From positions 352,001 to 416,000 of the forward strand of contig OZ219787.1 of NCBI GenBank assembly GCA_964291285.2: 64,000 bases of DNA, given 5' to 3'. The stretch's first letter is position 1. Each line of letters starts with the position of its first letter. Shown one piece after another: positions 1-64,000 of this stretch. A program made the translations under genes and the position numbers. The DNA is from Alphaproteobacteria bacterium. Its GTDB lineage: Bacteria; Pseudomonadota; Alphaproteobacteria; Bin95. Under the pieces are notes generated by a model. That model had not been told where the DNA came from, did not search any database, and saw only the letters and a list, made by a program, of their open reading frames with translations.

Positions 1-1
1 C

Positions 2-1234
2 ATGAAGCACAATCCGCGCCTGAACGAGCGCATGGCGCGGCTGCCGGGCTTCGCGGACATCCACCCGCTCCAGCCGGAGAGCACGGTGCAGGGCGCGCTC
101 GCGCTCTGCCGGGAGGTGCAGCGCTGGCTCTCGGTGCTGACCGGCATGCCCGGCGTGGCGCTGACGCCCGGCGCCGGCGCGCATGGCGAGCTTTGCGGGA
201 TGATGGCGATCCGCGCCGCGCTGGACGCGGGCGGCGCGGCGAATGCGGAGCGGCGGCGCGTGCTGGTGCCGGATTCCGCGCACGGCACCAACCCCGCCAC
301 GGCGGCGGCGCTCGGCTTCGAGGTCGTCTCGATCCCGGAGGACGCGCGCGGCCGGGTCGATCCGGAGCGTTTCGAGGCGCTGGCCGGCGAAGGCGGCGTG
401 GCCGCGGTCATGCTCACCAACCCCAACACCTGCGGCGTGTTCGAGAACGACATCCGCCGTATCGCCGATGCGGTGCACGCGGCGGGCGGCTATTTCTACT
501 GCGACGGGGCGAACTTCAACGCCATCGTCGGGCGGGTGCGCCCGGGCGACCTCGGCGTGGACGCCATGCACATCAACCTGCACAAGACCTTCTCGACCCC
601 GCATGGCGGCGGCGGGCCGGGCTCCGGGCCGGTGGTGTTCTCCGAGGCGCTCGCGCCCTACGCGCCGGTGCCGCGCATCGTCGAGGAGGACGGGGTGCTG
701 CGGCTGGAGGAGGCGAACGGCGAAGCCTTCGGGCGGATGAAGGCCTTCCACGGCCAGATGGGCATGTTCGTGCGCGCGCTCGCCTACATGATGAGCCACG
801 GGTCGGACGGGCTCCGCCAGGTCTCGGGCGACGCGGTGCTGAACGCGAACTACCTGCTGCGCAAGCTGGAGGACGTCTATTCCGCGCCCTTCGCCCATGC
901 CGGCCCGGCCATGCACGAGGCGCTGTTCGACGACCGCGCGCTAAGGGACACGGGCGTCTCCACGCTCGACATCGCCAAGGCGATGATCGACGAGGGGTTG
1001 CACCCGATGACGGTCTATTTCCCGCTGGTGGTCCATGGCGCGATGCTCGTCGAGCCGACCGAAACCGAGACCCGCGCCAGCCTCGACCGCTTCATCGCCA
1101 TCATGCGCGGCCTCGCCGAGCGCGCGAATGACGGCGCCCCGCTGACGGAGGCCCCCTTCCACGCCCCGAGACGCCGGCTGGACGAGACGCAGGCGGCGCG
1201 CAAGCCGGTGCTGCGGTGGCAGGCGGGGGAATAG
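2..1234 (+). CDS. gcvPB: Glycine dehydrogenase (decarboxylating) subunit 2, 5' end outside window
   Basis: Motifs SAHGTNPATA, TNPNTCGVFE, YCDGANFNA, MHINLHKTFSTPHGGGGPG (PLP lysine), EPTETE. Confidence 0.95.
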   Translation: MKHNPRLNERMARLPGFADIHPLQPESTVQGALALCREVQRWLSVLTGMPGVALTPGAGAHGELCGMMAIRAALDAGGAANAERRRVLVPDSAHGTNPATAAALGFEVVSIPEDARGRVDPERFEALAGEGGVAAVMLTNPNTCGVFENDIRRIADAVHAAGGYFYCDGANFNAIVGRVRPGDLGVDAMHINLHKTFSTPHGGGGPGSGPVVFSEALAPYAPVPRIVEEDGVLRLEEANGEAFGRMKAFHGQMGMFVRALAYMMSHGSDGLRQVSGDAVLNANYLLRKLEDVYSAPFAHAGPAMHEALFDDRALRDTGVSTLDIAKAMIDEGLHPMTVYFPLVVHGAMLVEPTETETRASLDRFIAIMRGLAERANDGAPLTEAPFHAPRRRLDETQAARKPVLRWQAGE

Positions 1235-1342
1235 CGGGGAAGGCGGCAGTCCTTCATCGCCGGTTTCCCGAAAAACCGTCGCCCTTTCGAGCGGCAAGAC
1301 GTATCCTTGCGCCAAGCTGAACGACCGCGCGGGATTATCGCG

Positions 1343-1522
1343 ATGACAGACGATTCGCCGGAAGAAGAAACCGGGCGTGATGCACTTCCGGGCAGGCCGG
1401 AAACCGATCGTCGGACAAAACCGCTTCCGCTCCGAGAACTGGCCGAATTCCGCGCCTCCATGCCCCGGTTGAAACGCTCCTCAGCCGAGGTGTTGCGCGA
1501 GCTTCGGGACGAAGGGCCGTAA
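1343..1522 (+). CDS. Small hypothetical protein, resembles the C-terminal half of a type II antitoxin
   Basis: 59 aa ending FRASMPRLKRSSAEVLRELRDEGP; no adjacent toxin seen. Confidence 0.3.
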   Translation: MTDDSPEEETGRDALPGRPETDRRTKPLPLRELAEFRASMPRLKRSSAEVLRELRDEGP

Positions 1523-2331
1523 CGAGCCGTAAATCGCGAATACGCTGTTTCGCTAACTTGCGTCCTCGCCAGTCTGTTGATTCGCCGCTATGGCCGATAC
1601 AAGACGCTTGGCGTCCCCTCGCAAGTCCGTCGTGATACCCGCCTTGGAGGCAATCGCATTAAGCCGCCCTTCCACCTGTTCCACAGACCCGAAAAGAAAT
1701 TCCAACATTCTCCTACTCGGCGCGTGGCGATAATCGTCCGGCATCTGGACGTAATGCCCGAAACTCAATCGTTCGAGAAGGTCAACGAATCCCTCGTCCC
1801 GAGCTGCTTGTGCTGCAACCCAAGCCTTGGCGTCTTCGCCTCCACCGGCCTCACACCATACCTCTATGAGCCCCGGAAACAGCGGCGCCTCCTTCAGTCG
1901 ATCCGGGTCCGCCCGCTTCAGGCGATTCAGGAATCGAGTCCGGATACTGTCGAATTCCTCCGGCGTCAGAAGCCGAAACTCCACCGGCTTCGGCATAGCA
2001 TGTGTCAAACCATGCTCCCCTGCCGCCTCCCACACTATGCCACTCAACCAAGCAAGCGATATCGCATTCTCGAATAGCTCCGCCAGTATCGTCTCCCTAT
2101 CGCTCGTCGGTAGCCGCTTTACCAAACGGAAGACCGCAATGAGTTCGTCGGGTACCCAGATAGTGCTGCGAAATGGAGACCGAAAATTTGGAATAAATGC
2201 ATCGACCGCTTCTCCCAATACTGAGAATAAGCCGCTCAACTGCGAGGAAGGTATATCTCCTCCACGTTCAACGATGCGGTCAAGGAGCATTTGGGCTTTA
2301 GTGCCAGCTTGGGCGTGAGCGGTAACGCTAA

Positions 2332-4345
2332 CCCGACTTCCGCAACTCGGCTTGAGAATCGACTGATTTGACGGTTTTCCGGCGCGAGAAGTGTCGGATT
2401 TCGGTGCAGTACCTCTCGGGACCGGCTTGTAGTGCCGACCTACCCCCTTGATCGGGCTGGCGAAGATCCGGACGCTGCGCTGATGTTCGTGCGCTGCAAG
2501 AGACGCTTCAAGGACGGCAAGGAGCACCGCTACTGGAGCGTTGTGGAGAACGTCCGGGTCCACGGCGGTCGGGTTGTTCAGCGTCAGGTGCTCTATCTCG
2601 GGGAGATCAACGACAGCCAGCGAGCGGCGTGGTGCCGCTCGATCGAGGTGGTGGAGGGCAAGTCGCGATCACGGCAGATGGCGCTGTTTCCCGAGGACCG
2701 GGAGGCGCCGGCGCTGACTTGCGAAGTGGTGAAGATCGACCTCTCGCAGGTGGCGCTTCACGACCCGCGCCAGTGGGGGGCGTGCTGGCTGGCGCTGTCC
2801 TTGTGGGACCGCCTGGACCTGGACCGCTTCTGGGAAGAGCGGCTGCCGGCGAGCCGGCAAGGCACGCGGTGGCTGGACATCCTGAAGATCCAGGTCTGCT
2901 ACCGGCTGATCGACCCGGGCAGCGAGTGGCGCCTTCACCGTCACTGGTATGAGCACAGCGCGCTTCGCGATCTTCTGGGTGGCGAGCGGGCGATCGCCGA
3001 CGACACACTCTATCGCTGTCTCGACAAGCTGCTGGCGCACAAGCAGGGCTTCTTCTCGTTTCTGCGCGACCGCTGGGCGACGCTGTTCGAGGCGCGCTTC
3101 GACGTGCTGCTCTACGACCTGACCTCGACCTACTTCGAGAGCGATCCGCCGTTCGATGACAAGCGCCGCTTCGGCTACAGCCGGGACAAGCGGCCCGACT
3201 GCGTGCAGGTGGTGATCGCCCTGATCGTTACGCCGCAGGGCTTTCCGCTGGCCTATGAGGTGATGCCGGGCAACACCTCCGACGACACCACGCTGGCGGC
3301 GTTCCTCAAGAAGATCGAGGATCAGTATGGCCGCTCCGAGCGGGTGTGGATCATGGACCGCGGCATCCCCACCGAGGAGACGCTGGCCGCGATGCGCGAG
3401 GGCGAGGCGCCGGTGCGCTACCTGGTGGGCACGCCCAAGGGCCGGCTGACGCGGCTCGAGAAGGTGTTCCTGGGCCTGCCCTGGCAGGAGGTGCGCCAGT
3501 CCGTGACTGTCAAGCTTCTGGTCGAGGATGGCGAGCTCTACGTCCTGGTGCGCAGCGAGGGGCGGCAGGTGAAGGAACGCGGCATGCGCCGGCGCCGGCT
3601 GAAGAGGCTGTGGCGTCGATTGGCCGAGTTGCAAGGGCAGTCGAACAGCCGGGATCAGTTGTTGCTCAAGCTCGGCGCCGCCAGGAAGGAGGCCGGCCGG
3701 GCCTGGAGCCTGGTCGACATCACCGTGCCCGGGACCGACAGCGAACTCGCCGCCAACGGCTTCTCATTCCGCCTGCAGCGCGACCGGCTGCGCCAGGTCC
3801 GCCGCCGCGAGGGCCGTTACCTGCTGCGATCCAACATGGTCGCCGAAGACCCCGCCACGCTGTGGCATCTGTACATGCAGCTCGTCGAGATCGAGCAGGC
3901 GTTCAAGGAACTCAAGCACGACCTCGCGATCCGCCCCATCTTCCATCAGCGCCAAGAGCGCATCGAGGCGCATATCTTCGTCTCGTTCATCGCCTACTGC
4001 CTGCTGGTGACCCTGAAGAACCTCGCCCGGCCGCGCGCCCCGGGCCTCACCCCACGCGCCATCCTTGAGGCCTTCGCCACCATCCAGATGGTGGACGTCC
4101 ATCTGCCAACCACCGACGGCCGGCACCTCGTCCTGCCGCGCCACACCCGGCCGAACAAGGAGCACGAGCTACTGCTGCAACAGCTCGGCATGACCTGGCC
4201 GCAGCAACCCGCACCCCGGATCTCCGCCTGACGGCACACGGCGCCGCCTCTCCGTTCGCCGCCTTGTAGTGCCGACCCTCGGGGAGACGATCAAGGCTAT
4301 TCAATGAGTTAGCATCCTCATGACCCCCGAGTTGCGGAAGTCGGG
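2332..4345 (+). mobile_element. IS1634-family insertion sequence, copy 1 (2014 bp)
   Basis: TIR CCCGACTTCCGCAACTCG / CGAGTTGCGGAAGTCGGG; 4-bp TSD CTAA at 2328-2331 and 4346-4349. Confidence 0.92.
2483..4231 (+). CDS. IS1634-family DDE transposase
   Basis: LYDLTSTYFE, GYSRDKRPD, IMDRG, IEQAFKELK motifs. Confidence 0.92.
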   Translation: MFVRCKRRFKDGKEHRYWSVVENVRVHGGRVVQRQVLYLGEINDSQRAAWCRSIEVVEGKSRSRQMALFPEDREAPALTCEVVKIDLSQVALHDPRQWGACWLALSLWDRLDLDRFWEERLPASRQGTRWLDILKIQVCYRLIDPGSEWRLHRHWYEHSALRDLLGGERAIADDTLYRCLDKLLAHKQGFFSFLRDRWATLFEARFDVLLYDLTSTYFESDPPFDDKRRFGYSRDKRPDCVQVVIALIVTPQGFPLAYEVMPGNTSDDTTLAAFLKKIEDQYGRSERVWIMDRGIPTEETLAAMREGEAPVRYLVGTPKGRLTRLEKVFLGLPWQEVRQSVTVKLLVEDGELYVLVRSEGRQVKERGMRRRRLKRLWRRLAELQGQSNSRDQLLLKLGAARKEAGRAWSLVDITVPGTDSELAANGFSFRLQRDRLRQVRRREGRYLLRSNMVAEDPATLWHLYMQLVEIEQAFKELKHDLAIRPIFHQRQERIEAHIFVSFIAYCLLVTLKNLARPRAPGLTPRAILEAFATIQMVDVHLPTTDGRHLVLPRHTRPNKEHELLLQQLGMTWPQQPAPRISA

Positions 4346-5559
4346 CTAAGCTCACCGAAGCGTCGGGCTGCCTCCCTCGGATCGCTAATGCATTGATTCA
4401 AAAATTCGAGCAATTCCTCATCGTTTATGGACCCTTGCGGCATCGACAAGGTGAAATAGAGTCGAAAATAGCTGGCACTCCATAGCCGGCGTTCTTCGGC
4501 CCATTTTTCGGTAGTCTGTTGAAGATATTGCCTTCGGGGGAAATCAGGCATTGAAATTTCAGGAAGATGTTCTCTCATATCAATAACAAAACGGAGCGTG
4601 TCGTCATTATTTTTGTCAATTATGTCGATGAACTCTTTTGTGACATTACCAGAATTGTCTACTCCTGTCCGTCTAAATTCCGCACTAGGTAACTTTGAAT
4701 GGAATGCGAAATGACTTTCTGTATAACGGTCAATCCAATAATATAAACTTGAATGATGGGCTCGAATGATTTGTACAAATAGTGCGTCCGCTAGGTCAAT
4801 TTTCTCGATTATCGGGACGACAAACAGCTTCAACGAATTAATTAGCCTGACCACATCACGCGGTGTGGAAATGTACTCCAGACACCAAGTCCGTATTGCT
4901 TTGTCGAGCCTTGTTCTCGCACTTTCTGCAATAACTGTATCTTTGGCCAGTATTTCTATCTCTTCGGAAAGCCATGATCGCAGGTAAAAGCTCAGGGGAA
5001 TCGGAACAGTGAACGAAGCTTGAACGATTTTCTCGATATATTCCTTTCCCTTTTTGATGCGCAAAGCGTTTTCGAGACTTTTCGCCAGAACAGATGGGTC
5101 ATAAGCGAGAAGGTATCCGACATTCGGAAAATCAGCAACGGCGCGGACCAAGCGTAGGATCTCGACGGCTTCTGCCGGTTCCAGTCGATCTATGTCATCG
5201 ATAAAGACAACAACCGGAATTTTGTGATCCCGAAATTTCTCACGAAGCTCAATACGCCGGCGAGACAAGGAAGGAGTGGCTGATTTGGAGGCAAGTTTGC
5301 CGCTCCAGTGGAGGAGTCGCGAAGGCCAGCCGGAAGGGATGCCCGCCGCGGGTGCGCTGAATTCGACGGCTGCCGCCAAAATCGGCGCGGATTGGGCGTA
5401 ACGATTCAGGAGGGTTTGGGTATCGCGATACTCGGGAAGCACCGAGCCTAACTCGGAGAATAGCTGACGAAGAAGCTCGTTCCGGTTTCCGACAATCCAT
5501 GGAGAGAAGCGGAGGTCGTGTCCCCAGGGGTGGTGTAGGAGCTGAAGCTTCCGGTGGTA

Positions 5560-5627
5560 GCTGTGGGTAAGTGGCCCGCCGCCGCGACCGTCTGGAGTCA
5601 GGCGGCGGCGGGCCACTTACCCACAGC
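5560..5627. repeat. 26-bp perfect inverted repeat (hairpin) in the IS256 leader
   Basis: GCTGTGGGTAAGTGGCCCGCCGCCGC ... GCGGCGGCGGGCCACTTACCCACAGC. Confidence 0.85.
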
Positions 5628-5692
5628 GGAGGCCATCGCGGTGCCGGTTAGGGTTGGGCTGTCACAGTCCACCTGACCGGAGGAGTACCACG

Positions 5693-6895
5693 ATGACCAC
5701 CACCGACATGATGACCCTGCGGGCGCTGTTGGAGAAGAGTTCCGACGCCGACCTGCTTCGCGAGATGATCGGGTTCACGGCCGCGCGTCTGATGGCGCTT
5801 GAGGTTGAGGGCCTTGCGGGCGCCGCGCACGGCGAGCGCTCGCCGGACCGGATCACGCAGCGCAACGGCTACCGGGACCGGGTCTGGGAGACGCGGGCCG
5901 GCACGGTCGAACTGAAGATCCCGAAGCTGCGCAAGGGGAGCTACTTCCCGGGCTTCCTTGAACCGCGGCGGATGGCGGAGAAGGCGCTGACGGCGGTGAT
6001 CCAGGAGGCCTACATCAAGGGCGTATCGACCCGCTCGGTGGACGACCTGGTGCAGGCGATGGGCATGTCGGGCATCTCCAAGAGCCAGGTGTCGCGGCTG
6101 TGCGGCGAGATCGACGACAAGATCCGCGACTTCCTCGACCGGCCGCTGGAGGGCGACTGGCCGTATCTCTGGCTTGACGCGACCTATGTGAAGATGCGCG
6201 AGGCCGGGCGCGTCGTCTCGGTCGCGGTCACCATCGCGGTGGCGGTCAACGATCAGGGCCGGCGCGAGGTGCTCGGCATGGCGATCGGCGCGTCCGAGGC
6301 CGAGACCTTCTGGACCGACTTCCTGCGCTCGCTCGCCCGCCGCGGCCTGCGCGGCGTCAAGCTGGTGATCTCCGACGACCACAAGGGCCTGAAGGCCGCC
6401 GCCACCCGCATCTTCGGCGCCACCTGGCAGAGATGCCGCGTCCACTTCATGCGCAACCTGCTCGCCCATGCCGGCAAGCAGGGCCGGCGCGTCGTCTCCG
6501 CCTTCGTCACTACCGCCTTCGCCCAGGAGGATGCAGACAGCGCCTCCGCCCAGTGGCGCCAGGTCGCCGACCAGCTCAGGCCCAAGGCGCCAAAGCTCGC
6601 CGCCATCATGGACGAGGCCGAGCACGATGTTCTCGCCTACATGACCTTCCCGGCCGCGCACCGCGCCAAGCTGCACTCGACAAACCCGCTCGAACGCCTC
6701 CACGGCGAGATCAAGCGGCGCACAAACACCGTCGGCATCTTCCCCAACGAGGACGCCATCACCCGGCTGATCGGCGCAATCCTGCTCGAGCAGAACGATG
6801 AATGGGCAGTCCAGAGAGCCAGATACATGACGCTGGAATCCATCGCTCCCGTGAGCGACAATACAACCGTCAAGTTGCCCGCCGTGGCAGCCTGA
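5693..6895 (+). CDS. IS256-family (mutator-type) transposase
   Basis: [41 protein letters not shown] motifs; GGAGG RBS. Confidence 0.95.
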
Positions 6896-7672
6896 GCGTT
6901 CCGGCCCTACCCGCCGGACACCGCTACGGACGCCAGGCTCTTACACCACCCGCGGGGGCACGATCGAAGCGGACAATGCGCGGTCTGTGTTCTTCGCTTT
7001 CGAGATGCTTGAGTGCCAGGTTTGCAAGCGAGGATTTTCCAGACCCCCATTTGCCCTCTATGCCGACGACCAGGCCGCCGGAGCGGAGGGCGCCCGCCAG
7101 ATGGCGTGCGAGGTCGCCGAAGCCCAGCCGGTCCCTGTCCGGGTCCTCGATAGGCGCGTCGCTGTCGATGGGGAGGCGGTCGTTCATGCCGGCCTTCGAT
7201 GCGGGAGTTCGCAGCGCATATGGCGGGCGCGGGGCGGGATTGCAAGGAAAGGGCCGGGGTGCGCGCCTGCAAGCCCTTGGATTTGCTGGATATTCAAAAA
7301 ATGTTCTCCAAGGAGCTTGATATGTAGGAAAATAGAGCTATATTGGGTTTCCAGACAGGGCCGCGACGGCCCGGAGGAGAGAGGCCATGCGGGCGGCGAG
7401 GGACAGGTTCGGGTAACGGGGGCGGCCGCGCCCTTCTCATGCCGCGGCCGATCCCGAAATCGCTTGTCCACGGACAGGCGAGGTGCGTCCGGCGCGAGGG
7501 GCCGGGGCACAGGTTGAATGAAAAAAGCGCCGGTGGACGGCCGGCTGAAATCGACGCCGGCGGCCGGCAGCGGCCGTCCGGGACGGTCGGGACGATCCGG
7601 GTCCACACCGGGAACAGTGCGGCATCGCTGTTTGACAAGTTGAGAACGACTGCAAGGCCGGGCGGGGTGCGC

Positions 7673-7751
7673 CCGGTGGCCGGTGGGTCGGTGGTGAGTG
7701 GATGGCGGGCAAGCCGGACCCCTCCACTGGCCACCGGCCACCAGCCACCGG
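7673..7751. repeat. Short heptamer tandem repeats in inverted arrangement
   Basis: CCGGTGG-like units at 7673-7701 face CCACTGG/CCACCGG/CCACCAG/CCACCGG at 7724-7751. Confidence 0.6.
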
Positions 7752-7828
7752 CTGCCGCCAACGGCGTTGACTCGCCGGGGCGCGTTGGTTAGCTTCCGGC
7801 CCGTCGGTGGAAATGAGCGGGGTGTTCC

Positions 7829-8245
7829 ATGGGGGTTTCGCTGCCTCCCGACTATAGGCCTTCCAGAAGCGAAGATTTCATGAACCCGATGCAGCAGGAA
7901 TATTTCCGGCTGAAGCTGCTCGACTGGAAAGAACGCCTGATCCGCGACTCCTCCGAGGCCGTCCACCAGCTGCAGAGCGAAAGCCTCCGGGTGGCCGATG
8001 ACGGCGAACGCGCCTCGCTCGAGACCGACAAGCGGCTCGCGCTCCGCACCCGCGACCGGGCGCGCAAGCTGATCGCCAAGATCGACCAGGCGCTCAGGCG
8101 GATCGACGACGGCACATACGGCTATTGCGAGCAGACCGACGAACCTATAGACCTCGGCCGGCTGGAAGCCCGGCCGATCGCGACGCTCTCCATCCAGGCG
8201 CAGGAGCGCCATGAGCGGAGCGAGCGCATGCACCGCTCGGACTGA
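7829..8245 (+). CDS. dksA: RNA polymerase-binding protein DksA (alphaproteobacterial one-Cys type)
   Basis: YRPSRSEDFMN, LRTRDRARKLIAKIDQALRRIDDGTYGYCE, RLEARPIATLSIQAQERHE. Confidence 0.9.
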   Translation: MGVSLPPDYRPSRSEDFMNPMQQEYFRLKLLDWKERLIRDSSEAVHQLQSESLRVADDGERASLETDKRLALRTRDRARKLIAKIDQALRRIDDGTYGYCEQTDEPIDLGRLEARPIATLSIQAQERHERSERMHRSD

Positions 8246-8311
8246 GGCTTCCGGGGCGCCCGCAATCCGGCGGCGCCCGCACTCCAGCGACCCGGCGAAC
8301 GGCGAACCCCC

Positions 8312-11131
8312 ATGACCCAGGATTACCGCGACACCGTCTTCCTGCCGAGGACGGATTTCCCGATGCGCGCCGGCCTCGCCAAGCGCGAGCCGCAGATCCT
8401 GGCCCGCTGGGAGGCCCAGGACCTGTTCGCACGCCAGCGCAAGGCGGCCGAGGGGCGCGAGAAGTTCATCCTGCATGACGGCCCGCCCTATGCGAACGGC
8501 CACCTGCATATCGGCCACGCGCTCAACAAGATCCTGAAGGACGTCATCAACCGCAGCCGGCAGATGACGGGCATGGACGCCCACTACATCCCCGGCTGGG
8601 ACTGCCACGGCCTGCCGATCGAATGGAAGGTCGAGGAGGACTACCGCGCCGGCGGCCGGGACAAGGACGCGGTGCCGATCCTGGAGTTCCGCCGCGAATG
8701 CCGGGAGTTCGCCGCGCTCTGGATCGACACCCAGCGCGAGGAGTTCAAGCGCCTCGGCGTGATCGGCGACTGGGACAATTACTACACCACCATGTCGAAC
8801 GGGGCGGAGGCGGCGATCGCCGGAGAAATCTGCCGCTATGTCATGAACGGCGGCCTCTACCGGGGCATGAAGCCGGTGCTCTGGTCGGTCGCGGAGAAGA
8901 CCGCGCTCGCCGACGCCGAGGTCGAGTATCACGACCATGTCTCGCCCTGGATCCATGTCGCCATGCCGGTGCTGCGCGGGACGGAGGCTCCGGCCGCGCT
9001 GGTCATCTGGACGACGACGCCCTGGACCATTCCCGGCAATCGCGGCCTCGCCGTGGCGGCCGGGGCGGACTATGTGCGCGTCGCCGTGCCGGACCGCGAG
9101 GATGCGCTGATCGTCGCCGAGGAAAGGCTCGGCGCCTTCCTCGCGGACTGCGGCTTCGAGGACCATGAGGTGCTCGCCCGGTGCAAGGGGGCGGAGCTTG
9201 TGGGCGCGGTCGCCGCGCATCCGCTGGCATCGCTCGGCTACGGCACGGAATCGCCGGTCATGGCCGCCGATTTCGTCACCATGGACCAGGGCACGGGCGT
9301 GGTGCATATCGCGCCCGGCCACGGCGCGGACGATTTCAACCTCGGCACCGCCAACGGCCTCGAGGTCACCGACTATCTGGACGGCGACAGCGTCTATCGC
9401 AGCCATGTGCCGCATTTCGCGGGCGAGCGCGTGCTGACGGCCGACGGCAGGCCGGGCGGGGCGGACGAGGCGGTCATCGCCGCGCTGGAAGGGGCGGGCG
9501 CGCTGCTCGGCAAGGGCAAGCTGCAGCACAGCTATCCGCATTCCTGGCGCTCGCGCGCGCCGCTCATCTTCCGCGCGACGACCCAGTGGTTCATCTCCAT
9601 GGAGACCAACGGGCTGCGCGACAAGGCGCTCAGGGCCGTCGCCGAGACCCGCTTCGTGCCGGAGAGCGGGCGCCGGCGCCTCGGCTCGATGATCGAGGGC
9701 CGGCCGGACTGGTGCGTTTCCCGCCAGCGCGCCTGGGGCGTGCCGATCCCGGTGTTCACCCACCGGGAGACCGGGGAGGTCCTGCGCGACGAGGCGGTCA
9801 ACGAGCGCGTGCTGGCGGCCTTCCGCGAGCGCGGCGGGGACGCCTGGTTCGAACTGCCGGCCTCGCACTTCCTCGGCCCCGACCGCGACCCCGACGACTG
9901 GGACCAGGTGCAGGACATCGTCGAGGTGTGGTTCGACTCGGGCTCGACCCACGCCTTCGTGCTGGAGGGCAACGAGACCCAGCGCTGGCCCGCCTCGCTC
10001 TATCTGGAAGGCTCCGACCAGCACCGGGGCTGGTTCCACTCCTCGCTGCTGGAGGCCGCCGGCACGCGCGGCCGCGCGCCCTTCGACGCCGTGCTGACGC
10101 ACGGCTTCGTGCTCGACGAGGACGGGCGCAAAATGTCGAAATCGCTCGGCAATGTGACCGCCCCGCAGGAGGTCATCGACCGCTACGGCGCCGACATCCT
10201 GCGCATCTGGACGGTCTCGGCCGACTATTCGGACGATCTGCGCATCGGCGAGAACATCCTGAAGCACCAGGCGGAGCTCTACCGGCGCATCCGCAACACG
10301 CTGCGCTACCTGCTCGGCAATCTCTCGGGCTTCGATGCGGGCGAGCGCGTGGCGCCGGCCGACATGCCGGAGCTGGAGCGCTGGGTGCTGCACCGGCTGT
10401 GGGAACTCGACCGGCTGGTGCGCCGGGCCATCGAGGACTACGACTTCCACGCCATGTGGACGGCGCTGCACAATTTCTGCGCCGTGGACCTCTCGGCCTT
10501 CTATCTGGATATCCGCAAGGACGTCCTCTATTGCGACCCGGCGTCGAGCCTCGCGCGCCGGTCCGCCCGGACGGTGCTCGACATCCTGTTCGACTGCCTG
10601 ACCGCCTGGACCGCGCCCATCCTCTGCTTCACCGCCGAGGAAGCCTGGCTGGCGCGCCACAGCGGTTCCGGGGGGGACACCGGGGGCGAGTCCGTGCATC
10701 TGCGCCAGTTCCCCGAACTGCCGGAGGGCTGGCGGGACGAGGCGCTTGCGGCGCGCTGGGTGGAGGTGCGCGCCGTGCGCCGGGTCGTGACCGGCGCCAT
10801 CGAGCGCGAGCGCGCCGCCAAGCGGATGCGTTCCGGCCTGGACGCGGCGCCGGTCGTCTGGCTCGCGCCGGAACGCCGGGCGGCGCTCGACGGGCTGGAC
10901 CTCGCCGAGATCGCCATCGTCTCGACGCTCGCCTTCGGCGAGGGCGAGCCGCCGGCCGACGCCTTCCGGCTGGAGGATGTGGAGGGCGTCGCGGTGGTCC
11001 CGGCAGCCTCGAAGCACGAGCGCTGCGCGCGCTGCTGGCGCCGGCTGCCGGATGTGGGTTCTGCCGGCGCGGATATCTGCGGGCGCTGCGCCGATGCCGT
11101 CCGGGCGCTGCCGCCGGAAGCGGCCGCCTGA
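8312..11131 (+). CDS. ileS: Isoleucine--tRNA ligase
   Basis: DGPPYANG, HIGH, PGWDCHGLPIE, WTTTPWT, KMSKS, C-terminal CARC...C zinc finger. Confidence 0.98.
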   Translation: MTQDYRDTVFLPRTDFPMRAGLAKREPQILARWEAQDLFARQRKAAEGREKFILHDGPPYANGHLHIGHALNKILKDVINRSRQMTGMDAHYIPGWDCHGLPIEWKVEEDYRAGGRDKDAVPILEFRRECREFAALWIDTQREEFKRLGVIGDWDNYYTTMSNGAEAAIAGEICRYVMNGGLYRGMKPVLWSVAEKTALADAEVEYHDHVSPWIHVAMPVLRGTEAPAALVIWTTTPWTIPGNRGLAVAAGADYVRVAVPDREDALIVAEERLGAFLADCGFEDHEVLARCKGAELVGAVAAHPLASLGYGTESPVMAADFVTMDQGTGVVHIAPGHGADDFNLGTANGLEVTDYLDGDSVYRSHVPHFAGERVLTADGRPGGADEAVIAALEGAGALLGKGKLQHSYPHSWRSRAPLIFRATTQWFISMETNGLRDKALRAVAETRFVPESGRRRLGSMIEGRPDWCVSRQRAWGVPIPVFTHRETGEVLRDEAVNERVLAAFRERGGDAWFELPASHFLGPDRDPDDWDQVQDIVEVWFDSGSTHAFVLEGNETQRWPASLYLEGSDQHRGWFHSSLLEAAGTRGRAPFDAVLTHGFVLDEDGRKMSKSLGNVTAPQEVIDRYGADILRIWTVSADYSDDLRIGENILKHQAELYRRIRNTLRYLLGNLSGFDAGERVAPADMPELERWVLHRLWELDRLVRRAIEDYDFHAMWTALHNFCAVDLSAFYLDIRKDVLYCDPASSLARRSARTVLDILFDCLTAWTAPILCFTAEEAWLARHSGSGGDTGGESVHLRQFPELPEGWRDEALAARWVEVRAVRRVVTGAIERERAAKRMRSGLDAAPVVWLAPERRAALDGLDLAEIAIVSTLAFGEGEPPADAFRLEDVEGVAVVPAASKHERCARCWRRLPDVGSAGADICGRCADAVRALPPEAAA

Positions 11132-11597
11132 CGCCCTGCGCGCGCCCCGGCTATACGGGCTGGCCGCGGCCGTCGCCGTCTTCGCCGCGGACCAGGCGAC
11201 CAAGCTCTGGGTGCTGGCGGCTCATGCCGGCCTGCCGGTCGAGGTGCTGCCGTTCTTCAACATCGTGCTGGTCTGGAACCGGGGGGTGAGCTTCGGCATG
11301 TTCGGCGCGGCCGGCCCGCTCGTGCTGGCGGCGATCGGGGCGGCGGTGGCGGTCGTTCTGGTGGTGTGGATGCTGCGCTCGCACCGGCGGTTCGAGGCGC
11401 TTGCGCTCGGCGCCGTGGCGGGCGGGGCGGCCGGCAACATCCTCGACCGGCTCACGCGCGGCGCGGTGGTGGACTTCCTTGACTTCCATATCGGCGGCTG
11501 GCACTGGTATGCCTTCAATCTGGCCGATTCCGCGATCACCGTCGGCGTCGCCATGCTGTTGTTCGAAGCCCTGTTCGGGCGCGGGCGGCGGGCCTGA
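11094..11597 (+). CDS. lspA: Lipoprotein signal peptidase II (start uncertain: ATG 11094 or CTG 11136)
   Basis: DQATK, NRGVSFG, GNILDR, VVDFL, AFNLADSAI; follows ileS. Confidence 0.92.
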   Translation: MPSGRCRRKRPPDALRAPRLYGLAAAVAVFAADQATKLWVLAAHAGLPVEVLPFFNIVLVWNRGVSFGMFGAAGPLVLAAIGAAVAVVLVVWMLRSHRRFEALALGAVAGGAAGNILDRLTRGAVVDFLDFHIGGWHWYAFNLADSAITVGVAMLLFEALFGRGRRA

Positions 11598-11617
11598 GAA
11601 GCCGGCGGCGGGAAGGG

Positions 11618-12139
11618 ATGAAGCGCATGACGATCCGGACGATAGCACTGCTTGCGGGCGCCGCATTTGCACTCGGCGCATGCGACGTGGCCCGGACCCT
11701 GGGCCTCGACCGCGAGGGGCCGGACGAGTTCCAGGTCCTCAGCCATGCGCCGCTCACCCTGCCGCCCGACTACCGCCTGCGCCCGCCCGACCCCGGCGCG
11801 GTGCGTCCGCAGCAGGTTACGCCGCGCGACAGCACGAGGCAGACGCTGACGGGCGGGACGGCGAGCGGCGCGGCGGCACGGTCCGCAGGCGAATCGGCGC
11901 TGCTCTCGAAGGTGGGCGGCGCCCAGGTCGACAGCAGTTTCCGCCGGCGCATCGACGAGGAAACCGCCGAGATCGCCGAAAAGAACCGCCGGCTGCTCGA
12001 TGACCTGATCTTCTGGGAAGACCGCAAGGGCCATGCGAGCGTCGTGGATGCCGAGGCGGAGAGCAAGCGCCTCCGCGAGAACGCCGCGCTCGGCAAGCCG
12101 CCGACCGAGGGCGAAACGCCGACAATCCAGCGCCGGTAG
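11618..12139 (+). CDS. DUF3035-like lipoprotein
   Basis: Lipobox LGAC; PDEFQV...[14 protein letters not shown]; usual neighbour of lspA. Confidence 0.8.
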
Positions 12140-12156
12140 CCCGAGGGGCGCTGACG

Positions 12157-13455
12157 GTGCTGGGCGACCTTCCCTACCGCCAGGACCTTTCGCGCTGTGC
12201 CGCGGTTACCGCGGGCGCGGCTTTCGAGCGCGCGCTCGCGGCGGCGGGCGAGGGGCTGGCGGGGCTCAGGCGCGCCTATGGCGACGGCAGCCTGCCGTTG
12301 CTCCGCCTGCCGGAATCGCAGGGCGACCTCGCCATGATCGAGGCGCGGGCCGAGCACCACCGCGAACATGCCGACGATGTCGTGGTTCTCGGCACGGGCG
12401 GCTCCAGCCTCGGCGGGCAGGCGCTCTACGCGCTCGCCGATTCCGGTTTCGGGCCGAGCGGCGACTCGCCCCGGCTGCACTTCCTCGACAATATCGACCC
12501 CCACACCTTCGACCACCTGTTCCGCTCGCTCGACCTCGCGCGCACGGACTTCCTCACCATCTCCAAGTCGGGCGGCACGGCCGAGACGCTGCTGCAGTTG
12601 CTTATCTGCCTGGAAGCGCTGGTGGATGCCGTCGGCCGCGAGAATGCCGCGCCGCATGTGACGGTTATCGTCGAGCCCGGCGCCAGCCCGCTCCGGCGCC
12701 TCGCCGAGTCCTGGGGATTTTTCGTCATCGACCACGACCCGGGCATAGGCGGGCGCTATGCGGCGCTGACACCCGTGGGCCTGCTGCCGGCCGTCATCGC
12801 CGGCCTCGACCCGGCCGCGCTGCGCGAGGGCGCGCACCTGGTCCTGCACCGGAGCCTGAACGCCGCCCAGCCCGGCGCCAGCGACCCGGCGCTCGGCGCG
12901 GCGCTCAATGCCGCATGCGGGGAAGGAGCCGGACGCAGCGCGGTGCTCGCGGCCTATGCGGACCGGCTGCTCCCCTTCGCCATGTGGTTCCGCCAGCTCT
13001 GGGCGGAGAGCCTCGGCAAGGACGGCAAGGGCACGCTGCCGGCGCCCGCGCTCGGCGCGGTGGACCAGCACAGCCAGCTCCAGCTCTGGCTCGACGGGCC
13101 GGACGACAAGCTCTTCACGGCGGTCACGGCCGAGACCGCCGGGCGCGGACGCATCGTCCCGCCGGCGCTGGTGGAGGACGGGCGCCTCGCATGGCTCGCC
13201 GGGCGCAGCATGGGCGACCTGCTGGACGCGGAGGCGCGGGCCACTGTCGAGACCCTGGCGGAGCGGGGCCGGCCGGTCAGGCAGCTGCATCTGGAGCGCA
13301 TCGACGAAACGGCGCTCGGCGCGCTGATGATGCACTTCATGCTGGAGACGATCCTCGCCGCGCATGTGCTCGGCGTCGACCCCTTCGACCAGCCGGCGGT
13401 GGAGCGGGGCAAGGCGCTGGCGCGGGACTATCTCGCGGCGATGGGCCGGCGCTGA
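12157..13455 (+). CDS. pgi: Glucose-6-phosphate isomerase
   Basis: [52 protein letters not shown]. Confidence 0.9.
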
Positions 13456-15215
13456 TGCTGCGCCGCCTGCCGGAGGCGGTGGTGAACCGCATCGCGGCGG
13501 GAGAGGTGGTGGAACGCCCGGCCTCCGCGCTCAAGGAGCTGGTCGAGAACGCCATCGATGCAGGCGCCGGGCGGATCGACTGCGCGCTCCGCCAGGGGGG
13601 CGCGGCCTCGATTGCGGTGGATGACGACGGCGCCGGCATCGCCCGGGACGAGCTTGCGCTCGCGCTTGAGCGCCATGCCACCTCCAAGCTTGCCGATGAC
13701 GACCTTGTGGATATCCGCACGCTCGGCTTTCGCGGCGAGGCGCTGCCCTCCATCGGCGCCGTCTCGCGCCTCGCCATAACCAGCCGGGCGGAGGGCGCGG
13801 CCGAGGCGTGGCGCATCGCGGTCGACAACGGCAGCATCGGCGCGCTCGAGCCGGCGGCCCGCGCGCGCGGCACGCGGGTCGAGGCCGCCGGGCTCTTCCG
13901 CGCCGTGCCCGCGCGGCTCAAATTCCTGAAATCGGCGCGCGCGGAATATCTCGCCGCCGCCGACATGCTGAAACGCCTCGCCATGGCACGCCCGGCGGTC
14001 GCCTTTTCGCTGGAGCATGACGGGCGCCGCGCCTGGGCCTCGGCCGCGGCCTCCGACCCGCTCGCCCGGCTCGCCGACGTGCTGGGGGCGGAGTTCGCGG
14101 ACAACTCGGTCCCGGTCGCGCTGGAAGCGGACGGGCTCAGCCTCACCGGCCATGCCGGCCTGCCGACCTGGCATCGCGGCACGGCGCAGGCGCAATACCT
14201 CTTCGTCAACGGCCGCCCGGTGCGCGACCGCCTGCTCCAGGGCGCGGTGCGCGCGGGCTATGAGGAGCTGGTGCCGCGCGGGCGCTTCCCGGTGCTGGCG
14301 CTGTTCCTGGACGTGCCGCCCGACCGGGTGGATGTGAACGTGCATCCGGCGAAGACCGAGATCCGTTTCCGCGACGGGGGCCGGGTGCGTTCGCTCATCG
14401 TCTCCGCGCTTCGCCGCGCGCTTGCCGAAGAAGGCCACCGCGCTGCCGCGCCTGCCGGGTTTCATATGGGCGGCGTTGGCGCTGCCGCCCCGCTCATCGG
14501 CCGCTTCCGGTCGGGCGGGACGGGCGCGCCGCCCTTGCAACTTGCCGAGCGCGCGGCCGAATGGCAGGCGCCGCTCGACCCCGCCCTGCCGCCTTCCGCG
14601 CCGCCGCCCGCCCCGGAGGCGCCCGAAGCCGCCGGCCTGCCGCTGGGGGCGGCGCGCGCGCAGCTCCACGACACCTACATCCTGGCGCAAACGGGCGACG
14701 GCATCGTGCTGGTGGACCAGCATGCCGCGCATGAACGGCTCGTGCTGGAGCGCATGCGCCGGGCGCTCGCCGAGGGCCGTCCGCCGCGCCAGGCGCTGCT
14801 GCTGCCGGAGGTCGTGGAGCTGGACGAAGCGGGGGCCGAGCGGCTCGCGGCCAAGGCCGGCGAACTCGCCGAGCTCGGCCTCGTGCTGGAGCGCTTCGGC
14901 CCGGAGGCGGTGCTTGTCCGCGAGACGCCGGCGGCGCTCGGCGAGGCGGATGCGAAGGGGCTGGTGCGCGACCTTGCCGACGACCTCGCCGAGCACGGCC
15001 TGGCACTGACGCTGAAGGAGCGGCTGGAGGATGTGGCGGCGACCATGGCCTGCCACGGCTCGGTGCGCGCCGGCCGCCGCCTCGGCGCGAAGGAGATGGA
15101 CGCGCTCTTGCGCGAAATGGAGGCCACGCCGCGCTCCGGCCAGTGCAATCACGGCCGCCCGACCTATGTGGAACTCAAGCTCGCGGACATAGAGCGCCTG
15201 TTCGGCCGGCGCTGA
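13455..15215 (+). CDS. mutL: DNA mismatch repair endonuclease MutL
   Basis: [61 protein letters not shown]; TGATG overlap with pgi. Confidence 0.97.
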
Positions 15216-15253
15216 GGGGACGACGCACGCCCTATCCCCACCGTCTCCTTCCG

Positions 15254-15889
15254 TCATCCCTGCGGGAGCTTGTCGACGGACGTCTCGCCCGTTTCGGGAT
15301 TGTATGTAATGGCAACGGCTCCATCCAGCTCCGGGCCGCTCAACGCCCGGCGCGCGAATACCGGCATATTCGTCCCCTCATGCCGGGCGGATGGAACGAC
15401 AAGCCCGTCCACGCCCCGTTCCCTTGCTTCCGCGCCCAGCCGGTTGCAGAACGAATAATCGCTGTCATGCACCAGATCCGGCCAGTCCGGCACCTTGGGC
15501 CGCAGGTCTTTCTCAAGGCCCTCGAACGTGCAGCGGAAGCCTTGATAAAACGCCGTGCGATTGCCTGGCGGTTTCCCGGCATAGTCCTTTTGGAACCAGT
15601 AGGCCATTTCCGCATTTGCAGTCTCCGCCGCCAATGCACTGTAAAACACCGGAAATGAGCCATCGGAAAACCGGGTCTTGCGCCGCAATTTGGCGCTCGG
15701 ACGAAATGGACCGTCAAGAAGCTCGTCAATCGGGTTCCGGGGAACTCTCCCGGACAGCAGGTCCAGCAATTCCTCGCGGGCCGCATCGTCTAGATTCAAC
15801 TCGGCAAGGAATTGTTCGTCGTGCACCGGTACCCTCGACAACCGGAATACAATGCGCCGGTTTCTTTCGCCCGGAATGTCCTCAAGCAC
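15254..15889 (-). CDS. RES-domain toxin (putative NAD+-consuming enzyme)
   Basis: RFSDGSFPVFYSA...AE, YSFCNRLG...GLVVPSAR motifs; start overlaps the antitoxin stop. Confidence 0.8.
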   Translation of the reverse strand: MLEDIPGERNRRIVFRLSRVPVHDEQFLAELNLDDAAREELLDLLSGRVPRNPIDELLDGPFRPSAKLRRKTRFSDGSFPVFYSALAAETANAEMAYWFQKDYAGKPPGNRTAFYQGFRCTFEGLEKDLRPKVPDWPDLVHDSDYSFCNRLGAEARERGVDGLVVPSARHEGTNMPVFARRALSGPELDGAVAITYNPETGETSVDKLPQG

Positions 15890-16502
15890 TACCGGACTCC
15901 GGCCGCGGCCTCGACATAGTCCCGCGCCAGCAAGAGATCCTCCATGGAACCCTCAAGCATCAGGGACAGGGGCGACGCGTCGTTCAGCATCGAGTGCCGC
16001 TCCCGCAACCATTCGTTTTCCGTATCCAGATCGCGGAACAGCGCCCATAAGGTCCTGCGAATAACAAAAAGACAGGCAATTCTGTCCCGGACATCCCGCC
16101 CGTGAAGTTGCCGTCGGCCATCCAGAACAGCAGCGCCATACTCGAAGTCCGCCGGGTCGAACCCGAGAAGCCGAACGGCATCCGGCCTGTCGAGCCGCCA
16201 TGCTTCCATCAACCTCTGGACGAATTGGACAGGGCCGGTCGGCCTCCCGGCCGTCTCGCCCGGATTGCCCTGCGCGTGTTGGAATGTTCCTTCGCCCGCT
16301 ATCGGGCCGATCAGCCCGCGAAGCCGCTTGTCGATTGCAGGGACCGCAGTTTCGGAGCGGGCCTGCTGGACCCATCTCATAAACTGCGAATGGCCCTCCC
16401 GATCGATTCGAAGGTGCCCGTTTCCACTAACTTTGAGCTTTTCAAGGATCGCTCCGGGAAGATTGGCGAGACTACCCGCCTCTCCGGCTTTCGCAGTCGC
16501 GT

Positions 16503-16509
<7 letters not shown>
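15889..16509 (-). CDS. Antitoxin with Xre/MbcA/ParS C-terminal toxin-binding domain
   Basis: C-terminus LWALFRD...ENEWLRERHSMLNDASPLSLMLEGS; directly upstream of the RES gene. Confidence 0.75.
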
Positions 16510-17087
<578 letters not shown>

Positions 17088-17263
17088 GGCGTCCTGCATC
17101 GCATGCCTCCGGCTATGCTGGCGTCACCGTAATGAACCCCTGACACCGAATGTGGTTCAGTCCAGGCCTTGTGTCCAGCAAACCGCACCTTTCTATTGGA
17201 CAGAGGCAACGGCTCGACAATCCGGCGGGTCGCGGCGTTTCAGGGCTCTCAAGCGAAAGCGCC

Positions 17264-18538
17264 CTAACAGCCGAGGCCCTGGGACATCTGGGCATAGCTG
17301 GTGAGAGGGACCGCGCACATCCGGCTCCAGTCCGCCTTGTCGATGACCGGCCGGTTCACCAGTTCGATCATGTCGTCGAATTTGCTGAGCGCGGCGCAAT
17401 CGACCAGCCCGGGGTCCGCCGCCTTGCGGTATTGCGGCCAGGCGCAGTCTCGGGCATGGCGCCAGAAGCTGCTGTCGTATCTGGAGCCGCAGGAATAGTG
17501 CCAGCCCACGAACAGGCCGTAGCAGAGCATGTTGTTGACGAGGAACCGGTTGACCACCGGCGCGTCCCGCCCGAGATGCTCCGGGGAGCGGTTCAGGCGC
17601 GTGTGGAGGACCATCCCGATCTGCAGCTGGGCGGACACGATCGCCGTCGCTTCGAGCGGCTCCATGAAGGCCGCCGCATTGCCGATGCGGGCCACGGCGC
17701 CGTCGTAAATCCGGCGGTGGACGAAATTGGGAAACGGAATGACCGCGCGTTGCTCGAATTCCGGCACGCCGTCGGCTTCGAGGAAGTCGTCGAAATCCGC
17801 TTCGACTTCGCCAAGGGCGGATAAATCGCGGTTGAAGATATATCCGTAGGAGGTGTGCGCGGTCAGCGGAATGATGAAGACCCAGCCATGCGGACGCGCG
17901 ACCGCGCGGGTATATGTGTGTTGCAGAACCGGCCCGTCCCGCTCGTCCTCCACGACGGGCGGACAACGGCGGATGACGGCCGTATTGGTGGGGATGAACG
18001 AAATGTCGATATGCCGGTCGGGGTGGAGTTCCCTCGGGAACCCGCGGGCATCGAAAACCAGGTCGTAGCGCTCCGGCGCCCGGCCCTCGATTTTCACCAG
18101 CGCGCCGTCCTCCACCCTCTCGATGTCGAGCACTTTCGCGTCGATGTGGCGCGCGCGCGTGCTTTCCTGCAGCAGCTCCCCCATCAGGTCGGCGGACAGA
18201 TGGTAGGCGTAGGACACCTGCTGCGGCGTGAAATAGTGGGTGAAGTCCCGGTTACGCCGGCCCCATCCTTCGAACGCGACGCCGTATTTGCGCGTTCCCT
18301 TCAGGCGCTGCCGGACGGTTTCGTGAGGCAGGTCCGTCAGTTCCTGCAATTGCCGGACCAGGCTCGGCCAACTGCCTTCGCCCACACCGATGACCGGAAT
18401 GCGCGAGTCGTATATGTGGTGCAGTTCGTGGTCGCTGTCGGGGTGCAGGCGCGTCACGCTGGCGGCTGCCAGGGACCCCGCGGTTCCCCGCCCGACAACC
18501 GCGATCTTTCGCAAGGATCTGCTGCCCGGCTGTATCAT
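17264..18538 (-). CDS. Flavin-dependent halogenase (tryptophan halogenase family)
   Basis: GRGTAG FAD motif, IGVGEG, conserved Lys in TRKYGVAFEGW, GWVFIIP, AFMEPLEAT. Confidence 0.85.
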   Translation of the reverse strand: MIQPGSRSLRKIAVVGRGTAGSLAAASVTRLHPDSDHELHHIYDSRIPVIGVGEGSWPSLVRQLQELTDLPHETVRQRLKGTRKYGVAFEGWGRRNRDFTHYFTPQQVSYAYHLSADLMGELLQESTRARHIDAKVLDIERVEDGALVKIEGRAPERYDLVFDARGFPRELHPDRHIDISFIPTNTAVIRRCPPVVEDERDGPVLQHTYTRAVARPHGWVFIIPLTAHTSYGYIFNRDLSALGEVEADFDDFLEADGVPEFEQRAVIPFPNFVHRRIYDGAVARIGNAAAFMEPLEATAIVSAQLQIGMVLHTRLNRSPEHLGRDAPVVNRFLVNNMLCYGLFVGWHYSCGSRYDSSFWRHARDCAWPQYRKAADPGLVDCAALSKFDDMIELVNRPVIDKADWSRMCAVPLTSYAQMSQGLGC

Positions 18539-18658
18539 CCCGCATGACTTCCACAGGTAACGGCCGGTAATCGCATCCCGGTTTGTCCGGACGAGAGGTG
18601 CGCTTGGCAGGATACCACAATCCGGGCGTCATCGCCCGTTGCGCCGCCGCGGACGGCG

Positions 18659-19861
18659 TCAGAAGCTGAACGAGAATTCCAAACCGAGGAAGCTGTCGCG
18701 GCGGCCGTCATAGGTCAGGTCCTTCGGGTCGGCGCTGAGGTTCGCAATCCCTTCCAGGCGCATCGACCAGCTGTTCGACAGACGGCGTTTCAGCTCCACA
18801 TTCAGCACACGGGTATCGTATCGGAGGTCGCCGAGGATGCCCGCCGCGAGCTCGGTGCCCTGCACATCGTTGAAGGCGAGCACGCCCATGACGAACACAT
18901 CGTTCGCCAGGGCGCTCGTGGCGCGGCCTCCGCGGCGGTCATGGTGCCATTCGGCGAGGAAGGTCAGGTCCGCCCGGGACCCGAACAGCGCTTCGAACGG
19001 GCGTTCCATGCCGAAGATGAAGGCGCCGTAGGTCTCCTCCCGGCCCCGGAGATTGCGCCCTCCGCTGCGGTGAATGGCTTCCAGCTTGTAAAGCCAGGGA
19101 TCGGTGGTGAGTTGCGCGTCGATACCGTATTGCCGGATCTGCTCGTAATACGGAATCCATGACTTGCCTTCCGCCAGAAACGAAGGCTCGCGGCTCGTTC
19201 CGGCAAATGCGCTCAGGCCGAAATCGAGCAGGCCCACGGCATTGCCGTAGCGGAACGCAAAATCCACATGGCGCTCCTCGGCGCCGCTCTCGTATCTGGC
19301 GTCATCGTCTATGAGGAAGCGCGACCGGTGCCGCCCCTTGCGCCCTGGAAAGGCGCGCTTGCGGTGGTACGGCAGCACGAAGGCTTCAGCGATTCCCCAA
19401 CCGCCGGAAACGGTCAGGTGCGCCATCGGCTGGCCCAGCTTGGGCCGGTCGCGCGGGTGCTCGATCAGGTCCGGCTGGTTCACGATATCGACGAGGTTGT
19501 GGAGTTCGGCCACGCCCCAGAAGACGCTGTCGAGGCCCAGCCGAAGCTCCCATGAATCCTCGCCCCACTCTCCGAAGGTCAACAGGTAGGCTTCGCGCAG
19601 GTCGCCGTGGGTGCGCTCCGGGTCGGCGCTGTCGAAGCGGTAGAACGGGGTAAAGGTGAAGCCGGTCCCCGGTCCGACCTCAGCATAGAGCGTCGGCTCG
19701 ACGACCAGCCCGCCGGTGCCTGAACGCTGGTCCGCGAAGGCGGGCGATTCCGGGTACCATCGCGCCTGCAGGCTTATTTCGCCCGAGAGATCGAGAGTCT
19801 GCGCCTCGGCGCCGGCAGCGGCCAGAAGCAGGATGGCCGCGATTGCGCCGCCGGGCCGCAT
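18659..19861 (-). CDS. Outer-membrane beta-barrel protein
   Basis: Signal peptide, DLREAY, VFWGVAE...LVDIVNQ, C-terminal Phe; coupled to the LolA-like gene. Confidence 0.75.
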   Translation of the reverse strand: MRPGGAIAAILLLAAAGAEAQTLDLSGEISLQARWYPESPAFADQRSGTGGLVVEPTLYAEVGPGTGFTFTPFYRFDSADPERTHGDLREAYLLTFGEWGEDSWELRLGLDSVFWGVAELHNLVDIVNQPDLIEHPRDRPKLGQPMAHLTVSGGWGIAEAFVLPYHRKRAFPGRKGRHRSRFLIDDDARYESGAEERHVDFAFRYGNAVGLLDFGLSAFAGTSREPSFLAEGKSWIPYYEQIRQYGIDAQLTTDPWLYKLEAIHRSGGRNLRGREETYGAFIFGMERPFEALFGSRADLTFLAEWHHDRRGGRATSALANDVFVMGVLAFNDVQGTELAAGILGDLRYDTRVLNVELKRRLSNSWSMRLEGIANLSADPKDLTYDGRRDSFLGLEFSFSF

Positions 19862-20727
19862 CAGCGCACGCGTCGAAGCGCCGGCTGGGTGAATTCGCTA
19901 TCCTGGAGATTGTTGCGGAACCGGAAATCGCTCCATTTCAGCACCGTGCTGGCACCGGTCAGGTGGTTCACCATCGTCTGTTCTCCCGCCCGCCAGTACC
20001 GGTCCAGATATTGCCGGTAGTCCGCGAGGGTGAGCGTCTTCAGGTGCGAGCCCTTCCGGTCGTAAAGTTCCATCCTCCAGATCCGAAGCTCGTCCGCGTC
20101 CTGCCATACGACCTTGCGGCTGTATCCGGAATCCGTGTCCAGAGGCACCTGCTCGGTCACCGTGCAGGCGAGTTCGCCGCAAGGCTCGTCGCGAAGATAT
20201 TTGTATGTGTATTCCTCCACCTCGGGGGAGCTCATGTCTTCGTATGAGAACTCGCTCCCCATGAACGACCCCGAACGCCGCGAAGCATTGATGCGCTTCA
20301 CCCGCTTGAGCGCCGGCAGGTAAAGCCACTGGTCGTCCCGGGTGTTGATGTGGGCGTGGGTCAGAAGGGCGGTCCCCCGCACGTCCCGCGGCTGGTCGAA
20401 CACGAACAGGCTCTTGTCGCCGTCCCCCGGGACTTCCAGCACCTTGAAACGCATCTGGCGCACGCTTTCCCGGCCGTGCCGGTCGCGGAGCACCATCGTC
20501 ATTCCGGCGGTAAAGTCCCCGAAGCCGTCATTGCGGGCGCTTGCCTCGCGCGCGATTCTGAGGCCTTTCTCCTCCGGCGTTTCTCCCTGGGCATGCGCGG
20601 GCGGCAGACAAAGGCATGCCAGCCCCATAATCAGGACTGTGAACGGAACATTCCGGGCGCCCGGGGACTCCTTCCTCCGGCCTCGGCCAACAAACCGTTT
20701 TTCGGCGGTTTCGCGGTCAGGGAACAT
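19861..20727 (-). CDS. Outer-membrane lipoprotein-sorting (LolA-like) protein
   Basis: PRDVRGTALL, DQWLYLPALKRVKRI, SFMGSEFSYED; true start may be further downstream. Confidence 0.85.
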   Translation of the reverse strand: MFPDRETAEKRFVGRGRRKESPGARNVPFTVLIMGLACLCLPPAHAQGETPEEKGLRIAREASARNDGFGDFTAGMTMVLRDRHGRESVRQMRFKVLEVPGDGDKSLFVFDQPRDVRGTALLTHAHINTRDDQWLYLPALKRVKRINASRRSGSFMGSEFSYEDMSSPEVEEYTYKYLRDEPCGELACTVTEQVPLDTDSGYSRKVVWQDADELRIWRMELYDRKGSHLKTLTLADYRQYLDRYWRAGEQTMVNHLTGASTVLKWSDFRFRNNLQDSEFTQPALRRVR

Positions 20728-20960
20728 CGGTAAGGGTTCCGTATTCGATGTCTCGCACTCTACCCCCGTTCCCCGGAGAAGGTGAAGTTCCGGACTTTCC
20801 CGGGCTCCCGGCCGACATGCGCCGGACAGAGTCTGCTGTTATCCGACGGACTTGACCTTTTCCGGCCGCGATTGCATATGATTTCCCAATCTTCGCTAAA
20901 GCTGGTTGAGATTTTCTTTGCCCCCGCCCAGTCTCTAATTGAGGAGGCTAGACCTCGGCC

Positions 20961-21512
20961 GTGTTCAATAATCCACTTAACTCATTTCACGATACCGTTG
21001 CCGAGGCAAAGGAAGAACGTGAGCAACTCGACCGGCTGCTGACGGTTTCCACGCCGCGCGAGCGGCTGCTTGTTGCGCTTGCCGCCCTGTTGCTGGTTGT
21101 CCTCGCAGCCTGGCTCTTCTTCGGCGATGTAGCTCGCAGCCTTGCGGTGGAAGGCGTGCTGACGGAGGCCGGCGAAGCCTCGCCCGGGGGCAACCGTTCC
21201 GTGCAGGCGCTCGTCTGGGTCGGGCGCGATGCCGCGCTGCATGTCAAGGCCGGGATGCCCGTGGCGGTGGAGCTGGCCGCGGCGGATGAAGACCCGGGCG
21301 TAATCGAGGGAGAGATTGCGGAATTCTCCGCCTTGCCGTTTTCCGGGGGGCTTGCGGCGCTGGAATCCTCGGCGCCGATGTCCGTATTTCGCATTGATAT
21401 TGCACTCGACGAAAGCTTCGATCTTGAGTCCCTCGCAAGCGGCCATTGCCGGATTGTCATCGAACTGGGCAGGCAATCTCTGGTCTCGTTTTTGCGAATA
21501 GGACAGTCATAA
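20961..21512 (+). CDS. Short NHLP-system secretion (HlyD-like) protein
   Basis: EQLDRLLTVSTPRE plus TM helix; lacks the coiled-coil; upstream of the C39 ABC exporter. Confidence 0.65.
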   Translation: MFNNPLNSFHDTVAEAKEEREQLDRLLTVSTPRERLLVALAALLLVVLAAWLFFGDVARSLAVEGVLTEAGEASPGGNRSVQALVWVGRDAALHVKAGMPVAVELAAADEDPGVIEGEIAEFSALPFSGGLAALESSAPMSVFRIDIALDESFDLESLASGHCRIVIELGRQSLVSFLRIGQS

Positions 21513-21513
21513 G

Positions 21514-23724
21514 ATGCCGCTGCGCGCCTCTAAACAGGTTAGCGACAAGGCTGCATCGGATGTCCCGCAACGAAGGATAACCACGCCAATTCTGCTGCAG
21601 ATGCACGCATCGGAATGCGGCGCCGCCTGCCTCGGCAGTATATTGGCCTATTTCGGGCGCTGGGTGCCGCTAACGGAATTACGGGAAAAATGCGAGGTGA
21701 GCCGGGACGGCAGCAGCGCGGCCGGCATCTTGCGCGCCGCCAGGCATTACGGTCTCGAATGCAGCGGCCTCAGCCTGCGCGCCGCCCAACTGCAAAAGCT
21801 GCAACTACCGTTGATTCTGTTCTGGCAATTCAGCCATTTCGTCGTCCTCGAAGGGTCCGACAGCGCCCATTTCTACCTCAATGACCCGGCCACGGGCCGG
21901 CGCCGGCTTTCCGCCGAGGAGTTCAACAGGGGCTACAGCGGAGTTGCGCTGCGCTTCAAGCGCGGCGCCGATTTCAGCCCGGGGGGCGAGCGGGCGGGCC
22001 TTTTCCGGCAACTGGACGCCTTGCTCGCCGGATCCCGGGGTGTGCTTGCCTGGGTGATTGCCTGCGGACTCATGCTGACATTGCTGGCGCTTGTGGTGCC
22101 CGCGTCTCTCAGCGTTTTTGTGGACGATGTGCTGACGAACCACGGGCCCTGGGGCGGATTGGTAACGGCCCTGCTTGGCGGCGGCCTGCTGGTATATGTC
22201 CTGTCCCTGCTCAAGCACCGGTTCCTGAAGCGGCTCGCGGTCCGGATTTCGGTAATCGGCTACAATCGGAGCGTGTCGCGGCTGCTGCGGCTGCCGGTCG
22301 AGTTTTTCGAACACCGGCTGGTAGGCGACTTGACCGACCGCGTCTCGTCCATCGACAGAATCGCGAAGAATCTGACGGACCAGTTTCTCGTGCTGATTAT
22401 CGAAATGGCGATGAGTGCGGTGCTGCTTGTCGCAATGCTGGTCTATGATTTTCGGCTCGCGCTGATTGTGTTGCTGCTGGCCGTTCTGCACGGACTCCTG
22501 GCCCGTTTTTTCAATACCGCCCGGGCGGTTCGAAGCCAGGCGATGAGACGCGAGCAGGGATTGCTGATCGGGCTCGGCATGCAGATGTTGAGTCACGCGG
22601 ACAATCTGCGCATGACGGGCGCGGACGACCGCTTCTTTTCGCGCTGGAGCGGCCAGCAGGCGCGCGAACTGCGCGCGCGCCAGCTCTATTCCGAGCTCGG
22701 CTCCGTCAACACCGCGCTTCCGGTCCTGGTCGCCGCGCTTCGCAGCGCGGCAATCCTGGGAGTCGGGGGAAGTCTGGTCCTGTCCGGGGACATGACCCTG
22801 GGGACGCTGGTCGGGTTCTATATCCTGGCGGAGATGTTCCTGACGCCTGTCGGCCGCTTTCTGGAATTCGCCGACAAGCGCCAGGCGCTCGAAACCGACC
22901 TGCAGCGGCTCGAGGACATTTCGAAAACCGCCGAAGACCCGGTTTTCAGCCGCCGAAATCCGCAATCGGACTCAATCGCCACATTCAACGGCCGGCTCCA
23001 GCTGGCCGGCCGGCTCGAACTCAAAGACGTCACCTTCGGCTTCAACAAGAGCCGGCCACCGCTGATAAAGGACTTCAACCTCGTGATCGAGCCGGGGCAG
23101 CGGGTTGCCGTGGTCGGTCCCAGCGGGTCCGGCAAGTCGACCGTGGCGCGCCTGGTTGCGGGCGTCTATCAGCCCTGGTCGGGCGAGATCCTGTTCGACG
23201 GCCATTCCCGGGACGAGATTCCCGAGGAAGTGCTGCGGCAGTCCGTTTCCATGGTGGACCAGGAAGTCGTCCTGTTCTCCGCGTCGCTGCGCGACAACAT
23301 CACCCTGTGGCACCCGGCTATTCCGGATGAAGCCGTCTTCGCGGCGACGCGGGACGCCTCTATCCATGATGAAATCCTGCTGCGGCCACAGGGATATTCG
23401 ACCCTGGTGGAGGAGGGCGGCCTGAATTTCAGCGGCGGCCAGCGGCAACGGCTGGAAATCGCCCGCGCGCTGGTGGGCAATCCGACGGTCCTCATTCTGG
23501 ACGAGGCGACCAGCGCTCTCGATGCCGCGACGGAGGAATATGTCGACGATGCCCTGCGCCGCCGCGGCGTCACCTGCCTGATCGTGGCGCACAGGCTGAG
23601 CACCGTGCGGGACTGCGATGAAATTATCGTGCTCGACAAAGGCGCCGAAGTTCAGCGCGGCACGCATGACGAGCTGATCGCGGATGAGGGCGGCGCCTAT
23701 TACAAGCTGGTCAGGTCAGGCTGA
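21514..23724 (+). CDS. NHLP-family RiPP export ABC transporter (C39 peptidase/permease/ATPase)
   Basis: TPILLQMHASECGAACL, VSRDGS, HFVVLEG, GPSGSGKST, FSGGQRQRLEIARAL, LDEATS. Confidence 0.92.
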   Translation: MPLRASKQVSDKAASDVPQRRITTPILLQMHASECGAACLGSILAYFGRWVPLTELREKCEVSRDGSSAAGILRAARHYGLECSGLSLRAAQLQKLQLPLILFWQFSHFVVLEGSDSAHFYLNDPATGRRRLSAEEFNRGYSGVALRFKRGADFSPGGERAGLFRQLDALLAGSRGVLAWVIACGLMLTLLALVVPASLSVFVDDVLTNHGPWGGLVTALLGGGLLVYVLSLLKHRFLKRLAVRISVIGYNRSVSRLLRLPVEFFEHRLVGDLTDRVSSIDRIAKNLTDQFLVLIIEMAMSAVLLVAMLVYDFRLALIVLLLAVLHGLLARFFNTARAVRSQAMRREQGLLIGLGMQMLSHADNLRMTGADDRFFSRWSGQQARELRARQLYSELGSVNTALPVLVAALRSAAILGVGGSLVLSGDMTLGTLVGFYILAEMFLTPVGRFLEFADKRQALETDLQRLEDISKTAEDPVFSRRNPQSDSIATFNGRLQLAGRLELKDVTFGFNKSRPPLIKDFNLVIEPGQRVAVVGPSGSGKSTVARLVAGVYQPWSGEILFDGHSRDEIPEEVLRQSVSMVDQEVVLFSASLRDNITLWHPAIPDEAVFAATRDASIHDEILLRPQGYSTLVEEGGLNFSGGQRQRLEIARALVGNPTVLILDEATSALDAATEEYVDDALRRRGVTCLIVAHRLSTVRDCDEIIVLDKGAEVQRGTHDELIADEGGAYYKLVRSG

Positions 23725-24727
23725 TGCAGGACTCGGGCCCGGAATACACATCGATTGCCGAACTCGCGGCCCGCGCCGGCATATCCGTGCCCTGCGCCGG
23801 CAACGTACCGGTGACACTCGACGACCCGGAAAGCGTCTGGTTCATCGATCGGGGCGCCGTCAATCTGTTCCTGGTCGAGCTGCGGGACGGGGTGGACCAG
23901 GCGGCGCCGCAGCATCTGCTGCGCCGGGAAGCGGGCTGGCTGCTGCCGGGCGTGGCGGCGGACGAAGGAGCCGGCGGGGGAGACACGACGCTCGCCCTGA
24001 TTGCCAAAGGATCGCCGGGCACCCTTCTGAGGCGCCTGCCGGCATCCCTGCTGTCCGAGGTCCGTCCGGCGGAGCTCGCGGAACAGACGGATACCTGGCT
24101 GACCGCCGTTACCGATTCGCTTTCACGTTTCGCAAGCCGCCTGCCGCGTCCGACGGCGCTGGCCGAGCCCGGTACGAGACGGACCCTGGCTCCCTGCATA
24201 CTGTCGGTGCGGCGCGGCGTCGTATGGGTATCCGAACCCCCGCGCGGCGCCGGCCTGTTCATGGGTATCGTGGACCACGCGGAACTTGCGGAGGCAGGCG
24301 GTCCGCACGAAGCCGTGATGCCGCTGACGCGGACAAGCTGGCTCAATTTGTTCGATGAAGCGACGCTTTCGAGCGAATCGACCGAAACGCTGGCGCAGCA
24401 GGGCATGCTGCTGCGCGCGCTCGCCTCGTTTCATGCGGTCGCTTTTGCCCTGGAACGAATCAACCGCCGACTGGCCGTGGTCGACGATGCGAACCTCGAA
24501 CGCGCACGGACCACCAGCCGCTACACGGCCGAGAAGGCCGCGCGGCAGCGGCTTTTCAATATCTATGACCTGCCGATAGACCGGGATGCCGATGTCGAGG
24601 ACACCGCTTTGGCCGATGCCCTGCAACTTGTCGGCCGTCACGAAGGAATCGATTTCAGGATTCCTGTGCGCTCGGGCCCTTCTGCTCCGCCGGTCGGGCT
24701 GATCGACGTTCTCCATGCGTCGGGTGT
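23724..24727 (+). pseudogene. Second NHLP-system ABC transporter subunit, 3'-truncated
   Basis: N-terminus LDDPESVWFIDRGAVNLFLV; ends just after ASGV, before any TM or ATPase domain. Confidence 0.75.
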
Positions 24728-25509
24728 GACGGTAAAACTCCGAACGGAGTCGAGATCGGGCGAGGTTGCCCTGCACACCACCATCGCCTGAAACGCCGGC
24801 GTCACAAGGGACGGGAGCCGTCGCGGCGATTGAGCGAGACGACCGGTCCGCGATCTTCGAGCGCGTTCCGCGTTGTCGTTCGGTGGCAGAGGTAACAGAA
24901 CGCGGCGCGGCGTGCAAACGGCGGAGGGCAGTCTTCACACATGGCGCACCGGAGCCGGCGGCGTTACCTCGGCGGCACGGGCGCCGCCGCACATGTTCCG
25001 CGGAGCCGAAGGACGCCGCGCACATGTTACCGCGATACAGGCGTGCCGGACGAAAGCGGGGCTGTTCAGGGTGATCGCGTGCTGCTCACACATTACCGCA
25101 GACGCAGACGGTGATGGCGCACCCGTTACCGCGGCGTCAGCCGCGCGGGTGCGGTGACGGTTGCGATAGCCGTTGCGATCGGAGGCGCCGACGGCGGCGC
25201 CTGCAGGACTGCGGGCAGCGGTGCGAAGCACGGTGTCGTGCCGGTCCGGCAGCAGCGCCGGCAGTGGGCGGGTCAGCAGTGCCGGCGGCACTGCGCCGGG
25301 CCCGGCGCAGCCCGCGATGCACCCATGCGAAGCATGGTGCAGCGGCGCGTGATGCGGCAGCCCCGGATCGTCGTCCGGGGCAGGCTCCGCATGAGCGCGG
25401 CGCGAAGCGCGCGCGAGGTGTCGGCGGCGCAGCGCAACGGGTGTGCGCATACGGAAACGGACCGCGCCGCCGCCGGAGCGGAGACGACGCGGCCCGTGGG
25501 TGCTGCGTG

Positions 25510-25774
25510 TCAGGCGGGGCAGCGCATGACCGGGATGCCGAGGCTGCGGGCCTTGTCGACGAGGTTCTCGGTGATGCCGGAGCCGGGGAAGGCGATGACG
25601 CCCTTCGGCAGGAGGTTGAGCAGTTCGTCGTTGCGGCGGAAGGGTGCGGCGCGACCGTGGCGGTCCCAGTCGGGCTTGCAGACGACCTGGTGGACGCCGT
25701 TGCGCTCGGCCCAGCTTGCGGCGATCTTCTCGACGCCGGGGCCGCCGCCATGCACGAGCACGAGGTCGGGGTAA
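25510..25774 (-). pseudogene. DUF2493/SLOG-family protein C-terminal fragment (ICE/plasmid type)
   Basis: VLVHGGGPGVEKIAASWA...PDWDRHGRAAPFRRND...AFPGSGIT. Confidence 0.7.
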
Positions 25775-26044
25775 CCTGTATTCAGATGGCGGACATCTGA
25801 ATACGAAAATTTATACAATAAAACCCGTTATCTACAGACATTGACCGAGACAGGCGCAGGAAACTTGCAGCTGTTGGGCATCGAATAGGTACCAGTTGAT
25901 TTCAAAGCTCTGCGCCCCAAACCGCGTCGATGCCGCATTCACCGCGTCTCCGGTTGCCGGTTGCCGGCTACCGTCAGGCGCCGGGCCCGACCCTTCACGA
26001 TCGATCGCTTCGGCGCCGATCGGCGCCGAAGCGATGCGCCGGGC

Positions 26045-26329
26045 AACACAATGGACGTAGAAGCCCATCCTCGACCGCTGCATCCGCTGGACGGCGTCGA
26101 TCAGCCAGGACGGGCAAACGAACTCGGGAGCGACCCGCAGGATGCAGCTCCCCATGGTCTCCCGGCTGCTTCCGAACCGCACGTCGAACAGCGCCCATAT
26201 CGTGAAACAGCTGACCGTCAACGGGCTCATCGGCGGCCCGGACGGCATGTATTCGTCCTCGGCGGCGCCGACGATCCTGACGAAACCCTTCGCCTGTCCC
26301 ATCCCGGAAATCGACTCCGACATGAGTGA
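26045..26329 (-). pseudogene. Fragment of a hypothetical protein gene
   Basis: AEDEYMPSGPPMSPLT...WALFD...SRMGFYVH, bounded by IS630. Confidence 0.4.
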
Positions 26330-27496
26330 TACCAGCGGGCATAGTTCAGAACCCATTGGCCCATTTTCGGGTTCCGATGGAGGCGATGCGTTCTGGTTGT
26401 GAGACGAGATTGTTCCAGGCTTGGCAGCAGTGATCGAGTATGTCGTCGTAGCTTTTGAAGACGCGGTTCGAGGGCCAATTTTCGCGCATGAACTGCCAGA
26501 CATTCTCGACGGGATTGAGTTCGGGGGACCGGGGCGGGAGCGGCATCAGGGTTATGTTGTCGGGGACTTTGAGGGCCGGGGATGTGTGCCATCCGGCCCG
26601 GTCGAGCATGACGAGGGCATGGGCTCCGGGTTCAACGGTGAGGGCGACCTCGGCGAGGTGGGCGTTGAGTGCCTCCGTGTTGGCGTGGGGCATGACGAGG
26701 CCGGCGGCCTTGCCCTTCTGCGGGCATATGGCGCCGAAGATGTAGGCCGGGATGGTTCTCTGGTCCTTGGGCGCTGACGGTCGGGTGCCGCGTTTCGCCC
26801 ATCGCCGGGTGATCCTGTTCTTCTGCCCGACGCGCGCCTCGTCCCGCCACCGGACTTCGACCTCGACGCCGTCGCCGAGTGCAGCGCGGATCTCCTTCAG
26901 GCGGTCGGGGAAGTTTTTTTGAACGCCGCCAGCGCGGCTTCGTCCCGGGCATGGTGGCGCGGGCGCGCAGACAGCCTGGCGTAGCCCATCCGGCGCAACT
27001 CCCGCCCGACCGTCGTCTCCGCCAACGAGATGCCGAACTGCTCGCTGAGCCATGCCGCCAGGTCGCAGCGCCGCCACCGCACCACGCCGTGGATCGCCGG
27101 GTCCGGACCGCTCTCCACAACCGCCGCCAGCGCCGCGCGCTGCTCCCCGTTCAACTTGCGCGGCGGACCTGAGGCCTTGCGATCCTTCAATCCCTCCGGG
27201 CCTTCCGCGTTGAAGCGAAGAACCCAGTCCCGGATGATCTGCAAGCCCACCCCCGCAAAACGCGCCGCATCCGAACGACGGTAACCGTCGTAAATCACCG
27301 CAAGCGCAAGAAGGCGACGGTTCTGCGAACCATCCCGGCTCCGCTGCGCCAAGCCGCGCAACTGCGCCGCATCAAAATCCTCCCTCAAGGGGATTGCTGC
27401 CCTCATAACGACCCTCCAATCGCAGAATCGCTATTGAGTCAGAACTCGATAACCTTGGGAATCCCCTCAATGAGTCTCAACCCTCAACCGCTGGTA
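26330..27496 (-). mobile_element. IS630-family insertion sequence
   Basis: Ends TACCAGCGG / CCGCTGGTA with TA target; HTH ORF 27406-26897 and DDE ORF to 26346 (DEARVG, DRAGWH, SPELNPVENVW) joined at an A7 slippery site near 26920. Confidence 0.9.
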
Positions 27497-27731
27497 TTAC
27501 GGCCCAGTCGTGGGAATCGCCTGATCCCGCCGCGACAGATGCGATGCACCTGGACACCCTGACGGACGAATCCACGCTCAAGCGGAGGGGTCTTCTCCCC
27601 CGCGACCCCAGGAGCACCGGGATCACCGTCGAGCACAGGACCATAGGAGCACCGGGAACACTACGATCCCGTGGCAATCCCTTGATCTCCGGCCATTATT
27701 TCCGACTGCGCATTCCAATTCATATCTTGGA

Positions 27732-27761
27732 TTGACACTATATTTTTCTGATTCATATATC
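27732..27761 (+). promoter_or_regulatory. Candidate sigma70 promoter in an AT-rich patch
   Basis: TTGACA followed 17-18 nt later by ATATAT/TATATC, upstream of the three-gene operon. Confidence 0.35.
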
Positions 27762-28001
27762 AAATCGATCTAATAAAACCTCCGGCCGGAAAACCTATTT
27801 AGTATTAAGTCCTTGATTTACTGTGTTTTTCTATTATGTTTTCCAGCAACGGACATTTGCAGCGGATGTGTCGATTCCAAACGGCCTATTCCGGTGCGCG
27901 GCACGGAGCGGAGCGAAGCACGTGCGGGCAAGATTGTTCCGCAGGGCCGGGCGTCCACACCCCGGCCCGATCTTTCGGCCAAACGCCAAGAGGAGCAAGA
28001 C

Positions 28002-28583
28002 ATGGCGACGGAAAGCAAGAAACGCCTCAGCAAGATCGCCCGCCAGAAGCTGCGCATGCGCGATACGCTGTGGCCCGAACTTGACGAGGCGCGATTGTGG
28101 TCGCGCGAGCGGTCGGACGGCTGGCTCAGCATGCCACGGCCGATGCCGCTGCTCATGAAGGTCATGGACAGCCTGTCCAAGGGTAAGCCGGTTTCCTCGA
28201 CCTATCTCGACCTCTGGTGCCGGACTTACGACGACTCCTTCGTTATCGCCAACAAGGACCGCGAGATGGCGTACTTCTCAGGGTTCAGCGGCGAGCGGGC
28301 CGTACGCACTTGGACAATGCGCATGCGAACCCTCAATGACCTCGGCTTTATCGATATCAAGAGCGGACCGAACGGGCCGATCAGCTACGTCCTGATTTTC
28401 AACCCCTACCTCGTCGTGCGCCAACTCTATGAAGCCGGCCAAATCAACGAAACCTTCTTCAACTCCCTCGCCCAGCGGATGATCGAGATCGGCGCTCACG
28501 ACCTCAGCGACCCGCCTGACGAGGAAGAGGCGAAACCCCCATCCGTCCGACGCCGTCGCCGCGCCGGAAAGGCAACAGCATGA
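28002..28583 (+). CDS. Hypothetical protein, possible winged-helix DNA-binding fold
   Basis: GAGGAG RBS; EMAYFSGFSGERAVRTW...LNDLGFIDIK pattern; 193 aa. Confidence 0.7.
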   Translation: MATESKKRLSKIARQKLRMRDTLWPELDEARLWSRERSDGWLSMPRPMPLLMKVMDSLSKGKPVSSTYLDLWCRTYDDSFVIANKDREMAYFSGFSGERAVRTWTMRMRTLNDLGFIDIKSGPNGPISYVLIFNPYLVVRQLYEAGQINETFFNSLAQRMIEIGAHDLSDPPDEEEAKPPSVRRRRRAGKATA

Positions 28584-28846
28584 GCACAGAAAACAAGGAA
28601 TCGAGCGCCGAAACGGATGACGACAATCCGGCCGACGCGACCAATGGTGGAGAACCTGCCACGCCGCAGACCAACTTTGACCGGCTGATCGCGCATCTGC
28701 CCGAGGACAGCCTCGCCGCGAAACTCGTGACCGCCTACGCGGCGTCAGGCGAGGCAGCACCCGCCGATGCCATCGCAGAGGTCGCCGCAAACCGTCTCGA
28801 TGAACTGAAGCAGAGCCATGACAACACTGAAGATCAACAAGATTGA
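28580..28846 (+). CDS. Small acidic hypothetical protein
   Basis: 88 aa; ATGA overlap with the upstream gene and overlap with the ATPase start. Confidence 0.6.
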   Translation: MSTENKESSAETDDDNPADATNGGEPATPQTNFDRLIAHLPEDSLAAKLVTAYAASGEAAPADAIAEVAANRLDELKQSHDNTEDQQD

Positions 28847-29193
28847 GATGCAGGGCTTCCGGGCTTTCGGCCGGAAGGCACAGACGCTGTCCTTCGGCTC
28901 GTCACTGGCCGCCATCTGGGCACCGAACAGCCAGGGCAAGACCAGCCTTGCCGAGGCGTTCGAGTTCCTGCTGACCGGACAGATCGTCCGTCGCCAGCTC
29001 TTGGCCAGCACCCAGGACGAATTCGCTGACGCCCTGCGCAACGCCCATATGCCAGCCGCCATACCCACATACGTCGAGGCGGAGATCACCGGCATTGACG
29101 GCCGGACGCACAACGTCAGGCGGACACTGATCTCGGACTACGCCAAGCGGAAAGACTGCCAGTCAGCCCTGCAGATCGACGGCGTCGAGGCTA

Positions 29194-30030
29194 GGTCGTG
29201 TACCCATAAGGGGTTTCTTCTTCAGCGAAGCTGTGATTCAAGCTCCCAACTTCAGGGAGCGAGGACATGGGCCGGTACGATCTGACGGACTTCGAATGGC
29301 GGGTTATCAAGCCGTTGCTGCCGAACAAGACCCGTGGGGTGCCGCGGGTTGACGACCGGCGGGTGTTGAACGGCATTCTGTGGGTGCTTCGCGCGGGGGC
29401 GCCGTGGCGAGACCTGCCGGAGCACTACGGGCCTTGTACGACCTGCTACAACCGGTTCAACCGCTGGCGCAAGAAGGGCATCTGGGATCAGTTGATGGAT
29501 GCGGTGGTGGAGGCTCACGACGGCAATGTGCAGATGATCGACAGTTCGAGCGTCCGGGTTCACCAGCATGCGGCGGGATCAAAAAAGGGGGTCCGGATCG
29601 TTGCATGGGCCGTTCCCGTGGCGGACTGACCACGAAGATCCACGCCGTGTCGGACGTGAGCGGCCTGCCGGTCCGCTATGACCTCAGCCCTGGCCAGGCG
29701 CACGACACCACGGCCGCCGGTGCCATGCTGGCGACCCTGCCGCCCGACAGTTTCCTCATCGCCGACAAGGCCTATGACGCCAAATGGATCCGTGACCTGA
29801 TCGAGCAACACGATGCCGTCCCGATCATCCCCGACCGCGAAGGCGCGAAGACCAGGCACGCTTTCTCCAAACCCTTGTATAAATTGCGAAACCGGATCGA
29901 ACGCGCCTTCAACAAACTCAAGCAGTTCCGCCGCATCGCCACCCGATACGAAAAGCTCGCGGCCAACTTCCTCGCCATGATCAAGATCGCTACTGTCAGG
30001 CTCTGGCTACGCGCTTATGAGTCCACGGCC
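29194..30030 (+). mobile_element. IS5-family (IS427-group-like) insertion sequence
   Basis: TIR GGTCGTGTACCCATAAG / CTTATGAGTCCACGGCC; TA TSD; two ORFs (29267-29629 and to 30033) with an AAAAAAGGGG frameshift site at 29581. Confidence 0.9.
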
Positions 30031-30763
30031 TAATGAAAGCGATCTCGCCACCCTCGGCATCGTGCTCTCGCAACCGCCCCTCGCGGCGCCGGTCCTCGCT
30101 CAGCACACGCTCGGTTATCTCTTTTCCGCCCGGCCGCAGGACCGCGCCACGTATTTCAAGAGGATCCTTGAAGTCACGGATCTGGAAGAACTGCGAGGCG
30201 CGGTGGCGGGGCTCGACGCCGCGTTCAAGCCCGATGACGGCGACCGCCACTTAAGCCGGCTTGCTGGCGCCGCAGCCATCGAGAACGCGGAGCCACTTCT
30301 AGCACCCCTCGGTTCGGCTGTGCCGGCGCCTGCCGTTCTCGCCGCCGCGGTCGATGGGGCGATCACAGCCGTCCTGACCGCGGCCGAGCACCCATTGCCG
30401 ACAGTGCCCGCCGGGCGTCTGGTTGCGCTCGAAGGCTTGTTGCTGGAGCGACGGGCCAAGACATTCCCGGTTGACGGGTTCGCCAGGAGAGCGCTCGTCA
30501 ACTGGACCGAACCTGCCCAAGGAGAATGGGACACGCTCGATGTCTACCTAGCCGAGCGCGAAACGGTGGAGGAGGAGACGCGCCGTCTGATCGCGCTGTT
30601 CAGGGAGGCCTTGGCCATCCCCGCCGTCAATGCCGCGACGCAGCCCATCGACTGCCCACTGTGTGGTACGGAAGGCAGCCTGACGCCGGAGCGCATCGCC
30701 TTTATCCGCACCCGGGCGCAAGAGACCGACGACTTCCAGACCGCTCAGGCGGCAGCGATTGAC

Positions 30764-32459
30764 CCTAAATCCGGCAGTTGACGAGCTTGATCGCTGTCTC
30801 GGGGTAGTGTGAACGGTCGGATTTGGGCGTGGATTTCAGCACGTGGTCGCGGCCCTGGGTGGCGGCAGCCAGGGTTGACGCCCCGGTTCGCGGCCATGGA
30901 GGTATTTCCTGAGCGCCTCGGCGAGGATGCGGCGCCAGCGATCCCCGGCGCTCAACTGCTCCGCAGTTTGCGTCAGCGACCGGAAGAAGCCGGCGATCCG
31001 GCGCAGCGCCGCCATCACCGTCTTGCGACGCCCGTGATGGGAGGTCACCGTCAGCCGGGTCTGGCCGGCGTGGTGGGTCTGGCGGGCAACCCCGTGCAGG
31101 AGCAGCGGCCGGCTGGTGATCGCCTCGCGGTGATGGTCGGGGTCGGCGAGGCGCACGAACAGGCTCCACCAGTTGTAGATGAGCGCGATCAGCCGGGCCA
31201 TGTGCCGGCAGCGCGTCAGGTCGCGCGTGGTGAAGCCGCCCCAACCCCACTGGTTCTTCAACTCGTCGAAGCCGTTCTCCGCGTCCGCCCGGTCGCGGTA
31301 GAGCTGGGCCAGCGAGCGTATCTCCAGGTCCAGCGAGGTCGCCAGCACCGCGAACTCCCACACCCCGGTGCCGGGCTGCGCCTCGGTCCAGAACAGCTCG
31401 CCCTGGGCCTTGTCGCCACGCGTCAGCGCCAGCGTCGCAGGAAGCCGCCGACGCAGCACCACAACCCGGCGCGTCCGGCTCCAGCCCTGCAGACGCAGAT
31501 CGGCCCCGATCCCCGACCAGCCCTGGCCTGCATCCTCCCAGCCGTCCCGCACCATCAGCCGCTCGGCAAGCCGGCGCGCCCCCTTCGTCAGGCGCAGCTT
31601 GAACAAATAGTCCAGACCCGCAGCCTCGCACGACGCCATGTTGGCCTCGCTGCCCCAGTCCTTATCGCCCCGCACCAGACGCGGCCAGCGATCCCGACCG
31701 AGACGGTCGAGCAACGCCCACAAGGACGGCGCCGCGCGCCTCGAATGGTGATGGTTGCCCGGCGCCACCTCGACATCCAGAACAAGCCGCGTGCCCGCCA
31801 TCAGGAACGCATGGCAGGCATGCGAGGGGCGGCCCGGCTTCTTCGGGTTGTAGCTCACAACCGCCCCCTCCTGACGACCGTAAAGCGCCTTGATCGTCGT
31901 GTCGCAGTCCAGAACCCACGGCTCCCTCAGCAGCGGACGGACCACCTCGTCCAGATGGCCCTGAAGCCACGATGTGCCGACATCCGCACCGATCCGCTCC
32001 AGACCGCGCCGCACCGAATCCTCGCTCGCAACCTTGTCCATACCCAGCAGCGCAGGGTTCACCCCGTCGCCGCGCAGCGACGTGATGTGCGCATAGCGAG
32101 ACTGCCCCGCCAGAACCGACAGAAGAACCGTCCCCAGGACATCCCGCTTCGACGGCGCGTTCGGGCTCGTGTAGTGCAGCGGGCAGTCCGCAACCAAAGC
32201 GTCAAAGCGACCGCTTACCTTCAGGTATTCCGAGAAAAACGCCAGATGCCCCAGCGGCGTCACCGCCGCATCAGGGTCCCATTCCACATGAACCGCGCCG
32301 CCGAAGGTGTCCACCTTCACCGACGCTCGGGCGACATCCCGCACAGCGCCAGGATAATCACCCAAAGGGTGAGCCTCTTCGGCCCCTGAAAAGCCGCTCA
32401 TACCCGCAGACTACAAGGGATTCGGCAAGGCCAAGCCATCCTCAACTGCCGGATTTAGG
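30764..32459 (-). mobile_element. IS1380-family insertion sequence (transposase 32401-30836)
   Basis: TIR CCTAAATCCGGCAGTTGA; 5-bp TSD TTGAC; LDCDTT, VRGD, YRDRADAENGFDELK motifs. Confidence 0.88.
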
Positions 32460-34195
32460 TTGACACCTTGCGCGCCCTGGCCGTATCCGCTCGTGGGTTC
32501 GATCGGGCGGCCGCTTCCGCCTGCCCCCGCTTCCTCACCATCAACTCAAGCGAGCGCCGGCAGGAAGGTTTCCGCGTGGAGCGCATCCGAACGTTGCTGG
32601 AACCGGATGCCTCTGCCGTCATCGATGCTTGGCTGAAGGCGCTACGCAACCTCGCCCGCGCGCGGGCGACCATTGACGCCACCGCCAGCGCTCTCGCGGC
32701 GGAAGTCGAGGGCTACGCGGAGAAACCGGACACTCTGCGCGATCCGCAACCCTTGAGGACTGGCTTTGGGAACGCCGCAACTGCTTACTCCAATTTCGCG
32801 ATCCAGCTGGAGCTCTACGCCGATGCGGAAACAGCCCTCCTGGAAAGGCTTACGGTCGTCATCGACGCCGCCAGCGACACCAGCGGCTGGCAGGAGCTCA
32901 TCGATCTCGCCGGCGATCAGGGCGCGCTTCGCGCGAGCCTGATCGAGCGCCAGGCCCGGGCTGACATGCATGGGGAGCTGAATTCGGCGCTGCGCCAGAT
33001 CGACAAAGGCAACGAGAAGGTTCTGGAGGACAAATTTGCGAATCTGAGCGGCAGCATCCAACACTGGTGGGACCTGCTCCGCCCCGACGAACCAACATTC
33101 TTCTCCGCTGTCAGACCCCGCAAAGGCGCACGGCGCACCGTCGACTTCAAGGCCGGCCTGTCCCTTGACACCGACCGAACTGCTCCGAAGTTGCGCGACG
33201 TCATCGCCGTATTCAGCCAGTCGCAGCTTCACTGCCTGGGCCTCGCGCTGTTCATCGCCCGCGCACTGCACGAGGGTGCCGGCTTCATGGTGCTGGACGA
33301 CCCGATCTTGGCGAGCGATGAAGATTACCGGGCCTATTTCAAAACTGACGTCTTGGAGGAACTGACCGGCGCCGGAATCCAGACAATCGTCCTCACCCAG
33401 GACCAGAAGACATGGAAGGACCTGGAGCATCGATATCGGCACAAGAACATCGACATGTTCCAGTTGGCCCTTACCGACCGGGCCGACGGCACAGCGGTCA
33501 CCAATACAGGCGATGACCTCATGGCGATGCTTGCCCGTGCCGACGTGCTAGCACGGGGCGATCACATCAAGCTTCGCAAGCAGGCGGGTGAATTGCTGCG
33601 CAATGCCGCCGAGCGTTTCTGCAAGGAAATGCTGGTCAGGGACCGGTGGGCCAAGGGCGACAGCGCCGCCGCGCTTAGCGACCATGATGGCAAGAATCTC
33701 GGGCAACTCGAACCCAAGGTGGAGCCGCTGCTCACGGCCGACCCGTCGCATCCCGGAAAGCTTCGCTCGGTCGGGAGCCAGCTCAACCCCGCCAAGCACG
33801 ACGATGACACGCCGGACCGGGGCACCATCAAGGTCGCCCTCGGCGACTTGAAGTATCTCAAGAAGCAGTACCTGCCCACGTAGACATGTCCGAGAGAATT
33901 CGGCTCGCCATACTTTCGTGCGCGCGTACGACCACCCGCGTCGGACAAACGGCACTCGGCCGGTGCATCTTGTCCGCCCTCAATCCGCCGAACGCCTTCG
34001 CCATCGCGCGGTCCTATCCCCACTCTGCCTGTTCCGAAGCGTCGGCAGACCCATAAAGTCCAAAAAAATCGAAGATGCGCCACACAGAAAGCGGGCTCCT
34101 GCGGCCGAAACCGTGCTGGCTTCATGTCTCACGACCCATTCGGAAACCACCTATCGACCAGCATCCTGACCCACAGCACCGCGCCCACGCACTTA

Positions 34196-34241
34196 TACCA
34201 GCGGTTGAGGGTTGAGACTCATTGAGGGGATTCGCAAGGTT
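34196..34241 (+). mobile_element. Isolated end of a second IS630 copy (46 bp)
   Basis: Matches the reverse complement of 27451-27496 with one mismatch; cut off by the IS at 34242. Confidence 0.85.
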
Positions 34242-36747
34242 CAGACTTCCTGACCTCGTGACGATGTTTGTTGCGGGCGGCGTTCTGGGAACTTTTTGAG
34301 TTCGGTTCATTTTTCGTCTGTTTCGGCTGATTTTCGCTGGCTGCCGTGTCCAGGTTCGGGTATTTTAATTTGACACTGGATACGAGATTTCAACCATGTC
34401 GATTACCCTTCCCCTGAGCCCTCCGGAGGCGGTTCCGATCGGCAGCAGTTGTTTCGCCATTCTGATTTCGGACGACAGCTTCACCTACTTCTCCAACCTC
34501 GTTCCCTTTGACAGCCACGCCGCCGATGACCGCGCGGCCATGCTGTTGCGGATCGGCCGCCTGGCTGCGATCAGCGCGGTCTCGCGGCAGGATCTGGCCG
34601 ACGCTTTCGGTGTCTCGCGTGCAACGGTCCAGCGCGCACGACGGCGCTACCTGGCCGAGGGCGAAGCGGAGTTTCTGAAGCCCCGGCGCGGTCGGGGACC
34701 TTCGGTGTTCACGCCGGAGCTGGCGGAGAAAGCGACGGCGTTGCTGGAAGGGGGCCTGAGCGGCTCTGCGGTGGCCCGAGTTCTCGGCGTGTCAGCGCCG
34801 TCGGTCAACAAGTGGCGGCGGCAGGGGGTGATCGGCAACGCGGAGGCGTGTCGGGAGCGCGGCAGCGCGGCAGTGGCGGTGCCGCCTGACGCGGGTGGGG
34901 CGCCCGAGGGCAGTGTCGATGACGAGAGTGCCGGTGCCGCCGGGCCGGCGACGGCAGCGGGGCTGGAGGCGCAGACGGATCGCAGCGCGCGCGACCGGCG
35001 GGACCGGCAGGCGCCGATGGGGCGCGCGACTTGCGATGTCCGGGCTCGGGTGTTGGCCAGCTGCGGGCAGGCGGGACCGGTCGAACCGCAGTTCACCGCC
35101 GCCGCCCGCGGCGTGCGCTTTGGCGGCGTTCTCGCCGCCCTGCCGGCCCTGCTGAAGGAAGGCCTGCTCTGCGAGACCGGCCTCCTGCCGTTGCTGTCGA
35201 AGGGCTACTACGGCCTGCCCACGATCCTGCTCTTCCTGGCCTTCATGACCCTGGCGCGGGTGCGCAACCCCGAGAGCCTGCGCTACCAGGCACCGGGCGA
35301 ATGGGGTGCGGTTCTCGGTCTCGACCGCTGCCCCGAGGTCAAGACGCTACGGCGCAAGATCGGGCTCATGGCCAACGACGAAGCCAGCGTGCAGGCGTGG
35401 CAGCTCGCTCTTGCGAGACGCTGGCAGGAGGAGGAGCCCGAGCTCTGGGCGACGCTGGCCGTTGACGGGCACGTCAAGGTCTACGCCGGCCGCAAGGGGC
35501 GCCTGCCCAAACACTTCGTCTCGCGCGAGAAGCTGTGCCTGCCGGCGAGCACCAGCTACTGGATCAACGCCTTGGGCGGCAAGCCCCTGCTGTGCCTGCA
35601 CAAGCCGCTGGACCCGAAGATGGTCGCCGCGATCGAATCCGACGTGGTGCCGGCGTTGCAGGCGCTCGGGATCGTCGACGCCGGGGCAGCGGACCTGACC
35701 GCCGGGCAGCCCGGCCAGCCCGTGCTCACACTGGTCTTCGACCGCGAGGGCTGGAGCCCGGAGCTGTTTCGCCGGCTGGCCAGGCGCGGCATTGCCTGCC
35801 TGACCTGGCACAAGAACTTCAGGGGCGGGGACTGGCCGGCCGAGGACTTCAGTGCGATGATCGTTCCCATTCACGGACCCGCGGCGAACGCCAGCGCCAC
35901 CATGCTGCTGGCCGAGAAGCCGGTGACGTTGAAGAACGGCTTCAGGGTGCGCCAGATCCGCCGCCTGCTCGACAACGGCCGTCAGGTTCCGCTGGTCACC
36001 ACCGATCCGCACAAGCCGGTGGCGGAGGCCGCAGGCGCCTTGTTCTCGCGCTGGTCGCAGGAAAACTTCTTCAAATACATGCGCGACGAGTTCAATCTCG
36101 ACGCCCTGCCGACCCACGAGATCGAGCCTCTCGCTGCCGATACCATGGTCGTCAGCCCGCTGCGGCGGGCCTACGACAAGGCAATCCGCCGCCTCGACCA
36201 CCAGCTTGGCCGCCTGCGCAACCGCATCGCCGACGCCGCCCACAGGAAGCAGCCGACGGGCGAACTCAAGAGGGAACTCAGGGACCTCGAGGGCGGCCGT
36301 GAGATTGTCAGATCCAGCCGCAGGGAGGTGCCCACGCACTGCCGGGCCGGCGACCTCGACGAAGCCGGACAGCTCAATGCCTTGCCCTCACGCGAGCGCC
36401 TCCTACTCGACATCATCCGCATGATCGCCTACCGCGCTGAAACCCGCTTGATGCTTCCCGTCATGCAGGCGCAGGGCCACAAGCCCCACCCCCGGAAACT
36501 GCTTCAGGCACTCTTCACCGCCGATGCCGACATCCTGCCGGACCCTGCCAACGGCGTCCTGCGGGTCCGCATTCTCGGCCTCGCAAATGACGCCTGCGAC
36601 CGCCAGATCAAGCCTCTTCTGGCCGAACTCAACGCCACCGAAACGCACTTCCCCGGCAACCGTATGCGCATGGTCTACGAGGTCGGCATAACCCCAAAAT
36701 CCGCGCGCACCGGTGCCAAACAAAATTAGCAGAGGTCAGGAAGTCTG
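34242..36747 (+). mobile_element. Unclassified IS (ISNCY-like) with a 777-aa transposase (34396-36729)
   Basis: Perfect 16-bp TIR CAGACTTCCTGACCTC; N-terminal HTHs, VDGH, VFDREG, RWSQENFFK; no TSD. Confidence 0.8.
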
Positions 36748-37602
36748 CGGATAGGGCAGAATAGCTGTCCTCGCCTGGCAAACGCCTTGTCATGCCGTCG
36801 ATACGCCCCGTTAGACTTCCGCCCGTGAAATCCATCGCAAGACGCACATCGCCGCGCAATAGCGTCCTGCCCGTGTTGGTATTCACATCGCCGAGATTGT
36901 TGTCCCAAGACTCGATATATGCCGATCTGCCGGAATATGTCGCCGTTCCGGTCGGCAAGCTTGCGGCGGGCGTTTCGAGTCCATAAACGGCCATAACCCT
37001 GCCGCCGCCATGGAGTGCACTTCCAAGGACTGCAAGCACTCCATCGTCCGTGCTGCCGTAGTTTTTGCCGTTGAACGGGACAGTGGAGTGAGCCCATAGC
37101 CAATAACCCAAGTCCTCCGGGTCGTCGCCCGGTCGGGGCACGGCATAGGAAGTTATTTCCGCGCGGAACGAACTTTGCGGAAAATGGACCCTGACTGGCT
37201 CGTCCGCTTCGGTTCGCCATAGGTGATATGGAAACCGTAGTTTCCGTCCGAGGCAACCGATTGAATCGAATGGCGGCTGCTGACTGTCACCGTATGGTCA
37301 CCAAAATTGCGGATGATGCTGGCCGAATACGCGCGGAAAGTGTTGGAAGGGTCCGCGAGCATAGCGGCGCGGAATACATCCGGGCTTGTAGGATGGAGCG
37401 GGGCAACATCGCCTGCCGTTAGCCCGGTTGCCAAGGCAGGCAACTCGCGCATTTTCGGCGGGTCCATCGGCTCCCCGCCCGCCGGCGCCACCGGCACGCC
37501 TGCCGTCTTGGACGATCCGCCGCCGCCGCAGCCTGCGAGTGCCAGCATGGCCGCAATCGGCAGTGCGGCGGACATCCTGAAGAATGGGGCAGTTTTCATC
37601 AT
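36748..37602 (-). pseudogene. Degraded surface lipoprotein with TbpB-like beta-barrel
   Basis: Lipobox LAGC+GGGGSS; frameshifted near 37150-37200; LPTGTATYSG...MDFTGGSLTGRIDG; 3' end cut by the IS. Confidence 0.7.
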
Positions 37603-37626
37603 CGGGTCTCCCGGTTTCGAAACAGT

Positions 37627-39882
37627 GTAAGCCTTCGGCGTAGACCGCCTGTCGCATTTCTCCGGGATCGGTGAGGGTGCGCGCTCGGATGTGGGCGCGC
37701 GTCGTAAGTGCCCACGAAGGATAAGTGGACACTATGGGGATGTCGGACACAGCCGAGCATGCGGGTTCCGGGGTCGACGGTCGGGGGCGCCGCCGTCGCC
37801 GTCGGTGGAGCGAGGCGCGCAAGCGCCTGATCGTTGCGGAGAGCTATCAGCCCGGGGTTTCGGTTTCGGTGGTGGCGCGCCGACATGACGTGAACGCGAA
37901 CCTGGTCTTCAGCTGGCGGCGCCAGTATCGGGAGCTGGCGCGCGTGGTGGGCGGCTTCGTTCCGGTGGTTGTCTCTTCGACGGAAGGGGTGGAGCCGGCA
38001 AGGCTGCTGCCGGCGCCGCCGGATATCGAGCCGTCTGCCTCCGGACGGATCGGGATTGCGCTGGCGGACGGCTCGCGGGTGACGGTCGACCGGGACGTGG
38101 ACGCGGCGGCGCTGTCTCGGGTTCTCGAGGTCCTGGAGCGGCGATGATCCCGGTTCCGAGCGGGGCGCGGGTCTGGCTTGCGACGGGCGTGATGGACATG
38201 CGTCGCGGGATGAACACGCTGGCGCTGCAGGTGCAGCAGGGGCTGGGCCGCGATCCGCATGCAGGCGACCTCTTCATATTCCGCGGACGCAAAGGCGATC
38301 TTTTGAAGATCCTCTGGCATGACGGGGTCGGGACCTCGCTCTACGCCAAGCGCCTGGAGCGGGGCCGGTTCCAGTGGCCGGTGACGTCGGGCGGTGCGGT
38401 GTCGATCAGCGCGGCGCAGCTGGGCTATTTGCTGGAAGGGATCGATTGGAGGAACCCGGTTCGGACCTGGCGCCCGTCGCGGGCCGGCTGACAGGCGGCA
38501 AATGGACTCATCCGACAGGATGGCGATGGCGGCGGACCGGTAGTTGTGATTCGCTTCCGGGCATGCCGGACGGATCGGACATCAACGCGCTGAAGGCGGC
38601 GCTGGCTGCGGCGGAAGTCAAGGCGACCGAGGCCGAGGCGCGGGCCGCGAACGCCGAAGCGCAGATCGCCTCCCTGAAGCTGATGATCGAGAAGCTCCGG
38701 CGCGAGCTCTTCGGCCAGCGATCGGAGCGCAAGCAGCGTCTTCTCGACCAGATGGAGCTCCAGCTCGACGAGCTTGAGGCGAACGCGACGGAGGACGAGT
38801 TGGCGGCCGAACAGGCGGCTGCCGGCACGACGCAGGTCAAGGCGTTCACCCGCCGCCGCTCCGGCCGCAAGCCGTTCCCCGAACATCTGCCGCGCGAGCG
38901 TGTCGTAGTGCCCGCGCCGACATCGTGCGAGTGCTGCGGCTCGCAGAAGCTCTCGAAGATCGGCGAGGACGTCACCGAGACGCTGGAGGTCATTCCGCGC
39001 CAGTGGAAGGTGATCCAGACGGTGCGCGAGAAGTTCACATGCCGGGACTGCGAGAAGATCAGCCAGCCGCCGGCACCGTTCCACCCGACACCGCGCGGCT
39101 GGGCGGGCCCCAACCTGCTGGCCATGATCCTGTTCGAGAAGTTCGGGCAGCATCAGCCGCTGAACCGCCAGCGCGACCGCTATGCGCGCGAGGGCGTCGA
39201 CCTCAGCCTGTCGACCCTGGCCGACCAGGTGGGCGCCTGCACGGTGGCGCTGAGGCCGCTGCACGACCTGATCGCAGACCATGTGCTGGCGGCCGAACGC
39301 CTGCATGGCGACGACACCCCGGTGCCGGTGCTGGCCAGGGGCAAGACCGACAAGGGCCGGGCCTGGGTCTATGTGCGTGACGACAGGCCGTTCGGCGGGC
39401 CGGACCCGCCCGCGGCTCTGTTCCGCTACTCGCGGAACCGCTCGGGCGATCATCCGGTCGAGCATCTTCGCGACTTCGCCGGCATCCTCCAGGCCGACAG
39501 TTTCGCCGGCTACAACCGCCTCTATGCGGTCGGGCGAGTGCCGGGGCCTGTTACCGGGATCCCCTGTTGGGCACACGGGCGCCGCAAATTTTTCGAACTC
39601 GCCGACATTGCGGCCAGCAAGGGGCGCGGCAGGAACGCGCCGCCGATCTCGCCGCTCGCGATGGAGGCGGTGAAGCGGATCGACGTGCTGTTCGACATCG
39701 AGCGCTCCATCAACGGCGAGACCGCTGCGCGGCGCCATGCCGTCCGCCAGGAACTGAGCGCGCCGGTCCTGGCCGAACTCGAGACCTGGATGAAGGCCGA
39801 GCGCGCAAAGCTCTCCCGCCATTCCCCCGTGGCCAAGGCCATGGACTACATGCTCAGGCGATGGGACCGCTTCGCCCGCTTC
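37627..39882 (+). mobile_element. IS66-family element, right part missing
   Basis: Starts GTAAGC; tnpA 37734-38147, tnpB 38144-38491 (DMRRG, KRLERG), tnpC 38563-39882 (CECCG, LHGDDTP, CWAHGRRKF) cut by IS21. Confidence 0.9.
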
Positions 39883-39968
39883 TGCGGCGCGACAATCAAC
39901 TTGAGACTTCCGCGTCAATCAGGATGAGACGAGGGAAGGCGGCGGCCCGGAACGGAGGGAGGGCGTAG

Positions 39969-44436
<4,468 letters not shown>

Positions 44437-44582
44437 CCCGAGGCCACCAGCTCGGCCGAACTGCCCTCACACTCACGGCCCGCGGGGATCGCCTCCGCGG
44501 GCCGCTTCATCTCCGGCCCACCGGACCGCCGCGACAATCAAAAATCCTCGGAACCTGTCGCGCCGCGACAATCAAAACCAAA

Positions 44583-45609
44583 CCTGCTTATTCTCAAGGA
44601 TCATCCTGCAATGAGTAGTTGATATGGGATGGGTTGTGTTCTGACGGCGCTGTGAAGGAAGCGTGGGATCATGGAGTTGAGTTGGTATCGTCGGTTGTAT
44701 CGCCATGCGAAGCTGGCGAGGTAGCGTTCGGCATGGTCGGGACCGAGCTTTCGGTAGGTTCCGGCGATGGCGCTCTTGATGTTGCCGAGGGTCGTGTTGA
44801 CCCATTTGAAGGGGGCCATGCGGGCTGCCCGGCGGCCTGAGCCGGTACGGATGGCGCTGTGGCTTGCGGCGATGCCGTCGAGGGCGTTCCAGCAGTGCAG
44901 GGCATCGGTGACGACCTCCGTCCCCGGGGCCAGCCAGCGTTTGGCGCCGCGCGCGATCTCGCGCTTGCGGAAGCCCCTGACCGGGACGAGCTTGACCTTG
45001 CGCGGAGCCCCTTCGGCGCTGGTCGAGACCGCCGCCACGAAGGGCGTCTTGCCCGGCGCGCCCCGGCCGCGCTTGCCGCCGGAGCGCGACCCGCCGAGAT
45101 AGGCGTCGTCCATCTCGACCCGTCCTTCGAGCCGCGTGTCGGCTTCGCGCCGGGCCATCACCGCCATGATCTTCTGCTTCATGCTCCAGGCGGTCGGCTG
45201 CCTGACCCCGAGGCGGCGACCGAGTTCCACCGACGAAATGCCGTTCTTCGCCGTCACCACAAGGTGGATCGCCGCAAACCACAACGTCAGGGGCAGCTTG
45301 GTCGAGTGGAAGATCGTCCCCGACGTCACCGAAACCTGCTTCTTGCAGCGGTTGCACTGGTAAAGCCTGCGCCCGGCAAGAATGCAGTGCCCCCGATGCC
45401 CGCAGGAGCCGCACTCGAAACCGTTCGGCCAGCGCAATCGGGCTAGCACCGCCCGGCACTGATCCTCCGTGCCGAACGACGCTCGGAACGCATCGTCGCT
45501 CAAGCCACGAACACGCGATGCAACCTTGAATGCCATATCCATGACCTCCCGATAACAGAAACCCTTCCAAACCTACAATCTCACAAGATGACTCTCAAGA
45601 ATAAGCAGG
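44583..45609 (-). mobile_element. IS1595-family insertion sequence (transposase 45542-44601)
   Basis: TIR CCTGCTTATTCT / AGAATAAGCAGG; 8-bp TSD AAACCAAA; zinc ribbon CGSCG...CNRC, VEMDDAYLGG, RYNRRY. Confidence 0.92.
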
Positions 45610-45817
45610 AAACCAAAAACCGCTTGCAATCCCCGCCGCGCGACACAATCCTCTCCCTCGTCGCTGCCGCCGGGAATCTCATCCTGATTGACGCGCGGCT
45701 CTCATCCAGATTGTCGCGCTATAGCCGTCTCCATCGTGCCGTGGTGGAACCCGGCGGCAGCGCCCCGGCCATGGCCACACCGGCACGTTCGGGCTGTAAT
45801 CGGCAAGCGCACACGCG

Positions 45818-46822
45818 ATGCGCTCAACGATGACAGGAAGGACGGCGCGCCCGGGTGGCGGGACGGGAAAGCGCGGCGGGAGCCGGTCGGGCACGCTCGC
45901 CCTGCCCGCCGACCTCGATCGCTCGCTCCGCCATCTCGACGACACGGACCTCGACCGTCCGGTCGAAGCGGCAACAGTCGAGGCCCGCAGGCGCGGGCGG
46001 CAGGCCGGCAAGACGGCTGGAGGAAGGGTGCACGCCAGGCCCACGCCGGTGACGCAGGGGCAGGAAAAGCCGATCCTTGCCGCCTTCGAGGCCGGCCTCA
46101 GGCCGGCGGCGATCGCGCGGGAGGTAAGGAACTGGTTCGCCCGCCTGCGCGCGGTGCCGGTAGCGGCCGACCGCTCCATGCCGGTGCTGTCCGTCATCAT
46201 GAGGGAGGCGGAAGCCATGGGCCTGCGCCCGGAAGGGTCCAACCCCTGCCGGGGGATCAGGCGCTACCGCCGCAAGGGCCGTGAGCGGTTCCTCCCGGAC
46301 GAGGAAATCCGTCGCCTGTCCGGGAGACTCAAGGCGCATGAGGCCCGCTGGCCGCAGCATGTCGCCGTCATCCGCCTGCTGCTGCTGACCGGATGCCGCA
46401 AGGGCGAGATCCTCACCCTGCAATGGTCCGACTACCGGGAAGGCCGCCTGTTCCTCCGCGATTCCAAGACGGAGCCCCGGACAGTCTGGCTGTCGGAGCC
46501 GGCCCGGACGGTGCTTGATCGTCTCGAGCGGAAGGGGCGGTGGATATTCCCGGCATCAAGGGGCGACCGGCCCCGGAGCGGGTGCTGGCTGTTCCACTTC
46601 TGGCGCAGGGTCCGCGCCGAGGCGGACCTGGAGGACGCCCGCCTTCACGACCTGCGCCATACGCATGCGAGCCTTGCCCTCAGGCAGGGCGAGACGGTGC
46701 TCGCCATCGGCCGGCTGCTGGGCCACCGCAGGCCGGAAACCACGCTGAAATATACCCATGTCGCCGACGCCATGGTGCAGGACGCAGCCGAGACCGTCGG
46801 CGCCGTGCTGGAGGCAGGCTGA
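45818..46822 (+). pseudogene. Tyrosine integrase 1 (left arm), N-terminus replaced by an unrelated gene fragment
   Basis: Matches right-arm integrase 1 only from about 46120; LTGCRKGE, HDLRH, LGH, Y present; KTG changed to KTE. Confidence 0.8.
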
Positions 46823-47966
46823 TGGCGGGCCGGGAACGCATGAAACTCACCGACGCCGCCGTCGCCCGTCTCCGCCCCCGCGGGCGGGAATATACGGTCC
46901 GGGACACGCGCATCGCCGGCCTTGGCGTCCGGGTGCGGCCCACCGGCGGGCGCAGCTGGGTGCTGCTGCTCGACAGCGGCGGGCGCACCAGGCGCGTCTC
47001 GCTCGGCCCGGTCGGCGTGAAGAGCCTGGAGGAGGTTCGCAGGGAACGCCATGCCCGCAAGGCGAACCCCGAGCCCGGCGCAAGGGCCGTGCGCGCGGGG
47101 CCGGTCCCGCTGTTCCGGGATTTCGTCGCGGGCCCGTGGAAGGAGGCGCATTTCGACCGCTGCAAGCCCTCGACGCAGAGGACCGCCCGCTATCAGCTTG
47201 CGGGCCAGCTCCTGCCGGCATTCGGATCGAAGCCGCTGGACCGCATCGGCGAGGCCGCCATCCGGCGCTGGTTCGAGCGATACAGCCGCACCGCGCCGGG
47301 CAACGCCAATCCCTGCCTTGCCCGTCTGCGGCAGATACTCAACTTCGCCCTCGCCTGCGGCCACATCGAGGTCAATCCCGTCGGGCGCATCGCCCCGAAC
47401 CGTCGCACGGCGCTCACGCGGTTCCTGTCCCGGGAGGAACTCGCACGCCTCCATGCCGCCCTGGACGCGCAGACCCGGAAGAGCGCGCGGCAGCAGGCCG
47501 ACATCGTCCGCCTCCTGCTGCTGACGGCTGCCGCAGAAGCGAGATCACGGGCCTCGGCTGGTCGGAAGTCCGCGAGGACGGGTTGGCGCTCACCGATGCC
47601 AAGACGAGGCCGAGGACGGTCCCGCTCGGCAGCCGGGCCCGGGCCATTCTCGACCGGCAGCCGCGCGCGGGCAGCCCGTTCGTGTTTCCCTCGCCGTGCG
47701 ACCCCGCCCGCCCGCGCAGCCCGGACCTGCCGCTCTGGTACCGCGTCAGACGCGAAGCCGGCATCGGGGATGTCCGCCTTCATGATCTCCGGCATACCAT
47801 GGCGAGCCATGCCGTCATGAACGGCGTGCCCGTCCCGGTGGTCTCCCGCCTGCTCGGGCATTCCAATGTGAGGATGACGCTGCGCTATGCCCATCTCGCC
47901 GACCGCGACATCGAAGCCGCCGCGGAACGCGTCGGGCAGGCCATGAGCGCCGTGCTGGAGGCTTGA
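46822..47966 (+). pseudogene. Tyrosine integrase 2 (left arm), frameshifted
   Basis: 1-bp deletion at about 47525 (CTGACGGCTGC versus CTGACCGGCTGC in the right arm) just before the catalytic Arg. Confidence 0.85.
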
Positions 47967-48007
47967 TGCACGACCCGGCCCGATGCTGCCGCTATCGTCG
48001 TGTCCGG

Positions 48008-49258
48008 TCAGAACTGTCGCACGAAGGAGAGTTCGGCGCGGTTGCGGTCGTAGTCGAGGGCCTGGGCGTTGGTATCGCGCTCCTCGCGGATGAGCGAGAG
48101 GCGGGGGCTGAAGCCGAGCACGGTGACGGCGCGGTTGTGCACGGAGAACGAGAGGGTGCGCGTCTCGTCCCGGCGCGGCCTGCGGTCGATGGTGTTGTGG
48201 GCGAAGCCCTGTCCCTGGTATGCGGCGCGCTGCAGGGAGGCGCGCAGGCCAAGGGTGAAGCCGGCCGGCAGCGCGAGCGTCGCGCCGAGGCCGGCCCGGG
48301 GTCCGCGGTTGCGCCAGTGTCCGGCATTGGCGCGGGTCCAGTTGTATCCGGCATGGCCGCCGAGGCGCAGGATCGGCAGGGCGGCCCAGCTTGCGCCGAG
48401 CATCGCATCGCCGACCGGGCCGTCGAGCCAGTTGCAGCCGCGGCAGTTGCGCCGGGTGGCGCTGGCGCGGGCGAACAGGGCGAGGCGAGGCGTCAGGCGG
48501 TGCGCGCCTTCCAGCCGGACGCCGAAGCGGTCGGTCTCGGGCCGCCCGGCGGTCCATTGCCGGTCCACCACCGCCAGCAGGCTCGCCTCCGTGCTTCCGT
48601 CGATCAGCCGGCGCGGGCCGATATGGGCCGAGAGCGAATGGCGGTCGAACGCCCCGCCCTTGTATTCCCGCGCGCTGGCGTCCGCCCCGGCGCGCAGCCG
48701 CAGGGCCGGCGAAAGCGGAACCTGGTATTCGCCGCCGCCCCACAGCGAGACGCCGATGCCCGACTTGCGCGACACGTCGCCGTCGAGGGTGAAGGGCAGG
48801 CGCCCGAACGGCGTGTCGAGGAAGACCGTGCGCTCCCCCGACGCGGCGTTGAGGTTGCTGTCGGGCGCCACCGCCAGGCCGAAATGCGCCTCCCAGCGCC
48901 GCCGCGCGCGCATGATGTCGAGAAAGCGCCGGATGTTGGCGGCCACCGCCGGCGGCGGCGTCCCCGCCAGAACCTGCTCGAAATGCCGCCGCGCCAGGCT
49001 GTCCTCCTCCTTCAGGAAGAAGGCGTGCGCGAGTTCCAGACGCACCCGCACCAGGTCCGGGCGGTCCACCAGGATGGCCCGGAACGCCGCAATCGCCTCG
49101 TCGAGCTTCCCGTCGCGGGCGTCCCGGTCCGCGGCGGCCTGCGCGGCGGCAAGCGCCTCCATGCCCGCCCGGAACCGCTCGCCGGTCGCGTCCTGGCCGT
49201 GGGCCGCGGCGGCGAACAGATACAGCCCGGCCGCAATGACGAGAGCGGGTATGCGCAT
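48008..49258 (-). CDS. Slam-family (DUF560, type XI secretion) outer-membrane translocator
   Basis: Signal peptide, TPR-like RVRLELA...ARRHFEQVL, PDSNLN, barrel ending RNRAELSFVRQF. Confidence 0.85.
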   Translation of the reverse strand: MRIPALVIAAGLYLFAAAAHGQDATGERFRAGMEALAAAQAAADRDARDGKLDEAIAAFRAILVDRPDLVRVRLELAHAFFLKEEDSLARRHFEQVLAGTPPPAVAANIRRFLDIMRARRRWEAHFGLAVAPDSNLNAASGERTVFLDTPFGRLPFTLDGDVSRKSGIGVSLWGGGEYQVPLSPALRLRAGADASAREYKGGAFDRHSLSAHIGPRRLIDGSTEASLLAVVDRQWTAGRPETDRFGVRLEGAHRLTPRLALFARASATRRNCRGCNWLDGPVGDAMLGASWAALPILRLGGHAGYNWTRANAGHWRNRGPRAGLGATLALPAGFTLGLRASLQRAAYQGQGFAHNTIDRRPRRDETRTLSFSVHNRAVTVLGFSPRLSLIREERDTNAQALDYDRNRAELSFVRQF

Positions 49259-49374
49259 GAAAACCCCTGTCCGTGCAAAGGGAACCTCCGGCCGCCCGGA
49301 GGGCGCCGGAGGAAAGAAGGCCCCGGCCGCGCGAAGCGGCCGGGGCCCGGGAACGCGGATGTTCCGGGAGCAGG

Positions 49375-51087
49375 CTACTCCGCCGTCTCCGTCTTCATCC
49401 TCGTTGCGAAGGCGCCGGCAGCGTGCCCGTTCGAGAAGTGGGCGTTGAAGTCGCCGATCACGCCGACCGGACGCTTCGTGTCGCTATCGCCATAGGGCTT
49501 AGCCTGCCACTCGCCGGCCTGAGGCACTTCGCCGCCGACAGAGTCGGAACCCTGGGCAACGCCCCTGCTGCCCGGGCTGCCGACAATCTCGAGGTTGTCA
49601 TTCTTCTTCTCCGTGAGCGTAACGCTCCAGTCCTCGTCGACGGCATTCCCCATGAAGTTGTCGATCTTTCCTCCCAGTGCTGGTGTTCCCGCCGCCCCGA
49701 ACTTGGCGTTGAGCGTCACATCCGCCGTGAACTGTCCCGACTTTAGCCCCGTGACAGTGGGACCGGTGTAGGTCTTCAGCACCGACAGGCCCAGAGCCTT
49801 GCCCTCGTAGGTGGCGGTCTTGGCAAGCCCGGCGGTCTCGCTGACATCCCCGTCAGAGCCGGCGGGGCTGTGGGCGAAGAGAGTGATCCCGGTGGTGCTG
49901 CCGGTCTCATACAGCCCGTACCCGTAGCGGGCATAGACGCCATACGGCGTGTAGTAGGTGTTGCCCGCCTTCATCTGGTAGTAGCGCGTGCTGCCGGCGA
50001 TATTTTCCCCGGCCTTCTGGAAATACAGCGAACCCATCAGATTGCCGCCGTCAACCTTACAGCTGCCCTGGCAATACAACGTCCCCTTGATCCCCTTGTA
50101 ATACTGGTCGGCGAGTATGCCGGTGGCGGGGATTGGAGGAAACGTCGTCAGGGCCGTTCCATCCGAGCCGGTGAGTACGGAAAGGGGCATCCCGGCAAGG
50201 GGCAGGACATCGACATCCATGATGTTGTTGCCGAAGGCCTTCTTGACCAGGTTCCCCGCTCCGGCGATCTGCTCCCAGGTCATGGCGTCTCCCGGGAGTC
50301 CGCGCAGGTCATACTCGACGTAGGCCTTGGAGCGGCCGGTATCGGTGGCGGTGGTGTCGTCCGATGGGTCAGGGGCGACGGGCTCCGTCAGTAGTATCGC
50401 ATCCAGGAGCGGCCTCCGCAGGAGCCGAGTCTCGACCTTGGCATGGCCTTCGTTGCCGCCATCTCCTCCATAGGGCTGCAGCATGTAGAGAACCCGCCGC
50501 GCGTTGTTGCCGCTCATGGCGGCACTAGCGGGGGTTTCGCCGGCGAGGCCCTTGATCTTCGCCTCGGTATCGACCTTCGCGGCATAGCCGTTGACCGTTG
50601 TCTGGTACCCCTCGATGAGCTTGATCTGCGCTTCCACGTCCTTGATCCGCTGACCGACCACCTCCTTCTGCGACGCGAGGCCGGGCGTGCCGGCCGGCAC
50701 GGCGTTCAGGTCCGTCTGCGCCTTCCTGGCCGCCGTCAGCGCCGCCTTGGCGTCCGCCAGCGCCTTGTCGGCCGCCGCCTTCGCGGCCATCACGGCCGCG
50801 GCGTTGGTCCGGACCACCGAGCTTTCGCCTCCGGTGGTGTAGATGTCATATGCGTTCGCCAACTTGGCCGCGTCAAGCTGCATCTTGGCCGTTTTCACGG
50901 CATCCTCCGCCGCCTTCTTGGCCGCCGTGGCGGCGGCGACGTAAGACTGCGCCTTTTCGACCGGCGTCATCTCCATTTGCTGGTCGCCCATCACAGCCGG
51001 CTTTTTGGACCCGCCGCCTCCGCAGGCTGCGAGCGCCAGGCCCGCAGCGGCCATCGCCGCCAGAGCCACATGTTTCATGGTTCTCAT
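49375..51087 (-). CDS. Surface lipoprotein, variant L (Ala-rich stalk plus TbpB-like C-terminal barrel)
   Basis: Lipobox LAAC+GGGGS; TATYEGKALG, FTADVTLNAKFG, GDFNAHFSNGHAAGAF; 570 aa. Confidence 0.85.
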   Translation of the reverse strand: MRTMKHVALAAMAAAGLALAACGGGGSKKPAVMGDQQMEMTPVEKAQSYVAAATAAKKAAEDAVKTAKMQLDAAKLANAYDIYTTGGESSVVRTNAAAVMAAKAAADKALADAKAALTAARKAQTDLNAVPAGTPGLASQKEVVGQRIKDVEAQIKLIEGYQTTVNGYAAKVDTEAKIKGLAGETPASAAMSGNNARRVLYMLQPYGGDGGNEGHAKVETRLLRRPLLDAILLTEPVAPDPSDDTTATDTGRSKAYVEYDLRGLPGDAMTWEQIAGAGNLVKKAFGNNIMDVDVLPLAGMPLSVLTGSDGTALTTFPPIPATGILADQYYKGIKGTLYCQGSCKVDGGNLMGSLYFQKAGENIAGSTRYYQMKAGNTYYTPYGVYARYGYGLYETGSTTGITLFAHSPAGSDGDVSETAGLAKTATYEGKALGLSVLKTYTGPTVTGLKSGQFTADVTLNAKFGAAGTPALGGKIDNFMGNAVDEDWSVTLTEKKNDNLEIVGSPGSRGVAQGSDSVGGEVPQAGEWQAKPYGDSDTKRPVGVIGDFNAHFSNGHAAGAFATRMKTETAE

Positions 51088-51169
51088 CGAACCCTTCTCC
51101 TTTTTTCTTTCAAGCCCGGACAGACCGGGCAAACCGTTTGAACCGTTCCTTCGTCGCGCGAACCGCAGG

Positions 51170-52354
51170 TCAGAAGCTCAGCGTGATGCCGGTCACGAAA
51201 CCGGCGCCCTCGACATTGCTGCCGGCGGCATTGCTGCCGGTGCTGGGCGCAGGCTTGCCTCTTTCCGCCGACGGCACGCCGAAATCGTGCTTGCCGGGCA
51301 TCGTGCCACGGTCCCTCTCGGCCATGAACAGCGAGCTTCTCCAGGCAATGCCCGGCGCCAGCATGTAGCTCGCCGAAAACAGGCCGCCCGACTGCTCCGT
51401 GCCGTCGTCGGCCTCGGTCATCGTGCCGCTCAGGCTCACCGCCAGCGCGCCTTCCGAATACATCACACCGGCGGCCACGACCTCGACATCATCCGAGGAG
51501 TCCGTCTTCATCCCGTCGTCCGCCGTGGCATAGGCGACATCGAAGCTGAACGCCCCCATGCCCACCCGCAGGCCGGCATTCGTGAAGGTGTAGTCGTCGT
51601 CGTCCATCTGGCTCTTCTGGTAGTGGCCCGCAGAGAACGCCAGGTTCATGTTGCCGAAATCGCCCTTGTAGTTGCCGGCGACCGACCAGGCGTCCATGTC
51701 GTTGTTCTTCACATTGCCGCCACGGCCTTCCTGCCCGGTGTTCGGGATGTAGCTCACGGCCATCTGCGCGCCGTTCACCCGCGGCGTGAAGTAGCTCACC
51801 AGGTTCTTGTCGCCGAGGCCGTGGCCCGCGGTCCCCAGGCCGGAGGGCCCGCACTCGTTGATGCCGTTGATCCATCTGCCCATGTCGCCGCAGACCATGC
51901 CGAAACCGGCATCCCGCACGCCCATGTGGGTGAGAACCACCGCGCTGTCCTCGGCTCCCAGCGTGATCTGACCGAACTCGCCGCCAACCGTCACCTGCGA
52001 CTCGTCGATCATCGAACCCGACTGACTGTTGCCCTCGAGCTCCACCTTCACCGAGAAGGTCATGCCGTTGTCGGCGTCCAGCTTGCCCTTGAAGAAGATC
52101 TCGCTGTCCGACTGCTGGGCAACGCCGCCCTCTTTCATCGCGTCCGCCTCGTCGTCCACATCGACCATCCCGAACCACTGCTGCATGTAGCCGCCGACGC
52201 CCACGCTCAGCATCTCCGCCGCAGACGCGGGACCCGCCGCAAGCGCAAGACCCGAGGCCGCAAGAAGAACCTTGCCCGTGAAACCCCGCGCACGGCATCC
52301 GCCATGCAGCCTGCCGTCCCCCGGCCATGCCGGGCCATGTCTTGTTGTCGTCAT
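51170..52354 (-). CDS. Gram-negative porin (alphaproteobacterial type)
   Basis: Signal peptide, DSEIFFKG...DNGMTF...ELEG, IDES, GEFGQITLG, SYFTPR, C-terminal Phe. Confidence 0.88.
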   Translation of the reverse strand: MTTTRHGPAWPGDGRLHGGCRARGFTGKVLLAASGLALAAGPASAAEMLSVGVGGYMQQWFGMVDVDDEADAMKEGGVAQQSDSEIFFKGKLDADNGMTFSVKVELEGNSQSGSMIDESQVTVGGEFGQITLGAEDSAVVLTHMGVRDAGFGMVCGDMGRWINGINECGPSGLGTAGHGLGDKNLVSYFTPRVNGAQMAVSYIPNTGQEGRGGNVKNNDMDAWSVAGNYKGDFGNMNLAFSAGHYQKSQMDDDDYTFTNAGLRVGMGAFSFDVAYATADDGMKTDSSDDVEVVAAGVMYSEGALAVSLSGTMTEADDGTEQSGGLFSASYMLAPGIAWRSSLFMAERDRGTMPGKHDFGVPSAERGKPAPSTGSNAAGSNVEGAGFVTGITLSF

Positions 52355-52705
52355 CGTCTCGTCTCCTTCAGGTGAAAGCCCGTCCGCAGCGCCCGTCGAC
52401 CGCCGCACGCCGGAGAAGGCGCACGACGGGGCGGCAGGTCACCGGGGATGGGAGGTGAAGCCGCGGCCCCGGAAAGGCCGCGGCAGAAAGCGTGCCGGGG
52501 AAAGCCGGGCCGCCCGCAAGGCGGTCATGCCGCAAGCGCGGCGGGACCGCTCCCGCGCGCTGCCCGGCAACGTATCCATCTGCACGCGCCCGGCGCTCCT
52601 CCGCAGAGGACGCACAGGCGGGAAAGACAACAATCAGGCGGGAGCCGCTCTCCCGAAAGCGAACCGGCTGACCGGCGCCAGAAGACGGCATATGAAAGAC
52701 ATGAA

Positions 52706-52831
52706 GAGGCGCGAGGCGCGAGGCGCGAGGCGCGAGGCGCGAGGCGCGAGGCGCGAGGCGCGAGGCGCGAGGCGCGAGGCGCGAGGCGCGAGGCGCGAGG
52801 CGCGAGGCGCGAGGCGCGAGGCGCGAGGCGC
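52706..52831. repeat. Heptanucleotide tandem repeat (GAGGCGC)18
   Basis: 126 bp of perfect units upstream of the left porin. Confidence 0.95.
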
Positions 52832-52832
52832 C

Positions 52833-52864
52833 ATTCTACTCCGTGATAAAGCCTCGGAAGTCAA
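52833..52864 (-). promoter_or_regulatory. Candidate promoter TTGACT-N20-TAGAAT (left arm)
   Basis: Both hexamers match the right-arm copy while the spacer differs; abuts the repeat tract. Confidence 0.45.
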
Positions 52865-53438
52865 CCCGAATACACCCGCCGCTGAGATGGCGCGGAACCT
52901 CTAACCCGGCCGACGACACCGCACAAGCTCCCGGACCAACCCCCACGCCGATTTTACCGACCTGTTGCATCCATGCCACAGTCAGCCGCCGACGGGGCCC
53001 CGCAAACCGGGCCCGCGGCACCCATCGACGACCGGCAGGAGCGGCTTTCTCCACCGGCGTGCAATGGAACGCAATGGAGCGTCCGCTGCCGCGTCTTCCC
53101 CACTCCAGGCCCGCCGCCGCCAGCGGCGCATCGACAAATGCGCGCCCATTTCCCGCCGGCGGCGCCATCACCGCGCGCTGGCGCCGCCCTTCTTCTCCGC
53201 CGCTCATGGACGCCGGACGCCCCAAACGTCCATTGCCGGGCGGGTCGGCCACCCCGTATCATGAAAACAGGCGCCGGCCGCGCGGGCGGGACTTCGGGCT
53301 TTTACGGGGTTGCCTACCGGTCACGGTCCGCAAGACGGGCACCGCAGATGGCGAGTATCGGACGCCTCGGGAGCAGTGCTTTGGCGGGGCGGGGTTTTTG
53401 TGCGCCCGATCCCCAACCATTTTCACGGCAAACGACGG

Positions 53439-53570
53439 TCACATTCCGCGAATGGGATAATTGGCATCCTGCAGAGCGTGGCGGATCGCGGTGAGTCTGT
53501 GCCCTTGGGCGATCCACGACAACAATCGTAGCGCCTTCACCAGGTTGTTCTTGCCCGAAGCATTGGCGTC
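53439..53570 (-). pseudogene. AAA ATPase N-terminal fragment
   Basis: DANASGKNNLVKALRLL, a degenerate Walker A. Confidence 0.4.
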
Positions 53571-53571
53571 C

Positions 53572-53925
53572 GCAAGCATGGTGAGCGGCGCGAGCGGCGG
53601 GGAGGGATGCGCGGACATGGAGCGTTTCGGTCGGGCGAAGGAAGGGTTTCTGCGCCGTTTCATGGAGTTGAAGCACGGCATCCCGAGCCACGATGCGTTT
53701 TCGGACCTGTTCAACGCCCTCGATCCCGACAGCCTGCAGAAAGTGCTGCTGCGGCTTCTGGAGGACTGGGCGGCGGTTCTGGACGGCGATGTGATCGCGA
53801 TTGACGGCAAGTCGCTGCGGCGTTCCTTCGCCGATGCCGCGGCGCGCTCGCCGGTGCATCTGGTGCAGGCCTTCGCCGCCGGGACCCGCCTGATGCTCGG
53901 CCAGGTGAAGGTCGATGACAAGTCC
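53572..53925 (+). pseudogene. ISAs1-family transposase fragment
   Basis: GIPSHDAF, IAIDGKSLRRS, HLVQAF, LGQVKVDDKS. Confidence 0.85.
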
Positions 53926-54405
53926 CCCTGATCGGCCCTGATCGGCGAGCTGCGGCAGGGGTGGCATGTTGTCCGATGCGTTTCCTACAATGATTTGAGC
54001 GTCCTGGTGGGCGTATTTTGGTTTTCACCGAGCGGGTGAAGGAATGGTGAGGGGTTATCGCTCTGCGGTCAGGGTTACAGTCGAGCGAGGCGGGGCGGCC
54101 TCGACGGCGCGTGGCGGTGTGGTTCTGGTGTTCGAGTTGCTGGCGACGAGGCGGGTTCTTGCGGGTCTTCCGCGTCTGTCCGGGAGTCCGTCACAGGGCT
54201 GGAGCGACGGCCAGATGATCCTTGCGGTTCCGGTTCTGAACATGGCGGGGCTTGACCGTGTGTCGGACATTGAGGTTCTGGAGGCGGACCGGGGGCTTTG
54301 CGCTCTGGTGCGCCGGTTCGAGCCGAAGCTGTTCGGGGTCTCTCGCGGTTCTCTTGCGCGTCGGTTCCGGGGCGGTCGCGAGCGTTGCTTTCCGTCGGCG
54401 CGCTC
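53926..54405 (+). pseudogene. IS1380-like element left end with N-terminal transposase fragment (from 54044)
   Basis: Begins CCCTGATCGG; TARGG...GWSDGQMI...AGLDRVSDIEVLEAD...FPSA; cut at the right-arm boundary. Confidence 0.55.
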
Positions 54406-54740
54406 GAGAAGAAGGGCGGCGCCAGCGCGCGGTGATGGCGCCGCCGGCGGGAAATGGGCGCGCATTTGTCGATGCGCCGCTGGCGGCGGCGGGCCTGGAG
54501 TGGGGAAGACGCGGCAGCGGACGCTCCATTGCGTTCCATTGCACGCCGGTGGAGAAAGCCGCTCCTGCCGGTCGTCGATGGGTGCCGCGGGCCCGGTTTG
54601 CGGGGGCCCGTCGGCGGCTGACTGTGGCACGGCTGCAACAGGTCGGTAAAATCGGCGTTCGGGTTGGTCCGGGAGGTTGTGCGGTGTCGTGCGGCCGGGT
54701 TAGAGGTTCCGGGCCATCTCAGCGGCGGGTGTATCCGGAC

Positions 54741-54772
54741 TTGACTTCAGCGGCTCGAACACGGTGTAGAAT
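54741..54772 (+). promoter_or_regulatory. Candidate promoter TTGACT-N20-TAGAAT (right arm)
   Basis: Immediately precedes the heptamer tract; hexamers shared with the left arm. Confidence 0.45.
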
Positions 54773-54926
54773 ACGCCTCGCGCCTCGCGCCTCGCGCCTC
54801 GCGCCTCGCGCCTCGCGCCTCGCGCCTCGCGCCTCGCGCCTCGCGCCTCGCGCCTCGCGCCTCGCGCCTCGCGCCTCGCGCCTCGCGCCTCGCGCCTCGC
54901 GCCTCGCGCCTCGCGCCTCGCGCCTC
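54773..54926. repeat. Heptanucleotide tandem repeat (GCGCCTC)21 plus one imperfect unit
   Basis: 147 perfect bp at 54780-54926 preceded by ACGCCTC. Confidence 0.95.
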
Positions 54927-55277
54927 TTCATGTCTTTCATTTGCCGTCTTCTGGCGCCGGTCTGCCGGTTCGCCATCGGGAGAGCGGCTCCCGCCTGATT
55001 GTTGTCTTTCCCGCCTGTGCGTCCTCTGCGGAGGAGCGCCGGGCGCGTGCAGATGGACAGGTTGCCGGGCAGCGCGCGGGAGCGCGCCCGCCGCGCTTGC
55101 GGCATGACCGCCTTGCGGGCGGCCCGGCTTTCCCCGTCACGCTTTCTGCCGCGGCCTTTCCGGGGCCGCGGCTTCACCTCCCGTCCCCGGTGACCTGCCG
55201 CCCCGTCGTGCGCCTTCTCCGGCGTGCGGCGGTCGACGGGCGCTGCGGACGGGCTTTCACCTGAAGGAGACGAGACG

Positions 55278-56462
55278 ATGACGACAACAAGACATGGCCC
55301 GGCATGGCCGGGGGACGGCAGGCAGCATGGCGGATGCCGTGCGCGGAGCTTCACGGGCAAGGTTCTTCTTGCGGCCTCGGGTCTTGCGCTTGCGGCGGGT
55401 CCTGCGTCTGCGGCGGAGATGCTGAGCGTGGGCGTCGGCGGCTACATGCAGCAGTGGTTCGGGATGGTCGATGTGGACGACGAGGCGGACGCGATGAAAG
55501 AGGGCGGCGTTGCCCAGCAGTCGGACAGCGAGATCTTCTTCAAGGGCAAGCTGGACGCCGACAACGGCATGACCTTCTCGATGAAGGTGGAGCTCGAGGG
55601 CAACAGTCAGTCGGGTTCGATGATCGACGAGTCGCAGGTGACGGTTGGCGGCGAGTTCGGTCAGATCACGCTGGGAGCCGAGGACAGCGCGGTGGTTCTC
55701 ACCCACATGGGCGTGCGGGATGCCGGTTTCGGCATGCTCTGCGGCGACATGGGCAGATGGATCAACGGCATCAACGAGTGCGGGCCCTCCGGCCTGGGGA
55801 CCGCGGGCCACGGCCTCGGCGACAAGAACCTGGTGAGCTACTTCACGCCGCGGGTGAACGGCGCGCAGATGGCCGTGAGCTACATCCCGAACACCGGGCA
55901 GGAAGGCCGTGGCGGCAATGTGAAGAACAACGACATGGACGCCTGGTCGGTCGCCGGCAACTACAAGGGCGATTTCGGCAACATGAACCTGGCGTTCTCT
56001 GCGGGCCACTACCAGAAGAGCCAGATGGACGACGACGACTACACCTTCTCGAATGCCGGCCTGCGGGTGGGCATGGGGGCGTTCAGCTTCGATGTCGCCT
56101 ATGCCACGGCGGACGACGGGATGAAGACGGACTCCTCGGATGATGTCGAGGTCGTGGCCGCCGGGGTGATGTATTCGGAGGGCGCGCTGGCGGTGAGCCT
56201 GAGCGGCACGATGACCGAGGCCGACGACGGCACGGAGCAGTCGGGCGGCCTGTTTTCGGCGAGCTACATGCTGGCGCCGGGCATTGCCTGGAGAAGCTCG
56301 CTGTTCATGGCCGAGAGGGACCGCGGCACGATGCCCGGCAAGCACGATTTCGGCGTGCCGGCGGCGGAAAGAGGCAAGCCTGCGCCCAGCACCGGCAAAA
56401 ATGCCGCCGGCAGCAACGTCGAGGGCGCCGGGTTCGTGACCGGCATCACGCTGAGCTTCTGA
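55278..56462 (+). CDS. Gram-negative porin (second copy)
   Basis: 394 aa; 7 substitutions versus the left copy by manual comparison; AAGGAG RBS. Confidence 0.88.
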   Translation: MTTTRHGPAWPGDGRQHGGCRARSFTGKVLLAASGLALAAGPASAAEMLSVGVGGYMQQWFGMVDVDDEADAMKEGGVAQQSDSEIFFKGKLDADNGMTFSMKVELEGNSQSGSMIDESQVTVGGEFGQITLGAEDSAVVLTHMGVRDAGFGMLCGDMGRWINGINECGPSGLGTAGHGLGDKNLVSYFTPRVNGAQMAVSYIPNTGQEGRGGNVKNNDMDAWSVAGNYKGDFGNMNLAFSAGHYQKSQMDDDDYTFSNAGLRVGMGAFSFDVAYATADDGMKTDSSDDVEVVAAGVMYSEGALAVSLSGTMTEADDGTEQSGGLFSASYMLAPGIAWRSSLFMAERDRGTMPGKHDFGVPAAERGKPAPSTGKNAAGSNVEGAGFVTGITLSF

Positions 56463-56544
56463 CCTGCGTTTCGCGCGGCGAAGGAACGGTTCAAACGGTT
56501 TGCCCGGTTTGTCCGGGCTTGAGAGAAGGAAGGAGAAGGGTTCG

Positions 56545-58290
56545 ATGGGAACCATGAGACATGTGGCTCTGGCGGCGATGGCCGCTGCGGGCCTGGCGCT
56601 CGCGGGCTGCGGAGGCGGTGGCGGGAAGAAGGCGGCCGCGCCGATGGACGGCGACCAGCAGATGGAGATGACGGACGTCCAGAAGGCGCAGGCGGCCTAC
56701 GACGCCGCCGCGGCAGCCGAGACGGCGGCGATGGCGGCCAGGAAGGAAGCGGAAGCTCAGCTGGCCGCGGTCAAGAAGGCGGTCGAGCCGCCCCAATTCT
56801 CTCGGCAAATGTACATCACCGGAGGCGACAGTTCGGTGGTCCGGACCAACGCCGCGCTCGTGAAAGACGCGAAGGCGGCGGCCGACAAGGCGCTGGCGGA
56901 CGCCAAGGCGGCGCTGAAGGCGGCCGAGAAGGCGCAGACGGACCTGAACGCCCTGTCGGCCGGCACGACCGGCCTTGCGGCGCAGAAGAAGGTGGTCACG
57001 GGTCAGATCGAAACAGTGAAAGCGGAGATCAAGGCCATCGAGAAGACCCTGACCGGGGCCGGCACGATCGGAGACTATTTCTCGAGGGTCGATACCGAGG
57101 CGGAAATCAAGGACCGCGCCGGCGAAACCCTCGCTACAGCTGGCTTCGACAACCTTAATTCGTCAAGGCCCGCGAGGCGGATGCTTGCTGTCTTGTCGCC
57201 TGCGGAAACAGCTCGTACCGGCACCCGCGCCGGCGGTTACGATGGCGTATCCACGAGTATGTGGCTTCACAGGCCGTCAAATCTCTACAAAGACGGTGGG
57301 AACAGTACTCCGCCGACGAAGGTCATCGCCACCGGGACTAACGCCGATCGGAGATCCCTGTTCTATCACAAGTATGACGACGGCGAACTTCCGGCCGGCG
57401 TCATGACCTGGGAGCAGATTGCCGCCAAGGATGGGATGCTCGTGAAGAAGGCTTTCGGCACCGACAACATGGATGTCGATGTCCTGCCCCTTGCCGGGAT
57501 GCCCCTGTCCTCACTCACCGGCTCGGATGGAACGGTCCTGACGGCGTATCCCTCCGACATCTCCGGGGACCAGTATTACAAGGGGGTCAAGGGGACGCTG
57601 TATTGCCAGGGCACCTGCTCTGCCCCTGGCGGCAAGCTGACCGGCAACCTGTTCTTCAAGGCGGCCGACGAATTCGACGATAACTACGCGGGCCACTATC
57701 GCTACTACTGGATAACGCCGAGGAACTCCCACTACACGCAGTGGAATGAATATGCCCGCTACGGGTACTGGCTGTCTGGAGATGGCGATGAAAGGAGCAA
57801 GGTCCATGCCATCGCAGACAGCCCTGCCCCCGAGCGCGGGGAGTTAGGCGTGAACTCCGATCTGCCCGCCACCGCCACCTACAAGGGCGAAGCCTTTGGC
57901 CTGTCGGCGCTGAAGCTCTACACCGCCGGCGAGCACACGGGGCAGAAGTCCGCACGGTTCACGGCGGATGTGACGCTCAACGCCAAGTTCGGGAAGGAAG
58001 GCGCCCGTAAAATGGGAGGCAAGATCGACAACTTCAAGGGGAATGCCGTCAACGAGAACTGGAGCGTCAAGCTCGCGGAGGGCGCGAACAACAACTTCGA
58101 TGTCGAAGGTCTGGCCACGGGTTCCAGCGGCGGCACCGCCTTCGACAAGCCCGGCAGTTGGCAGGCTGGAGCCTTCCACCAGGGCGGCCCGGGGCGCCCG
58201 GCCGGCATGATAGGCACCTTCATCACCCACTTCGTGGACGGGAGCGCCACCGGCGGATTCTCGACGAGGATACAAGCGCCGGCAGAGTAG
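56545..58290 (+). CDS. Surface lipoprotein, variant R
   Basis: Lipobox LAGC+GGGGG; same architecture as variant L but heavily diverged; 581 aa. Confidence 0.85.
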   Translation: MGTMRHVALAAMAAAGLALAGCGGGGGKKAAAPMDGDQQMEMTDVQKAQAAYDAAAAAETAAMAARKEAEAQLAAVKKAVEPPQFSRQMYITGGDSSVVRTNAALVKDAKAAADKALADAKAALKAAEKAQTDLNALSAGTTGLAAQKKVVTGQIETVKAEIKAIEKTLTGAGTIGDYFSRVDTEAEIKDRAGETLATAGFDNLNSSRPARRMLAVLSPAETARTGTRAGGYDGVSTSMWLHRPSNLYKDGGNSTPPTKVIATGTNADRRSLFYHKYDDGELPAGVMTWEQIAAKDGMLVKKAFGTDNMDVDVLPLAGMPLSSLTGSDGTVLTAYPSDISGDQYYKGVKGTLYCQGTCSAPGGKLTGNLFFKAADEFDDNYAGHYRYYWITPRNSHYTQWNEYARYGYWLSGDGDERSKVHAIADSPAPERGELGVNSDLPATATYKGEAFGLSALKLYTAGEHTGQKSARFTADVTLNAKFGKEGARKMGGKIDNFKGNAVNENWSVKLAEGANNNFDVEGLATGSSGGTAFDKPGSWQAGAFHQGGPGRPAGMIGTFITHFVDGSATGGFSTRIQAPAE

Positions 58291-58316
58291 CCGGCTCCCG
58301 GAGCATCACCTTTTCG

Positions 58317-58351
58317 GGCCCCGGCTGCTTCAGGCGGCCGGGGCCTTCTTT
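58317..58351 (+). terminator. Hairpin between lipoprotein and Slam genes (possible terminator or attenuator)
   Basis: GGCCCCGGCTGC-loop-GCGGCCGGGGCC followed by TTCTTT; equivalent hairpin at about 49319-49347. Confidence 0.5.
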
Positions 58352-58405
58352 CCTCCGGCGCCCTCCGGGTTGCCGGAGGTTCCCCTTGCACGGACAATGG
58401 TTTTC

Positions 58406-59656
58406 ATGCGCATACCCGCTCTCGTCATTGCCGCCGGGCTGTGCCTGTTCGCCGCCGCCGCCCACGGCCAGGACGCGACCGGCGAGCGGTTCCGGGCGGG
58501 CATGGAGGCGCTTGCCGCCGCGCAGGCCGCTCCGGACCGGGACGCCCGCGACGGGAAGCTCGACGAGGCGATTGCGGCGTTCCGGGCCATCCTGGTGGAC
58601 CGCCCGGACCTGGTGCGGGTGCGCCTCGAACTCGCGCACGCCTTCTTCCTGAAGGAGGAGGACAGCCTGGCGCGGCGGCATTTCGAACAGGTGCTGGCGG
58701 GGACGCCGCCGCCGGCGGTGGCCGCCAACATCTGGCGCTTCCTCGACATCATGCGCGCGCGGCGGCGCTGGGAGGCGCATTTCGGCCTGGCGGTGGCGCC
58801 CGACAGCAACCTCAACGCCGCGTCGGGGGAGCGCACGGTCTTTCTCGACACGCCGTTCGGGCGCCTGCCCTTCACCCTCGACGGCGACGTGTCGCGCAAG
58901 TCGGGCATCGGCGTCTCGCTGTGGGGCGGCGGCGAATACCAGGTTCCGTTGTCGTCGGCCCTGCGGCTGCGCGCCGGGGCGGACGCCAGCGCGCGGGAAT
59001 ACAAGGGCGGGGCGTTCGACCGCCATTCGCTCTCGGCCCATATCGGCCCGCGCCGGCTGATCGACGGGAGCACGGAGGCGAGCCTGCTGGCGGTGGTGGA
59101 CCGGCAATGGACCGCCGGGCGGCCCGAGACCGACCGCTTCGGCGTCCGGCTGGAAGGCGCGCACCGCCTGACGCCGCGCCTCGCCCTGTTCGCCCACGCC
59201 AGCGCCACCCGGCGCAACTGCCGCGGCTGCAACTGGCTCGACGGCCCGGCGGGCGATGCGATGCTCGGCGCAAGCTGGGCCGCCCTGCCGATCCTGCGCC
59301 TCGGCGGCCATGCCGGATACAACTGGACCCGCGCCAATGCCGGACACTGGCGCAACCGCGGACCCCGGGCCGGCCTCGGCGCGACGCTCGCGCTGCCGGC
59401 CGGCTTCACCCTCGGCCTGCGCGCCTCCCTGCAGCGCGCCGCATACCAGGGACAGGGCTTCGCCCACAATACCATCGACCGCAGGCCGCGCCGGGACGAG
59501 ACGCGCAGCCTCTCGCTCTCCGTGCACAACCGCGCCGTCACCGTGCTCGGCTTCAGCCCCCGCCTCTCGCTCATCCGCGAGGAGCGCGATACCAACGCCC
59601 AGACCCTCGACTACAAACGAAACCGCGCCGAACTCTCCTTCGTGCGACAGTTCTGA
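58406..59656 (+). CDS. Slam-family outer-membrane translocator (second copy)
   Basis: 416 aa; about 10 substitutions versus the left copy by manual comparison. Confidence 0.85.
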   Translation: MRIPALVIAAGLCLFAAAAHGQDATGERFRAGMEALAAAQAAPDRDARDGKLDEAIAAFRAILVDRPDLVRVRLELAHAFFLKEEDSLARRHFEQVLAGTPPPAVAANIWRFLDIMRARRRWEAHFGLAVAPDSNLNAASGERTVFLDTPFGRLPFTLDGDVSRKSGIGVSLWGGGEYQVPLSSALRLRAGADASAREYKGGAFDRHSLSAHIGPRRLIDGSTEASLLAVVDRQWTAGRPETDRFGVRLEGAHRLTPRLALFAHASATRRNCRGCNWLDGPAGDAMLGASWAALPILRLGGHAGYNWTRANAGHWRNRGPRAGLGATLALPAGFTLGLRASLQRAAYQGQGFAHNTIDRRPRRDETRSLSLSVHNRAVTVLGFSPRLSLIREERDTNAQTLDYKRNRAELSFVRQF

Positions 59657-59756
59657 CCGGACACGCCGATAGCGGCAGCATCGGGCCGGGTGCGGCGCAG
59701 GCAGAAGACCGGCGCCATTCGCTCATGAAGGAGCGGGTCTGCCGCGGCCGCCCCGG

Positions 59757-60902
59757 TCATGTCTCCAGCACGGCGCTCATGGCCTGCCCGACGCGTTCCG
59801 CGGCGGCCTCGATGTCGCGGTCGGCGAGATGGGCGTAGCGCAGCGTCATGCGCACACTGGAATGCCCGAGCAGGCGGGAGACCACCGGGACCGGCACGCC
59901 GTTCATCACCGCATGGCTGGCCATGGTATGGCGCAGGTCATGAAGGCGGACATCCCCGATGCCGGCTTCGCGTCTGACGCGGTACCAGAGCGGCAGGTCG
60001 GGGCTGCGCGGGCGGGCGGGGTCGCACGGCGAAGGAAACACGAACGGGCTGCCCGTGCGCGGCTGCCGGTCGAGAATGGCCCGGGCCCCGCTGCCGAGCG
60101 GGACCGTCCTCGGTCCGGTCTTGGCATCGGTGAGCGCCAGCCCGTCCTCGCGGACTTCGGACCAGCGCAGGCCCGTGATCTCGCTTCTGCGGCAGCCGGT
60201 CAGCAGCAGGAGGCGGACGATGTCGGCCTGCTGCCGCGCGCTCTTCCGGGTCTGCGCGTCCAAGGCGGCATGGAGGCGTGCGAGTTCCTCCCGGGACAGG
60301 AACCGCGTGAGCGCCGTGCGGCGGTTCGGGGCGATGCGCCCGACGGGATTGACCTCGATGTGGCCGCAGGCGAGGGCGAAGTTGAGTATCTGCCGCAGAC
60401 GGGCAAGGCAGGGATTGGCGTTGCCCGGCGCGGTGCGGCTGTATCGCTCGAACCAGCGCCGGATGGCGGCCTCGCCGATGCGGTCCAGCGGCTTCGATCC
60501 GAATGCCGGCAGGAGCTGGCCCGCAAGCTGATAGCGGGCGGTCCTCTGCGTCGAGGGCTTGTAGCCGTCGAAATGCGCCTCCTTCCATGGACCGGCGACG
60601 AAATCCCGGAACAGCGGGACCGGCTGCGCCGGCCGGGCCTCTTTTTCCGGCTCGGGGTTCGCCTTGCGGGCATGGCATTCCCTGCGAACCTCCTCCAGGC
60701 TCTTCACGCCGACCGGGCCGAGCGAGACGCGCCTGGTGCGCCCGCCCCTGTCGAGCAGCAGCACCCAGCTGCGCCCGCCGGTGGGCCGCACCCGGACGCC
60801 GAGACCGGCGATGCGCGTGTCCCAGACCGTATATTCCCGCTCGCGGGGGCGGAGACGGGCGACGGCGGCGTCGGTGAGTTTCATCCGTTCCCGGCCCGCC
60901 AT
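59757..60902 (-). CDS. Tyrosine integrase 2 (intact)
   Basis: Arm-binding-type N-terminus (WDTRIAGLGVRV), LTGCRRSE, KTG, HDLRH, LGH, RY. Confidence 0.9.
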   Translation of the reverse strand: MAGRERMKLTDAAVARLRPREREYTVWDTRIAGLGVRVRPTGGRSWVLLLDRGGRTRRVSLGPVGVKSLEEVRRECHARKANPEPEKEARPAQPVPLFRDFVAGPWKEAHFDGYKPSTQRTARYQLAGQLLPAFGSKPLDRIGEAAIRRWFERYSRTAPGNANPCLARLRQILNFALACGHIEVNPVGRIAPNRRTALTRFLSREELARLHAALDAQTRKSARQQADIVRLLLLTGCRRSEITGLRWSEVREDGLALTDAKTGPRTVPLGSGARAILDRQPRTGSPFVFPSPCDPARPRSPDLPLWYRVRREAGIGDVRLHDLRHTMASHAVMNGVPVPVVSRLLGHSSVRMTLRYAHLADRDIEAAAERVGQAMSAVLET

Positions 60903-62026
60903 CAGCCTGCCTCCAGCGCCGCGCCGACCGTCTCGGCTGCGTCCTGCACCATGGCGTCGGCGACATGGGTATATTTCAGCGTGGTTTCCGGCCTGCGGTG
61001 GCCCAGCAGCCGGCCGATGGCGAGCACCGTCTCGCCCTGCCGGAGGGCAAGGCTCGCATGCGTATGGCGCAGGTCGTGAAGGCGGGCGTCCTCCAGGTCC
61101 GCCTCGGCGCGGACCCGGTTCCAGAAGTGGAACAGCCAGCTTCCGCTCCGGGGCCGGTCGCCCCTCGATGCCGGGAATATCCACCGCCCCTTCCGCTCGA
61201 GACGATCAAGCACCGCCCGGGCCGGCTCCGACAGCCAGACTGTCCGGGGCCCCGTCTTGGAATCGCGCAGGAACAGGCGGCCTTCGCGGTAGTCGGACCA
61301 TTGCAGGGTGAGGATCTCGCCCTTGCGGCATCCCGTGAGCAGCAGCAGGCGGATGACGGCGACATACTGCGGCCAGCGGGCCTCATGCGCCTTGAGCCTC
61401 CCGGACAGGCGGCGGATTTCCTCGTCCGGGAGGAACCGCTCGCGGCCCTTGCGGCGGTAGCGCCTGATCCCCCGGCAGGGATTGGAGCCCTCCGGGCGCA
61501 GGCCCATGGCCTCCGCCTCCCTCATGATGACGGACAGCACCGGCATCGACCGGTCCGCCGCCGCCGGCACCGCGCGCAGGCGGGCGAACCAGTGCCGCAC
61601 CTCCTGCCGGTCGATCTCCGCAATCGGCCTTCCGGCGAAATGCGGCAGAAGCCGGTTGCGCAGATAGCTTCGGTTCACGATCATCGTTCCGGGCTTCCAG
61701 ACGCCCTCGTGACGGCGGAACGCGATCCCGGCGACGGCTTCGAAGAGCGTCTCGTCCGGCGTGAGCGGCGCCTCCCCGCCGCGCCTGATGGTGGCGAGCA
61801 TCTCCGCAGCCGCGGCCCGCGCTTCGCCGATGCTCATGCTGTCGGCGTCGCCGACAATCTTCCAGATACGCGCGCCGCGATGCTGGCAGTGGATGAAGAA
61901 CTGCTTGCGGCCCGAGGGCGACACACGGACGCCGAACCCCCTGAGCCTGCCGTCGCGGACCTCGCGGACGGACCTGCGGGGCTTGAGCGCCTTCACGCGC
62001 GCCTCGGTGAGGGTAGTCTTCGCCAT
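60902..62026 (-). CDS. Tyrosine integrase 1 (intact)
   Basis: RDGRLRGFGVRV N-terminus, LTGCRKGE, KTG, HDLRH, LGH, KY; TGATG coupling to integrase 2. Confidence 0.9.
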   Translation of the reverse strand: MAKTTLTEARVKALKPRRSVREVRDGRLRGFGVRVSPSGRKQFFIHCQHRGARIWKIVGDADSMSIGEARAAAAEMLATIRRGGEAPLTPDETLFEAVAGIAFRRHEGVWKPGTMIVNRSYLRNRLLPHFAGRPIAEIDRQEVRHWFARLRAVPAAADRSMPVLSVIMREAEAMGLRPEGSNPCRGIRRYRRKGRERFLPDEEIRRLSGRLKAHEARWPQYVAVIRLLLLTGCRKGEILTLQWSDYREGRLFLRDSKTGPRTVWLSEPARAVLDRLERKGRWIFPASRGDRPRSGSWLFHFWNRVRAEADLEDARLHDLRHTHASLALRQGETVLAIGRLLGHRRPETTLKYTHVADAMVQDAAETVGAALEAG

Positions 62027-62145
62027 TGCGTTTCTCCCGGCTCCGGTTGCAGCCGGGGAACGGGCCCTTGCGACCCGCTTCCCCGACCGCTGCATTTCGG
62101 GAGAAAAAACAACGCTATGTCAGATAGTTAGCACCCACAGGTGCG

Positions 62146-63132
62146 CTCACCGGTGTGGAAACATATGAGTATTCGCTGAGCGCCGGGCGCGAGGGCGGCA
62201 TAACGGATATCGACTATCTGAAGCGGGTGGACGCGTTCGTCGAATGGTACCGGGCGCAACCGGAAACCGCGCATGTCTTCGCCATCACCGACATCATGAA
62301 GCGGCTCAACAGGAACCTGCATGGCGACGACCCGGCGTTCAACATTCTTCCCGACGACTCCGATCTCGCCGCGCAATATCTGCTGCTCTACGAATTTTCG
62401 CTGCCCGTCGGCCGCGACCTCAACAATCTCATCGATGTCGGGCGGTCGTCCACGCGCATGACGGTCGTGCTGCGCAGCCTTTCCAGCGACGAGAAGGTCG
62501 CGCTCGACGAACGCGCGCAGGCATGGCTCGGGCAGAACGCTCCCGGCATGGAAACCGGCGCCACCGGAGTTGCGGTCGTCGGCGCCCGGTCGATCCAGAG
62601 AAACATAGAGGGCATGCTGCTCGGCACCTTCATCGCCATGGCCATCGTCTCCGTGCTGCTGCTGCTCGTCTTCAGGAGCGTGCGGCTCGGCGTCATCAGC
62701 CTGATTCCCAATTTCGTCCCGGCCGCCATGGCGATGGGCCTCTGGGGTTATCTGGTGGGCGAGGTCGGCATCGCGGCCTCGGTGGTCACCGCGATCGCGT
62801 TCGGCATCATCGTGGACGACACGATCCATTTCATGACCAAATATGCGGCCGCCCGGAAGAACGGGCTGCTGCCGTCGGAATCCGTGCAGTCCGCCTTCCG
62901 CTCCGTGGGCAAGGCGCTGCTGGCGACGACGGTCGTGTTCGGCCTCGGCTTCATGGTGTTCGGCGCATCGGGCATGGTGACCAACCAGGCGCTCGGCCTG
63001 CTGGCGGGCATGACGGTCATCATCGCCCTCCTGGCGGACTTCCTGTTCCTCCCGCCCCTGCTGATGGTGCTCGACGGGACGAAGGAAACGAGCGAACAGA
63101 TCAGGGAACGGCTGCGGCGGGAGGCCGGATAG
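62146..63132 (+). pseudogene. MMPL/RND-family transporter, C-terminal part only
   Basis: SLIPNFVP, FGIIVDDTIHF, DFLFLPPL; only one TM repeat, 5' part absent next to the integrases. Confidence 0.8.
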
Positions 63133-63201
63133 GCGCGCGCGGCGGGCATTGTGCTATCTTCCGCAAAGAGTTTCCGGCAGCAGTGCCGACAGGAGGAAAC
63201 G

Positions 63202-64000
63202 GTGATTCGCGTCTCTCTCCCCCATCCGATGCTCGCCCTGTCCGCGGCCGTGCTTGCCGCGTTCGCCTGGTCGGTTGCGCCTTCCGCCGGCCGCGCCGCC
63301 GACAGCCCCGAGGAGCAGGGGCTCAAGCTCGCGACGGAAGCCCGCGAACGGCAGAAGGGCTTCGGCAATTTCGTCGCGAGCATGACGATGACGCTCCGCA
63401 ACAAGCGGGGCCAGGAGAGCAAGCGCGAAGTCCGCCTGAAGGTCATCGAGGTGGAGGATGACGGCGACCGGACCCTGTTCGTGTTCGACCGGCCGCGCGA
63501 TGTCAGGGGAACGGCGTTTCTCGTCCACGCCCACAAGGAGGAGCCCGACGACCAGTGGCTCTATCTCCCCGCTCTGAAACGGGTCAAGCGCATCAGTTCC
63601 TCCAACCAGTCGGGCTCCTTCATGGGCAGCGAGTTCTCCTACGAGGACCTCGGCACCCCCGAAGTCGAGAAATTCACCCACCGGCTTCTGCGCAGCGAGC
63701 CTTGCGGCGACCTCGAATGCACCGTCTCCGAACGTATCCCCGTCGGCCGGGACTCGGGATACTCGCGCCAGCTGGTCTGGCTGGACCGGGAGGAGTTGCG
63801 CACCATGCAGATCCAGTTCTTCGACCGCAGGGATGCGCATCTCAAGACGATGGTCGTGGAAGGCTACAACAAATATCTCGACCGCTTCTGGCGAAGCAGC
63901 AAGATCACGATGACCAACCACCTCACGGGAAAAAGCACCGTGCTGGACTGGTCGGGCTACGAGTTCGGGACCGACCTCAACCTCGGCGACTTCACCCGCA
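63202..64000 (+). CDS. Outer-membrane lipoprotein-sorting (LolA-like) protein, runs off window
   Basis: GGAGG RBS, signal peptide, PRDVRGT, DQWLYLPALKRVKRI, SFMGSEFSYED; paralog of 19861-20727. Confidence 0.85.
   Translation, partial: MIRVSLPHPMLALSAAVLAAFAWSVAPSAGRAADSPEEQGLKLATEARERQKGFGNFVASMTMTLRNKRGQESKREVRLKVIEVEDDGDRTLFVFDRPRDVRGTAFLVHAHKEEPDDQWLYLPALKRVKRISSSNQSGSFMGSEFSYEDLGTPEVEKFTHRLLRSEPCGDLECTVSERIPVGRDSGYSRQLVWLDREELRTMQIQFFDRRDAHLKTMVVEGYNKYLDRFWRSSKITMTNHLTGKSTVLDWSGYEFGTDLNLGDFTR

Follow-up and report, generated by a model that had tools for sequence, protein, structure and literature searches.

What does the mirror-image arrangement in this window (the whole stretch of DNA analysed, 64,000 nt) represent? 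Two inverted arms, 46117-53197 and 54406-61607, face each other across a short centre, and each comprises genes for a porin, a lipoprotein, Slam and two integrases, together with a GAGGCGC tract. The preliminary description took the whole for a self-contained surface-display system of an architecture not known to have been described, with a centre that could be flipped by crossover between the arms. The window very probably holds, instead, two truncated remnants of one mobile element, brought head to head by IS-driven rearrangement; what is noteworthy is the element, and probably not the mirror arrangement. The features are as follows (position, strand, identity).

46117..46822, +, left int1, 3' fragment with residues 164-397 only (tblastn; Pfam Phage_integrase)
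46825..47966, +, left int2, frameshifted (Pfam domains split over two ORFs; tblastn)
48008..49267, -, left Slam, DUF560/SlipAM barrel and putative TPR region (Pfam SlipAM, E 2.9e-19)
49375..51087, -, left lipoprotein, allele L, 570 aa, lipobox LAAC
51170..52354, -, left porin, 394 aa (Pfam Porin_4, E 2.7e-35)
52706..52831, -, left heptamer tract, GAGGCGC x18.0, 100% matches
52833..52864, -, left promoter-like motif TTGACT-N20-TAGAAT, putative, spacer allele P2
53198..54405, no strand, centre, IS debris, 1208 nt (repeat census and Pfam)
53220-53432, within the centre, multi-copy unit, 213 nt
53594-53931, within the centre, IS fragment with DDE_Tnp_1_assoc (transposase fragment, Pfam)
53936-54405, within the centre, IS fragment
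54741..54772, +, right promoter-like motif TTGACT-N20-TAGAAT, putative, spacer allele P1
54774..54926, +, right heptamer tract, x21.9
54927..55277, +, right leader, 351 nt, GC-rich, non-coding (no codon periodicity)
55278..56462, +, right porin (Pfam Porin_4, E 9.3e-35)
56545..58290, +, right lipoprotein, allele R, 581 aa, lipobox LAGC
58316..58346, +, putative terminator-like hairpin of 14 pairs, between the lipoprotein and Slam genes
58397..59656, +, right Slam (Pfam SlipAM, E 2.9e-20)
59757..60884, -, right int2, intact (Pfam; complete set of catalytic residues R, HxxR, H, Y)
60902..62095, -, right int1, intact (Pfam; tblastn; catalytic residues)
62131..62156, -, right int1-side element end CGCACCTGTGGGTGC..., then the 11-bp site copy ACACCGGTGAG
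62155..63132, +, MMPL-family gene, 3' half, flank outside the element (Pfam MMPL)

The inverted-repeat blocks pair 46117-47525 with 60199-61607 (1409 nt, 96%), 47525-47966 with 59757-60198 (442 nt, 94%), 47973-49349 with 58315-59691 (1377 nt, 97%), 50996-52831 with 54801-56636 (1836 nt, 98%), and 52913-53197 with 54406-54690 (285 nt, 98%); the likeness of the two arms far exceeds chance. The 1208-nt centre is made up of three multi-copy repeat fragments including a DDE_Tnp_1_assoc transposase remnant, and the proposed layout of two inverted arms round a spacer of IS debris is confirmed. Between the blocks, the lipoprotein gene aligns only as patches of 81-88%; it alone has diverged strongly from one arm to the other (dS 0.39, dN 0.355, versus a dS of 0.03-0.05), with a dS of 0.026 for the porin and of 0.052 for Slam (97% identical, left versus right), and alleles L and R of the lipoprotein are about 52-54% identical.

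The gene identities first assigned were upheld by Pfam and, for the lipoprotein, by its fold. The left porin shows the GC3 signature of real genes. The C-terminal DUF560/SlipAM region of Slam (PF04575) scores 70-73 bits against a cut-off of 22 and covers profile positions 1-288 of 288, and the N-terminal region gives TPR_Slam at 29-30 bits, under the cut-off of 35.2, and a weak TPR_19. The lipoprotein has a signal peptide with lipobox LALAGC or LALAAC, followed by a glycine run (linker); C22 is conserved in all 36 sequences. No relevant Pfam family was found in any of the 36 members, including the 570- and 581-aa window proteins; NCBIfam slam_lipo was found only in one distant paralogue (E 2.4e-4; score 21 bits, cut-off 80), and a PDB profile search with the lipoprotein returned coiled-coil noise only. 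The structure model (pLDDT 82.5) divides allele R into a helical bundle (40-212) and a TbpB-like handle with an 8-strand barrel (216-581). All 38 Foldseek matches listed are Slam-type lipoproteins, and VIA gave fHbp (Z 12.2, rmsd 3.2, 160 aligned), hemophilin (Z 11.0), the TbpB C-lobe (Z 10.8, 186 aligned), and HpuA (Z 10.2); the lipoprotein is thus modelled with a fold like that of TbpB, fHbp and HpuA (Z 10-12), which together with its lipobox supports the first interpretation.

The integrase ORFs match Phage_integrase and Arm-DNA-bind_3 (Pfam). The claim of two tandem integrases per arm holds for the right arm, where int1 and int2 both carry R, HxxR, H and Y and an arm-binding N-domain; the two are adjacent and P4-like, and are 40% identical to each other. 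It fails for the left arm, where int2 is frameshifted (residues 1-229 and 235-380 in different frames) and int1 is cut short by the repeat boundary at 46117, inside the gene, with the loss of residues 1-163. The 5' part of left int1 is replaced by another repeated element, and the truncated junction recurs at C2:771050, C5:327073 and C2:227091. No further family-matching ORF was found between or beside the integrase pair (Pfam), nor was an excisionase gene found within the element.

A search for further int1-int2-Slam-lipoprotein-porin units was productive: the element is discrete and integrative, of ~8.2 kb, with 11 close copies over all five contigs, including the window pair. Both ends are present in three of the 11 (copies C, D and E); copy B, the right arm of the window, has attL only, copy J has attR only, and neither end is present in copy A (the left arm of the window) and copies F, G, H and K. 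The int1-side end is sharp, and homology starts there in 16 of 17 aligned copies; the far end, ...GAGATTTACACC, is likewise sharp and common to 7 of 7 aligned right ends. One of these seven, that of copy I, is a variant attR end with the terminus ACACG, and was missed by the motif search. Genome-wide, 15 attL-type and 11 attR-type ends were found, and the 15 attL-type ends adjoin about 11 different flanks that have only ACACC in common.

Intact copy D (C3:1616808-1625016) is a precise insertion of 8.19 kb. In 11 genomes, out of those of 16 other species of the genus, its two flanks directly abut and overlap by 9-11 nt, and its site is an 11-bp ACACCAGCGAG duplicated at both ends; the empty-site sequence, read in 4 of 5 sites retrieved, was ACACCAGCGAG twice and AGACCAGCGAG twice, and in this genome the ends of copy D carry ACACCAGCGAG and ACACCAGAGAG. 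The first suggestion, of integrases and a porin-lipoprotein-Slam operon joined in a single discrete mobile unit, is supported by the insertion, the 11-bp duplication and the empty sites in 11 congeners; precise insertion and empty site relate to copy D, and not to the window copies. Copies B, D and E, whose int regions are 99-100% identical (100% for int2 of the right arm and of copies D and E) and which each occupy a separate site and have a different duplication, moved recently, as judged by sequence comparison. None of the 16 congeners yielded contiguous int-Slam DNA of exactly this form, and in them the linkage of integrase pair and Slam cassette takes other layouts. The window contains no tRNA genes.

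Both copies in the window have lost the attR (far) end to IS debris. Copy B split an MMPL gene: residues 497-786 are encoded at 62155-63132, and the part that encodes residues 95-500 stops at C1:567792, adjacent to an attR-type end. Neither copy is able to move as a unit, and with both copies lacking attR, the left integrases defective and the right half-site on contig C1, the palindrome is not the self-contained designed system that had been supposed. Nor is the arrangement a one-off, in view of the 11 close copies and of a second head-to-head pair of the same R-type/L-type make-up on contig C5. The operons and promoters in the window look intact, and both copies may therefore still be expressed.

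The genome is very repetitive, and some joins, including 54405/54406, could therefore be assembly errors. An assembly artefact, in which mis-joining among near-identical copies produced the palindrome or a join within it, would agree with the twin of 99.1-99.7% identity that each arm has elsewhere, with contig ends that fall in repeats, and with the join 54405/54406, which is bridged by none of the public contig pieces among the matches listed; public contigs that reach 54407 continue into an intact IS. A fold-back artefact is excluded by the difference of 2-6% between the arms and by their different lipoprotein alleles. The left join (53197/53198 to 53614) is common to C2 and C5, the head-to-head pair on C5 was assembled independently, and parts of the centre are matched perfectly by contigs from other isolates (e.g. 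53403-53601 and 54262-54407), and we consider an artefact highly unlikely.

It is very improbable indeed that the palindrome is a programmed switch, in which recombination between the arms would flip the centre and swap promoter and repeat alleles between the lipoprotein operons. The 1836 nt at 98% across leader and porin would suffice for RecA-driven inversion, and copy A (P2, x18, allele L) differs from its 99.1%-identical sister, copy G (P1 variant, about 2 units, allele L), in the linkage of promoter and lipoprotein allele, such that an exchange upstream of the operon must once have happened. The same mosaicism is found, however, in single copies that lack a palindrome, and no recombinase sites were seen at the arm borders 53197/54406. 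The centre is IS debris and differs in size between the palindromes (1.2 kb here; on C5, ~6.7 kb from one porin start to the other), and the layout is a product of truncation, with the attR of the right arm on another contig. The arms on C5 both carry one promoter variant, and that palindrome is therefore uninformative on a flip. A programmed flip is without support; the arms could physically cross over, but that would be ordinary homologous recombination.

Upstream of each window operon lie a promoter-like motif and a heptamer tract. The motif stands in so far as its hexamers, TTGACT and TAGAAT, are present and conserved across two different spacer alleles, but their spacing of 20 nt is beyond the usual, and a scan for 16-18 nt does not pick the motif. 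The left tract is part of the non-coding leader and precedes the porin ATG by about 350 nt; the right leader is predicted to be strongly structured (MFE -202.5 kcal/mol, z -5.7), and no Rfam family was found for it. The tract comprises 7, 9, 13, 16, 17, 18, 21 or 25 units among the copies, and about two units in three further copies (F, G and H). Copies D and E, with 99.83% identity over 7242 nt, have 13 and 25 units respectively, and copies B, J and F, with 99.7% identity, have 21, 17 and about 2. As far as such comparisons go, this marks the tract as a fast-changing repeat in a non-coding leader.

The tract might be a neutral slippery passenger of the element with no effect on expression; copies F, G and H have intact operons with about two units, and no covariation for a specific RNA pairing was found (the 5' leader has two alleles, against a ribosome-binding region that is identical in all 11 copies). 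On the other hand, the tract directly follows the conserved promoter-like hexamers in every copy, and in another species a lipoprotein gene next to a porin-Slam pair is preceded by a different tract, (GAGCGCC)x19. More 7-bp repeats in the Haemophilus hmwA promoters are reported to accompany, in general, less transcript (PMC2424069). Neutrality seems unlikely to us, and by analogy with the 7-bp repeats of the hmw promoters, tract length probably tunes the expression of each copy.

In an intact element, a terminal site is followed by int1 and int2 and, on the other strand, by the porin-lipoprotein-Slam operon, whose leader of 350 nt, predicted to be structured, opens with the heptanucleotide repeat; non-coding DNA of about 1 kb and the second terminal site complete the layout. 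The element inserts at loosely specified ACACC-N6 sites with a duplication of 10-11 bp, a reaction that int1 and int2 would catalyse. Slam, whose family is established, as are the other gene families and the fold, would, once expressed, carry the lipid-anchored TbpB-like protein to the cell surface. Repeat slippage changes tract length fast, as is seen between near-identical copies. Recombination among the dozen copies homogenises porin and Slam, and old, differing lipoprotein alleles persist and become mosaic.

We tentatively suggest that the genus might possess a transposable surface-variation system, with low-specificity dual-integrase elements spreading the porin-lipoprotein-Slam operon to many sites, output set by the heptamer tract at each site, and old lipoprotein alleles reshuffled by gene conversion among the copies. 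If so, one cell line could show many surface combinations, and this would be the first known Slam/T11SS cargo on a mobile element of its own, and the first such lipoprotein paired with a porin instead of a TonB receptor.

As in the Slam/T11SS systems of Neisseria (TbpB, LbpB, fHbp, HpuA), a SlipAM protein is encoded beside a lipoprotein with lipobox and TbpB-like barrel. Here, however, the partner is a Porin_4 porin and not a TonB-dependent receptor, whereas 120 of 185 clusters in a Slam survey have TonB receptors, and the words 'integrase' and 'mobile' are absent from its main text (PMC5449769). Furthermore, the lipoprotein has an N-terminal helical bundle, the cassette is carried by a mobile element, and 15 near-full-length Slam matches are found in this genome, versus 'up to 6' paralogues given for Neisseria in the portion cited of bioRxiv 10.1101/2020.01.20.912956.

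With P4-like (Arm-DNA-bind_3) integrase islands and IMEs, the element shares an integrase at one end, cargo behind it, short direct repeats, and precise insertion; it differs in two adjacent paralogous integrases, in a loose target (ACACC and six variable bases) inside genes and not in a tRNA gene, and in about a dozen to dozens of copies per genome, with no excisionase seen. SEs (IntA-Tfp-IntB-Srap), GInts (GinA-D), RITs (RitA-C), and Tn554 (TnpA-C) also have more than one tyrosine recombinase gene at one end, and cargo, whereas here there are only two adjacent genes, both P4-like and arm-binding. Membership was rejected, as no Tfp, Srap, GinC/D, TnpC or third recombinase is present; SEs, moreover, are described in Gammaproteobacteria only, and the host here is an alphaproteobacterial genus (gene sets and host range from the parts of PMC10214605 drawn on here).

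In the repeat contingency loci hmw1A and hmw2A of Haemophilus influenzae, too, a heptanucleotide tract of varying copy number separates the coding region of a surface-protein operon from promoter-like hexamers (PMC2424069); here the tract is built of up to 25 GC-rich units and recurs at about 11 loci carried by mobile elements. The trait of such loci is present, in that leader tracts differ in length between near-identical copies, and the system is best described as a combination of known kinds, a dual-integrase island that carries a contingency-type Slam cassette.

The two inverted arms noted in the preliminary description were recovered as five collinear inverted-repeat blocks (46117-53197 against 54406-61607; 94-98% identity), and the alignment between the arms is interrupted solely at the lipoprotein gene, where no more than patches of 81-88% identity align. 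The left arm is termed copy A and the right arm copy B. Read outward from the centre, the features are:

Centre, 1208 nt: fragment of a DDE_Tnp_1_assoc transposase and pieces of three genome-wide repeats
First in each arm: promoter-like hexamers, TTGACT-N20-TAGAAT
Starting 1-2 nt past TAGAAT: perfect GAGGCGC heptamer tract, x18.0 in the left arm and x21.9 in the right arm
Outward of the heptamer tract, before the porin: leader of ~350 nt
Outward of the leader in each arm: porin gene (Porin_4)
Outward of the porin: lipoprotein gene of 570 aa (left, L-type) or 581 aa (right, R-type), without Pfam family
Outward of the lipoprotein gene: Slam gene (SlipAM/DUF560)
Convergent on Slam: two integrase genes (int1, int2), both encoding the domains Arm-DNA-bind_3, Phage_int_M and Phage_integrase

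In the left arm, the repeat boundary falls within int1, which consequently lacks residues 1-163, and int2 is frameshifted; in the right arm both genes are whole and the catalytic R, HxxR, H and Y are kept. Two terminator-like hairpins were observed in the right arm, one at 54977-54993, ~50 nt inside the leader, and one at 58316-58346 between the lipoprotein and Slam genes; the latter, a putative terminator, may reduce Slam output. A 213-nt unit at 53220-53432, possibly a MITE or the end of an IS, has ~40 genomic occurrences (94-98% identity), frequently as head-to-tail pairs (e.g. 515236-515447 and 515446-515654 of contig C1). The left flank (44601-45542 and 41579-43907) is a pile of insertion sequences; besides an IS1595-type transposase gene, of which the genome has at least 15 near-identical copies, it contains a DDE_Tnp_1 transposase and a fragment of IS21 IstB.

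The source genome comprises 6.13 Mb on five contigs, C1 to C5 (68% GC; completeness 100%, contamination 4.77%), and is extremely repetitive, with many between-contig duplications of 5-35 kb. The window corresponds to C3:352001-416000. A 4,049-bp element, evidently active or very recent, is present in ~20 copies of 99.7-100% identity on four contigs (e.g. C1:130901-134949). The order int1-int2-Slam-lipoprotein-porin recurs in this genome: a BLAST search with 45001-63000 and a subsequent tblastn search using the five proteins identified 11 close cassette copies (A to K) on contigs C1, C2, C3 and C5, and 4-5 more distant Slam loci. More than 40 tandem integrase pairs were observed, in four subfamilies with about 90%, 58%, 43% and 37% identity to int1. 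Matches to int1 number 50 in the source genome; within the genus, 15 of 16 genomes have them, and the 20 genomes examined from two sister genera have none (E <= 1e-60).

At the int1 side, homology begins at a single point, CGCACCTGTGGGTGCTAACTATCTGAC..., in 16 of 17 aligned copies, and the DNA beyond is unrelated. Downstream of int2, the copies split into groups by differing cargo; one such element was mapped at C3:123445-145047 (repeat ACACCACGGCC), and two elements of the close integrase family with other cargo were observed at C1:412421-448760 (36.3 kb, repeat ACACCCCTGAA) and C1:1132378-1171128 (38.7 kb). In the Slam group, homology runs ~1 kb beyond the promoter and ends sharply at ...GAGATTTACACC in all seven aligned right ends; the right end of copy I is ACACG. 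The reference is copy D (C3:1616808-1625016), with ACACCAGCGAG on one side and ACACCAGAGAG on the other; in 11 of the 16 other congeneric species its flanks are contiguous, with a 9-11-nt overlap. Copy D, comprising both integrase genes and the porin-lipoprotein-Slam operon, is therefore a single insertion of 8.19 kb, in agreement with the proposal of an integrase-mobilised unit. The empty-site sequence was readable at four of five fetched sites (ACACCAGCGAG twice, AGACCAGCGAG twice). The integrase regions of copies B, D and E are 99-100% identical, and each of these copies lies at a site of its own with its own duplication, a comparison which points to recent movement within this genome. At the right end of copy D (8700-9016 of locus L031), the last ~300 nt are AT-richer than the remainder of the element; candidate binding sites for the integrases there are a perfect inverted repeat of 8 bp (AAATCTCA/TGAGATTT) beside this end and a subterminal ACTATCTGAC whose orientation is opposite to that at the int1-side end.

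The two window copies are incomplete. Among the 11 copies, both element ends are present only in copies C, D and E; copy B has the int1-side end only, and copy A has neither. Both window arms end at 53197/54406, ~900 nt before the far end, and the IS fragments begin there. The outer end of the right arm adjoins the 3' half of an MMPL gene (62155-63132; residues 497-786 of a paralogue), the 5' half of which (residues 95-500) ends at C1:567792, adjoining a far (attR-type) end; the halves join in frame across ACACCGGTGA. Since these halves lie on two contigs, the element that split the MMPL gene has been torn apart; its cargo half has been joined via IS debris to a second truncated copy. The truncated int1 junction of the left arm is common to three other loci, and has thus spread by segmental duplication and not by its own integrases. 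The same head-to-head pair was found again on contig C5, with a larger centre than in the window (R-type arm, 99.69% identity over 5441 nt; L-type arm, 99.09% over 4622 nt), and the L-type arm together with its flank occurs again on contig C2. The mirror cassette, initially taken for a self-contained module, consists of remnants without the far end, and rearrangement most likely produced the mirror layout as a side effect.

The arms could recombine, yet there was no sign of the dedicated switch that had been suggested, in which the centre would flip: no recombinase sites were found at the centre borders, and the centre is debris that is unlike between the window and C5 palindromes. The two C5 arms share one promoter variant, and the comparison of window and C5 is uninformative on flipping. 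The palindrome join might also be a mis-join of the assembly. Three public runs of the organism were retrieved from one search, with short contigs only and no RNA run listed; some short contigs match parts of the centre exactly, and none of the pieces listed bridges 54405/54406, as would suit a mis-join. Such an error is nevertheless unlikely, because the arms differ and the head-to-head pair was assembled twice. Three metagenome runs, two labelled sponge, had a small share of matching words; the one examined yielded four short pieces, too few to indicate habitat.

Eight heptamer tracts of at least three units (7, 9, 13, 16, 17, 18, 21 and 25 units) are present in the source genome, and three further copies have about 2 units. 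Copies D and E carry 13 and 25 units, respectively, while being 99.83% identical over 7242 nt; copies B, J and F carry 21, 17 and about 2 units at 99.7% identity. In another species, the gene for a two-lobed lipoprotein, adjoining a porin-Slam pair, is preceded at a distance of ~250 nt by (GAGCGCC)x19. The promoters of hmwA carry 7-bp repeats (PMC2424069), and by analogy we infer that the heptamer tract may tune expression. Location of the heptamer within a small ORF was rejected, the DNA having no codon periodicity. The leader is predicted to fold far better than shuffled controls (z -5.7); a search of 52300-55350 against Rfam gave no matches. The 5' leader occurs as two alleles (6/11 and 5/11 copies) with an invariant 3' partner, and a candidate pairing of the leader start with the porin ribosome-binding site (anti-Shine-Dalgarno) was discarded, as no covariation was seen.

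The lipoprotein has a conserved signal peptide, a lipobox (LAGC or LAAC) and then a glycine run. A first AlphaFold model, from a 7-sequence alignment (pLDDT 50.5), was replaced by one from a 36-sequence alignment (pLDDT 82.5, pTM 0.77). In the latter, residues 40-212 are predicted to form a helical bundle, and residues 216-581 were aligned structurally to known Slam-type lipoproteins, with matches to fHbp (Z 12.2, rmsd 3.2, 160 aligned), NHBA (Z 11.6), hemophilin (Z 11.0), the TbpB C-lobe (Z 10.8) and HpuA (Z 10.2); all 38 of the Foldseek matches listed for the model are Slam-type lipoproteins. No relevant Pfam family was found for any of 36 members, and profile searches of NCBIfam and PDB gave nothing useful. 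The family has 35 members, none named, in a collection of 5.8 billion proteins and, by sequence, is a new family. A pattern search of genome contigs, in which the patterns matched the signal peptide, returned one locus only, in a MAG with the lipoprotein and a Slam fragment. Prediction of a complex of porin residues 47-394 with lipoprotein residues 216-581 scored 0.00, which gives no verdict either way.

Each of the 16 genomes examined in the genus has Slam homologues, many of them in multiple copies, and the order porin, lipoprotein, Slam was found again in at least three of them (G016, G010 and G008). In G016 and G010 (loci L019-L024), two different such cassettes lie tail to tail with convergent Slam genes; inverted pairs therefore recur in the genus in the other orientation. 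In G007 (L012-L016), repeats of a lipoprotein-Slam unit (99.6-99.99% identity), next to integrase pairs from another subfamily, form a nested and inverted structure.

Between the window arms, dS is 0.026 for the porin, 0.052 for Slam and 0.39 for the lipoprotein, for which dN is 0.355 and exceeds dS in several 60-codon windows. The paralogues are mosaic, copy H, for instance, having an R-type start and an L-type remainder; copies B and D have 100% identical integrases, with parts of the lipoprotein and porin genes down to 71-81%. This pattern fits the persistence of old lipoprotein alleles within flanks homogenised by recombination.

The preliminary interpretation is partly supported: it stands as to a mobile unit and finds no support as to a flipping mirror device; the noteworthy part is the mobile, repeat-bearing, multi-copy Slam cassette, to which the mirror layout contributes little. 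The uncharacterised alphaproteobacterial genus has a dozen Slam cassettes per genome and, if the repeat controls expression, would provide a compact natural example of transposition spreading contingency loci. The simple two-integrase element with its 11-bp target is amenable to laboratory testing.

Most of what is known of Slam-exported lipoproteins comes from a few animal pathogens, in which they are fixed chromosomal genes working with TonB receptors. The main text of two Slam surveys (PMC5449769; bioRxiv 10.1101/2020.01.20.912956) gives a TonB receptor as the usual neighbour and does not contain the words 'integrase' or 'mobile'. No description of an integrase-borne Slam cassette, or of a dual/tandem integrase element of such form, was found in the literature searched, and the element fits none of the gene sets tabulated in PMC10214605 for SEs, GInts, RITs and Tn554. 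The parts are of known kinds, namely a TbpB-like lipoprotein with Slam/T11SS, integrase islands of the P4-like type, and contingency loci under repeat control. In contrast to P4-like integrase islands, the element has a pair of neighbouring paralogous integrases and a loose target, ACACC-N6, and integrase copies number dozens per genome. In contrast to known Slam systems, the partner is a porin, the lipoprotein belongs to a new sequence family and is encoded by the sole strongly diverged part, and the cassette, in about a dozen copies, is carried on a small inserting element with a fast-changing repeat ahead of it.
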